From: a virus
IMG/VR virus record: IMGVR_UViG_3300045988_118131
Strand: one strand, 5' to 3'
DNA: 64,000 bases
Translations under genes and position numbers: made by a program
Shown here: piece by piece, positions 1-64,000 of the stretch
Position numbering within the stretch: position 1 is the stretch's first letter
Layout of the letters: every line of letters begins with the position of its first letter
Notes under the pieces: model-generated
Seen by the model: the letters and a program-made list of their open reading frames with translations, nothing else
Told to the model about the DNA's origin: nothing
Databases searched by the model: none

Positions 1-1875
1 ACACCAACCAGCAGCTATATCTTCACTAGAACCTAAGGCAGATATAATTTTATCGGTATTAGAATTTCCGTCATAGTCTAACTTAGCTTCAGTATTATTT
101 GTAATATTACTTAATCCTGGAACATCTGTACCATATCCACCTCATTGGATACTATCATTGCTGTTTGTCTTATCTATAATAAAACTACATTTATCACTAA
201 CAACAGCAACTCCTACAGCTTTACTATTGTTACTAGTGTTCCAACTACCTACAGCTGTAAGTTTACCGTCACTATCACAAATATATACACCATTAGCAAT
301 CTTAGTATAAGTCATAGTTACTGATCTAGATACTTGATTAGCTGTGAAAGATTGAGTAGCTGGAGTATTATAGCCCTTTATATTAGAAGCTGAAATATTA
401 TAACTAGTTCCAAATGGAATTTTATAGACCTTTGGAGAAGTAGTCTGAGAACCCTGACCGCTCACTGTAATAGTATAACCAGAAGCCCCACTTACATTAA
501 CAGTTAAAAATTCTGATTGATATGTACCAGTTTCATTTTTACTAGCTGAGTTAGCTGTTCCAGATATAGCATCTGGAGTTTTATAGCCAGTCACTTCAGA
601 GAAAGTAATATTATAACTAACTCCAAACGGTATCATCAATGTTTTGGAAGTATCACCGTCAGCAAAAGGAACTGGAGTAGAACTAGAATTATACCTTATC
701 GTAGCTGTAGTGTTTCCAAGACCTTCACTTTGGTTGGATGCCCTGGTAACGGTCAGTTTTGTAGACTTATATTCTCCAGATTTGCTCATGGAGGCGCCTG
801 CAGCAGTATCTGATATAACTGAGGGTTTTGTATAGTTAGAAATTTCTGGGAAAGTGATAGTAAATTCGCTTCCAGTTGGCACATTTATAGATTTAGTCTC
901 TTTTCCATTAAATTGCAACTGATGATCTTCACTATCAAAATTTACAGTTACAGTTAAAGAGCTTAGCTCATCTGACTGATTAGATGTAACTTCTATAGAT
1001 AATACAGTAGTGTTATAAGATAATGTTGCCGTTCCAGAAGTGCCTTCAGCTATTTGTGATAGAGGATTAGGAGTTTTATATCCTTCAATATTTTCTCCAG
1101 TTATAGTATATTCAATTCCGGTAGGAATATTTACACTTTGAGGAGTATTAGTCCAATTGATCTCCTTGCTTACTTTATCATAAGATAATGTTAACTTTAA
1201 ACCATTTAAAGCAGAATCTGGCTGAGACTGATTAGAAGTTACTGTGATTGTAGTGAGTGTAGTCTGATACTCCGAATTAATTGTTCTTGTATTTCCTGCG
1301 ATAGCTGTAAACTCTTGAACATCTGGAGTTTTATATCCTTCAATAGCCTCACATTCTATTGTATAGCTTACATTTACTGGAATTGATGCAGTTAGTGGAA
1401 CTCCACTCCAAGTTAAAGTTGTGGTGTTGTCTAAATATTTAATATGAATTTTAACTCCCTCTAACTTAGCATCTGATCCTTGATTGGATGTTAAAGATAG
1501 AATTAGAGTTTCATTAGCTAATCCTCCACCACTTCCTGCTATCTTCCAATCTGCCTTATCTTTTTTTAAATCATATAGTTTGTAGAATACATACTCTTTT
1601 TTTTCTGTATCATAATATCTTGCTTCATCTCCTATACAGAAGGTATATGTTACTCCTTCTATAATATAAGTTAAGGTATTCTCTCCTGGAACAGATTCTA
1701 GTGTTGGAATGGGGTGTGCTAAACACTCTACTCATTTTCCACTTTTTCTATTATACATCTTTCCATCTTCAGGAGCGTCTGGAAACTGTTGAACACCTAT
1801 TTGTGAAATTGGCAAATACTCTTCTTCGGGAGTATGACCATCCCACTGAGGATTAGGAATTTTAAAAACTGCCAT
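1..1875 (-). CDS. Tail fibre / receptor-binding protein, C-terminus runs off the left edge; read with TGA=Trp
   Basis: ATG at 1875-1873. One frame stays open to position 1 if TGA at 1732-1734 and 142-144 are sense. Repeated beta-sandwich units end in (E/T)GYKTP. The C-terminal GVYICDSDGKL..AVGVAVV..QWGGYG module is a paralogue of modules in 2770..6216. Confidence 0.6.
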
Positions 1876-1921
1876 ATTAATTCTTTTAATAATTTAAATA
1901 AATAATCTTCTTTTAAATGGT

Positions 1922-2116
1922 TTATTTTTCATCTTCTAAACTCTTCACTGCATCTTCCAGAGCATTGATATTTGGGGACTCAATGATCTTTATTCCTGGA
2001 ATTGTAACTCTGTAGACAAATTTGCCTGCAGAGTCTATTCCAGATAGAATACTAGATGTAGGGTAAATAGCTAGTATTCTTTGTTTACAATTAACAAGTC
2101 TTTCTTCATTAGTCAT
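1922..2116 (-). CDS. Hypothetical protein
   Basis: 64-aa ORF, TAA stop, packed between fibre genes. Confidence 0.4.
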   Translation of the reverse strand: MTNEERLVNCKQRILAIYPTSSILSGIDSAGKFVYRVTIPGIKIIESPNINALEDAVKSLEDEK

Positions 2117-2768
2117 AATAATGTAAACTAAGAGTACCTTTAATAGTTAATTCGTTATTACTATATTTAACTGTGTTATCTATTATAGAAATACTAGATA
2201 TACTCTTTAAATCAATAGTAGCTACTGATTCAGAATTGTCCATAATATCTACATAATTATAAGCAGTATCTAATAAGTAACTTTCATAATCAGAGTCAAT
2301 TTGTACTAATTTAGGCACTTTTGATAATGAATATTTTAAATCTATTGGTTCATTTATAACTCCAGAGCTATTTAAGGTTTGATGGGTTTCTTCTGATATA
2401 GTTATTGAATATTCTCCTGCGGGAATTTCTGTAAATGTTACAGATGTGTTATCTCCTGTATTTTCTACTCTTCTTACTTTATCAGAAGCTATAAATTCAA
2501 CTTTACTATTCTTAGCGTTAGAAGTTACTGTAACTGAATAAATAGGTTGTACCTCAATATTTAATGTAGAAGAATCTATCAATACTGCTTCCGAATATCT
2601 AGAAGTGGTTTCAGTCTCTTCTACTTCAATAGTATAATTGCCATGAGTTATATTTCCTAATGTAGCTTCTCCACTTGCGTTAGTAACTCCAGTAGCAACT
2701 AACTTTTGTATGTCCATGTTTTCTGGATTAGACATACTAGAATCAAATACTAATCTATCTTGTTCCAT
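2109..2768 (-). CDS. Tail-associated protein with carboxypeptidase-regulatory-like beta-sandwich
   Basis: 219-aa ORF. NASGEATLGNITHGNYTIEVEE-type motif. ATG lies 1 nt after the TAG stop of the upstream gene. Confidence 0.4.
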   Translation of the reverse strand: MEQDRLVFDSSMSNPENMDIQKLVATGVTNASGEATLGNITHGNYTIEVEETETTSRYSEAVLIDSSTLNIEVQPIYSVTVTSNAKNSKVEFIASDKVRRVENTGDNTSVTFTEIPAGEYSITISEETHQTLNSSGVINEPIDLKYSLSKVPKLVQIDSDYESYLLDTAYNYVDIMDNSESVATIDLKSISSISIIDNTVKYSNNELTIKGTLSLHYYD

Positions 2769-2769
2769 A

Positions 2770-5700
2770 CTATACAGCTATTATTTCTTTAAAACTATTA
2801 ACATCTTTTGATTCTGTTAATTCACCTCTAAAAGCAAGACGTGAACCTTTAGTATAGCTTATAGAGGTTGTAGTGTCGTTAGCATATGTATATGCTATGC
2901 TACCATTACCCTCAACTGCGTGCGCTCCAGAACGGGATAGGATTATTTCTTTACTCCCTAGAGTGTAATAGTAAGCACAGTAATTTTCTCCCAGTTGTTC
3001 TTGACTCTGTATAGAAGTAGGTATTACATCAAAGAATGGTCCTTTTTCAGCTTGTATATGTGATATATAGCCCATAGAACTATATGCTTTGACTGTTCTA
3101 ACAGAGTTGTCTAGATTAGTTATACTCCAAACATTATTATTAATAATAACACCTTTTACATATTCCTCAAGACCTCCAAATACTCCTTCTATACCTCTAA
3201 AGTTTACCCATCCAGAAGAGGCTTTTTCTGTGTCTCTATTTCCTAAAGCATCAGTCCCTCCTGTTTTAGTATTATATTCTGCCCCACCAATTCCTAGAAC
3301 AGCTTGTGAGTGTCTATTTCTATATTTAGCATAGAACAACATAGCTATTTGACAATGCTGATAATAGTCAATAATCTGATATCCAGTTCCTCTAGATTCT
3401 GAGTAGGTAGTAGCATTATTAAATGAAATATCGCCTTTAGGAGTTACTCCACTTCTACTGTATAATTTCTTACTTGATACATATCCTTTATATGCTCCAA
3501 TCAATGAAGCAGGAACGTGTATTCAATCTTCCCCTAAGTTTACACGAGAAAATCTATATGCAAACTTAGCACCTCCTAAATTTTCATAATGGTAATAATA
3601 CTCTGGCAAATACACCATTACATCACCTTCTGTACCATCAGTTTTAGCCACAGAACCATCAAAATATTTTAATCTAGTATTTTCATCTAGTCTTATAAAT
3701 GTTCCAGCTTTATCTCCTGTTCTCTTAAACAGTACACATCCCATTTCAGAAAGTATTTGAGATATAACAGAATCCTGAGATTCCTCTCAAACATTTACTG
3801 TAGCATCTGGTACTGGTTCCGATGTCTTAGTAACATTTGCTGTAACATTATACACTTTACTTATCACAAATGTGATAGCATTGATATTGTCTAATATATC
3901 CTTTGTAACTACTGCTTTAGAATAACCATCCTTCTCAATAGTAAAGGTGTAGGAACCATTTAAAAGATGTGTAGAAATCATTCCTCCTTCAGTTGTCTCT
4001 GTAATATAGTCTAAGACTCCATCTTCAGACTGTATCCTTACTAATGCATTTGGTACTATATTTCCTGATTCTGTATTTTCTTTAACCGTTATATTTACAG
4101 TAGCTCCCTGTTCCAATACTACTTCTTTACTTAAGTCACTACTCAAATTTTCAATAATTCCTGAGTAAGGAACATAGTCTTGATGCTCTACATAAAATGT
4201 AGAATCTTTTCCTGCTCTTAGTCTTAAAGTGGCTTCTCCAGATTCATTAGTTGGTTTCAGCTTTGAAGGACTATTATTTGGAATTATTTTTGCATTTTGA
4301 ACAATTTGAGTTCTCTTATTATTGAGTGAGGCAAATGCACGCACCCTACGCACATTGCCCTTAAGAGATTTATTTAGGTCACTTTTATTTCAATGCATTG
4401 ATCAGCTGGAGCTAGAATTGCATTGCGTGCTGGTTCAATAATAATAGTCTGTTGCTATTGCTGTGCCTCCGATAAGTGACATACAAGTATCTATTTCGTC
4501 CTTGTTATTATATGCTTCCTGTCATTCACTGCACGAACCTAAATAACCTCTTTCACCATTTTTAAACAAAAAACTTTGACACCAACCAGCCGCATAGTCA
4601 GAAGTATTTCCATATTGTGCTACAATAGCGGATGAATTTTGAGCGCCTCTATAATCAGTAGTCCTTGCCATTAATGGTTCAGTAGTCGTGGTTACACCTG
4701 GTACAACATCCTGTGCCCCACCTTTACTTCATATTTGAGTACTACTATTATCTGTTGGTGCGATCACGAATTGGCATTTGCTTAACAAGACAACTACTCC
4801 TACTGCTTTGTTGTTGTTTTCGATACTCCAATTAGAGCGAGTAACGAGACTATTATCCGTATCAAGGATATATATCCCTTCTTCTGTACTTCCTTGAAAT
4901 GGGAGAAAGGTAAAAGGCAAAACTTTAAAACTGCTATTTTTAACTGGTTGAAGAGATTTTCCATCTTGCCAATAAAGAGCCGCGTTATTAGTAGGTCCAA
5001 ACTGGGTACATGTTTGAATATATTGGCTCCCCCATAAAGAAAGACCCAATGTACGCAAAATCTCTTCCACCTGTGTTCTGTAAGAATACAAAATATTTAC
5101 CTCACCAAATGAAGGTAAATAACCACTTTGTCCATTCCCAAACGCATATGTCTTAGCATATTTTGCCGCAAGTGCGTTGTCAATTCCTAAAGCAGATATT
5201 ATCACATCAGTGTAAATAAACCCATGTGTTGCTTTACTTAAGTTTGAGATTGGTATACCAGAACTTAACAACGGTACATTGGGAATCAAAGTGTCTCGCC
5301 CACCAAAAGGATAGCTTTGGGCACTTATGGCTGTCGATACCATAAACGAATTAGTATCAGTTGAAATACCTATACCACATACATCAGATGTTCCCTTACC
5401 AGATAATGCCCATTCCTCTTTTGTGTAACGATTATCGTCTTTATCATAGATATACACACCATTTGGAACAGGATTGTATTCATAGGTGCAGAAAGGACGA
5501 GAATTACAAGGATTGGTTTTAGCATAACCACTGGGTGCAGAATCACCCCAATAAGCACTCCAAGCGGCCTGTTCGTTATATTGTGTCGAAGTCCAGAATA
5601 TAGCACTGCCAATAATAGCTCCACCTGCTATGCTTATTGAACCATTTATAATGGTTCTATTTAGTCGGGCTACATTCCACTGTCCACAAGAAGGCAAAAA

Positions 5701-6216
5701 TCAAGAACCCGCGCCAAATCCTTCTGTAGAATAAGCTGCACACTTATGAGCCGCCGTGTCTTCCGTTGGTTTCGTAAGTATGATATTTTGAGAATTTGTC
5801 TTACCTGCAAAATCACAAAGAGCTAAAGAAGTGTTTGTTTCAGTTGTAACATCAGGAATAAGGCTATTCGTAGAGGACCAGTAATCACTTTGTACGTTTT
5901 GCAAAGCAATAAAGTCAAAATCCTTGCTTCTTACATCAGTAATAACCCCGACACATGTTTTAGTTTCACTTAAATTTGTACTTCAAGTTTTATCACTATA
6001 TACAAAATCTCCAACTTTTGGTCTAAAAATTAATTCATGTTTTTCTCTACCCTTAACATTAAAATCTACAGCCCAGGTATTATTTATATGTTCTCCATTA
6101 TATTTAACTCATAAGTTTTCTGGAGATTCAAATATTCCATTTCGTTTAATCATAGGCTCATAGGGAACCCATGAGCCATTATGATTAATATATTGTTCTA
6201 TTATCTTAGTTGTCAT
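2770..6216 (-). CDS. Large multidomain receptor-binding protein (about 1148 aa) with duplicated DUF1566-like lectin-type modules; read with TGA=Trp
   Basis: Track ORFs 5701..5904, 4729..5697, 3787..4353, 3523..3744 and 2770..3504 share one frame and are separated only by TGA. There are 10 in-frame TGA, e.g. 5701, 4729, 4522, 4435, 4402, 4390, 3787, 3523. ATG at 6216, TAG stop at 2770. Confidence 0.65.
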
Positions 6217-6219
6217 ATG

Positions 6220-7656
6220 TTATTGAGTTACAATTTGAAACCATATATCTCCATCTTTTCCTCCAGATGGCTCATCAGCTGAAACTGTTATTACTGGAAC
6301 TTTAGAATTAACTTCTTCTTTTGCATAGTAATTAGATAAATCTATAGAAGTATTTCCTATCAACTCAAATTTCGAGCCATCCCAAATGTATTCGTTATAA
6401 ACATCTTGACCTGATCCAGACTTAGAAACTAAGTATAAAACATTGCTATCTCCAGTTTGAGGTAATGATTCCACTTTCTTTACTTCAAACTGATGTACTT
6501 TAGCTATCTCTCCATCTACATAAGTTTTTGTAGTATAATTAGAGTCATTGGATAGCTGGCTTGTCTTTGTTGGAATAGTAGGTTTATTTAATATCTCAGC
6601 AGCATTTCCTGCAGATGCATTCCAATCTGGCTTTATATTAACTTGAGCACCTTCTTCTATTCCGTCTAATTTATTCTTTAGTGGATTAGTAAAATCGTTG
6701 GTAGATAGTCCCTTTCCAGGAACTTTAGTTTGGAACAATTCATTAGACTCTTCTTTAGTATAGCTTTCTACTACCTCAGATTCAGATAAATCTACCCAGA
6801 TAGGAACTTTAGTTTCAGGTTTAACACCGCTTGAAGTGTGAACTTCTTCTGGAATAGCTACTGCCTTTCCAGAAATTTCTATAGGCTCCCCAGCAAATGT
6901 TATAGATTCAATTTTATTTACCTGAGCTTTAGCTTCAATACCTTGAAGTTTGGTGAAGTTTTCACTAGACATTAGCCCGGCTTCTGTTGTACTAGCCATA
7001 GAAGAAGTTCCTCCTAGAGGATCCCAGTCAGTTCCTGTTCATGCATAGTTAATATCAGTTTTAACAACATTTCAAACATCACCTACTTCATTACTTTGAG
7101 TTGGAAGATCTTGATAAGTAGGTTTAGAACCTTTGTATTTATAAACACCAGGAATATTAACTCCCTCTATGAGATCGTTTACTTCAGTCTTTGTATATAT
7201 ATCTGGCTTATTTAATATTTTAGCCCCTCCAGACTCAGCATTCCAATCAGCTTGTGCTAATCCATCTAGCTTTGTTTTATCTTCTTTAGACATTAGACCA
7301 TCTAAAGAAGGAGATGCCAATTCTGTTGTTCCCTCAACTAGTCCCCACTTGGCTCTTCCATCTGAGATGTCAAATAATTTGTAAAATCTGTATTCTTGTT
7401 TATCTGTATCGTAAAATCTGCATTCGTCTCCTATTCTATATTTATAGTTTGTTCCTTCTAGATTGTAGCTAAGTAGCGACTCTCCAGGAATATTGGATAC
7501 TGTCACAATTTCAGACATTGGGTAATAAACTCCCTGAGTCCAAATTTCTCTAGTGTCCTCAATAAATGCAATAGAGTCTGGTTTTACCTCGGATGCAGAT
7601 AACTTAGCTTCGAATCCAGCTTTTGTCTTCGCTTGAATAAATAATGTTTCTATCAT
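6220..7656 (-). CDS. Tail fibre protein; read with TGA=Trp
   Basis: ORFs 7072..7656 and 6220..6999 are in one frame, joined through TGA at 7072 and 7039. N-terminal F..K....F..KL.......SI.FI.DT..I...G.YY adaptor motif. GLMS..DK.KLD fibre repeats. Confidence 0.65.
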
Positions 7657-7660
7657 ATTA

Positions 7661-8005
7661 TTAAGTTATTGTAGTCCAATTTGTGTTATCAATAATGCCT
7701 CCAACTATGACTCCTCCTGAATCGGTTATAGTTGTTCATGCTACATCAGGACCTCTAGTAATCATAGCATGAAGCTTACTTATAGCAGTTTCAAAACTAT
7801 CTCCGGGCTGAGGTTGAGAGTTGTCTTTAGATGGTCCATAGTCTTCTCCAAGTATTCCATCATAGTCATAGAACTCGCCGTGAGTGTATATTTGTCGAGT
7901 GTCTTTGATAAAAACAATACTAGTGTCTAAGATATTTCCAGATTCCAGCTTCTCCTTAAATTTAGAGAATGTTTTGAAATGAATAAACCTCTTTTCAATA
8001 GCCAT
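7661..8005 (-). CDS. Small protein with tail-fibre N-terminal adaptor motif; read with TGA=Trp
   Basis: 89-aa ORF continues through TGA at 7736 to TAA at 7661. Its N-terminus is paralogous to those of 6220..7656 and 8065..10842. Confidence 0.5.
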
Positions 8006-8064
8006 TGTACTAGTATATTTAAAATGAGAGGAGAATTAACCCCTCTCTGTTAGTCTTCTTCACC

Positions 8065-10842
8065 TCATTCTAGTAGAGATTCCGCGAACTTTTTAGCTCC
8101 TTTAATAGTTTCGGAATCTTTAGTATCTCCGTTAGTTCCTTTAAGTTCTGTTTTTGCTGCTTTTACTTTGAAGTCCACTGAACCGTTTACAGTGTCATTA
8201 CCGTTTAACTTAGTAATGGCAGCTTCATTAGCTGTGACACGTTCTTCTAATTCTGTAGTACTTGTAGCATTTTCCTTTATCTTATCTTCTAATTTCTTTA
8301 AAGTATTATAGTCAGCCGAAGCTCCACCTTTTATACCTGCTATGGCATCAGTGTTAACCTTAATTTGTGCGTCTAGTTTAACATCGGCATCATTTAAACT
8401 AGTAGCGTCGGCTATATAATTTGATTCTGAATTAGCTACATAAGTATCTGTAGACTGTCCAGTAACTGCTTTTCTTGCATTATCTGCATCAGTGCCAGCT
8501 TTTTTAGCGTCAGCAATAGCTGAGTCAATTGCAGACTGGTTTTTAAGTCCTGTTAATTTAGCAATCTCTGTATCTAATACCAAAGATTTACCTACTTCCT
8601 TATCTACTTTTTTGTCTAAAGCTGTCTGAGTAGCTGTAGAAACAGGAAGATCAGCAGGAGCTAGGTTTTCTACACTACCTAAACCTACTTGTTCTTTTGT
8701 TACTTCGTGAGGATTATCTGTGTCAGCTACGTGAGTATTTAATTTATCAGTAGTAGCTTTCCCTTTGCTACCTTCATAGGCAGTTCCAGCAACTTCTCCT
8801 AATACTAGATTACCAGAAGTAATTTGAATAAGACCTGATGTGTCTCCACCCCAACGATATTGCTTGTTACCATCAGCTACAGCAATATAAATCTTTCCAG
8901 CTTCTGGAGTTGTTCCAGCATCCACTGCTGTTGTGTAAGTAGCTTTAAATAATTTCTTCTCTGCAGTAGCATAGAATAATTGTCCTACTACTAAGCCAGA
9001 TGTTGGAATATTAGCTTTCGCAGCTACAACTTTCTGAATTTCAATTACGTCATCAACGTAACTTGGAAGTTGAGTAGAAGGAACTTTACCATCAGCACCA
9101 AGACTTGCAACACCGTCTGCCTGACCTATCTTAGAGCTGTCAATCTTAGAATCTACAAGCTCTTTTAATACTTTACCTTGTTCTGCAGATAGAGCTTTAT
9201 CGGCACCACCAGTAGTTAAATCATTTACAATCTGGATAATAGTTTGATTTCCGACGTCAACACGTTGCCATCCAGAATAGTCTCCTGAAGTAATTTTAGA
9301 AACATCTTTTAGAATATATACTGCAGGTTTACCTTCATCGTCAGCAACTACTACCATCATACCTTTATAGTAGTTCTTACCGGAGTAAGTACTAGCTGCA
9401 ATAAGGTCTGCCTTTGTAGGAACTAGAGAACGAGCATCTAGAGGAGCTTGACCTCCTGGCTCAAAGTTAACAGCGAATGCAGCAACACCCGCAGGACGAT
9501 TACCAGTAGCAGCAACAGCCATAGGTTCACTGTCCATAAACGGAACAGTTGTGCTATTCATAGCAACCTTACGGAATACTTCGTCAGTTATTTCCTCACC
9601 TTCATATGTATATGGTTCAGAATTTAGCATTCTTGAAACATTAGCAACAGTAAATCTTAACTGTAGTGCTCCAGATAAAGCTCCTTGTGTAGTTAATTTC
9701 TTATATGCTACATCATTGCCTTGAACTGATATATTCCCTGCATCAGAAATTACATAGTTGGCTGAACTAAATACTTCCCATTTACCAGATACGGTATTAA
9801 AGAATTCTACTTTAGTTACATTCTTTTGAGAAGGGAATTTAAATTCAAGACGTGTTCCAGTAGAAGCTTCAGAAGCAAATTTAGCTCCGATTAAAGTATC
9901 AGTCCATTTTTTTAACGGAAGTTTAGTATCTGGAGTAGGACCAGACGGCATACTACTTTCTCCGTTACCTGTAGAAGCATTAGCTCCGTTACAAAAATAT
10001 GGATAAGTACCAAAGATTGAAGTGCTTGCTGTTACACTGCCTGCAGGTAGTGGGTTGGGAGTTACACTAGCTTTATTACCTTTAGATGTTAACAAGGTAT
10101 CACCTTGACCGTAGTTAACAGTTAGGTTATAAGTCATTTGTCCTAATGTGACTTTTTGGGAGGCGTCTAAGGCAGCAGAACCTAATTTGATGCTACGACC
10201 AGTTTCTGCACCAGCACGGTTTTTATTTGCTTGCCCTACTACAGTACAAGTACCTCTATTAAATGACACGTTAAAATCACTTTCGGCTCCAGGAGCTGCC
10301 TGTCCAACTTCATAAATACCATTAGAAGCCCAACTACCTTTAGGAGAGATTGAACATGATGGGTTTTGAACAGTAGGCTGAATTTCTTCAAAAAGAATAT
10401 CATCAAAAATTTGGGACAGTGTCTTTTTCTCCAAATCTGATACCTTTGTGCCTTTAGCTAAACCACCATGTTTTTCTGGAGTAGTTAATTCATCAGGTAA
10501 TTCTGATGTGTACATCAAATTAGCAGAAAGTGTGTCGTCAATACTATCTAATTTAGCTTTATCTGCTGCAGACATCAAACCTGCCTGTTGTGTGGTAGCT
10601 GTAGCAATAGTAATTGTGTGTTGATCTCCACTAGCATCCGTAAATTGAATAGACCCATTATCTCCAAGCTCTACTGATACTAATGATTTTTTAAGTTTCT
10701 CGGCTAAGGTTCCGTCTATTCCATAGACCTTACCGTTCATTAAAATTTCGCTGGTGTCTTGAGCGAAATAGACTGCATCTAGATGCTTACTAGCAGCATC
10801 ATAGGAATTTTTACTTCCTCTAAAAAATTTAACTCTCGCCAT
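8065..10842 (-). CDS. Large tail fibre / tail spike protein (925 aa)
   Basis: Uninterrupted ORF; ATG (MARVKFF) at 10842. Same N-terminal adaptor motif, GLMSAADKAKLDSI repeat and C-terminal coiled coil. No in-frame TGA. Confidence 0.7.
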   Translation of the reverse strand: MARVKFFRGSKNSYDAASKHLDAVYFAQDTSEILMNGKVYGIDGTLAEKLKKSLVSVELGDNGSIQFTDASGDQHTITIATATTQQAGLMSAADKAKLDSIDDTLSANLMYTSELPDELTTPEKHGGLAKGTKVSDLEKKTLSQIFDDILFEEIQPTVQNPSCSISPKGSWASNGIYEVGQAAPGAESDFNVSFNRGTCTVVGQANKNRAGAETGRSIKLGSAALDASQKVTLGQMTYNLTVNYGQGDTLLTSKGNKASVTPNPLPAGSVTASTSIFGTYPYFCNGANASTGNGESSMPSGPTPDTKLPLKKWTDTLIGAKFASEASTGTRLEFKFPSQKNVTKVEFFNTVSGKWEVFSSANYVISDAGNISVQGNDVAYKKLTTQGALSGALQLRFTVANVSRMLNSEPYTYEGEEITDEVFRKVAMNSTTVPFMDSEPMAVAATGNRPAGVAAFAVNFEPGGQAPLDARSLVPTKADLIAASTYSGKNYYKGMMVVVADDEGKPAVYILKDVSKITSGDYSGWQRVDVGNQTIIQIVNDLTTGGADKALSAEQGKVLKELVDSKIDSSKIGQADGVASLGADGKVPSTQLPSYVDDVIEIQKVVAAKANIPTSGLVVGQLFYATAEKKLFKATYTTAVDAGTTPEAGKIYIAVADGNKQYRWGGDTSGLIQITSGNLVLGEVAGTAYEGSKGKATTDKLNTHVADTDNPHEVTKEQVGLGSVENLAPADLPVSTATQTALDKKVDKEVGKSLVLDTEIAKLTGLKNQSAIDSAIADAKKAGTDADNARKAVTGQSTDTYVANSESNYIADATSLNDADVKLDAQIKVNTDAIAGIKGGASADYNTLKKLEDKIKENATSTTELEERVTANEAAITKLNGNDTVNGSVDFKVKAAKTELKGTNGDTKDSETIKGAKKFAESLLE

Positions 10843-10855
10843 AAAATTTTTAAAT

Positions 10856-11833
10856 TTAATCAATTACGTCGTGTCAATCTATACTTACATATAATCCATC
10901 ATTTTCATCTGTCAACAAATTACCCTCTTTAGAGGATATACTAACAGTTGAAGACATTTTAGCTAATGATATATAATATGTATGTACTATATGTTCATCT
11001 AATGTACTATACAATTTATAAAATAAAATATAATAATTTCCACCCTTATTAACTGGGTTTGAGACTGAGTCGTATTTCTTTCAATCTACATAATTAGGAG
11101 GATATTGTTGTATTTGTTCTTCTGTTATGTTTTCTATATACAATCCATAGAGTAACTCCTTGTTAGGAGACTGAAATTTACCCAATAAGTTCTCCTCAGA
11201 TATGGATTTTCCGTATAGTTTTATAAACTCTCCATCTCTTATAACTTGTATATTACCAGTCAGACCTTCTGTATCTATTGATATAATCTTATTATCCTTA
11301 ACTTTTACATCAGCAGAAACTACATTATCTTGGCTAGTAGAGAAGACTATTGTGTTCGTACTTTTAAACGTACAAATTTCGGCTATTTTTTCTAGATTAA
11401 CAAATATTTTATAGCCACTCTTAAAATACATTATAAGAATAGTATCTCCTTCTTCTATTTCTACTCCAGTTTTAGCTGCTTCTAATACATCCTCTGCGGT
11501 AGCTTTGCGAGTTATACTACTAGTAATATAATCTCCTGTTTCTACTCAAATAGTGCTTATTATCTCGTTTTTTAGATTTCTAAGATATATAGGTCTTCTG
11601 TTATCGACAATCTCCCCATATTCCAACTTAGCTCCAAGTTTGTCTATTTTATCTACTTGAGATTTATAAGAATCTGTAAAATTATTATCTGTATGAACGT
11701 ATTCTGGATCCACTATGTATCCAGAATCGTTCTCTAACTCGCTTAATTTAGTAGGAATCTTTACTCTTTTTTTGATTGTCATGCACCCTCTAGTTGTGGT
11801 AACTACAATTGTATTATCGTCATTAATTTCCAT
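10856..11833 (-). CDS. Tail fibre-associated protein; read with TGA=Trp
   Basis: ORFs 11546..11839 and 11081..11431 are in one frame, joined by TGA at 11546, 11081 and 10874. TAA at 10856. Shares the PTKLSELEND..HTDNNFTD..K motif with 11852..14257. Confidence 0.55.
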
Positions 11834-11851
11834 TCTCAACTAAATTTTAAG

Positions 11852-14257
11852 TTATTCTACAGTTGTTCAATCTAAACTAGATTTCAACTTATTTAGATCA
11901 TTTTTGTTTTCAGTAGTAAAATCCTCAGTTGATAGTCCTTTCCCTTCAATTTTATCAACCTTACCATTTAAAGAAGAAACATCCGCTTTAGATTCTAATT
12001 CTGCTTTAGTAGCCAATCCTGAAACATCCGGAATTTCTGTATCACTTGGAAGTGCTCCAACTTCTTGAGCTGTATATTGAGGCTTATTAGGTTGTTTAGC
12101 CCATTCTGGAACTGTTGGGTCAGATTCTTGTTTAATAAAAATATCGTCTAATACTTTTCAAGTTCCTTCCTGTCTGCCATAATATCTACTATCTTTTGGA
12201 GCGTCTTTTATGTAACTAGAATCATGATTATGAGTAGTGATATCTCCGGTTAATACGTTTTCTACCTTTTCTTTAGTAAGTTCATAATCACTACTTACTG
12301 AGATATTAGTATTAACATAATCATTTTCTTCTCAACTCCAAACTCACCAAGTTCCTCCTTGTATTTTAGGAGACTTACCAGGCTCCCCAGATGGCAATAC
12401 AAAGTCAAATATAGCTTCATGCTCATTACCTGAATTAGTTACCTTAGCCGATTCGCCTTCAGTAACAGTTCCTACTTTGATAGTAGCAGCATCTCCCCTA
12501 GGTAATACAAAGTCAAATATTGCTGCACTTGAAGTCCCAGAGTTTGTTATTTTAGCAACATCTCCACTAGTTACATTTCCTACTCCAATAGTAGCTGCAT
12601 CTCCTTTATCTCCTTTAATAGTACCTACGTTACTCCACTTAGGATTAGAGCTTACATTACCTCCAGAACCTACGTAAACATAAAGTTGACCATTTATCAA
12701 GTAGGCATCTCCTGATTTACCTTCGGCTGGTAATTCAGACTCTGAATTAAGTTCTCCAATGATATTTAGTCCGCTACCAGTATCTCCTTTTGGACCTGTA
12801 GCGCTTACTCCAGTGTTAGTGTAGGAATCATTGTTTTCATCCCAAACTCACCATGTTCCCCCTTCAATTTTTGGAGGATTATCTGCAAACTCTTTAGCTC
12901 TATCAGCTTGGGTTGTAGCGTTAATTGCTGCTTGATTTGCAGATGTTGCTGCTTGGTTAGCTGTTCCAGCTGCAGTGTTAGCCCCTTCTGTAGCTGTATT
13001 AGCACTCTCTGCAGCCTGGTTTGCAGCCTCAGCTGATGATTGAGCCAAAGTAGCTTTGTCGTCTGCTAGGCTGGCTTTACTGTTAGCATTAGTAGCTGCT
13101 TGGTTTGCATTACCTGTAGCTGTATCCGCTTTGGTTGCAGCTTCAGTCGCCTTAGTTGCAGCGCTATCTGCCAATCCAGCTTTTTCATTAGCTAGAGTAG
13201 CTTTTTCATTAGCATTATTAGCAGCTTCAGTTGCTTTAGCAGTAGCAGCTTTAGCTTCTTGTATAGCCTGATTTGTAGTTTCTACAGCATTATTAGCATT
13301 GTCAGCAGCAGTTTGTGCTAATATAGCCTTTTTATTAGCCTCTTCTGCCGCTTCTGTAGCTGCTATTGTTTCATTTTTAGCTGCTAGAGTATCCTGTCTA
13401 ACTTGATCAGTTTCATTTTTTACATTAGTAGTTTCAGAAATAATTTGATTAGTCTTCTGTTCTCTAGCAGCTTCTTGCTGTTCTCTTATAGTTTCTTGAG
13501 ATTTCCTAAGTTCTTCTGACTGTCTAGCTTCTCTCTCAAATTCTCTTAAATCAGAGGTAGCCTGAATAGCAGCGCTTGCAGCAGCCTTAGCCTCCTTAGC
13601 AGCATCTTTACTGTCTTTACTCAAAGATTCTAGCCATTCTTCTTCAGTGCCTCCAAATCCATGCTGTACTGCTATTTGATATGCGGAAAGTCCAGTAACA
13701 CCAGTAGCTCCAGATAAGTCTGTTATGAATTTCCAAGATTCTTCAGCCTTCATATATAGTCTAGAGTTTTCTGGATCTTCTATATCCTCAGTATTTATGA
13801 CTACAAACTCTCCAACTAGTACGTCTGGACTATTAAAGTTGTCCTCCATTTCTTGAACAGAAGAATAGGTTCTTTTTATAACAAATGAGTCCCCAATAGC
13901 TTTAATTCCAGTATTCTCATATCTACCAGTATCAATATTATAAAACCACCAATAGTCATTAACTATTTTAGGAGGATTTTCGTTTAATGTCTCTGAAATA
14001 TCTGCAGCTGCGTTAGCTCTGTCTGCAGCATTTTTAGCATCTTCTACAGCCTGAGGCAGGTCTTTATTTTGATCTAATATCTCTTTATATTCATCTGTAA
14101 AATTGTTATCAGTATGCTGATATTGAGCATCTCTGATAAAATTCATATCGTTCTCCAGCTCACTTAATTTAGTTGGAATTTGGTAGTCCTCTGGACTAGT
14201 GTAACAACTTCTACTTGAAGTTAATATACCAGTGCCATCAAAAAATTCTTTACTCAT
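11852..14257 (-). CDS. Tail fibre protein with long Ala/Thr/Asn-rich coiled coil and collagen-like repeats; read with TGA=Trp
   Basis: ORFs 12848..14257 and 12344..12700 plus the downstream part are in one frame. In-frame TGA at 12848, 12344, 12332, 12158 and 11867. Duplicated GGTWWVW and GDAATI.VG.VT.G...K.TNSG....IFDFVLP units. TAA at 11852. Confidence 0.65.
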
Positions 14258-14412
14258 GCAACAATGTAGAAGCTATATAGTTACTATTTTTAATATCTGG
14301 ATATAACTCTATTAAGCATACAATATTCATTAAATCATTGTATTTTATTTTATATCCCTTTTCTAGCCTCTTAACTAAGTGATCGAAATCATGTATAGCT
14401 TTTCTTTTAAGC

Positions 14413-15141
14413 TTATTTATTACACCCACAGCCAGAAATATTTAAAGTATCATTGTTAAGTTTTTTACATAAGCCATTACAGTAATTTAATTTACTTAAT
14501 CTTACTGTGGCTCCTTCTAAATCTCCAAACTCTACTGAATATTTAATTATATTAATTGCCATTCATAGTACATCTCTATTAAATGTTAACTCACTTAGTT
14601 GATCGCTTTCACATCGTAAATTAATAGAGAGTAACTTCTCTGCAAGTAAAATATAACAATGCATTAAATAAAATATAGAAAAATGATTTTGACAAGCTAC
14701 TGAAATAGTTGTGTTTAAAGGATTTCTTTCTAATATTTCTTCAATACATATCTCTGTAGTAACGGCATCTTTATATTTATAGAACTTTTCATTATCAATA
14801 TAATATACAGTATCATAAGTATATATCATTCCTCCATCCTCTAATGCCTTATCAAACCACTCCTTAGTTGGAAGAACTATATGGTGTACATCATACCAAC
14901 CGTCTTCTTTTATTTCGAATACATTAGACAGATCTATATCTGATATAAATACTCTTAATATCTTGGTTTCATTAACCGCATTAAATCTAACAACATCTAT
15001 ACTCTTAACCTCTGACCTTTTAAACCTTTGAAACACTGGAGTAGAGGAATCTTCTGGGAGGAAATCTGTCGTAGCATCACTTATTCTAATAGCACAACTT
15101 TTTTCTCCTCCCAGTTTACAAATGTTTAATTTTACTTCCAT
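14413..15141 (-). CDS. Hypothetical virion-module protein; read with TGA=Trp
   Basis: 192-aa ORF continues through TGA at 14563 to TAA at 14413. Alternatively a separate 49-aa ORF starts at the ATG right after the TGA. Confidence 0.4.
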
Positions 15142-15142
15142 A

Positions 15143-17329
15143 TTAGTATTTTACTTTATTATTGTGAGGATTCCCATCATACATTTGAGCCTCTTCTACT
15201 TCTACTTTTTGTTTGTTAGTTTCAGCTACAGAGTCCTTGTATGCTTTATCTGTTCTAGCTTTATACCAATTAATTTCAGTCTCGGATTTTAGTCTATCTT
15301 GTTCTAATTTTATCTTAGCTTCATTAAGTGCTTCGAGCCTTCCATTAAGAGATTTATTCTCTGACATTAATTGCTGCAATTGCTGTTGAGACTGTTCTAA
15401 TTGTTGTTGTATTTGACCTACCTGATTTGCTTCCTGTCGTTTCTTCTTTAACGAATTTCCAACATTATTTCGTAGTTCTGTCATACTCTTTACAGTAAGA
15501 GCCTCTATTAAATCTTCTGGATCGAGAGCTTGAGCTTTAATTAATTCTGGAACTATTTGTTTTATAGTCTCCATATCTCTAACTATATTAGAACTAGCTT
15601 CAATATTAATGTCGTAGTCAGTTACAGTAAAATACTCTGGAAGAGCTGTAAATACTTTTACTCCTTTATCTCCAAGTATTAAGGTCCCTTTTAAACCTTT
15701 TTTCCATACTTTTTTAGCCACATTTAAGCAATCTACTAATAATTCTGTTGTTAACAAATCCATTTGATGAGTAAATTGCTTAGTAATAGTAAATGAGTTT
15801 TGTATTCCAACTTTTACATTAGTAACAGCATCTTTCTGCTGTATTCCATTTAGTCTTTCCCTAAATACTCCAGTTATAGATGAACAAGTATTCTCTATTC
15901 TGTCTATAGCCATTTCAATAGCTTCAATAGTCTGCGCTTTTACAGTATCGTCAAATCCAGTAAATGCAGTATTATTATTAAACGCAATTCCATCCTGAGA
16001 GGTATCTATTAGAGCTACTCCAGCTTTCTTTTTGTATTCAAGCCATTTCTGAACTCTCTCTGGAAGTTTAGTTCCCAAAAATTGTGGAAGCATAGATACA
16101 TCCAACCAATCCCCCACAGTACCACTAGAAGCTAATAAAGAGTCTCTATAAAAATGTAATACATCATATTTATCTTGCAGATTTGCACATGCCAATACTA
16201 ATGAATACGGTTCCGAGCTTCTTGTAGAGAAATATATTCCGCTAGTTGATAAGGTACAAAAAGTAGGATTATCCTGACTTCTTACTACCTCAACAGGTTC
16301 ATTTTGGGTAATATATAATGTATTTCCAATTTTTACTTGTTCGTATCTTTGCATTTTGAAATCAGAATCAGTCTCTACCCATTCCACTGTATATACTGGA
16401 ATTAGCCTATTAGTTAATACACCATACTGTTCGTTAGGGAGTCCTGGAGTTAACTCTCTTCCAGCTTCTAGTCCATCAGAAGCCGGAAATCCAGTACATT
16501 GGTTATTATAGCTCCTAACATATATAGACGAACTGTCTGTTACAGTCTCATACATATTTTCTAAATCTTCTATATCTTCTTCAGATAAATGTTTTCCATA
16601 TGTATTAAGAATTTGGGTTTTAGTTAGCCACTCTCTAACTACAGCTCTATAAGACAATTTTACGTAATTGGAACTAAAGTTTTTATCTATAAAAGTATTT
16701 AGAGGATCTAAGATTTTGATTTCAATGTTATTTCCTGATTTAGATGGTACTACTTTATAAAACGCGTAACCAGTGATTAGTAAGTCCAAAAGCAAAATTC
16801 TTAGTTTTTCTATTAGATCTGTGTCTCTTGAATTTAAAATATACTGAATAACATTTTGAGCAGCTACCTCATACTCGGAAATAAAATTCTGGTCTATATC
16901 TTCTATGATTTGATTTATTTGACCCTCTATTGCTTTATCGGTAATATTACGACCATTTAAAAAGGTAAGGATCGAATTATTCAAATGATTCTTAAGATAC
17001 GTATATACATCTTTAACTATTTTAAGATGTTTATCTCGTTCTATATTACTAATCGTTTTAGAATCCTTGCAAGTTATTTTAGGGATAATTGGTGTTTCCA
17101 AAAATTCTCCTACAATAGCGTCCACATGTTTTCTGATTAATGGAATAAATTCAAGAGAAGTTGGATTTCCTATTCCAAAGTTTGATTCTAAATATCGAAA
17201 TTGCTCTGGATCTCTAACTCCGTTATAGTAATTATAGGCTTTTTTCAATGTATATTTTGGGAAAACTAATTCATTAATAGCTTTGTTAGTAAAGTCTATC
17301 AACTCGTCTTCAGTCTTTTTCTTAGCCAT
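15143..17329 (-). CDS. Portal protein (probable)
   Basis: 728 aa, immediately downstream of terL on the coding strand. Size and Gln-rich C-terminal coiled-coil barrel (QQLEQSQQQLQQL) are typical of podovirus-type portals. Not verified by homology search. Confidence 0.55.
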   Translation of the reverse strand: MAKKKTEDELIDFTNKAINELVFPKYTLKKAYNYYNGVRDPEQFRYLESNFGIGNPTSLEFIPLIRKHVDAIVGEFLETPIIPKITCKDSKTISNIERDKHLKIVKDVYTYLKNHLNNSILTFLNGRNITDKAIEGQINQIIEDIDQNFISEYEVAAQNVIQYILNSRDTDLIEKLRILLLDLLITGYAFYKVVPSKSGNNIEIKILDPLNTFIDKNFSSNYVKLSYRAVVREWLTKTQILNTYGKHLSEEDIEDLENMYETVTDSSSIYVRSYNNQCTGFPASDGLEAGRELTPGLPNEQYGVLTNRLIPVYTVEWVETDSDFKMQRYEQVKIGNTLYITQNEPVEVVRSQDNPTFCTLSTSGIYFSTRSSEPYSLVLACANLQDKYDVLHFYRDSLLASSGTVGDWLDVSMLPQFLGTKLPERVQKWLEYKKKAGVALIDTSQDGIAFNNNTAFTGFDDTVKAQTIEAIEMAIDRIENTCSSITGVFRERLNGIQQKDAVTNVKVGIQNSFTITKQFTHQMDLLTTELLVDCLNVAKKVWKKGLKGTLILGDKGVKVFTALPEYFTVTDYDINIEASSNIVRDMETIKQIVPELIKAQALDPEDLIEALTVKSMTELRNNVGNSLKKKRQEANQVGQIQQQLEQSQQQLQQLMSENKSLNGRLEALNEAKIKLEQDRLKSETEINWYKARTDKAYKDSVAETNKQKVEVEEAQMYDGNPHNNKVKY

Positions 17330-17601
17330 TAGTTACACGCTTTGTATCCGAGACTATAGGTAGTATAGTGTAGATGTCTTAGTCTTAGTTCTTCTCTAAT
17401 ACATTTTAAAAAATCTTCTATAGTCCCTTCCTTATTAATTGTAATAGGTTTATCTACATTATTCATTCCTAACTCTAGGTGATATCCTATAACCTTATTT
17501 TCACCTTTCAATTCTTTCACTTTTAGCTTAGCTATATATTTAACACAATATACCTCTTTAATTAAATCGAGGATTACTTGTTCTAATTCTTCCGTCGTCA
17601 T
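17329..17601 (-). CDS. Hypothetical protein
   Basis: 90-aa ORF with a TAATG junction to the portal gene. Its start overlaps the recoded terL 3' end by 44 nt. Confidence 0.4.
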   Translation of the reverse strand: MTTEELEQVILDLIKEVYCVKYIAKLKVKELKGENKVIGYHLELGMNNVDKPITINKEGTIEDFLKCIREELRLRHLHYTTYSLGYKACN

Positions 17602-19885
17602 AATCAGGATATAAATTATAATTAGGTATTAGAGGATTTTGTTTAGGAATAGTTCCATATCTAATAATTCCTCTTTCATCTTTATATCATCCAAAGTCTT
17701 CTCACTCATCTTCGTAGACAGTCTCTCTTTGAGGTACAACCCCTGCCATTTCTTCATCCCCCAGTTCTGCCATCCCCATAGCAGCTACAATGTCAAACTT
17801 TTTCTTATTTTCATATGAATATTTAATTAATTCTTGCAACATTTCCTCAAATCATATCTCTGAGGCATAATCACTAATATAGGCAGCTATTAAGTCTAGC
17901 TGATGCCTAATAATAGCTTCTGTTGCTGGGGCTCCAAATTCCTTCGATCTACCTCTTTGAGTGTCTGCCATTGTAGATCTAGGTCTCCTCATTAAATAAG
18001 AGTCAGCTTTTTTCCTGTCTCTTAAATAAGTTACAAAGCTAACTTTAGATTTTTCTAATACAGCTTTGCAATTATAATATTGTAATAGTCTAAGTGCTAT
18101 TTTAAATGCTTCACGAATATCTTTAGGTCTATCCTTATATATAGCAACATATTTTGGAGAGTCCATACCTCGCACTCTTTTTTTAATTACTATACAAAAA
18201 TTAGATCCATTTTTAGTTCCTTCAGAAGTTTCGTCCTGCCCTAAGTCAATACTATCTATACCTGCTACATATAAATTTTTATATACTGTATTTCCCTCAT
18301 CTTTCTGGGGATGCTCTAATATAAGAACTTTACCTTTGGGATCTTTTATTCACTTAAACCCCTTAATATTTTCTTCTCTGTGTTCCCTTCCTCCGAAGTC
18401 ATATTCTAAAAACCCTCTTTCAGGTCTCGGTCCTACTTTATGGAGTATTATATTACTAAGCTGTTCTTGAAGTGCTACAATATCAAAATCATTATCTCCT
18501 TCTAGAGCTAAAGCATCGTCTGGAGTAAAGCAGAACTCAGCACAATCTATCCTATACGTATCAGCTTTTCCAGATAGTAATAATTTGTTTCGCTGTTCCT
18601 CATAAAAAGCCTTGGCTTTCTTAGAATCTGTTACTCCTCTTTTATCTACATATCCATCCTTATTTACAAAGGTAAACGCTGGAATAAAATACGCTGTCAA
18701 GACTTGCTCTCCAGTTTTAGTGTAGCTATGTCTATAAGGTAATACTCCAAATCCTTCTGGATTATTGAATATTTCACTCAATCCAGCCAAAGCCGGTCCA
18801 GAGTCTCCCCCAGTACCCCATACTAATCTAGTTCCGAATTTTCTTCCAGAAATTTCTACCAAAGCCTTACTCTGCAAATATGTTTTAATAAGAACTGGAT
18901 TAGAACCAGCTTCTTCAAAGAATAATCTGTCTGCACGGTCTCCACGAAGCTTTCTAGGAATATCAGCTGCAATCCCAAGTATTTCGGACATAAATCCAGA
19001 CTCTTCCCGTTGTTTATTTAGTTTAGAAGCTCTTTTATGATAGTCAGAATTGTACTTTTGTCTGACATGACGCATACCTCCTTCAGAGTCAGCGTTAAGA
19101 AATTCTAATTGTTCCCAACATTTTCGTAATACTGCAGATAAGAAATCATCACTATATGCTGAGTATAATACGTGAGATTCTTCTACTGTGGAGTAAAGTC
19201 TAACCCCTAAAGAAGCCGCAATCTCACTAAAACCGACTCCACGAGCTTTTAATGCACATACATCATGACCAGTCTTTTCACATATTTCTATATAATGGAA
19301 ATATTCATACTGTTTAGCGTAAAAGGTAGGAAAGTTTGAACGTCTACCTCCACCAGCTACCTTAACAGTAGAAATATCTTTTAGTCTATAAAAATTTAGG
19401 AAAAAGTAATTGTCTCCTGTAATCCTATATCCATGAGAGATGTACCCTTCGTTGCATCTTCTAAACTGTTCTTTTCAAAAGTCTAGATATTTCTTAGAAC
19501 CCTTTGGATAGGAGCAATACATTCCAGTATCTTGTTTTATTTTCCTAGTTTCTGTGAATCATTCAGGATTAAAATCTAATCCTTGAATTTCATTTATTGG
19601 TCTATATCCAGAAATTTCGTAACTTAGATTAGAATCAAAGAAGGTAATATTTTCACTAAGAGGGATATCCCAATTGTAAAAATCCTGCATACTGTTGTCA
19701 GAAACTCTATCCTCTATACGAGCTGCTTGCAAACCACTAGATACTTCTGGGTCCATATGTACTGGAGCGTTATATATGGGATTCTCTAGTAAGTCTTTTT
19801 CACCAGAATCTATTATTTTATGGATTTCTTCAACAGCTTTTTCTACTACAGGATCTTGAATTTTCTTCTTTCTACCTCTAGGCAT
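17558..19885 (-). CDS. terL: Terminase large subunit; read with TGA=Trp
   Basis: Track ORFs 19559..19885, 18350..19075 and 17852..18175 are in one frame. Six in-frame TGA at 19559, 19475, 18350, 17852, 17702 and 17687. Motifs: YFFLNFYRLK, ALKARGVGFSE (Walker A-like), LFFEEAG, WGTGGD, AGIDSIDLG (nuclease). TAA at 17558. Confidence 0.85.
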
Positions 19886-19887
19886 AA

Positions 19888-20466
19888 TTAATCAAATGCT
19901 CCAAGCTCTGCGTCCCCTCTAATAGAGGAATTAACCGCTTGAATTTCTTTCTTATACATAACTTCTAAGTTCTTAAGTTCATCTACCACTTTTGACGCAT
20001 TTTGCATTTCTGCAATAACATCTTTCGTTTTATATATTGGCTTTTGGGTAACAGGGTCTCTTTCACTTAAATCCAAATCGTTAAAATAATCCGTAATTTT
20101 ATCTACTACTCCTTGAGCAGCTTTGATAAATTTTAACGTTTTAGACGACTCCTGCAACTCTCTATATTTCCTACAAGCAGCTCTAAAAGTAGGATCAGCC
20201 CATTCTTCATCAGTAATACTAGCATCTTGTAAGCATTCTTGGTGTCTTTCCTGTTCATCAAATTGTGAATAAGGACTTAACCAATCTAACATAAGGAATA
20301 TATATTTAAACTCTCTGAAAGCTCTTAATCGTCTAGTTCCAGTAGGGTCTTCCTTACATTTATTTCTTCCTTTTTCCCATAATCCTTCAAATTCCCTAAC
20401 CAATAATATTTCTGGTTCATTTAATTCTAATTCTCCAGAAGCATTATTATATACAAATACTTTCAT
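19888..20466 (-). CDS. Hypothetical protein (position compatible with small terminase)
   Basis: 192-aa ORF directly upstream of terL on the coding strand. No recognisable motif. Confidence 0.4.
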   Translation of the reverse strand: MKVFVYNNASGELELNEPEILLVREFEGLWEKGRNKCKEDPTGTRRLRAFREFKYIFLMLDWLSPYSQFDEQERHQECLQDASITDEEWADPTFRAACRKYRELQESSKTLKFIKAAQGVVDKITDYFNDLDLSERDPVTQKPIYKTKDVIAEMQNASKVVDELKNLEVMYKKEIQAVNSSIRGDAELGAFD

Positions 20467-20489
20467 ATTAATCCACTAAAAATTTTACA

Positions 20490-21545
20490 TTATTTTAATT
20501 TCGGAATACCTGAAGGTTTTAACATAACAAGATTATTCATTCCAGCCACAAAATCTGTATCCGTAGCTTTTTTACCAGCAGCTTTCAATGCTGTTAATAA
20601 TTTAGTATTTTGAGAAGCTGTTCCTTTATATTCTACATCACCAAAAATTTTCTGGAATAATTGTTTTCTCCCCTCGAAACTAGCGTCTTTGGAGTCAAAC
20701 CCATTTAACATCATCCATCCATATAAAGTAGATTGATCTAGTTTAGGTTTTTTAATTTTTGGAGCCGTAACTGTAACTTCTGGAAGTTCTCTCGGAGAAA
20801 CCTGACTCTCAGTTCTTCCCCATAAAGCTATTGGATCAGATGTTCCAACATGAGCTACAGGTCTAGGAGATGACTTTTTTTTTACAGTAGTTTTTGTTCC
20901 CTCTTGTGCAAAAATAATTCCTCCCTGTAAATGTTTTTTAATATTTTCTGTAGCCTTTTTACTTTGCTCTTTATTAGGAGCTTTAACTTTCTTTTTAGGA
21001 CTCCATCCATCTTCATGATGTCCTGAATTTCTGTTTAATTCTTGAAGACGTCTATGTTCTGGACTATTTTGTTTTATTTGGCCTTTCTTATATTTTTCTA
21101 CAAGATTAGCGTGCTCTCCTTCATTATATTTTCCGCCTTCTTGCATTTTCTTCTTTTTCATTTTTCCTCCACACTTGCTAGATTCTATCTCACTTTTAAT
21201 AGAATCCATTAAGGAGCCTTTTTTCATTTGAACAGTAGATTTCTTTTTGCATCTTGAACAAGGTTTCCCTCCAGCCATAAAGCGTTCCACTTCGTAACCT
21301 TCAGGGCATCCTCCATTAAGTCTAATAATATAATCCAATTTACTTCCAGCTTTTGCAGATTTAACAGAAGTGTTTTCTAATTGTTGTGCCATAATAGGTC
21401 AAATTTCTTTATTAAATTGATTTGCTAATTCATCTAATCTATCTTTCCCTAATCTTTTAATTTCTAAGTCTAGTTGATCAGGTTCATTAACTTTTAATAT
21501 CTCGGATAATCAAGAAATGAACCCTTGTTCTTTTAAATGGTTCAT
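20490..21545 (-). CDS. Lys-rich hypothetical virion protein; read with TGA=Trp
   Basis: The 300-aa ORF extends upstream in frame to ATG 21545 through TGA at 21399 and 21510. Contains K.LQGG / MQEGG motifs. Confidence 0.5.
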
Positions 21546-21600
21546 ACGCCTATAAATACGAAAAGGAGACTACTTTAGGGTAATCTCCTATAATTTATAA

Positions 21601-21843
21601 TTACTTATTTTCTACTTTCTGCAAATCTTTAGTATTCCAAACTGCTTCTTGGAACTCTCCATTTGTAGTAAACCATCTACATTTAATACCTCTAAAATAC
21701 TCTACCGTATTTTTACCATCCATAGGAGTATCCAATTTAAAGGTTCTAGTTTCTTTTTTTACTACAATCATTATTGGTTTATTAGGAATATCTTGTTTTA
21801 AAGTTACAAGATCTCCTGGTTGAAAAAATACCTTTTCTATCAT
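21601..21843 (-). CDS. Hypothetical protein
   Basis: 80-aa ORF, TAA stop. Confidence 0.45.
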   Translation of the reverse strand: MIEKVFFQPGDLVTLKQDIPNKPIMIVVKKETRTFKLDTPMDGKNTVEYFRGIKCRWFTTNGEFQEAVWNTKDLQKVENK

Positions 21844-21849
21844 AACTTA

Positions 21850-22410
21850 TTATTGTTTAATTGAAGAAAATCTTTCAGTAAGTTCTTCATTGATTACTAC
21901 TAAAACATTATTTTGACTAACAACCCATAGAGCTTGTCCCAAGAATGGTGTTGGTCTTTGAGTTCCGTTGATAAAAATAATATCATCCCCCGGTCTTACA
22001 TACTTAACTTCTGGACCTACAGCTATTACCTCTGCATAGCCTACAGCCATTCTAGCAACTTCCTTTTCTCCAGTTTCGTGAGAAATATAAGTTCCGTCAT
22101 ATACTGGAATAATAAGTCCAGATTCTGTAGTTTTTACTTGATCCCAGGGATTTTTATTATACATTCTAACTAAAATATTTCCATTAGTAGGAAGGATTTC
22201 TAGGTTAGTTGCTTGTTCTTTCACCTGTTTAGAACGTTCGAGTTCTTTATCTATATTTTTACAGAATGATTCAGAAGCCTCTTTAGTAGTTTCATTAAAT
22301 GTCTTAATAGCACTTCTTCTTTCTTCTTCACTAAGTTTTTCTGCTCCAATCATACTAACTGCACTTCCTCCCATTACTAAATCCATTCTTCCGTTATTTA
22401 ACATAATCAT
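21850..22410 (-). CDS. GroES-like co-chaperonin domain protein (tentative)
   Basis: The C-terminal half (ILPTNGNILV..TESGLIIPV..GYAEVIAVGPEV..VRPGDDIIF) follows the GroES/gp31 pattern. Confidence 0.4.
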   Translation of the reverse strand: MIMLNNGRMDLVMGGSAVSMIGAEKLSEEERRSAIKTFNETTKEASESFCKNIDKELERSKQVKEQATNLEILPTNGNILVRMYNKNPWDQVKTTESGLIIPVYDGTYISHETGEKEVARMAVGYAEVIAVGPEVKYVRPGDDIIFINGTQRPTPFLGQALWVVSQNNVLVVINEELTERFSSIKQ

Positions 22411-22423
22411 TTAAATTTTAAAA

Positions 22424-22645
22424 TTACCATAAATCATTAGGGCAATGTTCTTTATACACCCTAGTTTTTGCATCTAATAAACAGCCGCATATCCCACACC
22501 ATGCTCCATCTTTGTCTGAACATTTATTACAGATCTTTATTCTGCTATTTCTCATTGCTTCGTTTTGACCTGTAAGTTTGTACCAAAATCCTATAACTAT
22601 GTGTTTTAGTTTTATTATAATACTTCTCATTTTCCAGCTGGACAT
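22424..22645 (-). CDS. Cys-rich small protein
   Basis: 73 aa; C..C...(n)C.ICGC....C motif. Paralogue of 22615..22854. Confidence 0.4.
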   Translation of the reverse strand: MSSWKMRSIIIKLKHIVIGFWYKLTGQNEAMRNSRIKICNKCSDKDGAWCGICGCLLDAKTRVYKEHCPNDLW

Positions 22646-22854
22646 TTCTCAGTTTTTAATTTTGCTTTTAGTTTTATTTTGCACCCACATCCTTTTACAT
22701 AACCATCTAAAGGATGTATAGAGACATCTCCAGTTTGAGGATTGATATATAAACTATTGCTGCATATTCCTCCATTATTTGGAGAATATATGGGACAATT
22801 TTCACATATTCGTATTCTGGATTCTCATAGAGTTTGATTAATTCTTCCTTCCAT
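22615..22854 (-). CDS. Cys-rich small protein; read with TGA=Trp
   Basis: ATG 22854, TAA 22615, in-frame TGA at 22825 and 22627. Product MEGRINQTLWESRIRICENC..GCGCKIK..CPAGKW. Confidence 0.4.
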
Positions 22855-22973
22855 TTTTACTTATATTTATAATTACAGTTGTGGCATTTGTAAAAGTTAT
22901 TTGATAACATCAATGCGGATTATTCGGCATATGGTTTGTTCTATTAATTATTTATTGCCACTGTATGTAATTA

Positions 22974-24863
22974 TTAAAATTCTATTCTTTTTCTCTTGGA
23001 TGCCCTCTCTTCTTGTATAAGCTCTTTTCTGTATTGAGATAGCATTCTTTCTACCTCGTTCTTTAAGTATTCTACTTCATGTGTGGATACGTTTCCATCA
23101 TGATCAAAATATACAAGAATTAATTTCTTTATATTAAATTGAGGATTATTTTTCTTAATCATCCAAGCGTAGGTACTTAATTGTAGAGTGTAATGCATGA
23201 AATTACAATCCATTAAATTGTTTAGAGGAAACTTCATCATAGCATATTTTTTAGCAGCTGGATCGTATCCAGATTTCATTTTTAATTCCTTATTAGTGTT
23301 ATGAGTAACAATCATTGATTCTCCAAATAGGAAAGTATGAGATGGACTATCCACCTCTAAACACTGTGTAGCTATTGTATCAACTCTCTCTACAGAAACA
23401 ATATTTCTAAATGAATGTTTGTCTATCAATGGAAAATTAATATCCTGATTTCTTACTAGGAATGGATTTAATCCATTAGTCGAGAAACATACATCCCATC
23501 CTTTAAATATCTTTCCGTTACACCTTTTATCAACTTCAAATAAAGTAGCTTTAATGCCCAACGTACTAACTAATTTAATTAAATCCCTAGCTTGCCACTC
23601 CTGAGTCGTTCCCATAACAAATCTTTTTCTACCCTCATGGTAGTAGCCATCCGTATCCATTAAACCTCTTAGTAAGTCAAGCCTTTGTTGGAATGATGCT
23701 CTCATATATAAGTCAGGAATAAATTTGTTATTTAATAATTCTAGATGATTTAGTTCTTTTCTGATACCATATATGGTTCTCATCTCTGCATGGGCTTCAT
23801 CAGATAGATTATCACCGTATGTATATCCCCTATTTGATATTTCTTCCCACACTTTCGGATTTATATTGGTTAAAATACCACAAGATTTAGAACCGTCTCC
23901 CAACCAACATCCTAATACATAGGGGTCAATCGGCAAATCAATTTCTGGCAGATTTAGAGGTTTACTGTTAAGTATCTTAGGGATATTATAAGAAGTTCTA
24001 GGTTTCTCTATAAGCCACTTAGCAATTTCTTCTGTAGTCATAATTCTATCACTAAAGGTCTTATCTGGTCTTCTGAATGAAATTAACCATCTATGCTCGT
24101 GGTCTGCAACTATAGATTCCCCATTGTCAAATGTAATTTTATAACATGGATTATAATGTATATCTGACTTATGGATAACTTTTGTGATGTTACCATCCCT
24201 ATCAAATATTTCATCACCTTCTTTAATATCACCTATAGTAGTCCATCCTGTTTTAGTAGGAATTACTGTATCTAAAGGTAATCCTTTATAGTCGATAATA
24301 TAAATATCATTTCCGTCCTTGACTAATAAGTCTATTTGTCCTGCTAATCTAATGTGCCCATCTTCAGATACTCTAGAAATTAAATACTCAGGATATACTG
24401 CAGATTCTAAATCTAATGGAGTGTAGTTTTGCTTACAAACGAATTTTCCTCCCAATCCATAAGATTTTAGAGAATAACTAGAAGCTCCAGAGTAAAACTT
24501 TTTTTCCATAGCTGCATGAATTTTAGTTCCTCTTTCACAAGATTCTCTATTAGTCTTAGCCCATTCATCTAATATGTCTTGCTGGGTAGAATTAAAAGTA
24601 ACCTCGTCAATATCATATAATTCTAATACTGAGTTATCCCATTTCTTAGATTTCAATAATCTCGGCTTTTCCATTGCTGCAAATTTTTGAGAACCTATTA
24701 ACCTCTCTAGTGCTTTGTATTTACTCCAAAAATCTTGATCAAAAGGTTGCTCAAATCTACCTATTAAGGTAGTTACAGAAATAAACTTTTGACCCTCATC
24801 ATTCCAATATTGATGAAATTCATCATTATAATTTACATTACCATTTCTCTTATCAACTTGCAT
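22974..24863 (-). CDS. PD-(D/E)XK (RecB/lambda-exonuclease-type) nuclease interrupted by an intein
   Basis: 629-aa ORF. The exteins join as ..GQIDLLVKDGNDIYIIDYK|TNKELK.., which restores the D..(D/E)xK motif. Confidence 0.75.
   Translation of the reverse strand: MQVDKRNGNVNYNDEFHQYWNDEGQKFISVTTLIGRFEQPFDQDFWSKYKALERLIGSQKFAAMEKPRLLKSKKWDNSVLELYDIDEVTFNSTQQDILDEWAKTNRESCERGTKIHAAMEKKFYSGASSYSLKSYGLGGKFVCKQNYTPLDLESAVYPEYLISRVSEDGHIRLAGQIDLLVKDGNDIYIIDYKGLPLDTVIPTKTGWTTIGDIKEGDEIFDRDGNITKVIHKSDIHYNPCYKITFDNGESIVADHEHRWLISFRRPDKTFSDRIMTTEEIAKWLIEKPRTSYNIPKILNSKPLNLPEIDLPIDPYVLGCWLGDGSKSCGILTNINPKVWEEISNRGYTYGDNLSDEAHAEMRTIYGIRKELNHLELLNNKFIPDLYMRASFQQRLDLLRGLMDTDGYYHEGRKRFVMGTTQEWQARDLIKLVSTLGIKATLFEVDKRCNGKIFKGWDVCFSTNGLNPFLVRNQDINFPLIDKHSFRNIVSVERVDTIATQCLEVDSPSHTFLFGESMIVTHNTNKELKMKSGYDPAAKKYAMMKFPLNNLMDCNFMHYTLQLSTYAWMIKKNNPQFNIKKLILVYFDHDGNVSTHEVEYLKNEVERMLSQYRKELIQEERASKRKRIEF
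23298..24284 (-). mobile_element. Intein (329 aa) with LAGLIDADG homing endonuclease; class-3-like
   Basis: aa 194-522. N-terminus GLPLDTVIPT (Gly where Cys/Ser is usual). LAGLIDADG motifs LGCWLGDGSKS and LLRGLMDTDGYY. C-terminus MIVTHN followed by Thr+1. Confidence 0.7.
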
Positions 24864-24864
24864 A

Positions 24865-25500
24865 CTAGTTTTCCATTTGTTTTTTAACTTGGTTATAATC
24901 TAATAGTATTGCTAACCTTTGTATTCTCGGAGATACTGTTTTCATATAGTACCCTAGATTATATTGTGGTTTTGTTTTATATAAAACTATAACCATTCCA
25001 ACAGGGTCACTGACTCCTTCTATTGGATAAAAAGCTACAGCAGAAGCATTACATAATCTAATTTTTCTATATAATTTAGGAAAGGACTCTTTTAATTCGC
25101 CTATACTGTCCGCTCTTAAATACCTTAAATTATGTATTTTGATAAGCTCCTCTCCATAATTTATGTAGCTTAACTCCCTAAACTCTTCTCCCCACATAGG
25201 CTCATCATCTTTAAATTTTTCAGCTAAGAATGTTATATATTTATATGAGAAACCTTGAGAGCTGTGATTATTGTTGTGATAATTTAGCAATATTACATTA
25301 GTCGCGTCTGGATCACTTATAAGTATATACTGTATCTGTGTATTAATTGTAGGCGTTATACGTTCAGTATAACGTTCCGCTTCCATCTTCTCCAATCTCT
25401 CTTTACTAATTAACCTATTAACTACGTTAATGTTAGAAACATTAATGTTAAGTATAGCTAAAATTAGTAAAATAAGAAAGGCTCTATTCTCCTTACTCAT
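24865..25500 (-). CDS. Hypothetical membrane-anchored protein
   Basis: 211 aa with an N-terminal hydrophobic segment. TAG stop 1 nt before the next ATG. Confidence 0.5.
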   Translation of the reverse strand: MSKENRAFLILLILAILNINVSNINVVNRLISKERLEKMEAERYTERITPTINTQIQYILISDPDATNVILLNYHNNNHSSQGFSYKYITFLAEKFKDDEPMWGEEFRELSYINYGEELIKIHNLRYLRADSIGELKESFPKLYRKIRLCNASAVAFYPIEGVSDPVGMVIVLYKTKPQYNLGYYMKTVSPRIQRLAILLDYNQVKKQMEN

Positions 25501-25704
25501 TTGTAGAAAAAATTGAAGACTGTTTTTAAATCAATCTGCTAACATATTCACGCTATTATTTTTAAATGTATAACAATCAAACGATTTTATTTTTGGTTAT
25601 TAACATTATTCCATATTTTCGTGTCTAAGTAATTTTCATTTGTTCATGTGCAAAATTAGCACTAATTTCGTAGAGTAAAAAATGAAATATAAAATATTTT
25701 AGTT

Positions 25705-26013
25705 ATGAATTTAAACGAACAGTTATCTAAATTAGTCAAAGACAAATTCCGCGAGGAAATACAAAAACTACCATTGAGCAGTATTTCCTATTTAAAAAAT
25801 GGTGGAAAAACAGTCAGATTATCAAAAAAGGGAGGTAAAAATAAGATTCACATAAAGAAGGAAAATAGAGGTAAGTTTACTGCTTCTGCTAAGGCTGCAG
25901 GGCAGTCAGTACAAGAACATGCACGTAGTGTATTGAATAATCCAAATGCTACACCTCTACAAAAGAAGAGAGCAAACTTTGCACGTAATGCAGCTAAGTG
26001 GCATCATAAATAA
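25705..26013 (+). CDS. Basic hypothetical protein
   Basis: 102-aa ORF, Lys-rich, LKNGGK motif. Confidence 0.5.
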   Translation: MNLNEQLSKLVKDKFREEIQKLPLSSISYLKNGGKTVRLSKKGGKNKIHIKKENRGKFTASAKAAGQSVQEHARSVLNNPNATPLQKKRANFARNAAKWHHK

Positions 26014-26021
26014 GATTTATT

Positions 26022-27731
26022 ATGAGCGATAAAAATAAATTAGTAAGAAAAATATCAACTGATACTGTTATTCCTTACTTTCCTACTAGTGATAATCTAA
26101 TTAAAGACTTAAAATTAGATAGTATATATAGAAATTCTATCGCTGCTGCTTTTATGCCTCAGTATATAAATGAAAGTGGCGGAAACCCAGAAGAGTGAGT
26201 CAAAACTTCAATGTTTAGAATAGGAGGAAAATTTACTCCTAAGAAATCCCAATTAGTTAAAAATGCAGAAGAACTAAATTCTAAAAGAGATATGAGAAAG
26301 AAACTAATTAAAGGAACTAGTTGACCTAGTACTAAAAAGCGCATGATTAAAAAACAACAGGGAGGAACACTAGATGATGAATTTCTGAATTATGATAATG
26401 TAAATATTTCTGAAACACCTTTACCAGAACTGACCTTTGATACTTCTAATTTTAATCCTTACAATTATATTAGTGAGGAACCATCTAAAAGAGAAGTTCC
26501 GAATCAATCTTCAGAAGAGACTTCTCAGGAACCTAATATTCAAAAGGAAGAGAAGCCTGTTCTAGAAAAGACTGTAAAATCTCCTGACTTCGATCCTAAA
26601 TTAGGATTAATGGGAGAGTTTGTTAAAATAGCTACAGAAGAAGGCATTCCATTTAGGGTAACTAGTGGCTACAGACCTAATTCAATTACTTCAAACGGCT
26701 CTCGCAGTTGACATAGTAAAGGCTTAGCTTTGGATATAATTCCTAAAGAAGGAGTTAGTTGGGAAGTATTTAAGAACTCATTCAACAAAGCTCCTAAAAC
26801 TCTTAAATGAATAAGAGATAATAAGATGGGAATATTAGACGAAACAACTCCAGAAATGTTAGCTAGAACTGGAGGAACAGGAGCTCACTGGCATATAGGA
26901 AGAGATAAAATGGCTGTAGATTCATTCAGTAAAATGTTTCCTATAAGTAAAAATGGAGGAGTTTTAAAGGCTCAATGAGGAACTAAACTTACAGGAGTTT
27001 ATACAGTTAATCCTGGAGATAACTTGACCAAGATTTCTAATTCTTTAGAAATTCCTCAAGACAGCTTACTAAGTTATAATAATATTCCTAAGTCTAAAGC
27101 AAATGATCTAGCAATAGGACAAGAACTTCTGTGAAGAAAGGAGCCAGAATTTCTAGATAATGTAAAGAGATTTTTCTTTGAACCTAAGGAAGAATCAGAC
27201 AAATCAGTGTCTAGAAATAATATAATAGAAAAGAATGTATGACTTAGTAAAACTACTAAACCAGAAGTCAATCCTATTTATTCAACTAGATTTAAAGAAA
27301 AGAATTTTAGAAAGTTTGCCAATACTATGAAAACTATATATTCTGAAGTATTAGACGAATTAGGATTACCTAAGCATAATATATCTAATTTAGTTAGACA
27401 AGATGCGTTAGAAAGTACCTATGGAACTAGCCCTAGAGGTAATGGATACAACTTAGGAGGAATTAAAGTTTTTAATAATAAGGAAACTTTAGGAACTCGA
27501 CATTCTGATGGGTATTACTATAGAAATTTTAAAGACCTGAAAGATTATGCAAGATATAAAATTAAATTACTACATAATGATTACGGAGCCATAGAAGCTC
27601 CGGCAGAACAATTTATAGATGCGTTACACGGAAAGAATAAAAAGAAGAAGATATACAGTGCTGGAAAAGATGCTTATGAGAAATTCAGAAATATGAAGTC
27701 TCTTAATAAATATCTAGATGAATCCAATTAA
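26022..27731 (+). CDS. Three-domain peptidoglycan hydrolase (M15 zinc peptidase + LysM + glucosaminidase-like); read with TGA=Trp
   Basis: ATG 26022. Track ORFs 26343..26711 and 27327..27731 are in the same frame. Seven in-frame TGA, e.g. 26709. Motifs: S-W(TGA)-HSKGLALD (H-x6-D) and GAHWHIG (HxH) for M15; YTVNPGDNLTKIS..LAIGQEL for LysM; RQDALESTYGTS..YNLGGIK for glucosaminidase. Confidence 0.75.
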
Positions 27732-27776
27732 AGTTGGAATTCTTCTTTTAAATGGTTAAACTAATTTTGTACTAAA

Positions 27777-28040
27777 ATGTCATTTAAAGATTTTATTTGA
27801 GACACAGTATCAGAAGGTAAAAACCCTTCTAGTAAAAGAGTGGCTGGATGCTTAGGATGGTTAGTATGTTTATTAGCCTCTATAGTAGCTATATTTTATG
27901 TTATTCCCAGTCCTAATATAATTGAGATGTTATTTTGATCTAGCTGTGCACTACTAGGTATTGACTCAGTTGCAGGAGCTTTTAAACATAATCCATTTAA
28001 GAAAGATGCCAAAGGTGAAGTACGGAACGGAGGAGTATAG
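27777..28040 (+). CDS. Holin-like small membrane protein; read with TGA=Trp
   Basis: 87 aa with two in-frame TGA. Hydrophobic segments GCLGWLVCLLASIVAIFYVI and MLFWSSCALLGI. Lies directly after the hydrolase. TAG stop. Confidence 0.5.
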
Positions 28041-28818
28041 GAATGCATATAATAAAAGAAGTCTAGCCAATTACGATTTTAATTCTAAAACCTATAATTT
28101 AGCTAGACCTCTTCCTGATATTGTTGCTACTCCTAAAAATAATTTAGATTTGGGACAGGTAGTTAGAAATGGAACTTCAAAAATAGGTAAACCTATAGGT
28201 GTAGCTATTACTGAATTAGCAGCATTACATCCTGTAATAGGATTAGCTAAAGCTGGAGTAGATGCTAAACTAGCTGTTAATCAAAGAGATAAAATACTTA
28301 ATAGTCTAGCTGCATTACCAATTCCTGTAATTAGAAATCTTACAAAAGCTAGAAAGATTATTAGTCCTGTAACTAAAACTATGAAGAAAGTTGAACCAGG
28401 AGTTACCAGAATTTCGCTAAATAGTCCTAGTAAAGAATTGGGACATATAGACTTAAGTGATTCTTTTGAAAAGACTGCTGGATTTGATACCATCTATCCA
28501 GAGTATATCAAAGTTAATGAAAAAGGTAAGGGATTATCTAAAGCACTTTATGCTGCAGGTATAAAAGATATGAAAAAGCCTATAATAAGTGGAGAAGTAT
28601 TATTACAACCAGAAAAGACAGTTAAAACATATAAATACTTTGATGGACCAGTATTACCTCCTCTTATTATGGAAGAAGGGTATAATTATCCCAGAAAGAT
28701 TATGGTCAAACCAAAGAATCCTAATTTATATGAAGATACTATAAAAGAGTATCAAAATAAAACAGCTAGATATTCGGACAATCTATCAGAATTATGAAAA
28801 TTAGTGAGTAAGAAGTAA
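28006..28818 (+). CDS. Hypothetical protein; read with TGA=Trp
   Basis: ATG 28006 (MPKVKYG). TGA at 28795 is followed by 6 codons, then TAA. Confidence 0.5.
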
Positions 28819-29603
28819 TGAAACTAAATATAAGAAAATTTCAAAAAGGTGGAAGTAGTAGACTTCCTACATTTAGTCTACCAGAAATAAATATTTATCC
28901 CAATAATAAATGAGGAGATATTGCTAGAAAACAAGGACTAGAAACTGCTAGGAACTGGAGAAAAGTTAGAGAGGGAACAACAGCTGGAATTAATGAATTT
29001 GTTAACGACCCAAGAGCACAGTTTGTTCAAGCCTTATTACCCTTACCTGAAGGATTAGAATATCTTGGAATGGTAGGCAGAAAGGCAATAAAAAGTAAGG
29101 CAGCACAACTAGCTGCAAAACAACTAAATAGAAATATAGATAAAACTAAACTAATTCCTAAGTCACTTCCATCAAATGTAGGCTGAGCACCTACTCAAAG
29201 TGTTAAGGTTATCCACGATAAAAATAATTCAGAAGCCTTAAAATTATTTTTTCCTGAAAGATGAGATGTAATTAATGAAGGAGCTAACCCATTTGGTATT
29301 TGATTTCAAGGTAAGTGAGGATTGCCTAGAGAGGGAGTTAAAGCAGCTAAGGCAGCTAAAGCTAGAGCACTATTTGCTAATAGACCCTATAGAGTTTCTG
29401 GCACTTTAAAATTAGATAAACCTATACAAACTGTAGGTGAAGTTTCTAATAGAGCTGCTCTAACCAAATCAGCTGAGCAAATGGGGGCAGATGGAGTTAT
29501 ATTCAACAATGTTTACGATAATGGTTATTCCAATAATCAAGTTATATTTAGTTTTAAAGACTTAATAGATGGAATAACAACAAAAAAGGCGGCAGGTAAG
29601 TAA
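28818..29603 (+). CDS. Hypothetical virion/lysis-block protein; read with TGA=Trp
   Basis: ATG 28818, same frame as track ORF 29322..29603. Five in-frame TGA. RKFQKGGSS motif. Confidence 0.55.
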
Positions 29604-29622
29604 TTACCCGTCGCCTTTTATT
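29588..29622. terminator. Bidirectional intrinsic terminator between convergent genes
   Basis: GGCGGCAGGTAA-GTAA-TTACCCGTCGCC hairpin (11 of 12 pairs), flanked by A6 on the left and TTTTATT on the right. Confidence 0.7.
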
Positions 29623-29818
29623 ATATTTCTGCATTGGTTTTATTCGCATTATGAGTACTATAATAGGGACTTACTGGTGTGTAAGGAGTACTTGTAGTTG
29701 TTGGAAAATTTAATAGCTTTTCCTCAACGATAGCATCCATTAACTTGAATAGCATATCTAAATCAGCAGTAGGAAGAATTTTTGAAAAATTCTTTATAGT
29801 TTGTTTGTAATTAATCAT
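29621..29818 (-). CDS. Hypothetical protein
   Basis: 65-aa ORF. Confidence 0.4.
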   Translation of the reverse strand: MINYKQTIKNFSKILPTADLDMLFKLMDAIVEEKLLNFPTTTSTPYTPVSPYYSTHNANKTNAEI

Positions 29819-29819
29819 T

Positions 29820-30026
29820 TTATTGTTCTGTTTTTATGTAAATTCCACAATGACATGTAGATCCAACAGGTTGTTGCTTAAACTCTTGACAAAAACATAT
29901 ATTCTCGTCAGTATGTTCTAATCTACATGGGCAATATCTTTTTCCGTAAAGTTCTTTATTTCTTTTTAATCCAGACTGGACTATTTCAACTAATTCTGGA
30001 TTATCTATTATAGCTACCTTCATCAA
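29820..30026 (-). CDS. Cys-rich protein resembling the ferredoxin-thioredoxin reductase catalytic chain (tentative)
   Basis: CPCR..(n)CFC..(n)CHC spacing. Confidence 0.4.
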   Translation of the reverse strand: MMKVAIIDNPELVEIVQSGLKRNKELYGKRYCPCRLEHTDENICFCQEFKQQPVGSTCHCGIYIKTEQ

Positions 30027-30237
30027 TTAAAACAGTTTTCTTGAATACATCATAACACTCCTTCTCATCTTTTCCATTTATTTTTAACAATTCCATACAA
30101 GGTGCATCCTCTAGATTTATATCTCCTTCTAAATTATCTAGTAAGTTTTTAGATAGTATTAAAGAGGTTTGACCATTTAAAGATAGAATCTCCAATTTAT
30201 ATGGAAAATGATTACCGTTCCACCTGTTTACATCCAT
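30001..30237 (-). CDS. Hypothetical protein
   Basis: 78-aa ORF overlapping its neighbours. Confidence 0.35.
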   Translation of the reverse strand: MDVNRWNGNHFPYKLEILSLNGQTSLILSKNLLDNLEGDINLEDAPCMELLKINGKDEKECYDVFKKTVLIDEGSYNR

Positions 30238-30730
30238 TCTCTTTAAATTCGTTATATTGTTCTAATAATATAGGTAAGCTAGACTGTATTCCATACCTGT
30301 CTAGTAAATTGAACAGCTCTTTATATTTTTCATCTACAATTAATGCCATAATTTCTAGTGATAGATGAAAAACTTTTACAGGATTCTTTATTTTATCCTT
30401 TAGTTCCTCTATGATATGCTCTCCTTCCTCTTTTACTTTTTCTTCAAATTCCTCTAAAATGAGATCATCGTCTAACTCTTTAATACTTCCTACACATTCT
30501 TTATTAACTTCTTTTTCATCATTAGCGAGTTCTTTGTCTAATGATTTAACTATTTCTGATAGTTCAGATTTTAACCTAAGCAATTCCTTTCTAAGGAGTT
30601 CAATAGTAGTTTTTTGCTCTTTATTTTCAGCTTGTAATTGTTCAATCTGTTTTACCTTGTCTTGTCCTAATCTCTTTAATTGAGATATAATCCAGGAATT
30701 ATCCATTCCATTAAGTGTTTCATTATTCAT
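30212..30730 (-). CDS. Coiled-coil hypothetical protein
   Basis: 172-aa ORF, Glu/Lys-rich heptads. Confidence 0.5.
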   Translation of the reverse strand: MNNETLNGMDNSWIISQLKRLGQDKVKQIEQLQAENKEQKTTIELLRKELLRLKSELSEIVKSLDKELANDEKEVNKECVGSIKELDDDLILEEFEEKVKEEGEHIIEELKDKIKNPVKVFHLSLEIMALIVDEKYKELFNLLDRYGIQSSLPILLEQYNEFKENGCKQVER

Positions 30731-30756
30731 ATTAATTCATTTTTAATTTAAGATTG

Positions 30757-30842
30757 CGCACGCTATAGGATTCGAACCTATGATGAGGATACCTCCTGGT
30801 AGGTTAACAGCCTACTGCTTTCGTCCACTCAGCCAAACGTAC
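30757..30842 (-). tRNA. Type-II-bodied tRNA with anticodon GUU (Asn-type loop CUGUUAA), discriminator G
   Basis: Acceptor GTACGTT/AGCGTGC. D arm GCTGAGTGGACGAAAGC. Anticodon stem GTAGG/CCTAC. 17-nt variable arm with GAGG/CCTC stem. T arm ATAGG-TTCGAAT-CCTAT. Confidence 0.6.
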
Positions 30843-31039
30843 AATGATTTTATTTACCTAATTCCCATAATGGAATTACACCCTCACTATTGGTATAATT
30901 CCTGTTGGAGTATAATACATAGGTTTACTAAATGTTTGTATTATCCAACTTCCAGCTTTCTTTACAATTCTTTTTATTGTCTTCATAACTGTAAGAATTA
31001 AGTTAATAAATATGTTTATCTAATAGATAATTAATCTTG

Positions 31040-31111
31040 CGCTTCATGTAGGATTCGAACCCACGTATTAACACTTTAGAGATGTTCGCCTAGCCACTCG
31101 ACCAATGAAGC
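31040..31111 (-). tRNA. Amber suppressor tRNA, anticodon CUA
   Basis: Acceptor GCTTCAT/ATGAAGC. Anticodon stem AACAT/GTGTT with loop CTCTAAA. T arm GTGGG-TTCGAAT-CCTAC. Discriminator G. Confidence 0.65.
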
Positions 31112-31122
31112 ATTTGGGAGAT

Positions 31123-31326
31123 TTACACTCCCATTGAAACTAATTCTAGTTTCTTGAATAAAGACCCGTCGTCAACAACAGCTATGGCAGTAGTCTTATT
31201 GTCTAAGTCTGGTTCTTTGAATATTGAGAAGTCCTTGCCAAGTAGGGATAATTTTTCTTTCTCGTGTTCTATATCTGCTGATAAATATATCAAATATTCA
31301 TTACTTCAATCCTTATGCTCTAGCAT
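31123..31326 (-). CDS. Small hypothetical protein; read with TGA=Trp
   Basis: ATG 31326, TAA 31123, in-frame TGA at 31306. The frame is open further upstream without an ATG. Confidence 0.3.
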
Positions 31327-31381
31327 ATATTGAGCAACTGCGTGTCCTCCTTGAACACATCCATATATAGGATTTAATTTT

Positions 31382-31717
31382 TTATCTATCAGCACGTATA
31401 GTCTTTTCATTTTCAATCAAGCTTTTTACTCTACGTGAAAAATATTCTTTCACATAATCTACTCCTAAGTAATTACCATAACCATTCCAACCTTGGTCTT
31501 TCTTATAATTAGACATAACTGTATTTATATATTCCTCCGCATCAACATTATGTTTAACGATATACCATGCAGTATTTAACGCAAATAAAATACAGCGGTT
31601 ATAATAAACTTCTGAGTTAGCTTGATTTCTAGTTTGATAATCTGCTGATTTTCTATTGGCTTTAGCCTTGATTTGTTTTTCTTCTAATTTTTTAATAGCT
31701 TCTAATAAAGTTTCCAT
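31382..31717 (-). CDS. Hypothetical protein
   Basis: 111-aa ORF. Confidence 0.5.
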   Translation of the reverse strand: METLLEAIKKLEEKQIKAKANRKSADYQTRNQANSEVYYNRCILFALNTAWYIVKHNVDAEEYINTVMSNYKKDQGWNGYGNYLGVDYVKEYFSRRVKSLIENEKTIRADR

Positions 31718-31845
31718 AATAATTAATTTTTTAAGTTTAAAAATAGTATCTTACAATTCTCTGAATGATACTTTATTATGGAGAAGCTCTTCCAAAATTA
31801 ATCTATAAAAAAGTGTTCATAATTAATAATTTTAAATTTAGGTAG

Positions 31846-31917
31846 ATCCCGATGTCGGACTCGAACCGACGTTTCAAGATTACAAATCTAGCGTTCTAGC
31901 CTCTGAACTAATTGGGA
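31846..31917 (-). tRNA. tRNA-Thr (UGU)
   Basis: D arm GTTC-AGAGGCTA-GAAC. Anticodon loop TTTGTAA. T arm GTCGG-TTCGAGT-CCGAC. One mismatch each in the acceptor and anticodon stems. Confidence 0.6.
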
Positions 31918-31922
31918 ATATG

Positions 31923-32017
31923 CACGGAAGTCAGGGGTCGAACCCGAATAATCCCTTTTGGAAGGGGACCAACGCTTTTGAAGAGCGTTTCTGTTTGCCG
32001 TACAGATAAGCTTCCGT
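31923..32017 (-). tRNA. Opal suppressor tRNA, anticodon UCA, with long variable arm (95 nt)
   Basis: Acceptor ACGGAAG/CTTCCGT. D arm TCTG-TACGGCAAA-CAGA. Anticodon stem ACGCT/AGCGT with loop CTTCAAA. Variable arm about 23 nt (CCCTT-CCAA-AAGGG). T arm TCGGG-TTCGACC-CCTGA. Discriminator G. Confidence 0.7.
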
Positions 32018-32023
32018 ATAGTA

Positions 32024-32212
32024 TTATAGCTTTTGAATGTTCAATAATATTTTTGAACTATAGTTATCTGGAATGTTTAATTTATCCCAAATTTTATCTT
32101 CTGATAAATCTTCTTTTGATAATTGAATTATTTTGGATAGTTTCTTTGGATATACTTTCATTCCGTCAATAATTTCAAGCTGATATAGTATAAAATATAT
32201 ATTTTCTTTCAT
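32024..32212 (-). CDS. Hypothetical protein
   Basis: 62-aa ORF. Confidence 0.35.
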   Translation of the reverse strand: MKENIYFILYQLEIIDGMKVYPKKLSKIIQLSKEDLSEDKIWDKLNIPDNYSSKILLNIQKL

Positions 32213-32304
32213 GTCTTAGTTGTATTGATTTAGATTACAAAATTACTACTTTATTTTCTGACTTCCAAATGAATTCGGATAATTTTTATTAAATTGCAAC
32301 TGGA

Positions 32305-32360
32305 ACCATTTAAAGGATGAATCCAACTTTAAATTGATTCGGAATTCTCTTTTAAATGGT
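32305..32360. repeat. Palindromic intergenic repeat, full copy
   Basis: ACCATTTAAAGGA..(about 30 nt)..TCTCTTTTAAATGGT. Confidence 0.7.
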
Positions 32361-32559
32361 CTAAAACTAAATTCGCAAATACAAAATCTTCTAAAGTCGG
32401 TTCTGAAAATGAAGGTGAAATATAATAACTTTTCTGAGAAAAATTTATATTAACAAAATAATTTTCAGTAAAGACTGCTGGAACTATAATATCTACTTGA
32501 TCATATTTTAAATTGTCAATTAACTTATTCGCTAAATTTAGAGGTAGTATTAATTTCAT
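32329..32559 (-). CDS. Hypothetical protein
   Basis: 76-aa ORF; its 3' end lies inside a palindromic repeat copy. Confidence 0.4.
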   Translation of the reverse strand: MKLILPLNLANKLIDNLKYDQVDIIVPAVFTENYFVNINFSQKSYYISPSFSEPTLEDFVFANLVLDHLKENSESI

Positions 32560-32642
32560 TTTGTAATTTCTTTTTGAGTTCTAATAACCGTTTTCTATAA
32601 TCTAAATTATATTTATATATTTCCGACTTTAACTGCTTGAAC

Positions 32643-33019
32643 TTATCCTCGATATTCTCTAGATGCCTCTGTTTTTTCATAAGAATTTCTAAGATCTAAA
32701 TAAATATTATCTCTTCCATATATTATATAATTCCAATTGTTTTCTAAATAAGTTTTAGTTATTCTACTATTAAACTCTAAGAATAACTGCTCTGCAATAA
32801 AGCCTTCTAAACTTTGGATTGTATGTCTTTGCATTTTAGACTATTTATAGTTACTGTTTTACATCTTCCATTTTTACATAATCTACATATATAATATCCG
32901 GAATTAGATAACTGAATCTTTAACAGTCTTCCAGTTTTCTTATTTCTTATATTTCCTGAGTTGTCCATTTCATAATTTTCTCAGTTCTCTATAGTATTTC
33001 AATTATTGCCTATATCCAT
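32643..33019 (-). pseudogene. Frameshifted NUMOD4-type homing endonuclease remnant
   Basis: ATG 33019. NN-W(TGA)-NTIEN-W(TGA)-ENYEMDNSGNIRN..GYYICRL matches the NUMOD4 pattern. That frame stops at TAG 32807, and the reading continues in another frame as ORF 32643..32834. Confidence 0.5.
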
Positions 33020-33131
33020 TTCTAATATCTTAGATACTGCAAAGGTAATGCAAATTTTTTGCCCAAACAAGTAAATTTTAAAAAATTTGATAAGTGACAC
33101 TAAATTTATATTTTAGGTACTTAAAATTAAT

Positions 33132-33141
33132 CCCCCCCCCC
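33132..33141. repeat. C10 homopolymer tract
   Basis: Ten consecutive C in an AT-rich context, abutting the TAG stop of 33141..33362. Confidence 0.9.
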
Positions 33142-33362
33142 TATTGTTCAGGGAAAGTGAAATTATTTGCAACTTTTTTACACATTTCTATAAAATCTTC
33201 TTTTGATAGATCGTTTTTAGCTATATTGATAGCTATTGTAGTAATACATATATTATCTTCTACATATCCTTTACTCGAATCTATTCTGTCTAAGGACATA
33301 TTATTAATATCTAATATAGGTTCTCCAGTATAATAATCTAAATGATTTTGTAAATCCCACAC
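33141..33362 (-). pseudogene. Endonuclease C-terminal fragment (..SLDRIDSSKGYVEDN..), no ATG
   Basis: 73-aa ORF with only a GTG at its 5' end. The motif is typical of phage HNH/AP2-type homing endonuclease C-termini. Confidence 0.4.
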
Positions 33363-33591
33363 TCTTTCTATTACTTCCTCTGTTATAGAAAACTCTGCAA
33401 TATTAGGTCTTAGTATTTTGTAGAAAATTTAAAATTTGAGCTTTATGAATATTTTAGATAATTAAAATCTCGTTTATGACCCCCCTTCGGGATTCGACAT
33501 ACTCTTAACTCCCCCCACAGGGATTGAGAAAAAAGTAAAAACATTATTGATTTCTCAAACAGATTTACTAACAATTAAAACAAAAAAGATT

Positions 33592-34101
33592 ATGTTTACA
33601 ATTGAGGAAACAAAGAAAAGCAAAGGTTTCAAATCAGTAAAAGAAAACATTGCAGCTATCGAAGCGGTAAGAAAAGAACGCTTTGACCAAAATTTGGCTT
33701 TAGCCGGATTTAACGGGAAAAACATTGTATTGACCGGAAATTTTTCTGAAAGAAAATTTAAGCCGGCAGGCGGTTCGGAACGTTCTTACATTGTTTTGGA
33801 AGCGGTTTACTTTGATGATAAACCAGAGAACGGAAAAATTGGAACGCTCGCACTATCAGCACTGAAAGCAAGTGTAAAACCGTCAATTGACGAAAATTTA
33901 CAGTCCGTCGTATCTGATTTTTCGGAAATTTCCGAACGTGAAGCACTTAACAAACTTTTGGAAGATAAAACCTACCTAAAGTGTGAAAGTACATTGACCG
34001 TATTAAAGCCTGAATTTTATCAGGAAAACGGACAAAACAAAGTTCGGTATGATGCCGAAAAAACAAAGAAAGGATACAAGTATAGCGTTGCTACATTGTA
34101 A
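33592..34101 (+). CDS. Hypothetical protein with foreign codon usage
   Basis: ATG at 33592 inside track ORF 33547..34101. Frequent GCG/CCG/CGG/ACG codons that are rare elsewhere in the window. Confidence 0.55.
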   Translation: MFTIEETKKSKGFKSVKENIAAIEAVRKERFDQNLALAGFNGKNIVLTGNFSERKFKPAGGSERSYIVLEAVYFDDKPENGKIGTLALSALKASVKPSIDENLQSVVSDFSEISEREALNKLLEDKTYLKCESTLTVLKPEFYQENGQNKVRYDAEKTKKGYKYSVATL

Positions 34102-34108
34102 ATCTTTC

Positions 34109-34134
34109 AACGGGTGCAAACATTTGCACCCGTT
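34109..34134 (+). terminator. Perfect GC-containing hairpin after 33592..34101
   Basis: AACGGGTGCAAA-CA-TTTGCACCCGTT. Confidence 0.6.
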
Positions 34135-34181
34135 TACATTCAATTAAACAGATTAAAAACAACTAAAAAAGATTAAAAATC

Positions 34182-34268
34182 ATGAAAACAAACAGAAAGT
34201 ACGTTACAGTTAATGGAGTCGTTTACACATACGAAGAGTATTTGGAAATGTTAAAGAATAGAGATTAA
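34182..34268 (+). CDS. Small hypothetical protein (28 aa)
   Basis: MKTNRKYVTVNGVVYTYEEYLEMLKNRD, followed by a terminator. Confidence 0.3.
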   Translation: MKTNRKYVTVNGVVYTYEEYLEMLKNRD

Positions 34269-34283
34269 TCTCTATTCTTTTTT
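34255..34283 (+). terminator. Rho-independent terminator
   Basis: AGAATAGAGA-TTAA-TCTCTATTCT followed by T5. Confidence 0.75.
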
Positions 34284-34323
34284 GCTTACGTAGCATTTAC
34301 TAACTTCGTAGAATAATTATAAT

Positions 34324-34551
34324 ATGAAAATATTCGTAGTAAAAGGTGTAGCCAAGGGTGATAGAGTATATTACGAAGGACTTAATTTTAAGATCCATGC
34401 AGGAGATTGGCTTCCTAACTATGAATGTTATTTTCAGGTGAAGAAAGACGATCTTGGGAAATATACAATATTGAAGTGTATTCCTGTAGATGCCGAGAAT
34501 AGTTGGAATAATGCTATCTCTGTAGATAAGGATGATGAAGAGTGTTGTTGA
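34324..34551 (+). CDS. Hypothetical protein
   Basis: 75-aa ORF. TGA stop with a back-up TAA 3 codons later. Confidence 0.5.
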   Translation: MKIFVVKGVAKGDRVYYEGLNFKIHAGDWLPNYECYFQVKKDDLGKYTILKCIPVDAENSWNNAISVDKDDEECC

Positions 34552-34808
34552 ATGGGATAAATGAGCGTGGTTCCACTATCATTCTCTCTCCACCTCCAGA
34601 AATTTTTTCCATTTCCCCAATTCTCCGAGAAAGAGCACTTTTAGCATTTCAATTTTGAAAACTCTACTCAACATATCTGAACTTGTTTTAGAGCTAAATT
34701 TGAGTTTTCACAAAAGTCTCTTTCCAAAATATATATTTTCTAAGCCCATACAATCTTAAATTTAAGTTTATATATAACAAACAAAAAGACAGCCTAGGAG
34801 TCTATAAA

Positions 34809-34866
34809 ATATACACTGATGAGACTAGGACGAAACTATCCTCAATTGAGGGTAGTCTGTTTGAAC
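34809..34866 (+). ncRNA. Hammerhead-ribozyme-like motif (type I topology), tentative
   Basis: CUGAUGAG (34816-34823) - 8 nt - CGAAAC, then a 9-bp stem III ACUAUCCUC-AAUU-GAGGGUAGU, then C. The predicted cut is after GUC at 34857. Stems I and II are weak. Confidence 0.3.
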
Positions 34867-35082
34867 TTTTTTTACTGTAAGACCATAATGGGTACGCTCT
34901 GAGACTATGTAGTTGTTGTGAAACAATTCAAAGTATAGTAGCACAGGAAGGGTCTAGATGTTTACAATTTTCATTTTTGGTAGCTTCGGCTACCACTTTC
35001 AAGACGAGAGCAACCGTTACGTGGTTTGAAAGATAAGTAAGTATATACTGAAACTAATAGCTCTTTTTCGTTTAACAAATTT

Positions 35083-35116
35083 AAAACCTCACACTGTAAA
35101 GGCAAAGTGTATAAAG
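35083..35116 (+). promoter_or_regulatory. Conserved early-gene upstream motif, copy 1 (T7/T3/K11-like promoter candidate)
   Basis: AAAACCTCACACTGTAAAGGCAAAGTGTATAAAG ends 3 nt before ATG 35119. Confidence 0.5.
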
Positions 35117-35118
35117 TT

Positions 35119-35430
35119 ATGTCAAGATTCAACGTACAAAGAGAACAATTATCTGGATATATTCAGAATGCAATTATGTGTATTGAACTTGGAACTAATT
35201 TAAAGTTTACAAGAGCTGAAGATTGGACAAGTACAAATCAAGGTCATGCATTACACTTTGCAGGAAATTTATACAAAGGGGAGCAAACTTGGGATGATAT
35301 TATAAGGTTCATCAAAATGCAGTTCGCACATAATCCAGAAACTAAATGTATTGATGAAGACACTTCAGATTTTGAGGAATTGGCTCTCGGTAGCAATTTT
35401 GGTGAATGGATAGTTTACATTACTATTTAA
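35119..35430 (+). CDS. Hypothetical protein
   Basis: ATG inside track ORF 35107..35430. Confidence 0.55.
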   Translation: MSRFNVQREQLSGYIQNAIMCIELGTNLKFTRAEDWTSTNQGHALHFAGNLYKGEQTWDDIIRFIKMQFAHNPETKCIDEDTSDFEELALGSNFGEWIVYITI

Positions 35431-35586
35431 ATATGGTGACTAAAAAACTCAATAACTTTCCAAGACATTGAGGACACCAGTTTCTTATCTGAATATTGCA
35501 ACGCATAGTTTGGTAATACTTTATGTGAGTAAAGCCCATTAATGTAATATTTGCAGATAAGTTTTAGGTGTAAAATGCAAAAATTT

Positions 35587-35620
35587 AAAGCCTCACACTA
35601 TATAGGTAAAGTGTAGATAA
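35587..35620 (+). promoter_or_regulatory. Conserved early-gene upstream motif, copy 2
   Basis: AAAGCCTCACACTATATAGGTAAAGTGTAGATAA directly before ATG 35622. Confidence 0.5.
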
Positions 35621-35621
35621 A

Positions 35622-36209
35622 ATGGAACAGAATTATTCAAACGCTCCTGCAAAACGTTTTACTCAAAACAGAATGTTTAAAAACTTGTCTGAAGAAGAGT
35701 TAACACTTCTAGGATTAGGTGGTCCTGAACCAGAAGAGTATATAAAAACGTTACCAGAGAGTGTCAATAAAACAATATTAGTTGATACAAATCCTTCTAG
35801 AGATTGGGTTGAACACACTACGTTGGTTGAAGGATATGCAAAACACAGAACAGAAGTTAATTTTGTAGACTGTGATTTTTGTAGTACTATCTGGTCTAAC
35901 ATTGAAGATTTCAAGCACATCTATACTGAGATGAAGAAGCAAGATAGAACTCAATATCTTGCCATCACAGTAAGTCTAAGACAAGTAGGGATGCGCAGAA
36001 CTTTGGAATATCTAGCTCAGTTTGAAGAGTTTGGAATAACTGAAGAAGATTGCAAAGAGATTCAATCTCATAGAGTGGCTTCATCAAAAGATCTCAAACA
36101 TGAACGTAGTCATGTTCACAGATTGTGTAAAGGAGATAAAGCACTAAACATATATTCTTACAGTGACACAGGAACTCCAATGTTAGCAGGAATCATAAAA
36201 ATCAATTAA
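35622..36209 (+). CDS. Hypothetical protein
   Basis: 195-aa ORF. Confidence 0.6.
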   Translation: MEQNYSNAPAKRFTQNRMFKNLSEEELTLLGLGGPEPEEYIKTLPESVNKTILVDTNPSRDWVEHTTLVEGYAKHRTEVNFVDCDFCSTIWSNIEDFKHIYTEMKKQDRTQYLAITVSLRQVGMRRTLEYLAQFEEFGITEEDCKEIQSHRVASSKDLKHERSHVHRLCKGDKALNIYSYSDTGTPMLAGIIKIN

Positions 36210-36343
36210 TATGACACATACAATCTACAAAAACATCAAGTTAACAGTAAGTGCTCCAGATCTTCCTATGTTAGCAATAGGGATGGATTCCACTCAGTTT
36301 GGAATTGCATTAATATGGATTTCATTTATTATTAGTTGGAAAT

Positions 36344-36376
36344 AAAAACCTCACACTGTATAGGTAAGTGTATAAC
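36344..36376 (+). promoter_or_regulatory. Conserved early-gene upstream motif, copy 3
   Basis: AAAAACCTCACACTGTATAGGTAAGTGTATAAC before ATG 36380. Confidence 0.5.
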
Positions 36377-36379
36377 ATC

Positions 36380-36622
36380 ATGAGACAATATTTCTATTTA
36401 GTAGCTCACACGGTAGTAGGAGATGATTTACATATTGATAAAATCTTTTTCCAGGAACATGATGCCATTCGTTGGGGTAAAGTCTTAGCAACAAAAAATC
36501 CAGACTATTCTGTAGGTTTGTATAGACAGGAGATTGCAAGGACAGCAACGGTGAGGTTTGTAAAGACCTTAACCGCTTACAAGTCATCTGGGTCGGATAA
36601 TGATATTGATCAATGTAGATAA
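36380..36622 (+). CDS. Hypothetical protein
   Basis: ATG inside track ORF 36368..36622. Confidence 0.55.
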   Translation: MRQYFYLVAHTVVGDDLHIDKIFFQEHDAIRWGKVLATKNPDYSVGLYRQEIARTATVRFVKTLTAYKSSGSDNDIDQCR

Positions 36623-36625
36623 GAT

Positions 36626-36817
36626 ATGGCAGAAGAAACTATAGTAAGAGAGAACTTGATGACAAGAGAAGGGTATTCTCCCTATTGTCTCCAATGTTCG
36701 GTGATGCCTAGAACATTTTTCAATGGAGAGCAATTTCAATGTCCGCATTGTGGATGGATTTCACAATTTCCAGAAGATTTCATAGAGAGGTACAAAAACA
36801 AGTGGAAGATAAAATAA
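36626..36817 (+). CDS. Zinc-ribbon protein
   Basis: CLQC..(n)..CPHC. Confidence 0.5.
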   Translation: MAEETIVRENLMTREGYSPYCLQCSVMPRTFFNGEQFQCPHCGWISQFPEDFIERYKNKWKIK

Positions 36818-36823
36818 CGAAAT

Positions 36824-37018
36824 ATGGCAACGGTAATTCAAAAGAGATTGAGAAAATTAATAGAAGATTCTATGGTTTCAAATGCAACACATACTATGTA
36901 TGCTAATGGAACTAAGTATGTAGTGTATCATGGAAGAATTGAAGCGAAAATAACTCCAGAAGGAATGATTACCTCTAGAGATATATTGTTTCAAGAATCT
37001 CTAGCAGTCTTTAAATAA
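36824..37018 (+). CDS. Hypothetical protein
   Basis: 64-aa ORF. Confidence 0.5.
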   Translation: MATVIQKRLRKLIEDSMVSNATHTMYANGTKYVVYHGRIEAKITPEGMITSRDILFQESLAVFK

Positions 37019-37024
37019 ATTTAG

Positions 37025-37076
37025 ACCATCTAAAGGATAACTCCGAATTAAATTGGAGATTCTTCTTTTAGATGGT
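37025..37076. repeat. Palindromic intergenic repeat, full copy
   Basis: ACCATCTAAAGGA...TCTTCTTTTAGATGGT. Confidence 0.7.
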
Positions 37077-37097
37077 TAACTTTTAAAATTACACAAA

Positions 37098-37532
37098 ATG
37101 TCAAAGAAAGAGATTTTTACTAAAAATTTAGTTACCCCTAAGGAAGCTCTATCAAAGTGTTTTCGAATTGGAGCATTAGTTTATTTCAAAGATGGATCAT
37201 ATGTTGTGAAGAAGTCAGACCAGTCTGATTTTGCAATGACTGTTGGATGCTTGCTCTCGAAGGAAGCAGATGATTTGTTTCAAATAATTGATGTTAACAA
37301 GCCTTATCCTACAGCCCACTTAAGCATAGAATATGCTGTTCCAATTAATAATATAAAAGTTAGGAATATTAACACTGGTACAGTTTATTATTGTAGCAAC
37401 ATAAACATTGTAAACTGTAGCGGATATGCAGTTGAAGACTTCAATGACAATGAGGTTATGTATAACAATACGTTAACTACATTGAAAACTATCCTCAAAG
37501 CATCTAAATTCGGAAATTGTCAACTATTATAA
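37098..37532 (+). CDS. Hypothetical protein
   Basis: 144-aa ORF. Confidence 0.6.
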   Translation: MSKKEIFTKNLVTPKEALSKCFRIGALVYFKDGSYVVKKSDQSDFAMTVGCLLSKEADDLFQIIDVNKPYPTAHLSIEYAVPINNIKVRNINTGTVYYCSNINIVNCSGYAVEDFNDNEVMYNNTLTTLKTILKASKFGNCQLL

Positions 37533-37545
37533 AAATTTAAATTGT

Positions 37546-38238
37546 ATGGAAGAGAAAGTAGATTACAGCAAAGACATTCAAGTAACAATTGACCATAATC
37601 AAACGTTTCCAGCTAAATTGCTAGCAAATGACCCAGAATTTGGAGTAATTGTTGGGTACACAAATGAGAATGGAGAAAAGTGGATTCACAGTGAGCTTTA
37701 TCATGATTATGAGTCGATGAATCGAAATTGTTTTGTGGAGATTTCTAATGTTCCAGAAATTGAAGAGGGACCAATTGTAAATGTAGGCAACGTAGTTAGT
37801 ACCAAAGAGAAAACGCTTCTGATTATTGAAATAAATCCAGATTATATTACTGGAATAGATATTCAAGGGAAGGGTTGGGCATTGCTGAGAAAAGACATTT
37901 TAAAGCTGTTAACTGGTGACGAGGCTGCTCAGTTTTGCATATATGTAGCTGCTAACACTGGAACAGTATTACTTGCAAATGGTTCTCTTTTTGATCTAAT
38001 TGGAGTATGGTGGTATAAATGTGTCATTGAAGGACTTACTTGGGTATTTCAATTTGAGGAAATTAAGACAACTGGTGATGTAATAGCTTCTCTAGTTATA
38101 AATGTAGAATCAGGAATTTGCGTTCCCGAATCTATATTACAGGAATGTCCATTTGCTAACTTGCACCATATATCCAATGCAGAAAATCTTGAGGTTATCA
38201 CGAGTGATGAAGTTCTTAAAATTATGTTAAGAAAATGA
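37546..38238 (+). CDS. Hypothetical protein
   Basis: 230-aa ORF. Its TGA stop overlaps the next start (ATGA). Confidence 0.6.
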   Translation: MEEKVDYSKDIQVTIDHNQTFPAKLLANDPEFGVIVGYTNENGEKWIHSELYHDYESMNRNCFVEISNVPEIEEGPIVNVGNVVSTKEKTLLIIEINPDYITGIDIQGKGWALLRKDILKLLTGDEAAQFCIYVAANTGTVLLANGSLFDLIGVWWYKCVIEGLTWVFQFEEIKTTGDVIASLVINVESGICVPESILQECPFANLHHISNAENLEVITSDEVLKIMLRK

Positions 38239-39137
38239 TTACTGCTGAACAAATCCATAATGAACTTTGGGATCTGGGTCTTAACAGACTTGCAGATCTC
38301 AAAAGTACAGTTGTTGACAACAAGGCTATAGAAACTAAAAGAAATTTAGAAAGTCTAGGATTTACACAGTCTGAAACTTACAAAAATCTAAGTAAGAAAG
38401 TCAAGAAGATGGAGGAAAAGGTAGTATATGACTTTTTCAATCAAAGATTTGACGGAGTTGTGTTTGTTCCTACAAATGATTTTGTAAATCTTCTTTTAAA
38501 GTATGACTTGTATTGCTCCACGTTTGAAGATTTCTTAGGAGAAATTCCTGAGGAAAACATAGACGAAATACTTGACGCTAAGAACACTCTGACGGAAATT
38601 AAGGATATAAATGTATATTCTAATAGGTATAAAAATCTAGTTTCTGAAATTAGCGATAGTTATATAGGAGAGTGGTGTAATGAAGCCCTATTGTCTTCAA
38701 TAGATGAAGAACCCTATCAAGAATGGAAATGGAACGGTCGTCCAGACTACTACGAAGCCTTAGAAATTATCGAAAGTGGATGGAATATTATCCTATCCTA
38801 TAGTTTCGAACTTAGTCGCAATACTCCAAAATCCTTTTATGATAGCTGCGATACGATAAGAATCAGATGGGGATTTAAAGATAGTATCAATAAATTTACT
38901 CATTTTCCTATTACTGAATTAGGTATTAATCCTAGGGCAGGACTATCAGGTAAAGCATTGAGTTCTGATACTTTACTCATAGCAGCTCCTAGAGATGAAA
39001 TAAAACACATTGTTGAACTAGAGGAAGTTCCTAAGGTATTAATTAAAGACCCTTTTGTATTTCAAGTTCTTGGAAACGATGTAGTTATATTCTCTAAATG
39101 GGGAGTAGAAAGTAAAGACGAATTGTTTGAAAAATAA
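38235..39137 (+). CDS. Hypothetical protein
   Basis: 300-aa ORF. Confidence 0.6.
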   Translation: MITAEQIHNELWDLGLNRLADLKSTVVDNKAIETKRNLESLGFTQSETYKNLSKKVKKMEEKVVYDFFNQRFDGVVFVPTNDFVNLLLKYDLYCSTFEDFLGEIPEENIDEILDAKNTLTEIKDINVYSNRYKNLVSEISDSYIGEWCNEALLSSIDEEPYQEWKWNGRPDYYEALEIIESGWNIILSYSFELSRNTPKSFYDSCDTIRIRWGFKDSINKFTHFPITELGINPRAGLSGKALSSDTLLIAAPRDEIKHIVELEEVPKVLIKDPFVFQVLGNDVVIFSKWGVESKDELFEK

Positions 39138-39155
39138 TAAAACTAGTAAATTGAC

Positions 39156-39317
39156 ATGCGTAGCACAAAAACAACAAAAGAGAAATTAATTGAAAGAATT
39201 AATGCATTAAAAGAACTTCCTAGAACTGATAATGTTCAATCTATATTAAATAGATTAGAACAAGAACTGTCAGATCTAGGAGACCATTCTTTTGAAAGAG
39301 AATGTTACTCCTTTTAG
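39156..39317 (+). CDS. Small hypothetical protein (53 aa)
   Basis: ATG 39156. TAG stop 1 nt before the next ATG. Confidence 0.3.
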   Translation: MRSTKTTKEKLIERINALKELPRTDNVQSILNRLEQELSDLGDHSFERECYSF

Positions 39318-39318
39318 T

Positions 39319-39549
39319 ATGGAAGAAGCATTTTTCAATTTTGTGTACTCCCTTATTGAGACTGCTATGAAGTATAACTGCAGTCTCTGTATTGAGGAGT
39401 TTGTGGGATATATAACCATATATACAGATTGTGATGTAATCACATTAACTATGAATGATGGCTATGTGTCTGAGATACGTTATGATGGTACTCATTTAAT
39501 ATTAGATGAGGATATGCAACGTAAAATAACTAAACTTATGAAAGAATGA
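39319..39549 (+). CDS. Hypothetical protein
   Basis: ATG inside track ORF 39292..39549. TGA stop in an ATGA overlap. Confidence 0.5.
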   Translation: MEEAFFNFVYSLIETAMKYNCSLCIEEFVGYITIYTDCDVITLTMNDGYVSEIRYDGTHLILDEDMQRKITKLMKE

Positions 39550-39953
39550 AAATTATAGAAATAAATAATAGGAAAGATACTTACGTTTACGACGAAGAGT
39601 ACTGCGAGTTTTTTAATGATGACGGGGACTGGGAACATCTAGATCCCAACGATATAAGTCAGGAATTTGAAATACCTAAAGAGAGAGAAACTTTGGTTCT
39701 TAAGCAAGGACTACAAAACAAAGTGTCTTCTGAACACTTAAATAGGTTAGAGAGAAATAGCAAGGGAGAATACACAGCTGAATTTAGTGGACTAGATGCA
39801 GAGGGAGATTTTCCATTTAAAGGAATGTATTACAGCATAACGTGGTTTAAACTAAGACCTAAACACAATGCGCCTGCTCAAAGTACTTCTGAAGAAAGTT
39901 CTTCTATTTCTCTTTCTAGAAAAAAATTATTATTAACTAAATATTTTAAATAA
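39546..39953 (+). CDS. Hypothetical protein
   Basis: 135-aa ORF. Confidence 0.6.
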   Translation: MKIIEINNRKDTYVYDEEYCEFFNDDGDWEHLDPNDISQEFEIPKERETLVLKQGLQNKVSSEHLNRLERNSKGEYTAEFSGLDAEGDFPFKGMYYSITWFKLRPKHNAPAQSTSEESSSISLSRKKLLLTKYFK

Positions 39954-39954
39954 A

Positions 39955-40308
39955 ATGAAAAAGACTGGAATATTTTTCAAATACCTCGGAAATAATCTCG
40001 ATGAACTTTACCAAGAAAGAATATCATCTCTAAGTGGAGATATTCAGGCAGCTAGTGAAGATAAAGTTAGAGCTTTGGAGAAAAGAGTCAGACAGCTCAA
40101 GAGAGAGAAGGAAAAACTTCTTGACTTGGGACTAAAGAATCGGCAGGACTTAACTCCTACATTTGAGAATATCGATGCAGAGGGGTGGGTAAAGCAATAT
40201 CATGAGTTGAACTATGATCTGGAGATTACTGAAACAGAACTTAAAGTAGCTAGAGCAACTCATAAAGAACTCTTTGGAGGCGAAGAGGAGGAAGAGGCAG
40301 AAGATTAA
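39955..40308 (+). CDS. Coiled-coil hypothetical protein
   Basis: 117-aa ORF. Confidence 0.55.
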   Translation: MKKTGIFFKYLGNNLDELYQERISSLSGDIQAASEDKVRALEKRVRQLKREKEKLLDLGLKNRQDLTPTFENIDAEGWVKQYHELNYDLEITETELKVARATHKELFGGEEEEEAED

Positions 40309-40356
40309 CCATCTAAAGGAAAAATCCAGTTAATTTGGAAGATTCTTTTAAATGGT
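40308..40356. repeat. Palindromic intergenic repeat, full copy
   Basis: ACCATCTAAAGGA...GATTCTTTTAAATGGT. Confidence 0.7.
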
Positions 40357-40369
40357 CTAATTTTTAAAC

Positions 40370-40732
40370 TTGTTTAAAATGAGAACAATAATTATTTCTA
40401 TCCTATTGATGCTGCCCATTCTCAGTAATGCGGCATCATATAAATATTTATATGCAACTAAAGACAAGGCTAAGAATGCAGTATTAGTAAGTGACAAATG
40501 GGCAAATATAGAGTTCGACGGTGAGGAAGAAATAATTATTCTCTCATTTGAAGATAAGTTTGCCTATTTTAACATTCTGGAGCTACTAGAAAAGACTAAA
40601 GAGGAAATTACATTCAAAGTTTTGACAGACAATAGAAAGGTAACAACTTTTACAGTTTCTGAAGACTTTGTGGTTTTCTTTTACAAGGATTATAAATTTA
40701 TTCTTACTAACATTCCAAAGAAATATTGGTAA
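40370..40732 (+). CDS. Secreted hypothetical protein
   Basis: N-terminal signal peptide IIISILLMLPILSNA. Confidence 0.55.
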   Translation: MFKMRTIIISILLMLPILSNAASYKYLYATKDKAKNAVLVSDKWANIEFDGEEEIIILSFEDKFAYFNILELLEKTKEEITFKVLTDNRKVTTFTVSEDFVVFFYKDYKFILTNIPKKYW

Positions 40733-40841
40733 AGTAATCATAAATTATAGTTTTTGTGGCAGTGCAAAAATACTACAATAATTTGAATATTATGAGCATA
40801 GCTTTAATACTAAAATGTTGAGTAGAAAATTTTTTGTAATG

Positions 40842-40877
40842 TTTGCTTGGTAGGTCAAAAAAATTGTAGTACCTTTG
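40842..40877 (+). promoter_or_regulatory. Bacteroidota-type promoter candidate upstream of a tRNA array
   Basis: TTTG (40842) and TACCTTTG (40870-40877), matching TAnnTTTG. The spacing is slightly long. Confidence 0.4.
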
Positions 40878-40914
40878 CACTGTTAATGTTCCAAACTACT
40901 AAAGTAGTCATAAT

Positions 40915-40985
40915 TGTCCTATGGTGTAATGGTAGCACAACAGATTTTGGTTCTGTCGGTCTAGGTTCGAATCCTAGTAGGACAA
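40915..40985 (+). tRNA. tRNA-Gln (UUG)
   Basis: Acceptor TGTCCTA/TAGGACA (U1-A72). D arm GTGT-AATGGTA-GCAC. Loop TTTTGGT. T arm CTAGG-TTCGAAT-CCTAG. Confidence 0.8.
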
Positions 40986-41159
40986 CTCATGTAAAGCAGT
41001 AGTACGACATTTAGGCATCGTACCTTATAATCCAAGAGTCGGTAAAGTCAGCTGAATAAATCCGATGAGGTATATCTATAGAATAAATGCCATAGCTAGC
41101 AACAAGATAACTATAGGAACTGAAATCTTCAGTGTAGAAATACTGCTTTACAACCTTAT

Positions 41160-41236
41160 AGGGACATATCCCCTCTGCCTTATACGCTGTTGAAAGGGTA
41201 ATTGGTCACATGTGGGTTCAAGCCCCACTGTCCCTA
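41160..41236 (+). ncRNA. tRNA-like element (acceptor + T arm only)
   Basis: AGGGACA/TGTCCCT 7-bp acceptor and GTGGG-TTCAAGC-CCCAC T arm. I could not fold the 45 nt between them into D and anticodon arms. Confidence 0.35.
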
Positions 41237-41255
41237 CTATAAGCAGGATTATAAA

Positions 41256-41340
41256 GCCTGGATGGTGGAATTGGTAGACACTTCAGATTTAAGCTCTGAT
41301 GCCCATTGCGGGCGTGTGGGTTCGAGTCCCACTCCAGGTA
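41256..41340 (+). tRNA. tRNA-Leu (UAA)
   Basis: Type II. Anticodon stem TCAGA/TCTGA with loop TTTAAGC. T arm GTGGG-TTCGAGT-CCCAC. Confidence 0.8.
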
Positions 41341-41379
41341 CATACTTAATCAATTAATTATTAATTAAATTAAATTAAA

Positions 41380-42459
41380 ATGAAGAAAGTATTATTGATG
41401 TTTATTGCTCTTATGAGTGTTGTGTGTTTGAGTGCACAAGAGTTGAGAATGCCAAAGTACAAGTTTACTGACAACTGGTCAATCAGTGTGGGTGGAGGAA
41501 TTATGTCCTCGTTTGGAGATAAACAAAGTTCTTTTGAACATAAAGATTTCTCCAATCCGTCTGTACATTTAGGATTAAACAAGTATTTTACTCCAGTAGC
41601 AGGAGCTAGATTTCAAGGAGAGTGGAAGAAGTTTAATACTGAATTAGAAGATGTCCATACAGCAGGAGTGTATAGTGATTTGTTAATCAACCCAATTAAC
41701 ATTTTCAATTCAAATTACGATAGAAAATTTAATGTAGTAATTCCAATTGGCGTAGGTTATTTACATTCATTTAAAAATGATCAAAGTGCAAAACAAGACT
41801 TCCTGATTCCCAGAGTTGGACTTCAACTTAATTATGATATTACAGACGCAGTACAATTAAATCTAGAGGGAATAGCTTCATTGTCGCATGACAAACTAGA
41901 CTTCATTGTAAATAAAGCACAGTATGACGGGTTTATTACTACCTCTTTAGGAATTACCTATAAATTTAAGAACCATAATGGAAGTCGAGGATTTAAGTAT
42001 ATTCCATCTTATGACCAGGAAGATATTGACTTTTTAAATGAGGAAATTAACAGAATTAAGGCAGAATGTGAGAAAACTCCGAAAACAATTACTGTAGTTG
42101 ATACTATTCACGTAAAAGATACTGTATTTGTTAGAGAAGTTTCTCCAACTACTATTAGATTCCATATTAATTCTGCTGAAATAGCTCCTGAACAAATGGC
42201 TAATGTTAGAAACATAGCTGATCATGTTAAGGACAATGCTATTAAAAAGTTAGTAGTTACTGGTTATGCTGATGCCAAAACTGGAACTCCAGAATATAAT
42301 CAGAAACTCAGTGAGAAGAGAGCAGAATCTGTTAAAAGAGCATTAATTAGTTTTGGAGTGCCTGAAGATAGACTGATTGTAGGAGCTGAGGGAGATAAAG
42401 TTCAGCAGTATGAGAACAATGATTGGAATCGAGCTACAATTATAGTCTCTCAAAACTAA
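41380..42459 (+). CDS. OmpA-family outer-membrane protein
   Basis: Signal peptide MKKVLLMFIALMSVVCLSAQ, a beta-barrel-like N-terminal half, and a C-terminal OmpA_C-like domain (..VVTGYADAKTGTPEYNQKLSEKRAESVKRAL..). Confidence 0.75.
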   Translation: MKKVLLMFIALMSVVCLSAQELRMPKYKFTDNWSISVGGGIMSSFGDKQSSFEHKDFSNPSVHLGLNKYFTPVAGARFQGEWKKFNTELEDVHTAGVYSDLLINPINIFNSNYDRKFNVVIPIGVGYLHSFKNDQSAKQDFLIPRVGLQLNYDITDAVQLNLEGIASLSHDKLDFIVNKAQYDGFITTSLGITYKFKNHNGSRGFKYIPSYDQEDIDFLNEEINRIKAECEKTPKTITVVDTIHVKDTVFVREVSPTTIRFHINSAEIAPEQMANVRNIADHVKDNAIKKLVVTGYADAKTGTPEYNQKLSEKRAESVKRALISFGVPEDRLIVGAEGDKVQQYENNDWNRATIIVSQN

Positions 42460-42465
42460 ATCCAG

Positions 42466-42515
42466 ACCATTTAAAAGGAATATCCAAATTGATTCGAAGT
42501 TCTCTTTTAAATGGT
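42466..42515. repeat. Palindromic intergenic repeat, full copy
   Basis: ACCATTTAAAAGGA...TCTCTTTTAAATGGT. Confidence 0.7.
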
Positions 42516-42535
42516 TAAACTCAAAAATCTCTATT

Positions 42536-42823
42536 ATGTCCAAAAGTAAAAAACTTCCTATCTACAAGGATAGAGGAATTGCACAACATAGCACTTTCAG
42601 AAGAAAAATAAAAAGAAGAATAAGACAAAAAGTCAAAGAGTTATTAACTCTACTGGATATAGAATCTTATGAACTTCCCTCTCCGAAAGTTTTGGTAAAT
42701 GACTATGATTGGTGTGATTATATCTTTGATTTTAGATTTAAGAGCCAAAGTAGATATATAAGAGATACAGAAGAGTATGATAAATATATGGAAGAATCGC
42801 AAATTAGATATTCTAGAAAATAG
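42536..42823 (+). CDS. Basic hypothetical protein
   Basis: 95-aa ORF, RRKIKRRIRQK. Confidence 0.5.
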   Translation: MSKSKKLPIYKDRGIAQHSTFRRKIKRRIRQKVKELLTLLDIESYELPSPKVLVNDYDWCDYIFDFRFKSQSRYIRDTEEYDKYMEESQIRYSRK

Positions 42824-43004
42824 AATCTAATCTTTTTAGATTCTTTATATTTAAAGAGTGACTAAATAAAAGAACTCCTTTATATAAGGACAACTTTTGC
42901 CAACCTAGTGAGGTTTTATCCTAGTGTCACCACTCTTGATGAGTAGAGGATAGATCTTTATGGCAACATAAAGTTAACAACCTCCTCCAAATAGAGGAGG
43001 ATTT

Positions 43005-43077
43005 CGAGTAATGATGTTCAATGGTAGCATGATAGCTTTGGGAGCTATTCGAGCCAGTTCGAGTCTGGCTTACTCGA
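43005..43077 (+). tRNA. tRNA-Pro (UGG)
   Basis: Acceptor CGAGTAA/TTACTCG. Anticodon stem ATAGC/GCTAT with loop TTTGGGA. T arm GCCAG-TTCGAGT-CTGGC. Confidence 0.7.
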
Positions 43078-43330
43078 CGAGCAGAAGTAACAGTATAGTG
43101 TAGAGTTGCATAATTGCCTTAAACAAGTAATAGGTGGGAGCGTAACGAACTTCTACTGTAGAACTTCATCCTGTTTCGACATTTTCAGTCTAAATGCTGG
43201 GTGGTTACTTCCCAATTAAATAGTAGACCGTGTCTAGCTACGTTATCAACTAGTCGTGTTGTACGGTTAGAACAGCTCCTTCTAGGGTAATCAGACGTTC
43301 CGCATGGTGTTCGATAAAATCATGCAATAT

Positions 43331-43413
43331 CGCGAGGTAGTGTAAAGGTAACATCCTAGGCTCATAACCTAGAGAAGCGAAGAGTGTTGCAGGTTCGAGT
43401 CCTGCCCTCGCAA
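43331..43413 (+). tRNA. tRNA with anticodon CAU (Met/Ile2 class), C1xA72 mismatch and 16-nt variable region
   Basis: Acceptor CGCGAGG/CCTCGCA. Anticodon stem CTAGG/CCTAG with loop CTCATAA. T arm GCAGG-TTCGAGT-CCTGC. Confidence 0.55.
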
Positions 43414-43476
43414 CAAGGGTCAATCGGAAGATTGATTCTACAAGTTGTAAATAAACCGGTCAATGTTTATGACTTG

Positions 43477-43552
43477 TGCGGAATGGAGAAGTGGTCTATC
43501 TCGCTGGGGCACATATGCTCAGAGGCCAGAGGTTCGAATCCTCTTTCCGCAA
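43477..43552 (+). tRNA. tRNA-like gene with expanded 9-nt anticodon loop (GCACAUAUG), isotype undetermined
   Basis: Acceptor TGCGGAA/TTCCGCA. D arm GAGA-AGTGGTCTA-TCTC. Stem CTGGG/CTCAG. T arm AGAGG-TTCGAAT-CCTCT. Confidence 0.45.
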
Positions 43553-43904
43553 CAAACTCCTTTTGTGGCTCCCAATAAATTAATTATTAACAATTTAAAA
43601 TTTTTTAAGTATGAAAAAAGTAATTAATGTTGTAAAGAAAGCTGCTGAGTGGTATTTTGAACAGAGTTCCAAAAGCTATGTATGGTTAGTTTCAGGAACT
43701 ATTCCTCCGCCTAACAAAGGTTTGGAGTGAATATACTACTAATGTTAGAAATGTAAACACTAAAAATATGAAAGATAACAGATTTAAATTAATTTCCATA
43801 ATATTTGGAATTATTTTATTTATTGTGTTGATGATTCAATGGTAATTTCCTCAATGGGGGAAATAGGTAGACCCACTGGTAAGAATTTTACATGATAATT
43901 AAAT

Positions 43905-43992
43905 ACCCTCTTGTTGGAACTGGTAGACATCCATGATTTAGGCTCATGGGCGAAGTAACAGTAGCGTGAGAGTTCGAATCTCTCAGAGGGTA
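43905..43992 (+). tRNA. tRNA-Leu (UAG)
   Basis: Type II. Acceptor ACCCTCT/AGAGGGT. Anticodon stem CATGA/TCATG with loop TTTAGGC. T arm GAGAG-TTCGAAT-CTCTC. Confidence 0.8.
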
Positions 43993-43994
43993 CT

Positions 43995-44180
43995 ATGCGT
44001 AGAACAGACATTTTAGAACGTAAAGAAGACATCCTTAAATGGATAGGAGAAGATTTACCAAATGCAGAGATTGCTAGAAGACTAGCCTGTAAAGTAGATA
44101 CTTTAAAGTCTTATTACACTAAGATGGGAATAACATACTCAGGTAATCAAATTATTTGTTTAATTCTAAAAATAAATTAA
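43995..44180 (+). CDS. Small helix-turn-helix DNA-binding protein (tentative)
   Basis: ..LPNAEIARRLACKVDTLKSYY.. HTH-like segment. Confidence 0.45.
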   Translation: MRRTDILERKEDILKWIGEDLPNAEIARRLACKVDTLKSYYTKMGITYSGNQIICLILKIN

Positions 44181-44181
44181 G

Positions 44182-44451
44182 ATGAAAGTAGTACTAAGTA
44201 CAGTATTAGATTTCGAATCCTTAGAGGACATAGTAGCTGCTTGTGCAGATTGTATTGAAAATAGTGATTTAACATCTCTTGACGATGGAGTTCCAGAGGA
44301 TTGGGATCTGCCCGAAGTTTGGAATGAAGAAGTGGTTAAAGACTTCTTAAAATTCAATGGTTCTATATTTGCTAGATGTCAAGGAATTGATTTGGAGACA
44401 GATCTTTTTGACGATAATTTTAGTGAAACAAGAGTAGAAATAGAAGAGTAA
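44182..44451 (+). CDS. Acidic hypothetical protein
   Basis: 89-aa ORF. Confidence 0.55.
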   Translation: MKVVLSTVLDFESLEDIVAACADCIENSDLTSLDDGVPEDWDLPEVWNEEVVKDFLKFNGSIFARCQGIDLETDLFDDNFSETRVEIEE

Positions 44452-44645
44452 TGATAGGACTTATTTTGTTTGTAGTATGGGTAGTTTCCGTGGTAGGTGC
44501 AGTATCATATTATGCACGGGAAACCATGGATCCCACCGCACCTAGAGTAGTAATAGCTTTTTTCCCTATAGTAAATACTTTATTCTGTTTAAGAAAAAGG
44601 TTGTTTAGTAATGTATTCAATGACATAGTTAAAGAATTTAAATAA
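44451..44645 (+). CDS. Small membrane protein
   Basis: 64 aa, two hydrophobic segments. Confidence 0.5.
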   Translation: MIGLILFVVWVVSVVGAVSYYARETMDPTAPRVVIAFFPIVNTLFCLRKRLFSNVFNDIVKEFK

Positions 44646-45202
44646 TGCCGAGTTATCAAATTACGATTAATGCTCCAGAGGGTAAAATTCCAGTTTACAA
44701 CGAAAGTACTCAAAGTATTGATTTTGTAGACTCTGACATTAGAGAAAAAGTTAAAACCTACGAGGATGCACTTAAAGTCTTGGGAGAAGAAAGACCATCC
44801 TATGTTGATGACATGCCCAAACATCTAGCTGCAAGAATCAAATGTGAGACTATATTGAGAGCATTGAATGGGGATCACAAATTCCATCTTACGGAGGGTG
44901 CTTGGTATTATCCTTGGTTAAAAATATATCTAGAATCTAGTACTCCTAAAGAGTATAAGATAGAAAGTAATCCTCTATTTCTTTATGAAGGTAAAAAATA
45001 CTGGCTGCGCTCTGGTAATTTTGCCTATGTTCCTGGCGGCGTCGCTTATTTCGATGCTGTTAATGGTTCTGGCGATTCTTCTACCTATGTCGGCTTCGCT
45101 TGCCGGAGTAGAGAGATAGCGGACTATTTTAGTGAGCAATTCAAAAAGCTCTATTTCGATGCTATCTACGGAGGCATATTAGAGTATAAATGGTGTAATT
45201 AA
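44645..45202 (+). CDS. Hypothetical protein
   Basis: 185-aa ORF. Confidence 0.6.
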   Translation: MPSYQITINAPEGKIPVYNESTQSIDFVDSDIREKVKTYEDALKVLGEERPSYVDDMPKHLAARIKCETILRALNGDHKFHLTEGAWYYPWLKIYLESSTPKEYKIESNPLFLYEGKKYWLRSGNFAYVPGGVAYFDAVNGSGDSSTYVGFACRSREIADYFSEQFKKLYFDAIYGGILEYKWCN

Positions 45203-45218
45203 ACAAAAAAAACAAAAT

Positions 45219-46118
45219 ATGAAAAAGTGTAATGAAGTATTTTTCAGTGATAAAGGTATGACTAGTACAAGTGCGAATCATTTAGCTAACATTGCCGCTG
45301 AAGTGGTTCAAGCTCGTAAACTGGAGTTAGAAAACGTTACGTTTATTAGCGAATATATTTCTGTACTAGGCACTAACAGAGAAAAGGTTCTTGTTGTAGA
45401 AGGTAATAGTGCAGAGGATATAACTAGGATAAAAGAATCTCTTAAATTTATTTCCGAAGCCAATTCATTTATCGCTTGGGTTAGAGAAGCTATAAAGGCT
45501 AAAGAAGAAGAGCTTAATGAAATATCAAACATCTCTTTAGAAGATTATTGCAACCTAATGAAAGTTGAAGTTCCTCTATTGCCTAGCAGGATGCAAGAAG
45601 TCACCGAAGAAGACATTTTGGGAACTTGGAATATTAAAGAGAGAAATGAGTATTACTCGTTGGAAGCCTACTCAGCTGCTATCGGTAAATTTATTCACCC
45701 AAATGGAGCTTTTTCTAAAGCTCGTAAGCAGTTACAGGCTAAGCTAACTAGACCTCATAGTGTAGATAAGAGTTCTTCTTCCAACATAGTAATCTATGAC
45801 TATATTCCCTCAGTAGAGCTATCTACAGTTGAAGATTCGTTTCTTGAGATGCAGAATACGCATAGAGCTTTGACTGCTAGGCTAAATCAGTTGAAATTTA
45901 GATTGAAGACTGAGGCGGCAGAGTTAACTAGGAAAAGACATGATGAATGGCACATGCTTGCAGATGAAATGAATTCTAGAAGACAAAAACTATATTCAGA
46001 CTTAATTACTTATAAAAATTCTGAAACTCAGAAAATAAGTCAACTGAAAATAGTTATTCCAGAGGCACTTAAAGAAGTGTTTGATTTTCTTCAGAATATC
46101 CAAAATGCAAAGAAATAA
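45219..46118 (+). CDS. Hypothetical protein
   Basis: 299-aa ORF. Confidence 0.6.
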   Translation: MKKCNEVFFSDKGMTSTSANHLANIAAEVVQARKLELENVTFISEYISVLGTNREKVLVVEGNSAEDITRIKESLKFISEANSFIAWVREAIKAKEEELNEISNISLEDYCNLMKVEVPLLPSRMQEVTEEDILGTWNIKERNEYYSLEAYSAAIGKFIHPNGAFSKARKQLQAKLTRPHSVDKSSSSNIVIYDYIPSVELSTVEDSFLEMQNTHRALTARLNQLKFRLKTEAAELTRKRHDEWHMLADEMNSRRQKLYSDLITYKNSETQKISQLKIVIPEALKEVFDFLQNIQNAKK

Positions 46119-46362
46119 AGGTGAATAGGACTTAATCCTCATTGGGATTTAACCATTCTTTGTGTGAGTAAAGAAATATACCAATAATTTATTAAATAAA
46201 GAATATAATCTTAATTTGTCAATCTGACAAATGTTTAAATTACTGACAGTTCGCAGAAATATATTAAATTTCTGTCTTGGTTTTTGGCTTCGCTTTGCGA
46301 ACTGGTCTTTGCTTTCGATTTAGTTCTTGGCATAATTATATTTCTTTACTCACGACTTAAAT

Positions 46363-46435
46363 GTCCCTATCGTCTAGTGGTTTAGGACAAAGCACTTTCG
46401 ATGCTTAAACACGAGTTCGAGTCTCGTTGGGGATA
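46363..46435 (+). tRNA. tRNA-Glu (UUC)
   Basis: Acceptor GTCCCTA/TGGGGAT. Anticodon stem AAGCA/TGCTT with loop CTTTCGA. T arm ACGAG-TTCGAGT-CTCGT. Confidence 0.75.
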
Positions 46436-46471
46436 CTAAAAATAAAATTTTTGTAAAAATTTTATCAGATA

Positions 46472-46503
46472 TTTGGCTAGTAAAAATAAAAGTAGTATCT
46501 TTG
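46472..46503 (+). promoter_or_regulatory. Bacteroidota-type promoter (-33 TTTG / -7 TAnnTTTG)
   Basis: TTTG at 46472 and TATCTTTG at 46496-46503, 20-nt spacer. The first RNA gene starts 11 nt downstream. Confidence 0.55.
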
Positions 46504-46513
46504 TATCACTATT

Positions 46514-46569
46514 TCGAAGGTATAGTGTAAAGGTAGCATAACTCACTGTCTATGAGCCATACTTTCGGC
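46514..46569 (+). ncRNA. T-arm-less tRNA-like element with GUC (Asp-type) anticodon hairpin
   Basis: Acceptor TCGAAGG/CTTTCGG. D arm GTGT-AAAGGTA-GCAT. Stem CTCA/TGAG with loop CTGTCTA. Only 5 nt sit where the variable region and T arm should be. Confidence 0.3.
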
Positions 46570-46576
46570 AAAATAT

Positions 46577-46650
46577 TGGGTAATGGGAAAGTTGATTAAT
46601 CCGCTGCATTTGGGATGCAGAGATCGCCAGTTTGAGTCTGACTTACCCAA
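46577..46650 (+). tRNA. tRNA-Pro (UGG), second copy, slightly degenerate
   Basis: Acceptor TGGGTAA/TTACCCA. Anticodon stem CTGCA/TGCAG with loop TTTGGGA. T arm GCCAG-TTTGAGT-CTGAC with one mismatch. Confidence 0.55.
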
Positions 46651-46656
46651 CTATTT

Positions 46657-46731
46657 AGAGGATTAGCTCAGTTGGTTCAGAGCACTTGATTTACATTCAA
46701 GGGGTCATGAGTTCGAATCTCATATCCTCTA
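46657..46731 (+). tRNA. tRNA-Val (UAC)
   Basis: Acceptor AGAGGAT/ATCCTCT. D arm GCTC-AGTTGGTTC-AGAGC. Loop TTTACAT. T arm ATGAG-TTCGAAT-CTCAT. Confidence 0.8.
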
Positions 46732-46751
46732 CTCAAATTAATTAAAAATAG

Positions 46752-47051
46752 ATGATTATGGATTATTTAATTTTAGGTATTTGTATTTTAATTTGTATTT
46801 TAGTGGTGTTCCTTCTAGTAGCATTGATGTTTTGTAACTACATGATAGATAGGAACGATCTAGTTTATAATTTTCGTATGACAGTGTTTACAGAAAATCC
46901 TGACATGTACGAAAAGTTACCATCCTATGATACTATGATGTCCTATTTCTGGATTTCGTTGTGTGATTTAGATAACTGGATAGACTTTAAATACCCAGAA
47001 TGTGGAGGAATCTTTCAAGCTATTAGAAATTATATCAACTATAAAAACTAA
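46752..47051 (+). CDS. Membrane protein
   Basis: 99 aa, N-terminal TM segment. Confidence 0.55.
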   Translation: MIMDYLILGICILICILVVFLLVALMFCNYMIDRNDLVYNFRMTVFTENPDMYEKLPSYDTMMSYFWISLCDLDNWIDFKYPECGGIFQAIRNYINYKN

Positions 47052-47055
47052 TAAA

Positions 47056-47283
47056 ATGACAATATTAACTTTCTATAGTATTGGAGTATTAATCTCAATA
47101 ATATTCCTTGCGATTTTATCCTATATTGCTATCTACAAAGGTAGAGATTTAACCTTAAGAGTATTGATCTCAATAATATTGTATAGTTTAGCATCTTGGT
47201 TTTGCATATTTTCTATTATTGTTATTTTAGTTATAAATTGCTTATCGAAGTTTGATACAATATTAATAAAAGGTAGAAAATAA
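47056..47283 (+). CDS. Small membrane protein
   Basis: ATG inside track ORF 47002..47283; two TM segments. Confidence 0.5.
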   Translation: MTILTFYSIGVLISIIFLAILSYIAIYKGRDLTLRVLISIILYSLASWFCIFSIIVILVINCLSKFDTILIKGRK

Positions 47284-47290
47284 TAAAGTT

Positions 47291-47365
47291 GGCTCGCTAG
47301 CTCAATAGGATTAGAGCAACAGCCTTCTAAGCTGTAGGTTCTGCGTTCGAATCGCAGGCGAGTCA
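47291..47365 (+). tRNA. tRNA-Arg (UCU)
   Basis: Acceptor GGCTCGC/GCGAGTC. Anticodon stem ACAGC/GCTGT with loop CTTCTAA. T arm CTGCG-TTCGAAT-CGCAG. Confidence 0.85.
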
Positions 47366-47385
47366 CCATTTAAAAGGAATATTAT

Positions 47386-47724
47386 ATGAGAATTACTTCA
47401 GAAGAATATACTCAACTAATTAATAAGTTGAAAAATTTAAAATCTTCATATTTAGATTCTCCGCTCCAATTTGGAAAATATAAAGGGAGAACTTTAAGAT
47501 GGATAAAATCTTATGATTTGCAATACATATATTGGTTAGCTGATAATACAGATTTCCCTATAGATTTAAATCTTCTTGATTTGCCAGAAAATAATACTTT
47601 TAAGCAAAATATTAGTAAAGAAATTTCTGCTGATATAGAAGATACCTTTATAAGGGACTGTCGCATAGAAAGAGAGCAATCTCAAATTGAAGCCTACAGA
47701 AGAGAACACGGTCATGGCTGGTAA
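47386..47724 (+). CDS. Hypothetical protein
   Basis: 112-aa ORF. Confidence 0.6.
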   Translation: MRITSEEYTQLINKLKNLKSSYLDSPLQFGKYKGRTLRWIKSYDLQYIYWLADNTDFPIDLNLLDLPENNTFKQNISKEISADIEDTFIRDCRIEREQSQIEAYRREHGHGW

Positions 47725-47861
47725 AATATTTCCTTCTACGCCTCTCTAAATTTGGATATTGATGCGCACCGAGAGGAGGAGTTCTTTCCTATCAACGACC
47801 AAAGTAGGAGATAGGTTGAGATACTGCTAATATAGTCGGCTATTAGTATGGATCTCGTAAT

Positions 47862-47933
47862 GGAGGAGTAGCTCAATGGTAGAGCGCAGGTTTGAAGAAC
47901 CTGGCGTTGGGGGTTCAATTCCCTCCTTCTCCA
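47862..47933 (+). tRNA. tRNA-Phe (GAA)
   Basis: Acceptor GGAGGAG/CTTCTCC. Anticodon stem CAGGT/ACCTG with loop TTGAAGA. T loop TTCAATT. Confidence 0.8.
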
Positions 47934-47940
47934 CAATTTA

Positions 47941-48013
47941 GCGGGATTGGTGTTAATGGTTAGCATACGACTCTTCCAAAGTCAAGGAGACAGTTCGAGT
48001 CTGTTATCCCGCA
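47941..48013 (+). tRNA. tRNA-Gly (UCC)
   Basis: Acceptor GCGGGAT/ATCCCGC. Loop CTTCCAA. T arm ACAG-TTCGAGT-CTGT. Confidence 0.75.
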
Positions 48014-48037
48014 CAAGTCTATAAAACTACTTGAAGT

Positions 48038-48385
48038 ATGAGAAATCTAGAGGAATTAGTAAAAGATAATATAGAATTTATAAATTCTATGAGTTGTGAA
48101 AAGTGGATTGAATTATTAAAGTCTATAGCTATATCAATATTACCTTTTTATGGTAGTGATAAAAATATAGAAGCAATAAAAAACATCAAATGTATTTCTA
48201 TTCACTATAATGAGCATGGACTAAGTGAGATTCAATTGACAACTAGTAAGCTAGATTATGAGGATTTTGAAATAAAATTAAATAATGTAGGAATAAAAAT
48301 ATCTCAACAAAGAGGACATTCTAATTTTGAAGAATATTGCTTCATTCCAATTGAAGCATTTAGAATAGTAAATAAGGAAGTATAA
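48038..48385 (+). CDS. Hypothetical protein
   Basis: 115-aa ORF. Its last 10 nt overlap the 5' end of tRNA-Ser. Confidence 0.55.
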   Translation: MRNLEELVKDNIEFINSMSCEKWIELLKSIAISILPFYGSDKNIEAIKNIKCISIHYNEHGLSEIQLTTSKLDYEDFEIKLNNVGIKISQQRGHSNFEEYCFIPIEAFRIVNKEV

Positions 48386-48467
48386 GCCTAATTGGTAAGG
48401 CAGTAGTCTTGAAAACTACTAGTAATCGTGTAAAAGCGGTGTGCCAGTTCGAGTCTGGCTGCTTCCT
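48376..48467 (+). tRNA. tRNA-Ser (UGA)
   Basis: Type II. Acceptor GGAAGTA/TGCTTCC. Anticodon stem GTAGT/ACTAC with loop CTTGAAA. T arm GCCAG-TTCGAGT-CTGGC. Confidence 0.75.
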
Positions 48468-48483
48468 CTATAAATTTTATATC

Positions 48484-48750
48484 ATGAGTAGAAGTTTTCA
48501 TCAAAGACATCGAGATTCTCACCATAATAAAAGTCCTAGAGAGATTTTGGCTATAGAAAAAAGAAATGGAGTGAATCGTATCATTTGGAGAAATAGGAAA
48601 ATTAAACCCTATGGTAGAAAAGATTTCATTGGATATGGGGAAGAAACATATCTTAAAAAATATGGGGAGTATTTTGCTCCTGTAATTGACAAGAAACGAG
48701 AAAGAAGAAGGGCAAAACAACAAATTCTTATAGAATTAAGTTTTGACTAA
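48484..48750 (+). CDS. Basic hypothetical protein
   Basis: ATG inside track ORF 48409..48750, whose 5' part overlaps the tRNA. Confidence 0.5.
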   Translation: MSRSFHQRHRDSHHNKSPREILAIEKRNGVNRIIWRNRKIKPYGRKDFIGYGEETYLKKYGEYFAPVIDKKRERRRAKQQILIELSFD

Positions 48751-48754
48751 ACTT

Positions 48755-48826
48755 GTCGGGTTGACCGAGTGGCTTAGGTACTGGTCTGCAAAACCAGGTA
48801 CAGCGGTTCGAATCCGCTACCCGATT
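48755..48826 (+). tRNA. tRNA-Cys (GCA)
   Basis: Acceptor GTCGGGT/ACCCGAT. Anticodon stem CTGGT/ACCAG with loop CTGCAAA. T arm AGCGG-TTCGAAT-CCGCT. Confidence 0.8.
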
Positions 48827-48839
48827 CTAATAAAAACAT

Positions 48840-48911
48840 ACGTCGGTGGCATGATTGGGAAGCAACGGTCTCCAAAACCGTGATATGAAGGTTCGAATCC
48901 TTCACGGCGTG
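48840..48911 (+). tRNA. tRNA-Trp (CCA)
   Basis: Anticodon stem ACGGT/ACCGT with loop CTCCAAA. T arm GAAGG-TTCGAAT-CCTTC. Discriminator G. One acceptor mismatch. Confidence 0.75.
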
Positions 48912-48927
48912 CTACAATTATAAATAA

Positions 48928-48999
48928 GGGCCGGTAGCATAATTGGGAATGCGCTAGTTTTGCACACTGGAAGATCGGGTTCGAGTCCCGCCGTGTCCA
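48928..48999 (+). tRNA. tRNA-Ala (UGC), imperfect acceptor stem
   Basis: GGG start with G3-U70. D arm GCAT-AATTGGGA-ATGC. Anticodon stem CTAGT/ACTGG with loop TTTGCAC. Two mismatches or one bulge in the acceptor. Confidence 0.55.
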
Positions 49000-49008
49000 C
49001 AACTTTTT

Positions 49009-49093
49009 GGAGAGATGGCTGAGTGGTCTAAAGCACTGCACTGCTAACGCAGCGAGGGTAACACCTCCGTTGGTTCGAATCCAACTCTCTCCG
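49009..49093 (+). tRNA. tRNA-Ser (GCU)
   Basis: Type II. Acceptor GGAGAGA/TCTCTCC. Loop CTGCTAA. Variable stem GAGG/CCTC. T arm GTTGG-TTCGAAT-CCAAC. Confidence 0.8.
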
Positions 49094-49114
49094 CAATCTA
49101 ATTTACTATATTAT

Positions 49115-49444
49115 ATGAATAGAGCAGAGAGAAGAAAACTTAAAGAGTTAAAGTTTAAGAAACGTCTTAAATTTTGGGCAAATTTAAAGTATCCAGTAAA
49201 AGAAAATAGTGAATGGAGGGCAGCAAAGTCTTGGACAGAGCTTAAAGATCATCATGAATTTAGAGACCAGTCTACTGGATATAAACGCAATGATAAAGAA
49301 TACAATCAGAAGCGTGTAAGAAAGATGGCATTTAAACTAGCTCAAAATGAATTGGAAGACATTAACTATTTCTTAGAAGATGATTTTTATTCATATTATA
49401 AAGTAAATATGAAAGCAAGAACTAATAAGAAGACTTGGAGATAG
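49115..49444 (+). CDS. Basic hypothetical protein
   Basis: ATG inside track ORF 49007..49444, whose 5' part overlaps tRNA-Ser. Confidence 0.5.
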   Translation: MNRAERRKLKELKFKKRLKFWANLKYPVKENSEWRAAKSWTELKDHHEFRDQSTGYKRNDKEYNQKRVRKMAFKLAQNELEDINYFLEDDFYSYYKVNMKARTNKKTWR

Positions 49445-49486
49445 TCTTCTTTTAAATGGTTAAACTTGAAAATTAATAGAATTAAA

Positions 49487-49580
49487 GGAAGGGTAACGGC
49501 AGCAGACTGTAAATCTGCCCTGCTTTAACAAATTGTCGTATCGGAATCGCAGTAGGTGGGTTCGAGTCCCACCCCTTCCA
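49487..49580 (+). tRNA. tRNA-Tyr-like (GUA) with truncated D region and about 37-nt variable region
   Basis: Acceptor GGAAGGG/CCCTTCC. Anticodon arm GCAGA-CTGTAAA-TCTGC. T arm GTGGG-TTCGAGT-CCCAC. Only 8 nt lie between the acceptor and anticodon stems. Confidence 0.45.
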
Positions 49581-49622
49581 CATAATACAGAAATATTCAT
49601 CTCAACACACATTTGGTTTATT

Positions 49623-49799
49623 ATGGAAGAGAAATTAGACTTAATTATTCAAAAATTGGATGAGTTACTTGTATTAACCAAACGTATTCACCGAGATACA
49701 GAACCATCTATTGAAAATAATACATCTGAATATTTATTAAATGTGTTAGGTGATGTTACTGGTGACGTTATAATGCAAGGTTTAACTGGAAGTAGATAG
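49623..49799 (+). CDS. Small hypothetical protein
   Basis: ATG inside track ORF 49533..49799. Confidence 0.45.
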   Translation: MEEKLDLIIQKLDELLVLTKRIHRDTEPSIENNTSEYLLNVLGDVTGDVIMQGLTGSR

Positions 49800-49805
49800 T
49801 AGAAC

Positions 49806-50342
49806 GGGCTTGCCTGGTTTTGACAGGTAATTACAAATTATAAGGACGTGTAGAGTTTGTACCAACTCTTTAAAAATGATACACAATTTTAAGTGGCAAC
49901 ACTGAAGTAAGAATGGCAGCGTAAGCTGTGGCTTGTCAATAAGTATATTGATTAAAGTCGGGTTAACGGAGAAGACCTAGAAACAGAAGAGGTGTGGGAA
50001 GAAGCGTATAAAGCAGCCCACTTAACTTGAACGCCAAAGGTTAGTAGAGCTGAGATTCTCCACAATGTGTATGGTAGAGACGCAAGGGCTATGCCTAAAA
50101 GTACTACTCGTTCTCCAACGTAAATGGAGTGGTGGAAAGCTGACTTCGGTCAGCCCATAGTTTGATAGTTTGTTGTATAGTTAAGCGGAAAGGTGCTAGA
50201 TGAGTCCGCTTGCAAAGAATCTAGCTCTTCTATGAAAACTATCTAAATGCTAGAACTCACTAGCTGATGTAATAAAAATGAGACACACGTTATCCTTGTA
50301 ATAAGGATTGTCTGGACGGCGGTTCGATTCCGCCCAAGTCCA
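49806..50342 (+). ncRNA. ssrA: tmRNA (transfer-messenger RNA)
   Basis: 5' GGGCTTGCCTGGTTTTGACAGG pairs with 3' CAAGTCC-A (G3-U70). T arm GGCGG-TTCGATT-CCGCC. Tag reading frame GGC AAC ACT GAA GTA AGA ATG GCA GCG TAA (49895-49924) gives GNTEVRMAA. Internal UUCG hairpin GCTGAC-TTCG-GTCAGC. Confidence 0.8.
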
Positions 50343-50380
50343 CTTAACATCAGATTAAAAATAAGATAAACAAATAAGTT

Positions 50381-50914
50381 ATGGAATCTAGATTATTGCC
50401 CAATTACAAGACTGTAGGAAATGAAGAAATAAGTTATCCTACTTATTCTAAATTAAGTGCTTTTATGATAGAACGTGAGACTAACTATATTTCATCTATT
50501 GTAGATGTGTTAATAAAGAAAGTCCCTCAAAATAAACCAATAAAATTTCTAGTTAGAGGAATGTCTATGGCTATCCTAACTGGAAGTGTGGCATATCATT
50601 TAAGATGTAAAGGTAGGGCATGTAAAATTGATATTTTAAGAAAAAAGGGAGATGATTCTCATATGGGTGTACACTTTGAGGACAATGAGTCGTATATAGT
50701 CGATCCTGACTATGTTTATGTTGTAGTTGACGACCTAGTAGCTTCTGGAGACACCGTCCGAAAACTTGGAAGTCTGGTAAAGTTCAATTATCGCAAAAGA
50801 AAATTGGATTTTCTCTTTGTTTCTTCTATTTATTGTAGGGGAGAGTCTGAAGTAAAGTATTGGTCTAAGTATTATAAATATGTGTATAGTAATCGTATAA
50901 TAGAAACTAAATAG
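50381..50914 (+). CDS. Phosphoribosyltransferase-family protein
   Basis: PRPP-binding motif VYVVVDDLVASGDT. Confidence 0.55.
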   Translation: MESRLLPNYKTVGNEEISYPTYSKLSAFMIERETNYISSIVDVLIKKVPQNKPIKFLVRGMSMAILTGSVAYHLRCKGRACKIDILRKKGDDSHMGVHFEDNESYIVDPDYVYVVVDDLVASGDTVRKLGSLVKFNYRKRKLDFLFVSSIYCRGESEVKYWSKYYKYVYSNRIIETK

Positions 50915-50925
50915 TTTCCAGTGTG

Positions 50926-50999
50926 GATCTTGTAGCTCAGTTGGTTAGAGCTCGATACTTTTAATATCGGGGTCGACAGTTCGAATCTGTCCGAGATCA
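50926..50999 (+). tRNA. tRNA-Lys (UUU)
   Basis: Acceptor GATCTTG/CGAGATC. D arm GCTC-AGTTGGTTA-GAGC. Loop CTTTTAA. T arm GACAG-TTCGAAT-CTGTC. Confidence 0.85.
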
Positions 51000-51051
51000 C
51001 ATAATCAAGATAAACATTGGGTATCATCCCAATATCATATGTGTGTTAGTG

Positions 51052-51089
51052 ATGCCAGTCGTTCGCGAGAATAATTGGCATTTTTTTTA
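51052..51089 (+). terminator. Rho-independent terminator
   Basis: ATGCCA..(inner TCG-TTCG-CGA)..TGGCAT followed by T8. Confidence 0.6.
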
Positions 51090-51115
51090 TGTGAAATTTT
51101 AAAGATAAACAAAAT

Positions 51116-51841
51116 ATGGCAAGATTAAGTGATTTACAAAAGTTCTTAGTTTCAAAAAATCCTAACAAAATTCAAGAATCAAAAACTTCAAGTAGTGTTT
51201 ATTATTACTTTGAAAGTTGCATTATTAGAGTTTCTGATCATTTGGATAATAAGTTGCAACTGAATCCTAATTATATGAACATTGTTTGTTCTAACAATAA
51301 GGAATTTGTAGTTTCTGTTCAGGGAAGGGTATTAGCAATACCATATAAAGAGATTAAAGAGCTTATATTAGGGTATATAACTTTTAGTTATATTAGGAAT
51401 TTAGAACGTTCTGACTTAAAACTTACCCATACTTATAAAGATGAATATTTTGAACTTTTGAAAAGATTTGATGAATTGTCTGTTTCTTTAGAGAAAGTGA
51501 ATAAAGAATATGTTATATTGAAGAATAAGCAAATTGATGATATTCATTCTCATCAGAAAATAATTAAGGAGCTTACTGAAAGCTACAAAAATATTTCTAA
51601 TCACTTTATAAAGAAATCAGAAACATTGGAATCAAAAACTAATGAATGCAAAAATCTTACTAAGAAATTAAAGGATGCTAATATGGCTTTGACAAGTGCA
51701 GAACATATAGCAAAAATAAATTTAGAGAAAGTTGATAAATTAACGAAGGAAAAGAATGAGCTAATGAAGGAAAATGAAGAACTTAGTGAGAGAATAAAAG
51801 CTATAAGTAACAAAGTGTCGGATTTAATTTCGGATTTATAA
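51116..51841 (+). CDS. Coiled-coil hypothetical protein
   Basis: 241-aa ORF; heptad-rich C-terminal half. Confidence 0.6.
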   Translation: MARLSDLQKFLVSKNPNKIQESKTSSSVYYYFESCIIRVSDHLDNKLQLNPNYMNIVCSNNKEFVVSVQGRVLAIPYKEIKELILGYITFSYIRNLERSDLKLTHTYKDEYFELLKRFDELSVSLEKVNKEYVILKNKQIDDIHSHQKIIKELTESYKNISNHFIKKSETLESKTNECKNLTKKLKDANMALTSAEHIAKINLEKVDKLTKEKNELMKENEELSERIKAISNKVSDLISDL

Positions 51842-51843
51842 AG

Positions 51844-52149
51844 ATGGGATTAATTGATAAAGTCACAGCCGTTTCTAAAAAGATTAAAAACAATAGAGAT
51901 ATTAAAGATGTTTCTATAAAATTAGGCGAGGAATGCGGTGAAGTACAGGGAGTAGTAAGTATAATGACTGGATTATCTTCCTACAAAGAGGTTAAGAATA
52001 ATGACTTAGTTGATGAACTCGTGGATGTGTTTATCAATATAGTGGATATTGGTTTTATTTTTTATGGAAAAAGATTTAGAAATCTGTTTCATAGAAGATT
52101 GAGATTGAAACTTAAAAAATGGGAAGAAAAATACCAACTACAACAGTAA
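51844..52149 (+). CDS. MazG-like nucleotide pyrophosphohydrolase
   Basis: KLGEECGEV ... LVDELVDVFINIVDI (EExxE...ExxD pattern). Confidence 0.55.
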   Translation: MGLIDKVTAVSKKIKNNRDIKDVSIKLGEECGEVQGVVSIMTGLSSYKEVKNNDLVDELVDVFINIVDIGFIFYGKRFRNLFHRRLRLKLKKWEEKYQLQQ

Positions 52150-52559
52150 TGAATGAGTGGGTTTATAATAAATTAAATGAACTGTGTAGGGTACTCCACG
52201 ATAAATATACTATAAATTGGGGAGGGTGTGCCTTTGTAGCATATTGTATAGCTAGAAACTTATCGGAACGTAATATTCCATATAAAGTAGTGTTATTTGG
52301 AAGAATGACAGCAGAATATATGGTTAAAACTAGCTATGCTTGTAATCATGCTTCTATTATGGCAGAAGAGAAGTCTCTTATAAATCCCTATAGTATTTGT
52401 GGGATGAAAATTCCGGATGAAAGTATTGTAGACTTAACTCCAAAGGAGCTATTAGCATATTACAAAAATGCTAAAGGTTCTTGGAATAATGACTACGATG
52501 TAAAACTGAATTCAACCGTAAGTAGACAGATTAATAACTTTTTTAAAACTATATTTTAA
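52149..52559 (+). CDS. Hypothetical protein
   Basis: ATG in a TAATG junction, inside track ORF 52119..52559. Confidence 0.5.
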   Translation: MNEWVYNKLNELCRVLHDKYTINWGGCAFVAYCIARNLSERNIPYKVVLFGRMTAEYMVKTSYACNHASIMAEEKSLINPYSICGMKIPDESIVDLTPKELLAYYKNAKGSWNNDYDVKLNSTVSRQINNFFKTIF

Positions 52560-52560
52560 T

Positions 52561-53877
52561 ATGAAGAAATTTTTATTGACATTTTTTATTGCATTCGTAT
52601 CTTTAATGACTTATGCTCAAGTAGACACATTGAAATTGATTCCTGGAAAGGAAATTATGTATGAATTGCAAATTGATACTGTAAAGTATGACTATCTAAA
52701 GAAAGTAGCTTGGTTTGCAGGATTTCCTGAAGTAGAAGCAACTTTTCAAGAGGGAAAGAAAACAGTATGTGCGACTCTAATCAAGGAAGACGATATTATA
52801 ACTTTAAATGGCAAGAGTTATTTATATCTAAAGAGTATTCCTAAAGACTGGTTTGAAGTAGCTACCTGGGAGGGAGCTCCACATCCAAGAACTATTACTT
52901 TATTTTATGGACATAGACTTTCGACTAAGTCTCCTGTAACTGATGAATTTGGAACGTGGTATAGTAGAAAGGATTTTGAAGGAATGACCCTTGATACCGT
53001 TACTGTAGCTCATATTCTTAAACCTTTAGATGGTATTAAGGATTTCTATATTAATGGAGAGCAGTCCAAAGCTAGTTATGATATTCAAATTGGAGACACT
53101 CTTGAAATTAAATTTGATGTAGAAGAACCAATGGATATTGATAACTATATGTTAGTTAAAGACGAAGATGCCATTAAAGTTTCGGAGCAAGATTCGTTTA
53201 TTTTAATTCCAACAGAATCAATAGAAGAAGTTGCGCCAGTAATTAGCAATGTTTTAGGGGATTATACAATAGAATCAAGAAAATTTAATATCAATGTATT
53301 TCCCAAATTTGCCATTGAAGAATTGTCTTATACAACCTTTAGAAAAGGGAATACAGAAAAGAAAGACTATACTAACACTCTGGAAATTAGTCCTGTTGTT
53401 TTAAATGGAGATTCAGTTGTTTTGGAAATCTTGACCAATGAAGATAAACTTGGACCATTTAAAAAGGAATCTTCCAAATTTTCTTGGAATAAAGATGGAA
53501 AAGATTTGAATGATTCTCTTTATATGGTAGAGGACTGTAAACTTATTATTCCTAAATACAATAAGGGGACTATGGATGGTAAGTATAATTGCATTGTTAC
53601 TAATGGTAAAATTACATTTACTGTAACATTTGATGTAACATCAAATTACCCAACCTCTAATGAGACTATAGATACTAACGATTTTAGAGTACTATGTCAA
53701 GATGGGCATGTGCTAATCAGCAATGCTGTTTCTAAACATTTAGTTATATCTGATACTTCTGGAAAAATGTTGGTAAATAAAGTAATTACATCTGATATGG
53801 AGCAAATTTCTGTTCCTAAAAATACTGTTCTATTTGTTACGATAGAAGGGAAAACTATTAAGACAGTTTCCAAGTAA
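52561..53877 (+). CDS. Secreted Ig-like protein with T9SS-type C-terminal sorting-domain-like end (tentative)
   Basis: Signal peptide MKKFLLTFFIAFVSLMTYAQ. GKYNCIVTNG Ig-like motif. C-terminus ..LVISDTSGKMLVNKVI..VLFVTIEGKTIKTVSK. Confidence 0.45.
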   Translation: MKKFLLTFFIAFVSLMTYAQVDTLKLIPGKEIMYELQIDTVKYDYLKKVAWFAGFPEVEATFQEGKKTVCATLIKEDDIITLNGKSYLYLKSIPKDWFEVATWEGAPHPRTITLFYGHRLSTKSPVTDEFGTWYSRKDFEGMTLDTVTVAHILKPLDGIKDFYINGEQSKASYDIQIGDTLEIKFDVEEPMDIDNYMLVKDEDAIKVSEQDSFILIPTESIEEVAPVISNVLGDYTIESRKFNINVFPKFAIEELSYTTFRKGNTEKKDYTNTLEISPVVLNGDSVVLEILTNEDKLGPFKKESSKFSWNKDGKDLNDSLYMVEDCKLIIPKYNKGTMDGKYNCIVTNGKITFTVTFDVTSNYPTSNETIDTNDFRVLCQDGHVLISNAVSKHLVISDTSGKMLVNKVITSDMEQISVPKNTVLFVTIEGKTIKTVSK

Positions 53878-54056
53878 TCTAATAATTATTCCTTAACTTT
53901 CTAAAATGTACGAAATGATAATACCAATATTGTTACTAATATTAGGTGTTGTGTTCCTAAGAATTGATCCATATCTTGATATTAGTGACGATGGTATAAT
54001 CCTTTGGTACTCAACACTACTGGCAAATAAACGTAAATATATAAAACTTAAATAAG

Positions 54057-54308
54057 ATGGCTAATATTTTATCAAAATCAGTAACTGCAAGTTCTTTAAA
54101 AGCAAAATCTTCTGGAATCCTGTCAGTTTTTTATAAGACTATTGATTCTTTGCAGGAAGTAGTCAAATCTGCTAAACAGGAAGCTGATATTAAGCAGCAA
54201 AATATTGATAGACTGGCTTTAGAGAAGGAAGAGCTTATGCAAGTTGCTCAAGAAAACGAAGCTATTGTTAGTAAACTTTCAAAACTATTAACTAATGAGT
54301 TGGAGTAA
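54057..54308 (+). CDS. Coiled-coil hypothetical protein
   Basis: 83-aa ORF. Confidence 0.5.
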   Translation: MANILSKSVTASSLKAKSSGILSVFYKTIDSLQEVVKSAKQEADIKQQNIDRLALEKEELMQVAQENEAIVSKLSKLLTNELE

Positions 54309-54936
54309 AATAGAAAAATACCTAAAGCCTGGAAACCTAGTTAAGTTTGATACAGATGAGTTGGGAATAATCCTTCCAGATGAAGAAACAGGCACTATAC
54401 GAGTATGTGGTGATGGAAACTCTTCTAGAGCATGGTATACCGAAGAAGGTTTAAGAGATAGATGTAATTCAATAGAAAAAATATGGGGACCTGCACCTAA
54501 TAGGTATGGAGTAAGTTTTGATACCGAACACAGAAGTCTTTTATATTCTATTTCAACTTTTGAAGTAGATGTATGCGAGAGAAAGAAAGTATTTGTAGGA
54601 GTTAGTAATAATGCCAGCGAAAAGGATATAGCTAGAGTTTTACAAATTATTGAGAAGGAAGGAAAAGAAGCTGTTTTTTGGAGTACAAGTAAATCTCCTA
54701 TAGTTAACTATGATATTTTATCCAAATGTCATGAGTTAATAATAGTTACTCCAGAAGGCTTTTGTAATGGCGGTTATGTGGGCAAAGGCTTAGACGAAAT
54801 GATCAGAACGGCTCTAGATAATTGCATTAAAATTAGAGTACTTGTTGAAAATAAACTTAGGAAGTTTAAGCGTTTAGTGAGCAACTACAAAGAAACAGGA
54901 AGTTACGTAAATTATTCTTTATTATTTGTTTTATGA
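54295..54936 (+). CDS. Hypothetical protein
   Basis: 213-aa ORF; TGA stop in an ATGA overlap. Confidence 0.6.
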   Translation: MSWSKIEKYLKPGNLVKFDTDELGIILPDEETGTIRVCGDGNSSRAWYTEEGLRDRCNSIEKIWGPAPNRYGVSFDTEHRSLLYSISTFEVDVCERKKVFVGVSNNASEKDIARVLQIIEKEGKEAVFWSTSKSPIVNYDILSKCHELIIVTPEGFCNGGYVGKGLDEMIRTALDNCIKIRVLVENKLRKFKRLVSNYKETGSYVNYSLLFVL

Positions 54937-55343
54937 CCGATTATACAATATTTACTGATGGGGCATATTCATTTGCTAGAAAGCAAGGTGGATGTGCCTT
55001 TATCATTTTAAATAGTAAAGGTAAAGAAGTTACGGAATATTCTAAATGCTTCGTCAATTGCACTAACAATCAAATGGAAATGATGGCTTGTATAATAGCT
55101 CTAGAGTCTATAAAAACTCCTTCTGAAATTCTAATTATGAGCGATTCTATGTATGTGATAGGAACATATACAAAGAACTGGAGAAGAAAAAAGAACCAAA
55201 AACTATGGGAAAGGTTTGATAAAGCTATAGCTTTTCACAAAAAGGTTGATTTTCAACACGTTAAGGGTCATGAAGACAATTTCTATAATAATAGGTGTGA
55301 CCAATTAGCGGTGGAGGCAACTAAGATTTGTTTAACTAAATAA
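54933..55343 (+). CDS. rnhA: Ribonuclease HI
   Basis: FTDGAY..NNQMEMMA..IMSDSMY..HVKGH..NNRCDQLA carries the DEDD catalytic pattern of RNase H1. Confidence 0.8.
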   Translation: MTDYTIFTDGAYSFARKQGGCAFIILNSKGKEVTEYSKCFVNCTNNQMEMMACIIALESIKTPSEILIMSDSMYVIGTYTKNWRRKKNQKLWERFDKAIAFHKKVDFQHVKGHEDNFYNNRCDQLAVEATKICLTK

Positions 55344-55485
55344 ATAATTACAAATGAAGTACAAGAAGAAATTAGCTTATTTGCAATCTCGCCAAGCATG
55401 GTGGGATAAACAGCCGAAGGATTATCAAGCAGCAACAACTAGACCAGGCTCTGTAAAAGTAAAATAAAATAATAAATAGAAAAAC

Positions 55486-56583
55486 ATGGAAGGAATTAAA
55501 GAGTTAATTTGGTTAAACGATGGGAGAACTTATAGACAAATTGAGGAAAGTGTACAGCTGATTCCTACTTTGCCTAAAAAGGTTTATAATATGTGCTTAG
55601 ATCCATACGAACGTATATATTTGGAAGAGTACTGTGAGAACTTTAACTTTGAATTCAAAGTATATGGCTTGGAAACTAAGTTTATTGACCACGTCATGAC
55701 CACTTTTGAAAATACGTCTGGTAATTTAGGCATTCTCCTAAATGGTACTAAAGGAACCGGTAAAACAGTATGTGCTAAGATTTTGGCCAATAAAATGAAT
55801 CTTCCAGTTATTATTGTCCCCAGAAATATGAAGGGTCTTCAAGAATTTGTTTCCAAAATTAGTTCGGACGTTATTCTATTCTTTGACGAATTTGAAAAGT
55901 CTTTTGATAGAAATGATTCTACTATCTTAACTATTATGGATGGGGTGTATAATAGTGGACACCGTAAAATCTTCTTGCTGACCACTAATCAATTATATAT
56001 CAATGATAATTTGATTGGTAGACCTTCCCGTATTCGTTACAAGAAAACATTTGGAAATTTGTCTGTAGAAACTATTAAGGAATATCTTGAGGACAATCTT
56101 ATAGATAAAAGTAGATCTAATCAAATTTTAGAATTTGTAGATTCTTTGTCTATATCTACTATTGATATTCTTAAATCAACTGTAGAAGAAATTAACATAC
56201 ATAATTGTAATATTTCCGACTTTAAGAAATGGATTAATGTTGAGCAGGCTAAGTTCTCTTGGAAATTCTGGTATAAGAGAATAGATCGTGATGATGATAT
56301 TTATGGGGTTTATACTCTTGAAGACTTTAAGAAAGAATTAAAAGAAACTCCAAAGGATAAATTAGACGACAACTGCATTTGGCAGTCTAGTACTAATACA
56401 AACTCTTCAGTAGAGTATATGCACGAAGGTGAGAATTTCTACTACGGGCAAATTACCCAAACTCTCACTAGTGACAATTATCTTGTTTTAGAAGACGAGG
56501 ATAACTCTATTTATTATTGTTATATCATTAATATTGACAAGAAACCGTCTCTATATAGAGGAGCGCTAGGTTACGCATTTTAA
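55486..56583 (+). CDS. AAA+ ATPase
   Basis: Walker A GTKGTGKT and Walker B ILFFDEFE. Confidence 0.8.
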   Translation: MEGIKELIWLNDGRTYRQIEESVQLIPTLPKKVYNMCLDPYERIYLEEYCENFNFEFKVYGLETKFIDHVMTTFENTSGNLGILLNGTKGTGKTVCAKILANKMNLPVIIVPRNMKGLQEFVSKISSDVILFFDEFEKSFDRNDSTILTIMDGVYNSGHRKIFLLTTNQLYINDNLIGRPSRIRYKKTFGNLSVETIKEYLEDNLIDKSRSNQILEFVDSLSISTIDILKSTVEEINIHNCNISDFKKWINVEQAKFSWKFWYKRIDRDDDIYGVYTLEDFKKELKETPKDKLDDNCIWQSSTNTNSSVEYMHEGENFYYGQITQTLTSDNYLVLEDEDNSIYYCYIINIDKKPSLYRGALGYAF

Positions 56584-56602
56584 AAAAAAAATAAAAATAA
56601 TT

Positions 56603-58609
56603 ATGCTATTCAAAGAATTTAAAGATAAAGTAGACAACAGTTTTCAACAAATGTGTAAAGGTCAATCTAATCTATTCAGAGCAAAAGTTGATAAAGACTT
56701 GCTTTGGAATACTTATTTGGAATCATTTCCAGAAGAGGAGAGACAAGAACATAATTGTAATTGTTGTAGACAATTTATTAAGAATTGGGGCAATGTAGTA
56801 GCTATTAAAAACAATAAAGTTATAACTTTTTGGGATATAGAGTGCGAAGAACCCTATAATACTGTAGCTGCTAATCTCAAAAAATTAATTCTAGCTCATC
56901 CAGTTACCGACTTGTTAGTTCAAACTTTCCCTAAATTGGGAACAGACAAGAATACTTTTTTACGTGCTGATGGTACTGTTGGAGTCTGGAATCATCTTTT
57001 TACAGTGCTACCTGAGAAATTCATATATAGAGGAAGCTCTAGCGAGGATACTGTAATGTCAGATTTTAGATCAACTTATGAAGTATTTACACGTTCATTG
57101 AATACGATAACTCCTGATGCAGTAGCTGTTGTTCTAGAGTTGATTGAACAAAACTCGCTATACAGAGGTTTAGAATTTAAGAAAGTAGTTGAAGAGTTTC
57201 AAACTTTGCAAAATAAATACAATAAACTTCCTCAAAATGAGAAAAATGCTTACATTATTTCTCACGTTAAAAATTCTGGAGTCGTAGCTAGAATCCGAAA
57301 TTCTGCAATTGGAACTCTTCTTGTTGACCTATCTGAGGGAGTTGACTTAGATACAGCTGTAACTAAATTTGAGAAAGTAGTTGCCCCTACTAATTATAAG
57401 AGACCTACATCAGTTGTAACTAAATCAATGATTGAAGCTGCTCAGAAAAAAGTTAAGGAATTAGGTATTGAGAAATCTCTTAGCAGAGATTATGCAAAAC
57501 TTGATGATATTACCGTAAATAACGTTCTGTTTGTAAACAGAGACTTATCTGAACAAGTAGGAATCTTTGACAAACTTAAAGAAAACATAGTGATTAATCC
57601 TAAGAAGTTTTCTAAAGTTGAAGAAATTGGAATTGAAGATTTCATTAGCAAAGTTCTTCCTACTGCAAAAAGTGTTCAAGTATTAGTAGAACAGAAGCAT
57701 GAGCCTAATTTAGTTACCTTAACTAAGTCCAAATATGAGGACGCTCCCAATATCTTTAAATGGAATAATAACTTTGCTTGGGCATATAACGGAAACTTAG
57801 CTGATTCAATAAAAGAAAAGGTTAAGAAGGCAGGAGGTAACGTTAACGGAGTATTGAGATGTTCGTTGCATTGGTTTAATTATGATGATTTAGACATTCA
57901 TGTTGTAGAGCCGCATGGAGCTCATATATACTATAGTGACAAATATTCCAATTCGTCAGGAATGCTGGATGTAGATATGAATGCCGGAAGTAAAAGAGAG
58001 TCTAGGGATGCTGTAGAGAATATTGTTTGGACTGATTCAAACAAGATGGCTGAAGGAGTTTATACACTGTACATTAATAACTTCTATAAGAAAGAGTGGA
58101 CTGACGAAGGATTTGAATGTGAAATAGAATGTAATGGAGAGTTGCATAAATTTTCATATGAAAGACCTGTTAGAGATAAAGAAAACGTTAAAGTATGCAC
58201 TTTTAAATGGAGTAGAAAGCTAGGAATTACAGAAATAGCTGCATCCATTCCAGAAGCAAGCACTAATATTTCTAAAGAAATCTGGGGAATTAATACTAAT
58301 AAATTCCAGAAAGTCTCCATGATAATGTTATCGCCTAACTATTGGGATGATCAGTCAATTGGTAACAAGCACTATTTCTTCATGTTGGAAGGATGTAGAA
58401 GTTCCGAAAAAACTAGAGGGTTCTTTAATGAATATTTAAAGGAATCTCTAAATGAGCATAGAAAAGTGTTTGAAATTTTAGGAAACAATTTATTGCTTCC
58501 AACCTCACTAGAGCAACTGAGCGGATTAGGGTTTTCTTCAACAGTAAGAAATGAACTAATTTGTAAGGTAGAAGGCTCATTTGAAAGAATTATTAAAGTT
58601 AAATTTTAA
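56603..58609 (+). CDS. Large hypothetical protein, partner of the AAA+ ATPase
   Basis: 668-aa ORF 20 nt downstream of the ATPase gene. CNCC motif near the N-terminus. DDLDIHVVEP..GMLDVDMN segment. Confidence 0.6.
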   Translation: MLFKEFKDKVDNSFQQMCKGQSNLFRAKVDKDLLWNTYLESFPEEERQEHNCNCCRQFIKNWGNVVAIKNNKVITFWDIECEEPYNTVAANLKKLILAHPVTDLLVQTFPKLGTDKNTFLRADGTVGVWNHLFTVLPEKFIYRGSSSEDTVMSDFRSTYEVFTRSLNTITPDAVAVVLELIEQNSLYRGLEFKKVVEEFQTLQNKYNKLPQNEKNAYIISHVKNSGVVARIRNSAIGTLLVDLSEGVDLDTAVTKFEKVVAPTNYKRPTSVVTKSMIEAAQKKVKELGIEKSLSRDYAKLDDITVNNVLFVNRDLSEQVGIFDKLKENIVINPKKFSKVEEIGIEDFISKVLPTAKSVQVLVEQKHEPNLVTLTKSKYEDAPNIFKWNNNFAWAYNGNLADSIKEKVKKAGGNVNGVLRCSLHWFNYDDLDIHVVEPHGAHIYYSDKYSNSSGMLDVDMNAGSKRESRDAVENIVWTDSNKMAEGVYTLYINNFYKKEWTDEGFECEIECNGELHKFSYERPVRDKENVKVCTFKWSRKLGITEIAASIPEASTNISKEIWGINTNKFQKVSMIMLSPNYWDDQSIGNKHYFFMLEGCRSSEKTRGFFNEYLKESLNEHRKVFEILGNNLLLPTSLEQLSGLGFSSTVRNELICKVEGSFERIIKVKF

Positions 58610-58621
58610 AACAGTAAGAAT

Positions 58622-59005
58622 ATGAATAATTTTGAAAAGGCAACAAGACTTAGACTTCGTTTTGAAACATCTCGTGGAAATCTTAATGTAGAGGATCTTT
58701 GGAGACTTCCACTTGCTGAACTAGATAAACTAGCTATTGCTCTTAACAAGCAATTGAAGGAATCTAGTGAAGAGAGTTTCATTAAAGCCAAATCGAAAGA
58801 TAATAAACTTCTGGAGTTACGTTTTGATATTGTTAAACATATCATTGAAACTCTTCTTTCCGAAGATGAAGAAAAGAAGAAAGCTGCGGATAAAAGGGCT
58901 AAGCGTGAACAGCTTCTAGAACTGATTGCTAAGAAGAAGAACCAGGAACTTGAGGGAAAGAGCTTGGAAGAGTTAGAAGCTGAGTTAACTAAACTGGAAG
59001 ATTAA
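58622..59005 (+). CDS. Coiled-coil hypothetical protein
   Basis: 127-aa ORF. Confidence 0.55.
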   Translation: MNNFEKATRLRLRFETSRGNLNVEDLWRLPLAELDKLAIALNKQLKESSEESFIKAKSKDNKLLELRFDIVKHIIETLLSEDEEKKKAADKRAKREQLLELIAKKKNQELEGKSLEELEAELTKLED

Positions 59006-59016
59006 CAATGCTCAAA

Positions 59017-59056
59017 GGTGGTAAAACTAAAGAGGGTTCGAATCCCTCTACCACTT
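59017..59056 (+). ncRNA. tRNA acceptor/T-arm minihelix-like element
   Basis: GGTGGTA/TACCACT 7-bp stem stacked on GAGGG-TTCGAAT-CCCTC, joined by an 8-nt linker. Confidence 0.3.
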
Positions 59057-59071
59057 CAAAATTTAGACAAT

Positions 59072-59362
59072 ATGGCGGAGATTAGTATTTCAATTGGAAT
59101 AGTTATAGCAGTTTTTATTCCTGTAATTATTGCAATATTGGTGGAAAAAAAGAAGATAAATAGTATAAGGGTAGGACAAGTATGGTTTACAGAAAAGCAT
59201 TTTAATCCATTTCTTAGACATAAAAGAAGAGTAAGGGTGAAGGGTATATTAGATGGTTGGGTAAAACTAGACGATCTAAGTTGCTTCGATGCTAATGGGC
59301 GTCCAGTTCGGATGTATTTAACTTGTTCTGATTTAATCACATTATATAGATTAGAAGAATGA
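59072..59362 (+). CDS. Membrane protein
   Basis: ATG inside track ORF 59018..59362. TM segment ISISIGIVIAVFIPVIIAILV. TGA stop in an ATGA overlap. Confidence 0.5.
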   Translation: MAEISISIGIVIAVFIPVIIAILVEKKKINSIRVGQVWFTEKHFNPFLRHKRRVRVKGILDGWVKLDDLSCFDANGRPVRMYLTCSDLITLYRLEE

Positions 59363-59559
59363 AAAAATATTTATTAATTTTAGGGTTAGCAGTGGGACTA
59401 AGCTCGTGTACTAAAGTAAATGACTCAAAACATGAAATAAATTATAAAGGTCACAACTATATAGTATTTGAACATGGGTGTGGACTGAGTCAAAATTATA
59501 GTATGAGTGTAGTACACGATCCAGACTGCCCTTGTCATAAAAGAGTTTTGAAAGAATGA
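59359..59559 (+). CDS. Lipoprotein
   Basis: Lipobox LAVGLSSC after the signal peptide. TGA stop in an ATGA overlap. Confidence 0.6.
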   Translation: MKKYLLILGLAVGLSSCTKVNDSKHEINYKGHNYIVFEHGCGLSQNYSMSVVHDPDCPCHKRVLKE

Positions 59560-59987
59560 AAAAATTTGTATTTATATTGATTTTTTGTTTATCTACTTTA
59601 TCGTTTTCACATGTAGAACCATCTAAAGAGATCTCTCCATTTATTGAGTCTTCTCCAACTTATGAAAGTGTCTATATGGTATGTAAGATGTATAATCTAG
59701 AGTGTCCAGAAATAGTGGTAGCTCAATCTGTATTAGAAACTGGTCATTATAAGTCTCAGCAGTGTTTGCAACATAATAACTTGTTTGGATTATATGATTC
59801 CAAGAATAAAAGATATTATAGATTTGACCACTGGACTCATTCGGTTTTAGCATATAAACAAAAAGTACAATATAGATACAAAGGAGGAGATTATTACGAA
59901 TTTTTAAGAAAAATTGGTTATGCAGAGGATTCGTTATATGTAGAAAAGGTTAAGTTAATTCAAAAAAGGTTAGAGAATGATATTTAA
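59556..59987 (+). CDS. Secreted glucosaminidase/muramidase-family protein
   Basis: Signal peptide plus VAQSVLETGHYKS..HNNLFGL (FlgJ-type glucosaminidase motif). Confidence 0.6.
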   Translation: MKKFVFILIFCLSTLSFSHVEPSKEISPFIESSPTYESVYMVCKMYNLECPEIVVAQSVLETGHYKSQQCLQHNNLFGLYDSKNKRYYRFDHWTHSVLAYKQKVQYRYKGGDYYEFLRKIGYAEDSLYVEKVKLIQKRLENDI

Positions 59988-60165
59988 GTTTTTATTACCA
60001 TTTTTAATGGTCATACTGTTTATTTATTATGTATGGCTGTTTCTTTCTATTACTGGAGTAGTGCCAAGAATTTCCAGTAGAGAATTTAAATTATACCGGA
60101 TTTTTATTCCGTTTTACTATTTAATCTTCGAATAACTATTTACAAAATTTTAAATTATTTTATTT

Positions 60166-61371
60166 ATGAGAAAAGGTTTAATGGCAATTATTGCAGTGTT
60201 AGTAGTAGCATTCTTGTGTATGATTCCTAAATTGGGAGAAGACATGGATAAGAAGCAAATTGGTGTAAATCAAATTCCTTTTACTGGAACCTTGGAATAC
60301 TGGACAAATGGAGGATTTCAGTTTCAGAAAATGGGAACTGTAACCATTTATGACAAGACTTCCCAAATTTGGTTTAATGAATTGATTCGGAAGGATGATG
60401 GCAATGTTACAGTTTCTCCGGAATTGGAAAATCCAGCTATGCCAATTACTTATAATGATAAGGGAAAAGGATTTGTATTAGGCTCAGTTCGAGTAGAAAT
60501 GCCATTGGAAGGTAAATATTTGGAACGTATTCAAACCCACTATGGCTCTCAAGAAAAACTTATTAGAGACTTAATTAAGCCTACCTTGAATAAAGTTATT
60601 ATTGCTTGCGGTCCTTTGATGTCGTCACTTGAATCTGTTAGCGAAAAGAGAACTGATTTGATTGCATTAATTACTGATCAGCTCAATGCAGGTGTATATA
60701 AAACACAAGTAAGAACTGTAGAAGTTTTGAATCCAATTACTAATGAAAAGCAGATTACTAAAATTGCAGAAGCTATTCCTGACAGTCTGTCTCCTAACGG
60801 AATCAAAAGACAGGAAGCCTCTCCGTTTGCTTTCTATGGTTTAAAAGTATCACAATTATCTATTAGTGATCTTGAATATGAAAATGCTACTTTAGCTCAA
60901 ATTTCAAAGCAAAGAGAAGCTGATATGTCTATTATTACAGCCAAATCTAAAGCCTTGGAAGCTATTCAGAGAACTATTCAAATTGAAGAAGAAGGTAAGG
61001 CTTCTGCAGCTCAAGCTAAATGGGAACAGGAAAAGATTAAGGCTGTAGAGGTAACGAAGGCACAGCAAGCATATGAAGTAGCCCAATTGCAAGCAAAAGA
61101 AGCTGCTGAAAAAGCTAAGAAAATTATCGAAGAAGGTAAAGCAGAAGCAGAAGCTAATCGCCTTAAAGTACAGGCTGGTTTGACTCCTCAAGAAGCAGCT
61201 GAATGGCAGTATAAGACTACTGTAGGTGTAGCAGAAGCTCTTAGTAAATCTAATGTACGTTGGGTTCCTGAAATCATGATGAATGGTAATAATTCTGGAA
61301 GCGGTAGTGCAATGGATGCAGTAGGCTTGAATATGTTGATGGATGTTGCTAAGAAAATGAAAAAAGAGTAA
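60166..61371 (+). CDS. SPFH/band-7 (prohibitin/flotillin-like) membrane protein
   Basis: N-terminal TM segment, SPFH-like core, and a long Ala/Glu/Lys coiled coil (..AKEAAEKAKKIIEEGKAEAEANRLK..). Confidence 0.55.
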   Translation: MRKGLMAIIAVLVVAFLCMIPKLGEDMDKKQIGVNQIPFTGTLEYWTNGGFQFQKMGTVTIYDKTSQIWFNELIRKDDGNVTVSPELENPAMPITYNDKGKGFVLGSVRVEMPLEGKYLERIQTHYGSQEKLIRDLIKPTLNKVIIACGPLMSSLESVSEKRTDLIALITDQLNAGVYKTQVRTVEVLNPITNEKQITKIAEAIPDSLSPNGIKRQEASPFAFYGLKVSQLSISDLEYENATLAQISKQREADMSIITAKSKALEAIQRTIQIEEEGKASAAQAKWEQEKIKAVEVTKAQQAYEVAQLQAKEAAEKAKKIIEEGKAEAEANRLKVQAGLTPQEAAEWQYKTTVGVAEALSKSNVRWVPEIMMNGNNSGSGSAMDAVGLNMLMDVAKKMKKE

Positions 61372-61484
61372 CAAGGGGCTAAATTAAACTCTCCAAACCA
61401 GAGCCCTTGAACCTAAATGTTAAGTATTACAAGGTAACAGACCACGAGGTAATTCTCTAGGAGTGCTGTTAGGGAGAGTGGATT

Positions 61485-61557
61485 TCTTAGGTAGCTTCAA
61501 TTGGTTAAAGCCCTGGATTTTACTAGGAGATTGTGGGTTCGAATCCCACCCTAAGAA
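61485..61557 (+). tRNA. tRNA-like gene with 6-nt anticodon loop (AUUUUA), isotype undetermined
   Basis: Acceptor TCTTAGG/CCTAAGA. D arm GCTT-CAATTGGTTA-AAGC. Stem CCTGG/CTAGG. T arm GTGGG-TTCGAAT-CCCAC. Confidence 0.4.
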
Positions 61558-61578
61558 CAAATAATTAAAAACAAAAAA

Positions 61579-61959
61579 ATGATTAATATTAATGTAGCAA
61601 AGGAGTTAGTTAAAATGTATGATAACTTAACTCTTGAAGATTTTGAACGAGAATGGTGTGATGGAATGTGTGGATCCAACATTCTTCAAACTTTTACAGG
61701 TTTCGGAAGTCCTAGAAAATGTCTATTGTGTAAAGAGGCTGAGGCATTAAGAGACAGGTTTGAAGAAGATATGTGTAATTATTGTATTTATGGCGAACAT
61801 TTTGGATGCGTAATAGCTCCATATTATTTAGCTATATGTGACTCTTGTTCTCCGGAAGAACTTTTAAAAGCTGTACGTAATAGAAGTAATTATATAAAAA
61901 CTCTTATAAAGGAGATAGAAGAAAATTCAAACAATGTAGCTAATGAATCAGAAAAGTAA
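61579..61959 (+). CDS. Cys-rich hypothetical protein
   Basis: 126-aa ORF. Confidence 0.55.
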   Translation: MININVAKELVKMYDNLTLEDFEREWCDGMCGSNILQTFTGFGSPRKCLLCKEAEALRDRFEEDMCNYCIYGEHFGCVIAPYYLAICDSCSPEELLKAVRNRSNYIKTLIKEIEENSNNVANESEK

Positions 61960-62154
61960 GATCTCTTCTAATAAGAAGAATTTAAAAAAGAAGTCAAAAA
62001 CAATTATCCCTCTTTACCAAGATCTTTTTGGAGAGGTTGACAGACAAATGATTCAAAACATATTGAGATAACACTAAAGTTAAATTTTTAAAACTTAACA
62101 AAGATGAAATTGCTAACATAGATGAAGAAATAGAAATTAAAAAAATAGCAAATT

Positions 62155-62451
62155 ATGACTATTGAGGGAGAGGATTTTATTCTAACTCCAATTAACGAAC
62201 ACTCTTTAGGATTTGATTTGGAGTTGTTACAGACTATTAATAAAGGGAAGGAAAACGAGAGAAAAGAATTTAAAAATGTGGCTTATGCTCTCCCTTTAGA
62301 TGTAGCTGTTAAGAAAATTATAGCATATCGAATCTCAAAGAAATCTGGAAATTCAGTTTTAAAACTGAAAGATTATATTAATCTATTTATAGAGGAAAGT
62401 GAAAAGTTAAGACATTTGTGTAATGGCAAAGAAACAAAGTCAGAAGATTAA
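62155..62451 (+). CDS. Hypothetical protein
   Basis: 98-aa ORF. Confidence 0.55.
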   Translation: MTIEGEDFILTPINEHSLGFDLELLQTINKGKENERKEFKNVAYALPLDVAVKKIIAYRISKKSGNSVLKLKDYINLFIEESEKLRHLCNGKETKSED

Positions 62452-62578
62452 AAAGGTTTACGAACCCAGAAAGGTGTTAATGTGTCCTAAGTGTAGAACT
62501 AAGACTATACACATGTTGTTTGATTACGACAAAGGTATCTACAAGTGTTTAATTTGTAACGCTGTACATTCGGTATGA
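62423..62578 (+). CDS. Zinc-ribbon small protein (51 aa)
   Basis: CPKC..(n)..CLIC. TGA stop in an ATGA overlap with 62575. Confidence 0.4.
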   Translation: MAKKQSQKIKKVYEPRKVLMCPKCRTKTIHMLFDYDKGIYKCLICNAVHSV

Positions 62579-62844
62579 TTTATACAATGATTTTTCTCTA
62601 TATCATTTCGAGCTTGTTTGTATTAGACTTAGGAATTGTTGTTTTAAAACAAATTAGACTAGAAAGTGAAGATCATAAAGCTTCTTTAGGAGTATTAATT
62701 GGTTTGATACTTACAACTATCATTCCAGTAGTTAATGCACTTTCTGCAACTATGGGAATAATGGTTATTTTAGTAGACTTAGAAGCTAGAGACGTTTATA
62801 TTAAACATAGCAAAATTGTACAATTTTTTAATATAAGAGTATGA
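62575..62844 (+). CDS. Membrane protein
   Basis: 89 aa, TM segments. TGA stop in an ATGA overlap. Confidence 0.55.
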   Translation: MIYTMIFLYIISSLFVLDLGIVVLKQIRLESEDHKASLGVLIGLILTTIIPVVNALSATMGIMVILVDLEARDVYIKHSKIVQFFNIRV

Positions 62845-63050
62845 AAAAAGAACAAACAAAAAAGACAGAAAACAAGAGAAAAGAACTATCTCCAGTAAAT
62901 GTACATAACCAAGAAGAAATGATAGCTTTGGGCATACATCCTAAATATAAAGTTCCTAGAGATCCAAGTGTATGGACAAAAACACCCCATGAAAAAGAAC
63001 TTGTCAAAGAATGCAGACATAGATACGGAAGAAGTATCAAAAAGTACTAA
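62841..63050 (+). CDS. Basic hypothetical protein
   Basis: 69-aa ORF. Confidence 0.5.
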   Translation: MKKEQTKKTENKRKELSPVNVHNQEEMIALGIHPKYKVPRDPSVWTKTPHEKELVKECRHRYGRSIKKY

Positions 63051-63221
63051 CGAGTTTTTTTACGAGGTAGCCTTATATAGAATATTTCCAGATAGGGTAG
63101 AATCTATGGGTGGAAAATTCTTTAAGACTACTTCACCATATAAAGGTGAAACTTGTATAGTTAGAAAACTTAACAAGGAAGTTAAGGTTATGAAAACAAT
63201 TAGTCAAATTTATATGTAATT

Positions 63222-63896
63222 ATGGAAGTATTGAAAAATGAGCAGGCAGCTCAAAATGAAATAAAATCTGGAGCAGAGAAAGTAGAATCTGTTATTGAAA
63301 GTTCTCCAACCAATAAAGCAGTTATATTTCCTCCTGAAAAGAAAGCTAGGAGAAAGTGTACATTAAGTGATGAAATGGTAAAGATGCTTATTTACCAAAT
63401 GGCTCATGAGCTTGAAAATCACAATATGTACAAAACATTTGCAGCTTATTTTTATCGTAACGATTTGTCTAAATTAGGTATTTATTATGATGAACGTGCT
63501 GCAGAAGAAAATGTACATCATCAGTGGATTTATAACTATCTAACCGAATGTGATGCTGAGTTCACGTATCCTCAAGTGCCGGCTATCAACTTGGATATTA
63601 CTGACCATGTAATGCCTTTCCGACTTACTGTGGATAAGGAAATTGAAACTACTTTGGGAATTAATCAAATAGTTAACAGGGCTGCAGAAGAAGGTGATTG
63701 GGCAACTTTTACATTCCTATTGGGAGACGATCCTAAAACTGGCAAACTGGTGCTAGAGCAGAGGGAGGAGGAATCTGTTTCAAGAACTATTCTTGGTATG
63801 GCAGAAATGGAAGGAAGCTGGCTAAGAAAACAAAACTCTATTTTGGAATTTTACAGAAATCCAGAATCTATTCAACCAGATAAAGACGAAGATTAA
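63222..63896 (+). CDS. Ferritin-like protein
   Basis: ..QMAHELENHNMYKTFAAYF..YYDERAAEENVHHQWIYNYL.. follows the ferritin di-iron helix pattern. Confidence 0.5.
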   Translation: MEVLKNEQAAQNEIKSGAEKVESVIESSPTNKAVIFPPEKKARRKCTLSDEMVKMLIYQMAHELENHNMYKTFAAYFYRNDLSKLGIYYDERAAEENVHHQWIYNYLTECDAEFTYPQVPAINLDITDHVMPFRLTVDKEIETTLGINQIVNRAAEEGDWATFTFLLGDDPKTGKLVLEQREEESVSRTILGMAEMEGSWLRKQNSILEFYRNPESIQPDKDED

Positions 63897-63919
63897 CAAT
63901 TAAAAAAAAATAATTTATT

Positions 63920-64000
63920 ATGAAAGTTCAATTTTTAACTCAGAAATTTACAGACTTTGCAGGTGTAGAACGTTCTTTTACTGTAGCAGCGGTTCCAGAA
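63920..64000 (+). CDS. Hypothetical protein, 5' part only (runs off right edge)
   Basis: ATG 63920; open to the end of the window. Confidence 0.4.
   Translation, partial: MKVQFLTQKFTDFAGVERSFTVAAVPE

What the first reader, a model, noticed from the sequence alone, without database searches (positions are those of the whole stretch)
1..29603. Late/structural genes are written in a TGA=Trp code (about 50 in-frame TGA)
Under the standard code the late genes break into same-frame pieces separated only by TGA, never by TAA or TAG. Counts of in-frame TGA: terL 6, receptor-binding gene 2770..6216 10, peptidoglycan hydrolase 26022..27731 7, fibre 11852..14257 5, gene 28818..29603 5. The window provides its own control. 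Inside 2770..6216 two paralogous modules align so that TGG-coded Trp in module 1 (AIF-W-TSTQ, AA-W-SAY-W, SCGQ-W-N) sits opposite TGA in module 2 (YYY-TGA-TSTQ, SS-TGA-SMH-TGA, SCSE-TGA-Q). TGA also falls on the conserved Trp positions of a NUMOD4 domain (32981, 32999). It also lies directly before the zinc-ligand His of the M15 peptidase motif. Real stops in this block are mostly TAA, with a few TAG (2770, 24865, 28038). Stop-codon-recoded gut phages are known, so the phenomenon is not new. It does change every late-gene call here, and it sets up the code partition described in the next finding.
Basis: partly seen in the sequence, partly recalled or inferred. Interest (0 to 1): 0.8.

Follow-up and report, generated by a model that had tools for sequence, protein, structure and literature searches.

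The report
Gut phage reads TGA as tryptophan
This is part of a large gut crAss-like phage whose virion and lysis genes use the stop codon TGA for tryptophan, with the help of the phage's own suppressor tRNA. The recoding is real, but it has already been published for this phage group.

Summary
The 24 coding sequences in 1..29603 carry 51 in-frame TGA, 87 TGG, and no in-frame TAA or TAG. They end in TAA (20) or TAG (3).

TGA means Trp here. In 78 relatives that do not recode TGA, the window's TGA sites align to TGG in 53% of cells, against 0.4% at other sites. Against an 87%-identical relative there are 20 TGA<->TGG exchanges, and TGA never aligns with any other codon. TGG in one internal paralogous module sits opposite TGA in the other.

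A phage tRNA(UCA) lies at 31922..32017 on the minus strand. Five early genes end at TGA in ATGA overlaps with the next start, so the genome uses TGA in two ways.

The window is a close relative of phage Lera/ct1yV3 ('Echekvirus', Zeta crAss-like). Its opal recoding was published in 2025, and the general phenomenon in 2014-2022. Novelty: already known.

One by-product may be new. The suppressor is a 96-nt tRNA whose long variable arm copies the tRNA-Trp anticodon loop (UCCA). Two motif-free scans found this in 36 of 38 non-Sec long-arm phage tRNA(UCA) and in 0 of 13 tRNA-Sec-like ones.

The parts
1..25545 (-). Late structural/packaging block: tail fibre, baseplate, tail proteins, portal, terL, terS and others. 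19 CDS with 36 in-frame TGA.
   Evidence: Gene order and lengths match Lera Table S1.
2770..6216 (-). Receptor-binding/baseplate-like protein, 1148 aa, 10 TGA and 14 TGG. It contains paralogous modules that act as an internal TGG/TGA control.
   Evidence: five TGG-versus-TGA columns between modules 1 and 2; tail-protein PHROGs.
11852..14257 (-). Tail fibre, 801 aa, 5 TGA and 10 TGG.
17558..19885 (-). Large terminase, 775 aa, 6 TGA and 3 TGG.
26022..27731 (+). Endolysin (M15-like motif + LysM + glucosaminidase-like), 569 aa, 7 TGA and 2 TGG.
27777..28040 (+). Holin-like membrane protein, 87 aa, 2 TGA, TAG stop.
   Evidence: Lera annotates a 264-bp holin with suppression at the same place.
28006..29603 (+). 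Two further lysis-cassette genes (270 aa with 1 TGA; SLT-like, 261 aa, with 5 TGA).
   Evidence: Across the cassette there are 15 TGA and 4 TGG, against 36 and 83 elsewhere, Fisher p 1.5e-4.
31922..32017 (-). Opal suppressor tRNA(UCA), 96 nt. 7/5 acceptor/T arms, A1-U72, G73, and a long variable arm whose loop reads C-UUCCAAA-A.
   Evidence: It is 100% identical in three related contigs. Class analysis.
31123..31410 (-). Peptidyl-tRNA-hydrolase-like gene (95 aa, 1 TGA) lying between the two suppressor tRNAs.
   Evidence: phrog_3668 'hydrolase', E 2e-8. Lera annotates it as 'aminoacyl-tRNA hydrolase' with suppression.
31039..31111 (-). Amber suppressor tRNA(CUA). It is present although TAG is not recoded in this window.
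   Evidence: (tRNA model, 51.6 bits).
32807..33019 (-). NUMOD4 homing-endonuclease-like ORF (70 aa) with 2 TGA. It marks the outer edge of the TGA=Trp zone.
48840..48912 (+). The phage's ordinary tRNA-Trp(CCA). It shares A1-U72, C2-G71, G3-C70 and G73 with the suppressor.
38235..38238 (+). One of five early-gene ATGA junctions where TGA acts as a stop and overlaps the next ATG. The others are at 39546-39549, 54933-54936, 59359-59362 and 62841-62844.

Best explanation
The window comes from a Zeta crAss-like phage of about 165-180 kb, a close relative of Lera/ct1yV3 ('Echekvirus'), which infects a standard-code Bacteroidales host. About 37% of the Trp codons in its late virion, packaging and especially lysis genes are written as TGA.

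These genes can be completed only when the phage's own opal suppressor tRNA(UCA) at 31922..32017(-) is present and charged with tryptophan. The charging enzyme is presumably the host TrpRS, because no phage TrpRS or release factor is annotated in the published relative.

Early genes avoid in-frame TGA, and five of them use it as a true stop in ATGA start/stop overlaps. The same codon therefore has two meanings, separated by gene class and presumably by time. This is the late-gene and lysis timing lock proposed for recoded phages.

Shown here: the in-frame TGAs, their equivalence to TGG, the tRNA, and the early/late partition. Inferred: the charging enzyme, the timing, and the regulatory purpose.
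For: 51 in-frame TGA and no in-frame TAA/TAG in 24 CDS; off-frame stop statistics. Coverage by ORFs of at least 150 aa rises from 0.72 to 0.91 only when TGA is read as sense.

Full-length, single-stretch terL match. TGA aligns to TGG in 78-79 of 80 loci at three terL sites. Overall 53% TGG at TGA sites, 70% at TGG sites and 0.4% elsewhere.

20 TGA<->TGG exchanges and no other partner against L001. Internal paralogue control. NUMOD4 profile prefers W by 8-9.5 bits. Endolysin W columns.

Suppressor tRNA(UCA) with the same A1-U72/G73 as the phage tRNA-Trp, identical in three related contigs.

Early genes: five TGA stops, all ATGA overlaps. Lysis-gene bias, odds ratio 8.6, p 1.5e-4.

Bacteroidota-type genes are present: DUF6383 and OmpA.

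Literature: Lera has the same gene lengths, the same pair of suppressors, opal suppression and a predicted Parabacteroides host. Zeta-group phages recode TGA or TAG mostly in late genes. Borges et al. propose the late/lysis model. 13 of 13 phage tRNA(UCA) tested inserted Trp in E. coli extract.
Against: There is no peptide evidence for this phage.

The suppressor is structurally atypical. Its best Rfam match is tRNA-Sec at 34 bits, below the 47-bit gathering score. A long variable arm is what SerRS recognises, so its charging cannot be read from sequence. tRNAscan gave 'Trp or Arg' for the Lera copy.

One poorly conserved endolysin TGA (residue 101) aligns mostly to Arg codons in relatives.

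No RF1 or TrpRS is annotated in Lera, so how RF2 competition is overcome is unknown. Suppression efficiency and expression timing are untested. The host's code is inferred, not shown.
Confidence: 0.93

Rival explanations
1. The host itself uses genetic code 4 (TGA=Trp), and the phage simply follows it across its whole genome. There would then be no code switch.
For: Code-4 bacteria exist (established knowledge). The window alone cannot show the host's code.
Against: Five early genes end exactly at TGA in ATGA overlaps with the next start. Early genes hold 83 TGG and no in-frame TGA. The phage carries its own tRNA(UCA). 78 of 80 terL relatives use only TGG. Bacteroidota-type domains are present, and iPHoP predicts Parabacteroides for the published relatives.
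Confidence: 0.03
2. TGA is decoded as another residue: Gly as in code 25, Sec, Ser or Cys through the Sec-like long-arm tRNA, or Arg.
For: ARAGORN and Rfam see the tRNA as Sec-like. Long variable arms are SerRS determinants (review). One TGA site aligns to Arg codons. tRNAscan reports 'Trp or Arg'.
Against: At TGA sites relatives carry TGG in 53% of cells and mostly Phe/Tyr/Leu codons otherwise; no Gly, Ser or Cys codon is among the commonest. TGA exchanges only with TGG in the close relative. NUMOD4 scores 8-9.5 bits worse with Ser, Cys or Arg. The tRNA lacks the 8-bp acceptor and 6-bp D stem of tRNA-Sec. All 13 phage tRNA(UCA) tested elsewhere inserted Trp.
Confidence: 0.02
3. Suppression is deliberately partial. 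TGA acts as a leaky stop that throttles late and lysis protein output, rather than as a fully reassigned sense codon. This refines the main explanation rather than excluding it.
For: No RF1 or RF2 inhibitor is annotated. TGA remains a stop in early genes. TGA is concentrated in lysis genes. Proteins with 7-10 TGA would be very sensitive to suppressor level.
Against: With 6-10 TGA per essential protein, even 70% read-through per codon would leave only a few percent full-length product. Efficient decoding is therefore needed. TGA and TGG drift freely as if synonymous.
Confidence: 0.15
4. The fragments are real separate genes, pseudogenes or assembly errors.
For: None found.
Against: Full-length homologues exist. 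The same TGAs occur in independent assemblies L021 and L001. A 100% identical 775-aa terL is present in public collections.
Confidence: 0.01

Closest known systems
Phage Lera (PV725988) and ct1yV3, proposed genus 'Echekvirus', Zeta crAss-like phages (Babkin et al. 2025, PMC12386605)
   Same: Opal (TGA->Trp) suppression in terL, structural, endolysin and holin genes. tRNA-Sup(TCA) plus an apparently unused tRNA-Sup(CTA). The same gene order and lengths: portal 2187, terL 2328, terS 579, 1056, 555, holin 264, 813, 786 bp. The same tRNA cluster of 95/72/72/86 nt with a 273-bp aminoacyl-tRNA hydrolase. GC about 32-33%.
   Different: The window carries a 984-bp intein/LAGLIDADG insert in the exonuclease gene, which Lera and L021 lack. 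Its endolysin is shorter (1710 vs 2088 bp). Identity to Lera itself could not be measured, because the record is not in the searchable collections.
Stop-codon recoding of late and lysis genes in gut phages (Ivanova 2014; Yutin 2021, PMC7886860; Borges 2021/2022)
   Same: A standard-code host, a low-GC phage, a phage suppressor tRNA, recoded stops concentrated in structural and lysis genes, code-neutral early genes, and different codes among close relatives. All of these are seen here.
   Different: There is no phage RF1 or TrpRS 'code-change module' of the kind found in the Jade phages. Here the tRNAs sit next to a peptidyl-tRNA-hydrolase-like gene, about 2.3 kb from the lysis cassette.
Genetic code 4 of Mollicutes and mitochondria
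   Same: TGA = Trp, read by a tRNA with a UCA anticodon.
   Different: In those systems the reassignment is genome-wide and RF2 is lost. Here TGA is still a stop in early genes, and the host presumably keeps RF2.
tRNA-Sec and class II (long variable arm) tRNAs
   Same: UCA anticodon, long paired variable arm, G73.
   Different: 7/5 rather than 8/5 acceptor/T arms, and no 6-bp D stem. Rfam score 34 against a 47-bit gathering score. The variable-arm loop copies the Trp anticodon loop, which none of the 13 Sec-like tRNAs in the motif-free scans did.

Membership tests
Phage stop-codon recoding, TGA->Trp (code-4-like, late genes) | Conserved genes are interrupted in frame by one stop codon type only, and become full length when it is read as sense. 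| tested here: met
Phage stop-codon recoding, TGA->Trp (code-4-like, late genes) | The recoded codon aligns with Trp (TGG) in homologues. | tested here: met
Phage stop-codon recoding, TGA->Trp (code-4-like, late genes) | The phage encodes a suppressor tRNA with the matching anticodon. | tested here: met
   tRNA(UCA) at 31922..32017(-), conserved in relatives.
Phage stop-codon recoding, TGA->Trp (code-4-like, late genes) | The host uses the standard code. | tested here: inconclusive
   Indirect only: TGA stops in early genes, Bacteroidota-type domains, and a published Parabacteroides host prediction.
Phage stop-codon recoding, TGA->Trp (code-4-like, late genes) | Peptides show Trp at TGA. | not testable with these tools
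   No proteomics data. The nearest experimental support is that 13 of 13 other phage tRNA(UCA) inserted Trp.
Zeta crAss-like phages / 'Echekvirus' | terL and portal of the Zeta crAss-like type, with genomes of about 145-192 kb. | tested here: met
   phrog_6681 and phrog_6547. Related contigs are 165-187 kb.
Zeta crAss-like phages / 'Echekvirus' | Gene order and content as in Lera/ct1yV3, including TCA + CTA suppressors and opal suppression. | tested here: met
   Length-for-length match to Lera Table S1. tRNAs.
tRNA-Sec (selC) | 8/5 (13-bp) acceptor/T branch, 6-bp D stem, and a score above the Rfam gathering threshold. | tested here: not met
   7-bp acceptor, 5-bp T stem, 5-bp D stem with a 7-nt loop. 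34 bits against a 47-bit threshold.
Canonical bacterial tRNA-Trp | G73 discriminator and A1-U72. | tested here: met
   The phage tRNA-Trp(CCA) has the same.
Canonical bacterial tRNA-Trp | CCA anticodon in the anticodon arm, and a short (class I) variable loop. | tested here: not met
   The anticodon is UCA. A 21-23-nt variable arm carries the UCCA loop instead.

The most novel reading that the evidence does not exclude
The opal suppressor may belong to a widespread and, as far as I could find, undescribed class of phage 'two-arm' tRNA(UCA). These have a Trp-type body (often A1-U72, G73) with a UCA anticodon arm. They also have a long variable arm that is a covarying hairpin displaying an invariant U-CCA-A copy of the tRNA-Trp anticodon loop.

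The most novel reading is that this second arm presents the CCA identity element to the host TrpRS. The decoding anticodon can then be changed to UCA without losing Trp charging, which would let a phage switch the code with no synthetase of its own.
Probability: 0.22. Interest if true: 0.72.

Novelty: already known. Interest (0 to 1): 0.3.

Why it matters
For annotation it is decisive. Under table 11, 16 of the 24 CDS in this late block are truncated or split, including terL, the endolysin and the holin.

For biology, this is one more clean example of a phage that keeps two meanings of TGA in one genome: stop in early genes and Trp in late and lysis genes. This supports the view that recoding acts as a timing lock on lysis. 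Both points are already in the literature for this genus.

The part that could matter beyond that is the suppressor's architecture. If the Trp-anticodon-loop copy in the variable arm is a synthetase-recruiting element, it would explain how such phages reassign a codon using only host enzymes. It would also offer a design principle for engineered suppressor tRNAs.

Tried and rejected
TAG recoding, suggested by the tRNA(CUA): reading TAG as sense adds no ORF coverage (0.72 to 0.72), and TAA-only frames extend only by short stretches rich in TAG. Rejected for this window.

tRNA-Sec identity of the UCA tRNA: rejected on structure and on the Rfam score.

PDB sequence search of the endolysin M15 region: only LysM hits, so uninformative. 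The Pfam M15 hits are below threshold, so the motif claim rests on homologue conservation.

INPHARED search for the genome itself: only hits of about 67-70% identity, all unannotated.

The genome-contig scan for two-arm tRNAs was mostly noise plus true tRNA-Sec. It showed that some genuine tRNA-Sec also carry UCCAAA in the extra arm when one searches for that motif. I therefore based the statistics only on the two motif-free viral scans.

An apparent TGG->TAG change in L001 lies upstream of the start codon and is not in a coding sequence.

Recent duplication of the anticodon arm as the origin of the second arm: the two stems are unrelated in every family, so any duplication would be ancient.

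Eight literature searches found no description of the two-arm tRNA, but the held library is incomplete. For example, the journal version of Borges et al. is not held.
Full report
WHAT IS THERE. The window has 33% GC and carries 23 tRNA genes. Frames bounded only by TAA/TAG give a dense, mostly minus-strand block of long ORFs from 1 to about 25.6 kb, followed by a plus-strand cassette at 26.0-29.6 kb. With start codons assigned there are 24 CDS in 1..29603. They hold 51 in-frame TGA, 87 TGG and no in-frame TAA or TAG. They end in TAA (20) or TAG (3, at 2770, 24865 and 28038-28040); one runs off the window.

In the two off-frames of the same genes TAA+TAG number 701 and 902, against 84 and 380 TGA. 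Frames that hold 51 TGA and no other stop are therefore not a chance product. Coverage of 1..30000 by ORFs of at least 150 aa rises from 0.72 to 0.91 when TGA is read as sense, and not at all when TAG is.

WHAT TGA MEANS. The read-through terL (775 aa) matches PHROG 6681 in a single stretch, 78-717 against 48-728 of 758, E 4.5e-83. It has hundreds of full-length homologues, including a 100% identical public sequence.

I fetched 80 related terL loci from IMG/VR and read the codons opposite the window's TGAs. Positions 109, 137 and 678 are TGG in 78-79 of 80 loci. The other three are TGG, TTT/TTC, TAT/TAC or Leu codons.

I then extended this to all late genes against the 78 loci that do not recode TGA. 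TGA sites align to TGG in 368 of 692 cells (53%), TGG sites in 70%, and all other sites in 0.4%. Most of the remainder are Phe, Tyr and Leu codons.

Against the 87%-identical relative L001, 27 alignable TGAs are 16 TGA and 11 TGG, with nothing else. Nine window TGG are TGA there. The two apparent exceptions are a non-coding position and one W->Y change. This is synonymous-type drift.

NUMOD4 scores 40.1 bits with W/W against 30.6-32.4 with R, C or S. The endolysin 'SWHSKGxALD' Trp is W in 15 of 17 aligned homologues. Trp is therefore the only reading compatible with the data.

HOW IT IS DECODED. A tRNA with anticodon UCA lies at 31922..32017(-), in a minus-strand cluster ordered Sup(UCA)-Thr-ORF-ORF-Sup(CUA)-Asn. 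It folds into a cloverleaf with a 7-bp acceptor, A1-U72, G73, and a long variable arm. The phage's own tRNA-Trp(CCA) at 48840..48912 shares A1-U72, C2-G71, G3-C70 and G73.

The suppressor is 100% identical in three related contigs, although coding DNA differs by about 13% in one of them. It is not a tRNA-Sec: 34 bits against a 47-bit gathering score, and no 8/5 branch.

No release factor or aminoacyl-tRNA synthetase is annotated in the published relative, so charging by host TrpRS is inferred. Elsewhere, 13 of 13 phage tRNA(UCA) inserted Trp in E. coli extract.

PARTITION. On the plus-strand early block (33.4-64 kb) there is no in-frame TGA. Five genes end at TGA, and all five do so in an ATGA overlap with the next gene's start. 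TGA is thus a genuine stop there.

It includes a peptidyl-tRNA-hydrolase-like gene (31123..31410, 1 TGA) and the NUMOD4 ORF (32807..33019, 2 TGA).

Within the late block, TGA use is highest in the lysis cassette: 15 TGA to 4 TGG, against 36 to 83 elsewhere, odds ratio 8.6, p 1.5e-4. This is what Borges et al. reported for other recoded phages. Portal, terS, the GroES-like gene and the exonuclease have no TGA.

WHOSE GENOME. Only the window, L001 and L021 recode TGA among the 80 terL loci. Nine loci recode TAG and the rest are standard. This is the mosaic described for Zeta crAss-like phages.

Babkin et al. 2025 describe phage Lera and ct1yV3 ('Echekvirus'): 178-180 kb, 32.4% GC, opal suppression in 41 ORFs including terL, endolysins and holin, tRNA-Sup-TCA plus an unused tRNA-Sup-CTA, and a predicted Parabacteroides host. 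Lera's Table S1 matches the window gene for gene and length for length: portal 2187, terL 2328, terS 579, 1056, 555, holin 264, 813, 786 bp; tRNAs of 86, 72, 72 and 95 nt around a 273-bp aminoacyl-tRNA hydrolase; and OmpA at 1080 bp. The finding is therefore already published for this genus. The general phenomenon dates from 2014-2022.

A BY-PRODUCT THAT MAY BE NEW. The loop of the suppressor's variable arm reads C-UUCCAAA-A, which is a tRNA-Trp anticodon loop (U33-CCA-A37).

Two scans of IMG/VR placed no constraint on the variable arm: TCTTCAAAA, then 24-40 nt, then GGTTCGATTCC or GGTTCGAATCC. They gave 51 unique long-arm tRNA(UCA). Thirteen are Sec-like, and none has CCA in the extra-arm loop. 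Of the 38 that are not Sec-like, 36 have CCA there and 34 have UCCA. Many have the canonical CUCCAAA loop and an E. coli-Trp-like acceptor (AGGGG.../...CCCCU-G).

In 29 distinct hairpins the stem covaries. 91% of cells are paired against 46% in shuffles, and the covariation score is 1.13 against 0.22, with 0 of 500 shuffles reaching it. U-C-C-A is invariant (smaller set).

The spacing identifies the UCA hairpin as the true anticodon arm, because one nucleotide follows the D stem. Many of these loci show clear gains when TGA is read as sense, for example 0.33 to 0.92 and 0.49 to 0.89.

Selection evidently maintains a Trp-anticodon-loop replica in the variable-arm position. The natural hypothesis is that it preserves TrpRS recognition, which in bacteria depends on the CCA anticodon and G73 (established knowledge, recalled and not tested here). 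This is untested.

Some genuine tRNA-Sec also carry UCCAAA in that arm when one searches for the motif, so the motif alone is not diagnostic. I found no paper describing this class. The held library is incomplete, and Babkin et al. say only that tRNAscan called the isotype 'Trp or Arg'.

VERDICT. It is already known. Interest is modest for the finding as stated; the tRNA architecture deserves a separate look.

Noticed in passing
window 31922..32017 (-); also L091, L094, L109, L117, L126, L131, L132, L140, L144, L150, L283-L318: The opal suppressor tRNA(UCA) has a long variable arm whose loop copies the tRNA-Trp anticodon loop (UCCA). In two motif-free scans, 36 of 38 non-Sec long-arm phage tRNA(UCA) share this, against 0 of 13 Sec-like ones. 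The stems covary. No description was found in the held literature.
   Followed up: yes
window 31039..31111 (-): A well-formed amber suppressor tRNA(CUA) (loop CUCUAAA) is present, although TAG is not recoded in this window. Only three late genes end in TAG. The same puzzle is noted for Lera in PMC12386605.
   Followed up: partly
window 38235-38238, 39546-39549, 54933-54936, 59359-59362, 62841-62844 (+): All five early-gene TGA stops are ATGA overlaps with the next gene's start. TGA is therefore a real stop in early genes, while it is Trp in late genes.
   Followed up: partly
window 22974..24863 (-), insert about 23302..24286: The PD-(D/E)XK exonuclease gene carries a 984-bp intein-like insert with a LAGLIDADG domain. 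The insert is absent from the 98-99%-identical relative L021 and from Lera, where the exonuclease is 903 bp. The gene has 12 TGG and no TGA.
   Followed up: partly
window 30756..30842 (-): tRNA-Asn(GUU) is 87 nt long, with a class-II-like D loop and a paired variable-region insertion of about 13 nt. The corresponding tRNA is 73-75 nt in the related contigs L084 and L085.
   Followed up: no
window 26022..29603 (+): The lysis cassette writes 15 of its 19 Trp codons as TGA. The rest of the late block writes 36 of 119 that way (Fisher p 1.5e-4).
   Followed up: yes
window 8050..8067, 10856..10876, 11852..11869 (-) (C-termini of three consecutive tail/fibre genes): Three adjacent tail genes end with a shared motif, [LI]-[DE]-W-x-x-[VE]-[ED]-stop (LEwGEED, IDwHDVID, LDwTTVE). 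The Trp is TGA in each, only 4-5 codons before the TAA stop.
   Followed up: no
window 31123..31410 (-): A small peptidyl-tRNA-hydrolase (PTH2)-like gene sits between the two suppressor tRNAs and itself contains a TGA. It may help with drop-off or with rescue of stalled ribosomes during the code switch.
   Followed up: partly
window 61485..61558 (+): ARAGORN reports a tRNA-like gene with an undetermined two-base 'anticodon' (tt).
   Followed up: no
L291, L303, L316 (IMG/VR contigs): A separate family of long-arm tRNA(UCA) has a U73 discriminator and a 5-nt extra-arm loop (AACCA or AUCCA). It lies in contigs where reading TGA as sense raises ORF coverage from 0.16-0.19 to 0.70-0.81. The amino acid may not be Trp.
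   Followed up: no
L084 10175..10450 (-): ARAGORN predicts a tmRNA-like gene (tag AERTNTSFSIAA) inside the suppressor-tRNA cluster of the 87%-identical relative. None is called at the matching place in the window.
   Followed up: no
window 26322..26324 (+) (endolysin residue 101): This one TGA, in a low-complexity linker, aligns mainly to Arg codons (CGC, AGA, CGT) in 13 of 17 relatives. It is the only TGA site with such a pattern.
   Followed up: no
window 1..1875 (-) and 2770..6216 (-): The partial tail-fibre gene has repeated Ig-like modules and a C-terminal lectin-like end (...IAAGWC). This end is paralogous to a module in the neighbouring receptor-binding gene. In Lera this fibre is the target of a diversity-generating retroelement, which would lie just left of the window.
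   Followed up: no

What the first reader, a model, noticed from the sequence alone, without database searches (positions are those of the whole stretch)
31040..31111. A second suppressor: tRNA(CUA) for TAG, although TAG behaves as a stop in this window
A 72-nt cloverleaf with anticodon loop CUCUAAA (anticodon CUA) lies 0.8 kb from the UCA suppressor. I found no gene here that needs TAG read-through. TAG also terminates tightly packed genes one nucleotide before the next ATG (2770, 24865, 39315). Possible explanations: TAG-containing genes lie outside the window; the tRNA is a relic of a different code state; or it acts on host messages. A phage carrying both opal and amber suppressors would be unusual and would bear on how code switching evolves.
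Basis: partly seen in the sequence, partly recalled or inferred. Interest (0 to 1): 0.65.

Follow-up and report, generated by a model that had tools for sequence, protein, structure and literature searches.

The report
Unused amber-suppressor tRNA in gut phage
The window carries a real, conserved tRNA that should read the TAG stop codon, but this gut phage never uses TAG inside its genes; the same puzzle was published in 2025 for the near-identical phage Lera.

Summary
A 72-73 nt tRNA with anticodon CUA lies at 31039-31111 on the minus strand (ARAGORN; Rfam tRNA 51.6 bits). It sits 0.8 kb from a tRNA(UCA). Six distinct versions from related strains keep the CUA anticodon. They differ by five compensatory base-pair changes, so the tRNA is maintained by selection and is not decaying.

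The window comes from a ~175 kb Zeta crAss-like phage. Its gene order and gene lengths match phage Lera (PV725988). I walked a composite of the rest of the genome. Late genes have 93 in-frame TGA (aligned to Trp in relatives) and no in-frame TAG. TAG ends 18 of 172 genes, including the major capsid protein and the holin. This refutes the idea that TAG-containing genes lie outside the window.

Sister lineages do recode TAG to Gln, but they use unrelated CUA tRNAs. A simple relic is therefore unlikely.

Babkin et al. 2025 (PMC12386605) already report both suppressors in Lera and ct1yV3, with only opal used. They also report other Zeta phages with unused CTA suppressors. The function is unknown. 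The leading idea is action on host termination.

Verdict: real, already known, moderately interesting.

The parts
31039..31111 (-). tRNA with anticodon CUA (amber-suppressor type). The acceptor stem is GCUUCAU/AUGAAGC, the D stem has 3 bp, the anticodon loop is CUCUAAA, and the discriminator is G (A in most relatives).
   Evidence: ARAGORN. Rfam tRNA 51.6 bits. Covariation across 6 distinct homologues: 98.3% of cells paired, 5 pairs with changes on both sides, anticodon invariant. Corresponds to the Lera tRNA at 176,426..176,497.
31922..32017 (-). tRNA with anticodon UCA (opal suppressor), 96 nt, with a long variable arm. It is the presumed decoder of the in-frame TGA codons.
   Evidence: ARAGORN. 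No Rfam tRNA match was listed; it scores 34 bits to tRNA-Sec, below the gathering score of 47. TGA aligns to Trp in relatives.
31845..31917 (-). tRNA-Thr(UGU), 4 nt downstream of tRNA(UCA) in the same module.
30756..30842 (-). tRNA-Asn(GUU), 87 nt, with an insertion in the variable region. It is the last tRNA of the quartet.
31123..31410 (-). 95-aa hydrolase gene with one in-frame TGA. It ends 11 nt before tRNA(CUA). Lera annotates the homologue as aminoacyl-tRNA hydrolase.
   Evidence: ORFs. PHROG 3668 'hydrolase', E = 1.4e-8. No Pfam hit. Lera Table S1, entry 256.
31382..31717 (-). 111-aa ORF of unknown function between tRNA-Thr and the hydrolase gene. I used it to retrieve diverged strains.
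1..29603 (.). Late block. Structural and packaging genes are on the minus strand (1-25545). The lysis cassette is on the plus strand (25705-29603). TGA is read as sense here and TAG is a stop.
   Evidence: In-frame TGA in long ORFs and no in-frame TAG. Portal 15143-17329. Endolysin, holin and TerL by correspondence with Lera Table S1.
33547..64000 (+). Early/replication block with the main tRNA array. It uses the standard code: TGA is a stop, for example the ATGA overlaps at 38235-38238 and 54933-54936.
2770..2772 (-). TAG stop of the 1148-aa baseplate-like gene, in a TAGTATG junction with the next gene.
24865..24867 (-). TAG stop of a 226-aa late gene, in a TAGTATG junction. It is TAA in two related lineages.
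28038..28040 (+). TAG stop of the holin gene. The codon is TAA in four lineages and a Gln codon in L038.
   Evidence: Holin by correspondence with Lera Table S1.
39315..39317 (+). TAG stop of a 53-codon early ORF, in a TAGTATG junction.

Best explanation
SHOWN. This is a genuine tRNA gene with anticodon CUA that selection maintains. It sits in a four-tRNA module (UCA, Thr, CUA, Asn) on the minus strand, next to the lysis cassette. The phage is a ~175 kb Zeta crAss-like phage of the Lera/ct1yV3 type. The phage reads TGA as Trp in its late genes. It uses TAG only as a terminator, so the tRNA is not needed to decode any phage ORF of appreciable length.

INFERRED. The tRNA probably lies in one minus-strand run of genes and tRNAs with the opal suppressor, and it probably works as an amber suppressor in the infected cell. 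Its benefit most likely comes from read-through of UAG on host messages, which would weaken the host or its defence proteins. The phage itself would be largely insulated. About 80% of its genes end in TAA, and its TAG-terminated genes reach another in-frame stop after 0-41 codons, without any conserved extension.

The amino acid it carries is unknown. By analogy with E. coli amber suppressors, Gln or Lys would be the default; this rests on my own knowledge, not on a test here.
For: - The tRNA is real.
- It is maintained: 11 homologues give 6 distinct sequences, all with CUA, five pairs changed on both sides, 98.3% of cells paired, and the observed pairing, cells changed on both sides and covariation score each reached by 0 of 500 shuffles. 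The strains involved have diverged to 66-78% identity in the neighbouring protein.
- The loop CUCUAAA has U33 and the A36-A37-A38 run typical of readers of U-starting codons (the last point rests on my own knowledge).
- There is no sense TAG in the composite genome. Late genes comprise 52 genes and 24,893 codons, with 93 in-frame TGA and none extended through TAG.
- Stop codons: late genes 42 TAA and 10 TAG; early genes 93 TAA, 19 TGA and 8 TAG.
- TAG stops interchange with TAA among lineages, and the downstream peptides are not conserved.
- Published agreement: Lera and ct1yV3 have both suppressors and use only opal; ctE7s22 and about 11 clade-8 genomes carry CTA without recoding; the host-weakening or anti-defence hypothesis is proposed there and by Yutin et al..
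Against: - There are no expression, aminoacylation or read-through data.
- TAG is not avoided in late genes. It ends 10 of 52 late genes against 8 of 120 early genes (Fisher p = 0.027). These include the major capsid protein, a second capsid protein and the holin. That is unexpected if suppression were strong while late genes are translated.
- I found no enrichment of poor-suppression contexts or tandem stops after TAG relative to TAA.
- The host-directed step is pure inference.
- The discriminator base varies between G and A among strains, so the tRNA's identity is unclear.
Confidence: 0.4

Rival explanations
1. Stand-by or incipient recoding. The suppressor buffers TAG nonsense mutations, and this is the first step towards a TAG reassignment that has not yet accumulated sense TAG codons.
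For: Yutin et al. and Borges et al. propose that suppressor acquisition precedes recoding. The family changes code often: TAG, TGA and standard-code lineages share a syntenic structural module. TAG aligns with a Gln codon of relatives at the last codons of the second capsid protein and the holin. One strain has TAG in place of Tyr codon 74 of a 92-aa early protein, with the rest of the ORF intact.
Against: Lineages diverged to about 66-78% protein identity keep the tRNA yet have gained no internal TAG. Babkin et al. make the same argument across much deeper divergence, for ctE7s22 and clade 8. The few TAG/Gln cases are C-terminal and are equally explained by harmless C-to-T nonsense changes.
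Confidence: 0.2
2. Relic of a TAG-to-Gln ancestor. The lineage once used code 15, switched to TGA-to-Trp, and the amber suppressor is a leftover.
For: Relatives with 51-57% identity in the marker protein are heavily TAG-recoded; for example, there are 46 TAG codons in the portal gene, and they align to Gln. Some carry a CUA tRNA 7-8.6 kb upstream of the same marker gene.
Against: Those CUA tRNAs are of different types. L031/L037 are 75% identical to the window's own tRNA-Gln(UUG). L030 has a Gln-like acceptor stem. The window type is only 62-70% identical to either, which is about background level. No flanking genes are shared. Compensatory substitutions show continued selection. According to Babkin et al., the closest unrecoded relative, ctE7s22, already has CTA, and the opal system arose later.
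Confidence: 0.1
3. Service to other genomes. The tRNA lets the phage express TAG-bearing modules acquired by recombination from code-15 relatives, or it interacts with co-infecting TAG-recoded Zeta phages in the same gut hosts.
For: Code-4, code-15 and standard-code members of one family share gene order and the human gut habitat. Borges et al. suggest that suppressors could sense or affect co-infecting phages.
Against: No TAG-bearing mosaic segment was found in the composite genome or in about 30 loci of this lineage. There is no co-infection evidence.
Confidence: 0.1
4. Non-decoding role. The tRNA-shaped RNA would serve as a processing signal, a decoy for a host tRNA-targeting defence, a primer or a regulator, and the CUA anticodon would be incidental.
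For: It lies 11 nt after an ORF and within a dense tRNA/ORF run. Other strains carry a tmRNA-like element beside it.
Against: The anticodon CUA and the whole acceptor stem and D arm are invariant, while the stems covary. That is the pattern expected of a decoding, aminoacylated tRNA.
Confidence: 0.1
5. TAG-containing genes exist elsewhere in the genome.
For: Only ORFs of roughly 70-130 codons or more were examined. About 12 kb of the composite comes from a different strain, and 1-13.5 kb and 34-65 kb of the reference contig are represented by the window itself.
Against: No TAA-delimited long ORF gains coding length through TAG anywhere in the composite genome. The one same-frame pair split by TAG is a 62-aa membrane ORF followed by a separate gene with its own ATG two codons later. 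Lera shows no amber suppression.
Confidence: 0.03

Closest known systems
tRNA-SUP-CTA of Zeta crAss-like phages Lera (PV725988) and ct1yV3, proposed genus Echekvirus (Babkin et al. 2025, PMC12386605)
   Same: The genomic context matches. In Lera Table S1, a 72-nt tRNA at 176,426..176,497 (-) lies between a 273-bp TGA-containing aminoacyl-tRNA hydrolase gene and an 86-nt tRNA. tRNAs of 72 and 95 nt lie upstream, and ORFs of 519, 237, 204 and 198 bp lie downstream, as in the window. Both phages carry both suppressors, use only opal, have a DGR with Avd, have GC of about 32-33% and have genomes of 175-180 kb.
   Different: The Lera sequence itself is not held in the collections, so nucleotide identity could not be measured. 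The window strain has 23 tRNAs plus a tmRNA against 26 tRNAs in Lera. It also shows indels relative to the IMG/VR relative. The paper says TAG is rare as a stop and always closely followed by another stop. Here TAG ends 18 of 172 genes, and the next stop lies 0-41 codons away.
Unused CTA suppressors in other Zeta crAss-like phages (ctE7s22; clade 8, about 11 genomes), Babkin et al. 2025, and the suppressor/recoding mismatch noted by Yutin et al. 2021
   Same: A CUA-anticodon tRNA is present without any TAG recoding, and it is kept across diverged genomes.
   Different: Those genomes use the standard code throughout. Here the unused amber suppressor coexists with an opal suppressor that is in use.
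Gln-type amber suppressors of TAG-recoded (code 15) crAss-like phages
   Same: Same anticodon and same loop sequence CUCUAAA. They occur in relatives of the same family, upstream of the same structural module.
   Different: In those phages TAG is a frequent sense codon aligned to Gln, and the tRNA resembles tRNA-Gln: 75% identity to the window's tRNA-Gln, or a U1-A72/G2-C71/G3-C70 acceptor stem. The window's tRNA has G1-C72, C2-G71 and U3-A70, and serves no sense TAG.
[quoted passage not shown] 2021/2022)
   Same: Suppressor tRNA genes lie directly beside a recoded lysis cassette, with standard-code early genes elsewhere.
   Different: No release factor or aminoacyl-tRNA synthetase was seen in the module. 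It contains a second suppressor for a codon that is not recoded.
Bacterial tRNA-Cys(GCA)
   Same: The D arm GGUCGAGUGGCUAG combined with the T arm GGGUUCGAAUCC matched only tRNA-Cys genes (8 of 8) in 185,579 species genomes.
   Different: The anticodon is CUA rather than GCA. The discriminator is G or A rather than U73. The acceptor stem is unrelated. The resemblance may reflect only a shared short-D-loop architecture.

Membership tests
tRNA (Rfam RF00005) | The covariance-model score exceeds the curated gathering threshold over the full model. | tested here: met
   51.6 bits against 29, model positions 1-71 of 71.
tRNA (Rfam RF00005) | Cloverleaf helices are supported by covariation among homologues. 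| tested here: met
   There are 20 pairs and 98.3% of cells are paired. Five pairs changed on both sides. When the 3' partners are slid by 1-3 columns, pairing drops to 27-48%.
tRNA (Rfam RF00005) | The RNA is transcribed, processed, given CCA (not encoded: GC/AC follows the stem) and aminoacylated. | not testable with these tools
   This needs RNA and acylation assays. Lera is reported to encode a CCA-adding enzyme.
Amber suppressor tRNA serving a TAG-recoded (code 15) phage genome | The anticodon CUA sits in a 7-nt loop with U33. | tested here: met
   The loop is CUCUAAA. CUA is invariant in 11 homologues.
Amber suppressor tRNA serving a TAG-recoded (code 15) phage genome | In-frame TAG codons occur in the phage's own genes. 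| tested here: not met
   None was found in the window or in the composite ~175 kb genome. Relatives L029-L032, L036 and L037 have many.
Amber suppressor tRNA serving a TAG-recoded (code 15) phage genome | The tRNA body is tRNA-Gln-like. | tested here: not met
   It is 58% identical to the phage's tRNA-Gln(UUG). The acceptor stem is G1-C72/C2-G71/U3-A70. Isotype-specific models were not available.
   The related contigs are about 175-178 kb. The lengths of about 20 consecutive features around the tRNA module, the ferritin gene and the portal gene match Lera Table S1.
Zeta crAss-like phages, Lera/ct1yV3 group (proposed Echekvirus) | TCA and CTA suppressors are both present, only opal is used, and the DGR includes Avd. 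| tested here: met
Zeta crAss-like phages, Lera/ct1yV3 group (proposed Echekvirus) | At least 70% intergenomic similarity to PV725988. | not testable with these tools
   The record is not in the held collections.
tRNA-Pyl (ARAGORN's label) | Atypical pylT architecture without the canonical G18G19 and T-loop. This is recalled from my own knowledge, not taken from a tool. | tested here: not met
   The D loop AGUGGCUAG contains GG, and the T arm GGGUUCGAAUCC is canonical. The general tRNA model fits fully. ARAGORN gave the label 'Pyl' to every CUA-anticodon tRNA in these scans.
tRNA-Cys | GCA anticodon and U73 discriminator. | tested here: not met
   The anticodon is CUA and the discriminator is G or A.

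The most novel reading that the evidence does not exclude
The amber suppressor is a selectively maintained weapon or counter-defence rather than a decoding tool. It would be expressed with the opal suppressor and would force read-through of UAG-terminated host messages. The phage would tolerate it because its genes mostly end in TAA and its TAG-ended genes only gain short, unconserved tails. A variant reading is that it gives low-level, regulated read-through at the recurring TAGTATG stop-start junctions. That would tune translational coupling of late genes.
Probability: 0.3. Interest if true: 0.7.

Novelty: already known. Interest (0 to 1): 0.35.

Why it matters
Phages that switch the genetic code during infection are a live topic. 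A suppressor tRNA that is conserved but serves no codon in the phage's own genes suggests that suppressors can have another use. They might sabotage the host or its defences, or act as a long-lived pre-adaptation for code change. This lineage is very common in human gut assemblies: one of its proteins is indexed in 1,782 blocks of the assembly collection. It carries a used and an unused suppressor side by side in one module, which makes it a good system for testing these ideas. The observation itself is not new, because Babkin et al. 2025 describe it for Lera and ct1yV3. This analysis adds three things: covariation evidence that the tRNA is maintained, the finding that CUA tRNAs in the family have at least three unrelated origins, and the finding that TAG is a common terminator of late genes.

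Tried and rejected
1. Megablast and blastn of the window and of the tRNA against INPHARED phages gave only tiny hits or none. tblastn found only distant relatives. MT835470.1 turned out to use the standard code and to have no tRNAs.

2. One IMG/VR scan was wasted on a pattern with a miscounted run of N, and one look-up on wrong ORF coordinates.

3. A codon-usage log-odds score to detect coding potential downstream of TAG was too noisy, because antisense frames also score positive. I relied on TAA-delimited ORF listings instead.

4. I tested whether TAG stops in late genes sit in poor-suppression contexts (TAG-T) or are followed by tandem stops more often than TAA stops. Neither was significant.

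5. I tested for conserved read-through extensions after the TAG stops of MCP, the second capsid protein, the holin and others. None was found, and TAG alternates with TAA among lineages.

6. I searched about 30 loci of the lineage for polymorphic in-frame TAG codons. The hits were frameshift artefacts or spurious reference ORFs, apart from one Tyr-to-TAG variant in strain L002 and C-terminal cases.

7. Amino-acid identity could not be assigned. There is no close match to any tRNA in the window, and the tRNA-Cys-like D arm comes without Cys identity elements.

Only PHROG 3668 'hydrolase' matched.

9. I considered a link to the DGR, in which suppressors would rescue nonsense codons made by adenine mutagenesis. 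I did not pursue it, because Babkin's Table 1 shows unused CTA suppressors mostly in genomes without a DGR.

10. Correction: the marker I used to collect relatives (window 22974-24863; PHROG 'terminase large subunit'/exonuclease) corresponds to 'exonuclease V' in Lera. The TerL of the Lera annotation is window 17558-19885. This does not affect the conclusions.

Full report

Yes. ARAGORN calls a 73-nt tRNA with anticodon CTA at 31039-31111 on the minus strand. Rfam's general tRNA model matches 31040-31111 (-) over all 71 model positions at 51.6 bits. The gathering score is 29, and E = 3.6e-8 for the whole 64-kb window on both strands.

Read on the minus strand, the sequence is GCUUCAUUGGUCGAGUGGCUAGGCGAACAUCUCUAAAGUGUUAAUACGUGGGUUCGAAUCCUACAUGAAGCG. 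It has these parts:
- a perfect 7-bp acceptor stem
- a 3-bp D stem
- a 5-bp anticodon stem
- the loop CUCUAAA
- a 5-nt variable loop
- a canonical T arm

ARAGORN's label 'Pyl' is the one it gave to every CUA-anticodon tRNA in these scans. The tRNA(UCA) lies 811 nt away at 31922-32017 (-). tRNA-Thr(UGU) is directly after it, and a tRNA-Asn(GUU) is at 30756-30842.

**2. Coding in the window**

TAA-delimited reading frames show that the left 29.6 kb needs TGA read as sense. This block holds portal, TerL, tail and baseplate genes on the minus strand, and a lysis cassette on the plus strand. For example, there are 10 TGA codons in the 1148-aa gene at 2770-6216 and 7 in the gene at 26022-27731.

From 33.5 kb onwards, genes have no in-frame TGA and sometimes end in TGA. 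No long ORF contains an internal TAG.

In alignments with relatives that use other codes, TGA positions align mainly with Trp (145 W; next are 35 F and 30 Y). TAG positions of TAG-recoded relatives align mainly with Gln (540 Q).

**3. What the genome is**

Proteins of the window occur on human-gut contigs of about 172-178 kb, and they are extremely common: one is indexed in 1,782 blocks. An IMG/VR contig of 175,639 bp carries the identical tRNA.

A literature search then identified the group. Babkin et al. 2025 (PMC12386605) describe the Zeta crAss-like phage Lera: PV725988, 179,624 bp, 26 tRNAs, predicted host Parabacteroides. Its annotation table reproduces the window's layout feature by feature:
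- Around the tRNA module on the minus strand, the order is ORFs of 198, 204 (ferredoxin-thioredoxin reductase), 237 and 519 bp; an 86-nt tRNA; a 72-nt tRNA; a 273-bp TGA-containing 'aminoacyl-tRNA hydrolase'; a 336-bp ORF; then tRNAs of 72 and 95 nt.
- The portal gene is 2187 bp.
- The ferritin gene is 675 bp, with matching neighbours.

The DGR with Avd just left of the window is also a stated hallmark of Lera and ct1yV3. The Lera record is not in the held collections, so nucleotide identity was not measured.

**4. Does TAG code for anything elsewhere in the genome?**

I walked the IMG/VR contig outward from both window ends. The queries were chimeric: a peptide from the left end joined to a peptide from the right end. 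They gave contig positions 64,991-115,280 and 127,479-175,639. A 99%-related ENA contig spans the remaining 12 kb.

In every piece, late genes on the structural strand contain TGA, including ORFs of about 1,500 to over 3,000 codons. No TAA-delimited ORF of 130 codons or more gains length by reading TAG. The only same-frame pair split by TAG is a 62-aa membrane ORF followed two codons later by the ATG of a separate gene. No further tRNAs lie outside the window.

I made simple gene calls (ORFs of 70 aa or more, on the correct strand):

| Block | Genes | Codons | In-frame TGA | TAA stops | TGA stops | TAG stops |
|---|---|---|---|---|---|---|
| Late | 52 | 24,893 | 93 | 42 | 0 | 10 |
| Early | 120 | 22,981 | 0 | 93 | 19 | 8 |

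TAG is therefore a normal terminator, and it is more frequent in late genes (p = 0.027). The share of non-TAA stops is about the same in both blocks. TAG-terminated late genes include the major capsid protein, a second capsid protein, a baseplate protein, a tail protein and the holin, by correspondence with Lera.

Caveats: the genome is a composite of three closely related strains, short ORFs were not assessed, and gene starts are approximate.

**5. Is the tRNA maintained?**

I used the neighbouring 111-aa protein to reach diverged strains, down to 66% identity. Together with the IMG/VR relatives, this gave 11 homologous tRNAs and 6 distinct sequences. All sit in the same UCA-Thr-ORF-ORF-CUA-Asn arrangement.

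The anticodon, the acceptor stem (apart from one U-A to U-G change) and the D arm (apart from a G/A change at one D-stem position) are invariant. The anticodon stem and T stem carry five pairs changed on both sides: A-U to G-C, C-G to U-A, A-U to G-C, G-C to A-U, and U-A to C-G. Overall, 98.3% of cells are paired. None of 500 shuffles reached the observed pairing, the number of cells changed on both sides, or the covariation score. When the 3' partners are slid, pairing falls to 27-48%. This is the signature of a functional tRNA and not of a decaying relic.

**6. Family context**

Loci collected with a conserved 629-aa marker share the structural-module gene order. PHROGs calls this marker TerL-like/exonuclease, and Lera annotates it as 'exonuclease V'. 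The loci differ in code:

| Identity to the window's marker | Code |
|---|---|
| 78-100% | TGA recoded, both suppressors present |
| 67% | Heavily TGA recoded |
| 51-57% | Heavily TAG recoded (up to 46 TAG in the portal gene) or standard code |

Three TAG-recoded relatives carry a CUA tRNA upstream of the module, but these are unrelated to the window's tRNA. L031 and L037 are 75% identical to the window's own tRNA-Gln(UUG). L030 has a Gln-like U1-A72/G2-C71/G3-C70 acceptor stem. The window type is 62-70% identical to these, which is about background level. CUA tRNAs therefore arose at least three times in this family.

The window type's D arm plus T arm matches only tRNA-Cys genes in 185,579 species genomes (8 of 8). 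However, it lacks U73 and the GCA anticodon. Its amino-acid identity remains open.

**7. What is already known**

Yutin et al. 2021 (PMC7886860) noted two things. Branches of the Zeta group use TAG, TGA or the standard code. Suppressor presence does not match recoding perfectly. They suggested incipient code change, or an anti-defence role through host read-through.

Babkin et al. 2025 report the following:
- Lera and ct1yV3 carry tRNA-SUP-TCA and tRNA-SUP-CTA and use only opal.
- No amber suppression is seen.
- The closest relative, ctE7s22, has CTA and no recoding.
- Clade 8 keeps CTA without recoding.
- ctkor1 has both suppressors and uses amber.
- The unused suppressors may weaken the host or counter its defence.

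The finding is therefore a rediscovery of a published and still unexplained feature. My data differ from the paper on one point. TAG is not rare here (18 of 172 stops), and the next in-frame stop is 0-41 codons away rather than always immediately after.

**8. Tests of mechanism that were possible**

- If the suppressor were strong during late translation, TAG stops in late genes might be avoided, placed in poor contexts or backed by tandem stops. None of these holds statistically.
- If read-through products were functional, the extensions should be conserved. They are not, and TAG alternates with TAA among lineages. In two C-terminal cases it alternates with a Gln codon.
- In-frame TAG polymorphisms in about 30 related loci were essentially absent. 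The exceptions are one Tyr-to-TAG change in a small early protein and the C-terminal cases.

These results fit a suppressor that the phage tolerates and does not exploit for its own ORFs. They neither prove nor exclude a host-directed role.

**9. Verdict**

The tRNA is real and conserved, and the phage's own genes do not need it. The feature is already described for this very phage group, so novelty is low. The open functional question keeps it moderately interesting.

Noticed in passing
window 31922-32017 (-): The opal suppressor tRNA(UCA) is 96 nt, with a long variable arm and an extended D stem. No Rfam tRNA match was listed for it. It scores 34 bits to tRNA-Sec, below the gathering score of 47. 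Nevertheless, TGA aligns with Trp in homologues. Its acceptor end (A1-U72, G73) resembles the phage's own tRNA-Trp.
   Followed up: partly
window 34786-34862 (+): A RAGATH-1 hammerhead ribozyme match at 88.4 bits (gathering 56.3), in an intergenic gap at the start of the early block.
   Followed up: no
window 49806-50345 (+); L011 3353-3628, L098 4881-5156: A phage-encoded tmRNA match (82 bits) spans 540 nt for a 374-position model, which implies a large insertion. Other strains have a 276-nt ARAGORN 'tmRNA' (tag AERTNTSFSIAA) inserted between tRNA(CUA) and tRNA-Asn. This element is absent from the window.
   Followed up: no
window 30756-30842 (-): tRNA-Asn(GUU) is 87 nt because of a ~13-nt insertion in the variable region, which is unusual for Asn. 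The L011 and L038 lineages have a normal version of 73-75 nt.
   Followed up: no
window 61485-61558 (+): A tRNA-like gene (Rfam 42.9 bits) for which ARAGORN reports a two-base anticodon 'tt', apparently from a 6-nt anticodon loop. It could be a pseudo-tRNA or a frameshift-type tRNA.
   Followed up: no
window 32305-32360 and 42466-42515; single arms near 1921, 21541, 27756, 40356, 49460, 53454: A repeated hairpin motif, RACCATTTAAAAG...CTTTTAAATGGTY, lies mostly just after gene ends. It may be a phage-specific terminator or processing signal.
   Followed up: partly
window 31123-31410 (-): A 95-aa hydrolase (PHROG 3668; 'aminoacyl-tRNA hydrolase' in Lera) contains an in-frame TGA and ends 11 nt before tRNA(CUA). 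A tRNA-recycling enzyme that is itself made only after opal suppression sits directly beside the unused amber suppressor.
   Followed up: partly
window 2766-2772, 24861-24867, 39315-39321; two more elsewhere in the genome (IMG/VR contig pieces): The same heptamer, TAGTATG (stop, one base, start), recurs at five gene junctions. This suggests termination-reinitiation coupling built on TAG stops.
   Followed up: partly
L002 about 12298-12576 (right flank of the window, strain SRR31853281): One strain has TAG in place of Tyr codon 74 of a 92-aa early membrane protein, with the remaining 18 codons intact. This is a lone in-frame TAG polymorphism.
   Followed up: partly
L008 13109-15269 (just left of window position 1): A diversity-generating retroelement (bAvd plus a reverse transcriptase with 3 in-frame TGA) lies next to the tail-fibre gene that runs into the window start.
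   Followed up: no
L027, L029, L030, L031, L037: homologues of window 17558-19885 (TerL of the Lera annotation): In several relatives this gene is split into 2-3 collinear pieces separated by about 250-nt or longer gaps. This is consistent with the intron and intein load reported for Zeta crAss-like phages.
   Followed up: no
window 32807-33428 (-): A NUMOD4/HNH homing-endonuclease remnant is shorter here than the 951-bp gene found in strains L095 and L097 and in Lera. This points to mobile-element turnover beside the tRNA module.
   Followed up: no

What the first reader, a model, noticed from the sequence alone, without database searches (positions are those of the whole stretch)
31923..32017. 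Opal suppressor tRNA(UCA) with a type-II (long variable arm) body instead of a tRNA-Trp body
The tRNA that must decode the roughly 50 sense TGA codons has a clean anticodon arm (ACGCT-CUUCAAA-AGCGU). It is 95 nt long with a variable arm of about 23 nt (5-bp stem), an architecture normally restricted to Ser/Leu/Tyr/Sec tRNAs. The phage also encodes a normal type-I tRNA-Trp(CCA) at 48840..48911, so the suppressor is not a simple anticodon mutant of it. The discriminator is G73. Together with the xCA anticodon, this matches the main TrpRS identity set. A long arm with G73 is also what SerRS recognises. The D arm (4-bp stem, 9-nt loop) is not Sec-like. The residue actually inserted at TGA therefore cannot be taken for granted. 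The gene sits 5 nt upstream of tRNA-Thr, on the same strand as the late genes.
Basis: partly seen in the sequence, partly recalled or inferred. Interest (0 to 1): 0.8.

Follow-up and report, generated by a model that had tools for sequence, protein, structure and literature searches.

The report
Opal suppressor tRNA with decoy Trp-anticodon arm
The phage's UGA-reading tRNA is real and almost certainly inserts tryptophan, and its "long variable arm" is a second hairpin displaying the normal tryptophan anticodon loop, a design shared by dozens of phage suppressor tRNAs that I could not find described anywhere.

Summary
Window 31922-32017 (minus strand) encodes a 95/96-nt tRNA(UCA) with an extra arm, in a zeta crAss-like phage (close relative of the published phage Lera) whose late genes carry about 46 in-frame TGAs.

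The inserted residue can be inferred. In 68 relatives whose terminase gene has no in-frame TGA, three of the window's TGA positions are TGG in 68/68. Pooled over 12 positions, relatives show W/Y/F/L and never Ser.

The extra arm is not a Ser-type variable arm. It is a 6-bp hairpin whose 7-nt loop UUCCAAA copies the tRNA-Trp anticodon loop (CUCCAAA).

A motif scan plus an unbiased census of IMG/VR yielded 57 distinct tRNA(UCA) sequences (93-100 nt). Nearly all have 7/5 Trp-like bodies, a weak 1-72 pair and G73. Their extra-arm stems covary freely while the loop stays [G/C/U]UCCAAA. In the census, 34 of 35 canonical 7/5 members carry it; no ordinary Ser/Leu/Tyr arm does.

Amber suppressors in TAG-recoded phages carry an analogous arm with a Gln-like loop, UUCUGA.

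Best reading: a Trp-inserting suppressor whose decoy anticodon arm restores TrpRS recognition lost by the C34-to-U change. The gene was already annotated in Lera; I found no description of this architecture.

The parts
31922..32017 (-). tRNA(UCA) gene, 96 nt (position 1 = 32017; G73 = 31923; no encoded CCA)
   Evidence: ARAGORN; fold; covariation in homologues; identical copies in 3 IMG/VR lineages and 8 metagenome contigs
32011..32017 (-). acceptor stem 5' strand ACGGAAG (A1-U72, C2-G71, G3-C70)
   Evidence: pairs with 31924-31930
31923..31930 (-). acceptor stem 3' strand CUUCCGU (31924-31930) plus discriminator G73 (31923)
   Evidence: G73 in 51 of 53 class members
31990..32010 (-). 4-nt linker CUUA (32007-32010) and D arm: 5-bp stem UCUGU/ACAGA, loop ACGGCAA
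   Evidence: linker and 5-6-bp D stem conserved, with compensatory changes, in 7 homologues
31971..31989 (-). decoding anticodon arm: 6-bp stem AACGCU/AGCGUU, loop CUUCAAA; anticodon UCA = 31979-31981
   Evidence: Rfam tRNA model aligns the equivalent hairpin as the anticodon arm in relatives
31950..31970 (-). extra ('variable') arm: stem GGUCCC/GGGAUU, C.A closing mismatch, 7-nt loop UUCCAAA (31957-31963) with CCA at 31959-31961; a mimic of the tRNA-Trp anticodon loop
31931..31947 (-). T arm UCGGG-UUCGACC-CCUGA
31845..31917 (-). tRNA-Thr(UGU), 5 nt downstream in the same cluster
   Evidence: 60 bits; 86-88% identical in sister lineages where the UCA tRNA is 100% identical
31039..31111 (-). 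type-I amber suppressor tRNA(CUA) in the same cluster
   Evidence: the same pair of suppressors is reported in phage Lera
48840..48912 (+). ordinary type-I tRNA-Trp(CCA); anticodon loop CUCCAAA; shares A1-U72, C2-G71, G3-C70 and G73 with the suppressor
17558..19918 (-). terminase large subunit gene with 6 in-frame TGAs, used for the codon-level test of what TGA encodes

Best explanation
This is the phage's tryptophan-inserting opal suppressor. It belongs to a widespread class of phage 'double-armed' suppressor tRNAs that I could not find described. The body is a canonical 7/5 tRNA with bacterial Trp identity marks (A1-U72, G73, C35, A36). The hairpin with loop CUUCAAA occupies the anticodon position and reads UGA on the ribosome. 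The extra hairpin in the variable region shows a second, non-decoding anticodon loop, UUCCAAA, with the wild-type Trp anticodon CCA. I propose that the host TrpRS, which normally needs C34, binds this decoy loop (or is helped by it). That would let the tRNA be charged efficiently with Trp even though its decoding anticodon has U34. SHOWN: the fold; TGA corresponds to Trp in this phage family; conservation of the loop against freely covarying stems; restriction of the motif to 7/5 Trp-like tRNA(UCA); the parallel Gln-like arm in amber suppressors; the association of each class with the matching recoding.
For: 1. TGA = Trp. In 68 relatives whose terminase has no in-frame TGA, window TGA sites 109, 137 and 678 are TGG in 68/68. 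The other three sites are Phe/Tyr/Leu/Trp codons. Window TGG sites are TGA in a few recoded relatives. Pooled over 12 sites (654 cells): W 48%, Y 20%, F 13%, L 9%, S 0%, matching the profile at window TGG sites and unlike that at Ser sites. A tail-fibre repeat reads YWWFYN, TWXVWD and TWXVWS.
2. Identity marks. A1-U72 and G73 are Trp determinants; C2-G71 is an antideterminant against E. coli SerRS; G73 is an antideterminant against LeuRS and TyrRS.
3. The extra loop. A diverged homologue, L226, has a completely different arm stem but the loop core UCCAAA. A motif scan found 57 genuine tRNA(UCA) in 77 new loci, with the motif in a hairpin loop.
4. Unbiased census. 34 of 35 canonical 7/5 long-arm tRNA(UCA) carry UCCA in the arm, against 3 of 17 Sec-like ones (Fisher p = 5e-9). 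0 of 83 Ser/Leu/Tyr arms in the same loci carry it.
5. Covariation. Extra-arm stem: 85% paired against 48% in shuffles; score 0.93 against 0.22; 0 of 500 shuffles reach it; slid registers 0.09-0.22. Loops: GUCCAAA 27, CUCCAAA 15, UUCCAAA 6. Real tRNA-Trp loops in the same loci are CUCCAAA in 16 of 17.
6. Class body. 1-72 is A-U or G.U in 48 of 53, and G73 is present in 51 of 53.
7. Gln parallel. 38 of 47 loci hold 88-93-nt tRNA(CUA), about a third of them with a U1-A72 first pair, and an extra hairpin loop UUCUGA(G/A). The one long-arm CUA tRNA found without a motif search also has it.
8. Recoding match. Opening TGA restores long ORFs in 23 of 37 UCA-class loci (TAG in 1). Opening TAG does so in 9 of 17 CUA-class loci (TGA in 1).
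9. Constraint. The window tRNA is 96/96 identical in two lineages whose flanks are 63-89% identical.
10. Experiment elsewhere. All 13 phage tRNA(UCA)s analysed by MS inserted Trp in E. coli extracts (Seki et al. 2025).
Against: No aminoacylation or structural data exist for this tRNA. The geometry is unresolved: a variable-arm loop is far from where the anticodon normally meets TrpRS. The Gln-type arms have only 3-4-bp stems. In this phage family, extra arms also occur on sense tRNAs without any anticodon mimic (Asn-87 and Met-84 in the window; Trp(CCA)-91/84 and Arg-85 in relatives). Extra arms may therefore have a second, more general role. Type-I tRNA(UCA) suppressors without the arm exist in relatives (L001/L097), so the arm is not obligatory. 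The census was limited to one anticodon-stem sequence, and there was no unbiased census for CUA tRNAs. Some alphaproteobacterial tRNA-Sec arms also contain UCCAAA. Identity rules come from E. coli and B. subtilis, not from the unknown (probably Bacteroidota) host.
Confidence: 0.6

Rival explanations
1. Trp-inserting suppressor, but the extra arm is a functionless relic of an old tandem duplication of 'anticodon arm + variable loop'. TrpRS charges the tRNA through C35, A36, G73 and A1-U72 alone.
For: Linker lengths across the class (4-5 nt before and 3-4 nt after the extra arm) are what such a duplication would leave. Type-I UCA suppressors without the arm exist. E. coli TrpRS is reported to charge UCA suppressors (Borges et al.).
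Against: Stems have diverged completely with compensatory changes while the loop core stays fixed. The stems of the two arms in one tRNA are no more alike than random partners (4.35 against 4.39 of 10), so any duplication is old and a neutral loop should have decayed. 34 of 35 census members keep the motif. The Gln class evolved the same design independently.
Confidence: 0.12
2. The conserved anticodon-like loop is read by something other than the synthetase. Candidates are an anticodon-loop modification enzyme, a phage factor that marks phage tRNAs, or a host anticodon nuclease for which the loop acts as a decoy.
For: Extra arms without mimic loops occur on sense tRNAs in the same phages, hinting at a general arm function. 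Phage tRNAs are known targets of host tRNA-directed defences (my own knowledge).
Against: The loop matches the cognate amino acid of the recoding in both classes (Trp for UGA, Gln for UAG). That is what synthetase identity predicts, and a nuclease or general tag does not.
Confidence: 0.15
3. SerRS charges the tRNA through its long arm and G73, so TGA is read as Ser.
For: Long arm plus G73. SerRS ignores anticodons. Ser-charged long-arm suppressors (allo-tRNAs) exist.
Against: No Ser codon at any of 654 aligned cells; invariant TGG at three sites. A1-U72 and C2-G71 instead of G1-C72 and G2-C71. 5-bp D stem, unlike the 3-bp type-II D arm of the phage's own tRNA-Ser. Babkin et al.'s tRNAscan-SE isotype call was Trp or Arg, not Ser.
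Confidence: 0.03
4. It is a selenocysteine tRNA or a direct derivative working with SelA/SelB.
For: Best Rfam match is tRNA-Sec (34 bits; 38-41 bits for relatives). UCA, G73, a 6-bp anticodon stem and a long D stem are Sec-like.
Against: Below the gathering score (47). 7/5 rather than 8/5 acceptor-T. About 46 TGAs at Trp positions in ordinary structural genes. Genuine Sec-like tRNAs in the census form a separate class: GG acceptors, no clean 7-bp acceptor stem (8 bp in a few), long stems with tiny loops.
Confidence: 0.01

Closest known systems
tRNA-Trp-type opal suppressors of TGA-recoded (code 4) phages (Yutin 2021; Borges 2021/22; Seki 2025; tRNA-SUP-TCA of zeta crAss-like phage Lera, Babkin 2025)
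   Same: Phage-encoded tRNA(UCA) decoding UGA as Trp in late genes of a phage whose host uses the standard code. The Lera genome table lists the same cluster, with a 95-nt tRNA in the same place.
   Different: Those papers treat suppressors as ordinary tRNAs charged by TrpRS. None that I could read mentions a long arm or a second anticodon-like loop.
tRNA-Sec and allo-tRNAs (Mukai 2017)
   Same: Long extra arm, G73, often UCA or other stop anticodons, non-canonical core. This subfamily has a Sec-like long D stem and 6-bp anticodon stem.
   Different: Those have 8/5, 9/4, 8/4 or 9/3 acceptor-T branches and are serylated. Here the branch is 7/5, the acceptor is Trp-like, the decoded residue is Trp, and the arm loop is an anticodon copy.
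Nematode V-arm tRNAs (nev-tRNAs), from my own knowledge
   Same: A long variable arm on a tRNA whose anticodon belongs to a type-I family.
   Different: There the arm switches identity to Leu, away from the anticodon's meaning. Here the arm appears to keep identity on the amino acid that the recoding needs.
thrS mRNA operator mimicry of the tRNA-Thr anticodon arm (E. coli), from my own knowledge
   Same: A stand-alone stem-loop copying a cognate anticodon loop is bound by the synthetase's anticodon-binding domain.
   Different: That mimic lies in an mRNA leader and represses translation. Here the mimic lies inside a tRNA and would promote its charging.
Engineered aptamer-tagged tRNAs with hairpins grafted in the variable arm (Mukai 2020, PMC7590224; abstract only)
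   Same: Shows that a functional hairpin in the variable-arm position is compatible with translation.
   Different: Synthetic, and built on allo-tRNA chassis.

Membership tests
Bacterial tRNA-Trp (as opal-suppressor derivative) | Anticodon xCA with C35 and A36 | tested here: met
   UCA at 31979-31981 in loop CUUCAAA
Bacterial tRNA-Trp (as opal-suppressor derivative) | G73 discriminator and A1-U72 first pair (Giege and Eriani 2023) | tested here: met
   Class-wide: G73 in 51 of 53; A-U or G.U first pair in 48 of 53
Bacterial tRNA-Trp (as opal-suppressor derivative) | Type-I body with a 4-5-nt variable loop | tested here: not met
   21-nt extra hairpin plus 2-nt linker
Bacterial tRNA-Trp (as opal-suppressor derivative) | Trp at the decoded codon | tested here: met
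   Codon-level comparison. This is indirect: it shows which residue the proteins need, not which one is charged
Bacterial tRNA-Trp (as opal-suppressor derivative) | Aminoacylation by TrpRS | not testable with these tools
   Needs biochemistry. Seki 2025 found Trp for 13 of 13 other phage tRNA(UCA)s
tRNA-Ser (type II) | Long variable arm and G73 | tested here: met
tRNA-Ser (type II) | Acceptor determinants G1-C72 and G2-C71 (C2-G71 is an antideterminant in E. coli) | tested here: not met
   A1-U72 and C2-G71. The phage's own tRNA-Ser genes start GGAGAG and GGAAGT
tRNA-Ser (type II) | Type-II core (3-bp D stem, long D loop) | tested here: not met
   5-bp D stem after a 4-nt linker
tRNA-Ser (type II) | Ser at the decoded codon | tested here: not met
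   0 Ser codons in 654 aligned cells
tRNA-Sec (Rfam RF01852) | Score at or above the curated gathering threshold | tested here: not met
   34 bits against 47
tRNA-Sec (Rfam RF01852) | 13-bp acceptor-T branch (8/5 in bacteria) | tested here: not met
   7/5
tRNA-Sec (Rfam RF01852) | 6-bp D stem with 4-nt loop; 6-bp anticodon stem | tested here: inconclusive
   Window: 5-bp D stem with 7-nt loop and a 6-bp anticodon stem. Some homologues have 6 bp with 4 nt
allo-tRNA (Mukai 2017) | 8/4 or 9/3 acceptor-T branch | tested here: not met
   7/5
Double-armed phage suppressor tRNAs (class defined here) | 7/5 body, stop anticodon in the canonical arm, and an extra hairpin in the variable region whose 7-nt loop copies the cognate sense anticodon loop (NUCCAAA for Trp) | tested here: met
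   Window loop UUCCAAA closed by a C.A mismatch on a 6-bp stem. Class evidence

The most novel reading that the evidence does not exclude
These are 'two-headed' tRNAs that use different arms for different partners. During aminoacylation the CCA (or CUG) hairpin is presented to TrpRS (or GlnRS) as if it were the anticodon arm, possibly by swapping which hairpin stacks under the D stem. On the ribosome the UCA (or CUA) hairpin decodes the stop codon. This would separate synthetase identity from decoding within one molecule. It would explain why phages recode stops only to Trp and Gln, the two amino acids whose synthetases depend most on the anticodon. It would also give a natural blueprint for making efficient suppressors for anticodon-dependent synthetases.
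Probability: 0.25. Interest if true: 0.95.

Novelty: new variant of a known kind. Interest (0 to 1): 0.85.

Why it matters
Phage stop-codon recoding needs a suppressor tRNA that the host synthetase still charges, yet TrpRS and GlnRS read the very anticodon bases a suppressor has to change. A built-in decoy anticodon loop would solve this.

- It may account for part of the 'missing' suppressors in recoded phages. The window's subfamily is not reported by Rfam at curated thresholds.
- It offers a design principle for genetic-code expansion with anticodon-dependent synthetases.
- For annotation, it settles that TGA in this phage group should be translated as Trp.

Tried and rejected
- blastn of the tRNA cluster against GenBank phages found nothing.
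- Pfam on the TGA-containing proteins was nearly silent, and a first PHROGs call failed on stop codons.
- Loci anchored on the terminase or portal did not reach the tRNA clusters: 1 tRNA in 84 loci.
- Anchoring on the 226-aa gene at 24865-25596 reached them only in the closest lineages, where the UCA tRNA is invariant. Covariation had to come from pattern scans instead.
- A search for the relative's long-arm tRNA-Trp(CCA) showed that extra arms also occur on sense tRNAs. Those have a small GNRA-capped hairpin, not an anticodon mimic.
- I first suspected the long arm was a lineage-wide quirk with no bearing on identity. This was superseded when L226 showed loop conservation.
- Global similarity did not identify a clear parent for the window tRNA.
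- Recent duplication or gene conversion between the two arms was tested and not supported.
- The Seki 2025 supplement, which might contain tested long-arm tRNAs, is not held. The Lera supplement gives lengths only, not sequences.
- Literature searches for long-arm or anticodon-mimic suppressors found nothing relevant. The library excludes most subscription journals, so prior description cannot be ruled out.
- The genome-collection scan returned mostly chance matches, plus alphaproteobacterial tRNA-Sec genes whose arms happen to contain UCCAAA.

Full report
**1. The object.**
ARAGORN finds 23 tRNAs in the window. Only one has anticodon TCA, at 31922-32017 on the minus strand. The 'SeC' label comes only from the anticodon. 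Rfam does not list it at gathering thresholds. With relaxed thresholds the best match is tRNA-Sec at 34 bits, against a cut-off of 47.

The MFE fold and the sequence give these elements:
- a 7-bp acceptor stem ACGGAAG/CUUCCGU, followed by G73;
- a 4-nt linker, CUUA;
- a D arm with a 5-bp stem and a 7-nt loop;
- a 6-bp anticodon stem with loop CUUCAAA and no nucleotide 26;
- an extra hairpin GGUCCC-C-UUCCAAA-A-GGGAUU;
- a 2-nt linker and a 5-bp T stem.

tRNA-Thr follows after 5 nt.

**2. The setting.**
With TGA treated as sense, the minus-strand block 1-25600 and plus-strand genes at 26-29.6 kb form long ORFs containing 46 TGAs. The 33-64 kb block has almost none.

The terminase is distantly crAss-like, and relatives are 100-187 kb gut phage contigs. 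Gene order and tRNA lengths match the published zeta crAss-like phage Lera. Its table lists tRNAs of 86, 72, 72 and 95 nt and the same small ORFs at the same spacing.

Babkin et al. 2025 annotate that 95-nt gene as tRNA-SUP-TCA. They report a tRNAscan-SE isotype of 'Trp or arginine', and they note an unused CTA suppressor. The gene as such is therefore already annotated.

**3. What TGA encodes.**
The 775-aa terminase has six TGAs. In 120 database homologues the aligned residues are W, F, Y or L. Some of those proteins may have been called under code 4, which writes TGA as W, so I repeated the test on DNA.

In 68 IMG/VR relatives whose gene has no in-frame TGA, the aligned codons are as follows:

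| Window TGA site | Codons in the 68 relatives |
|---|---|
| 109, 137, 678 | TGG in 68 of 68 |
| 512, 728, 733 | Phe, Tyr, Leu or Trp codons |

The window's own TGG sites are TGA in a few recoded relatives.

Over all alignable late genes (12 sites, 654 cells) relatives have W 48%, Y 20%, F 13%, L 9% and S 0%. That is the profile seen at window TGG sites, not the one at its Ser sites. The proteins therefore require Trp at TGA.

**4. Identity marks.**
According to Giege and Eriani 2023:
- bacterial Trp identity rests on the anticodon, G73 and the first pair A1-U72;
- Ser identity rests on the long arm and tertiary shape, plus acceptor determinants, and C2-G71 is an antideterminant against E. coli SerRS;
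- G73 is an antideterminant against LeuRS and TyrRS.

The suppressor has A1-U72, C2-G71, G3-C70 and G73. These are the same first three pairs and discriminator as the phage's own type-I tRNA-Trp.

**5. The extra arm is an anticodon-loop copy.**
Close relatives were uninformative. The tRNA is 96/96 identical in three lineages, although neighbouring features are only 63-92% identical. At the divergence of the adjacent tRNA-Thr, the chance of no substitution in 96 nt is about 5e-6 to 5e-7.

The metagenome scan found eight more identical copies. It also found one diverged homologue, L226. It has the same anticodon arm and an ACGG acceptor, but a different D arm and T arm. Its extra-arm stem is completely different (AACGG/CCGUU), yet the loop core is the same, UCCAAA. 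U-CCA-AA is the core of the tRNA-Trp anticodon loop.

A motif scan of IMG/VR (CTTCAAA ... TCCAAA ... GGTTCGA) returned 77 new loci. In 57 of them the match lies inside a genuine 93-100-nt tRNA(UCA), with the motif in a hairpin loop. Many are textbook tRNA-Trp bodies (AGGGGC... acceptor, G73) with arms such as CGGGU-CUCCAAA-ACCCG.

That scan required the motif, so I ran a census that did not (GGTCTTCAAAACC, a 20-40-nt gap, GGTTCGA):

| Set | UCCA in the arm | No UCCA |
|---|---|---|
| Census long-arm tRNA(UCA), canonical 7/5 branch | 34 | 1 |
| Census long-arm tRNA(UCA), not 7/5 (Sec-like) | 3 | 14 |
| Ser, Leu and Tyr arms in the same loci | 0 | 83 |

Fisher's test on the first two rows gives p = 5e-9. 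The Sec-like ones have GG acceptors, no clean 7-bp acceptor stem (8 bp in a few), long stems and tiny loops. None of the census tRNAs carries the Gln motif.

On 51 unique hairpins the stem covaries strongly:
- 85% of cells are paired, against 48% in shuffles;
- the covariation score is 0.93, against 0.22, and 0 of 500 shuffles reach it;
- slid registers score 0.09-0.22;
- all six pairs show compensatory changes.

The loops are GUCCAAA (27), CUCCAAA (15) and UUCCAAA (6), plus a few near variants. Real tRNA-Trp(CCA) genes in the same loci have CUCCAAA in 16 of 17.

Class members have A-U or G.U at 1-72 in 48 of 53 and G73 in 51 of 53.

**6. The window's subfamily.**
Seven diverged members share the 4-nt linker, the 5-6-bp D stem and the UAU-UCGGG T-arm junction. 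RNAalifold recovers the whole cloverleaf, with compensatory changes in 19 of 29 pairs. This subfamily only reaches sub-threshold tRNA-Sec scores in Rfam.

The main group scores about 60 bits with the general tRNA model. That model aligns the UCA hairpin as the anticodon arm and the CCA hairpin as a 23-24-nt variable-region insertion.

**7. A parallel in amber suppressors.**
In TAG-recoded relatives found by synteny (L102, L112), one of two tandem tRNA(CUA) genes is 89 nt. It is a type-I Gln-like body with an inserted hairpin GCC-UUCUGAG-GGC.

A motif scan found 38 genuine 88-93-nt tRNA(CUA) genes in 47 loci. About a third have a U1-A72 first pair, their short stems vary, and the loops are UUCUGAG (22) or UUCUGAA (5). 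tRNA-Gln(CUG) loops in held loci begin UUCUG.

Each class goes with the matching recoding:

| Loci carrying | n | Opening TGA restores long ORFs | Opening TAG restores long ORFs |
|---|---|---|---|
| UCA tRNA with Trp-like arm | 37 | 23 | 1 |
| CUA tRNA with Gln-like arm | 17 | 1 | 9 |

**8. Interpretation.**
The tRNA is a Trp-inserting opal suppressor; I put confidence in that part at about 0.9. The extra arm is under selection to display the cognate sense anticodon loop.

The simplest reader of such a loop is the cognate synthetase. TrpRS needs C34 and GlnRS needs G36, and these are exactly the bases a UCA or CUA suppressor gives up. I therefore propose that the arm is an identity decoy (confidence about 0.55-0.6).

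Linker lengths (4-5 nt before the arm, 3-4 nt after it) suggest an origin by tandem duplication of 'anticodon arm + variable loop'. The stems of the two arms are no longer related, so the loop is being maintained, not merely inherited.

How the decoy reaches the synthetase's anticodon-binding domain is unknown. It could stay in place, or the two hairpins could swap position.

**9. Caveats.**
- Extra arms without mimic loops also occur on sense tRNAs in this phage family: Asn-87 and Met-84 in the window, and Trp(CCA)-91/84 and Arg-85 in relatives.
- Type-I UCA suppressors exist in relatives.
- The census covers one anticodon-stem type only.
- The identity rules come from model bacteria.
- No experiment has been done on this molecule.
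- The paper library is incomplete, so novelty is 'not found', not 'proven absent'.

Noticed in passing
window 31039-31111 (-): Type-I amber suppressor tRNA(CUA) in a phage that recodes TGA, not TAG. Phage Lera has the same unused pair. In TAG-recoded relatives the homologous region holds two tandem tRNA(CUA) genes, one of them with the Gln-anticodon-like extra arm (L102, L112).
   Followed up: partly
window 30756-30842 (-): 87-nt tRNA-Asn(GUU) with a long extra arm. Its D arm and extra-arm stem (GAGG/CCUC) resemble the phage's own tRNA-Ser(GCU) at 49009-49094, but its acceptor stem differs (GUACGUU). Sister lineages have ordinary 73- or 75-nt tRNA-Asn genes in the same slot. Possible anticodon or identity shift on a Ser-like scaffold.
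   Followed up: partly
window 43331-43414 (+): 84-nt tRNA-Met(CAU) with an expanded variable region.
   Followed up: no
L006 6082-6172 and L173-L187: Long-arm tRNA-Trp(CCA) of 91 or 84 nt in at least 12 large phage contigs. The extra arm is a 3-bp hairpin with a GNRA loop (GAC-GAAA-GUU, with GAGA and GAU variants), and a 7-nt deletion variant exists. The body is 76% identical to the window's tRNA-Asn-87.
   Followed up: partly
window 31112-31381 (-): Small ORF with one in-frame TGA between the CTA suppressor and the next ORF. Its translation (…QGGHAVAQ…EPDLDNKTTAIAV…) looks like a PTH2-type peptidyl-tRNA hydrolase. The Lera equivalent is annotated 'aminoacyl-tRNA hydrolase'.
   Followed up: partly
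window 34786-34862 (+): RAGATH-1 hammerhead ribozyme, 88 bits, full-length.
   Followed up: no
window 49806-50345 (+): tmRNA (82 bits) of 540 nt, with an insertion of roughly 237 nt relative to the Rfam model. ARAGORN did not call it.
   Followed up: no
window 61485-61558 (+): tRNA-like gene that ARAGORN gives a 2-nt 'anticodon' (tt); Rfam tRNA score 42.9 bits. Similar 75-nt genes occur in three related loci. Possibly a tRNA with an unusual anticodon loop size.
   Followed up: no
L006 6356-6440; L178, L184, L174: 82-85-nt tRNAs called UUA, 'ata' or 'ta'. They can be drawn either with an extra arm or with a 17-20-nt anticodon loop (stem AUCUC/GAGAU). Their acceptor ACGGUAG resembles the window suppressor's.
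   Followed up: no
window 22974-24899 (-): RecB/Cas4-like exonuclease gene that appears to carry an intein- or homing-endonuclease-like insert (…GCWLGDGS…). The Lera 'exonuclease V' is only 903 nt.
   Followed up: no
L484, L498, L511, L516 and others (genome contigs): Alphaproteobacterial tRNA-Sec genes (GGAGGUGA-type acceptors, Sec-like) whose variable-arm loops also read UCCAAAAG. This is probably a lineage coincidence picked up by the motif scan, but it cautions that the motif alone is not diagnostic.
   Followed up: partly
L496/L584 (Parabacteroides goldsteinii contig), L478, L572: Trp-type double-armed tRNA(UCA) genes on contigs assigned to bacterial genomes or MAGs. They may be prophages or binned phage contigs, and could point to hosts.
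   Followed up: no
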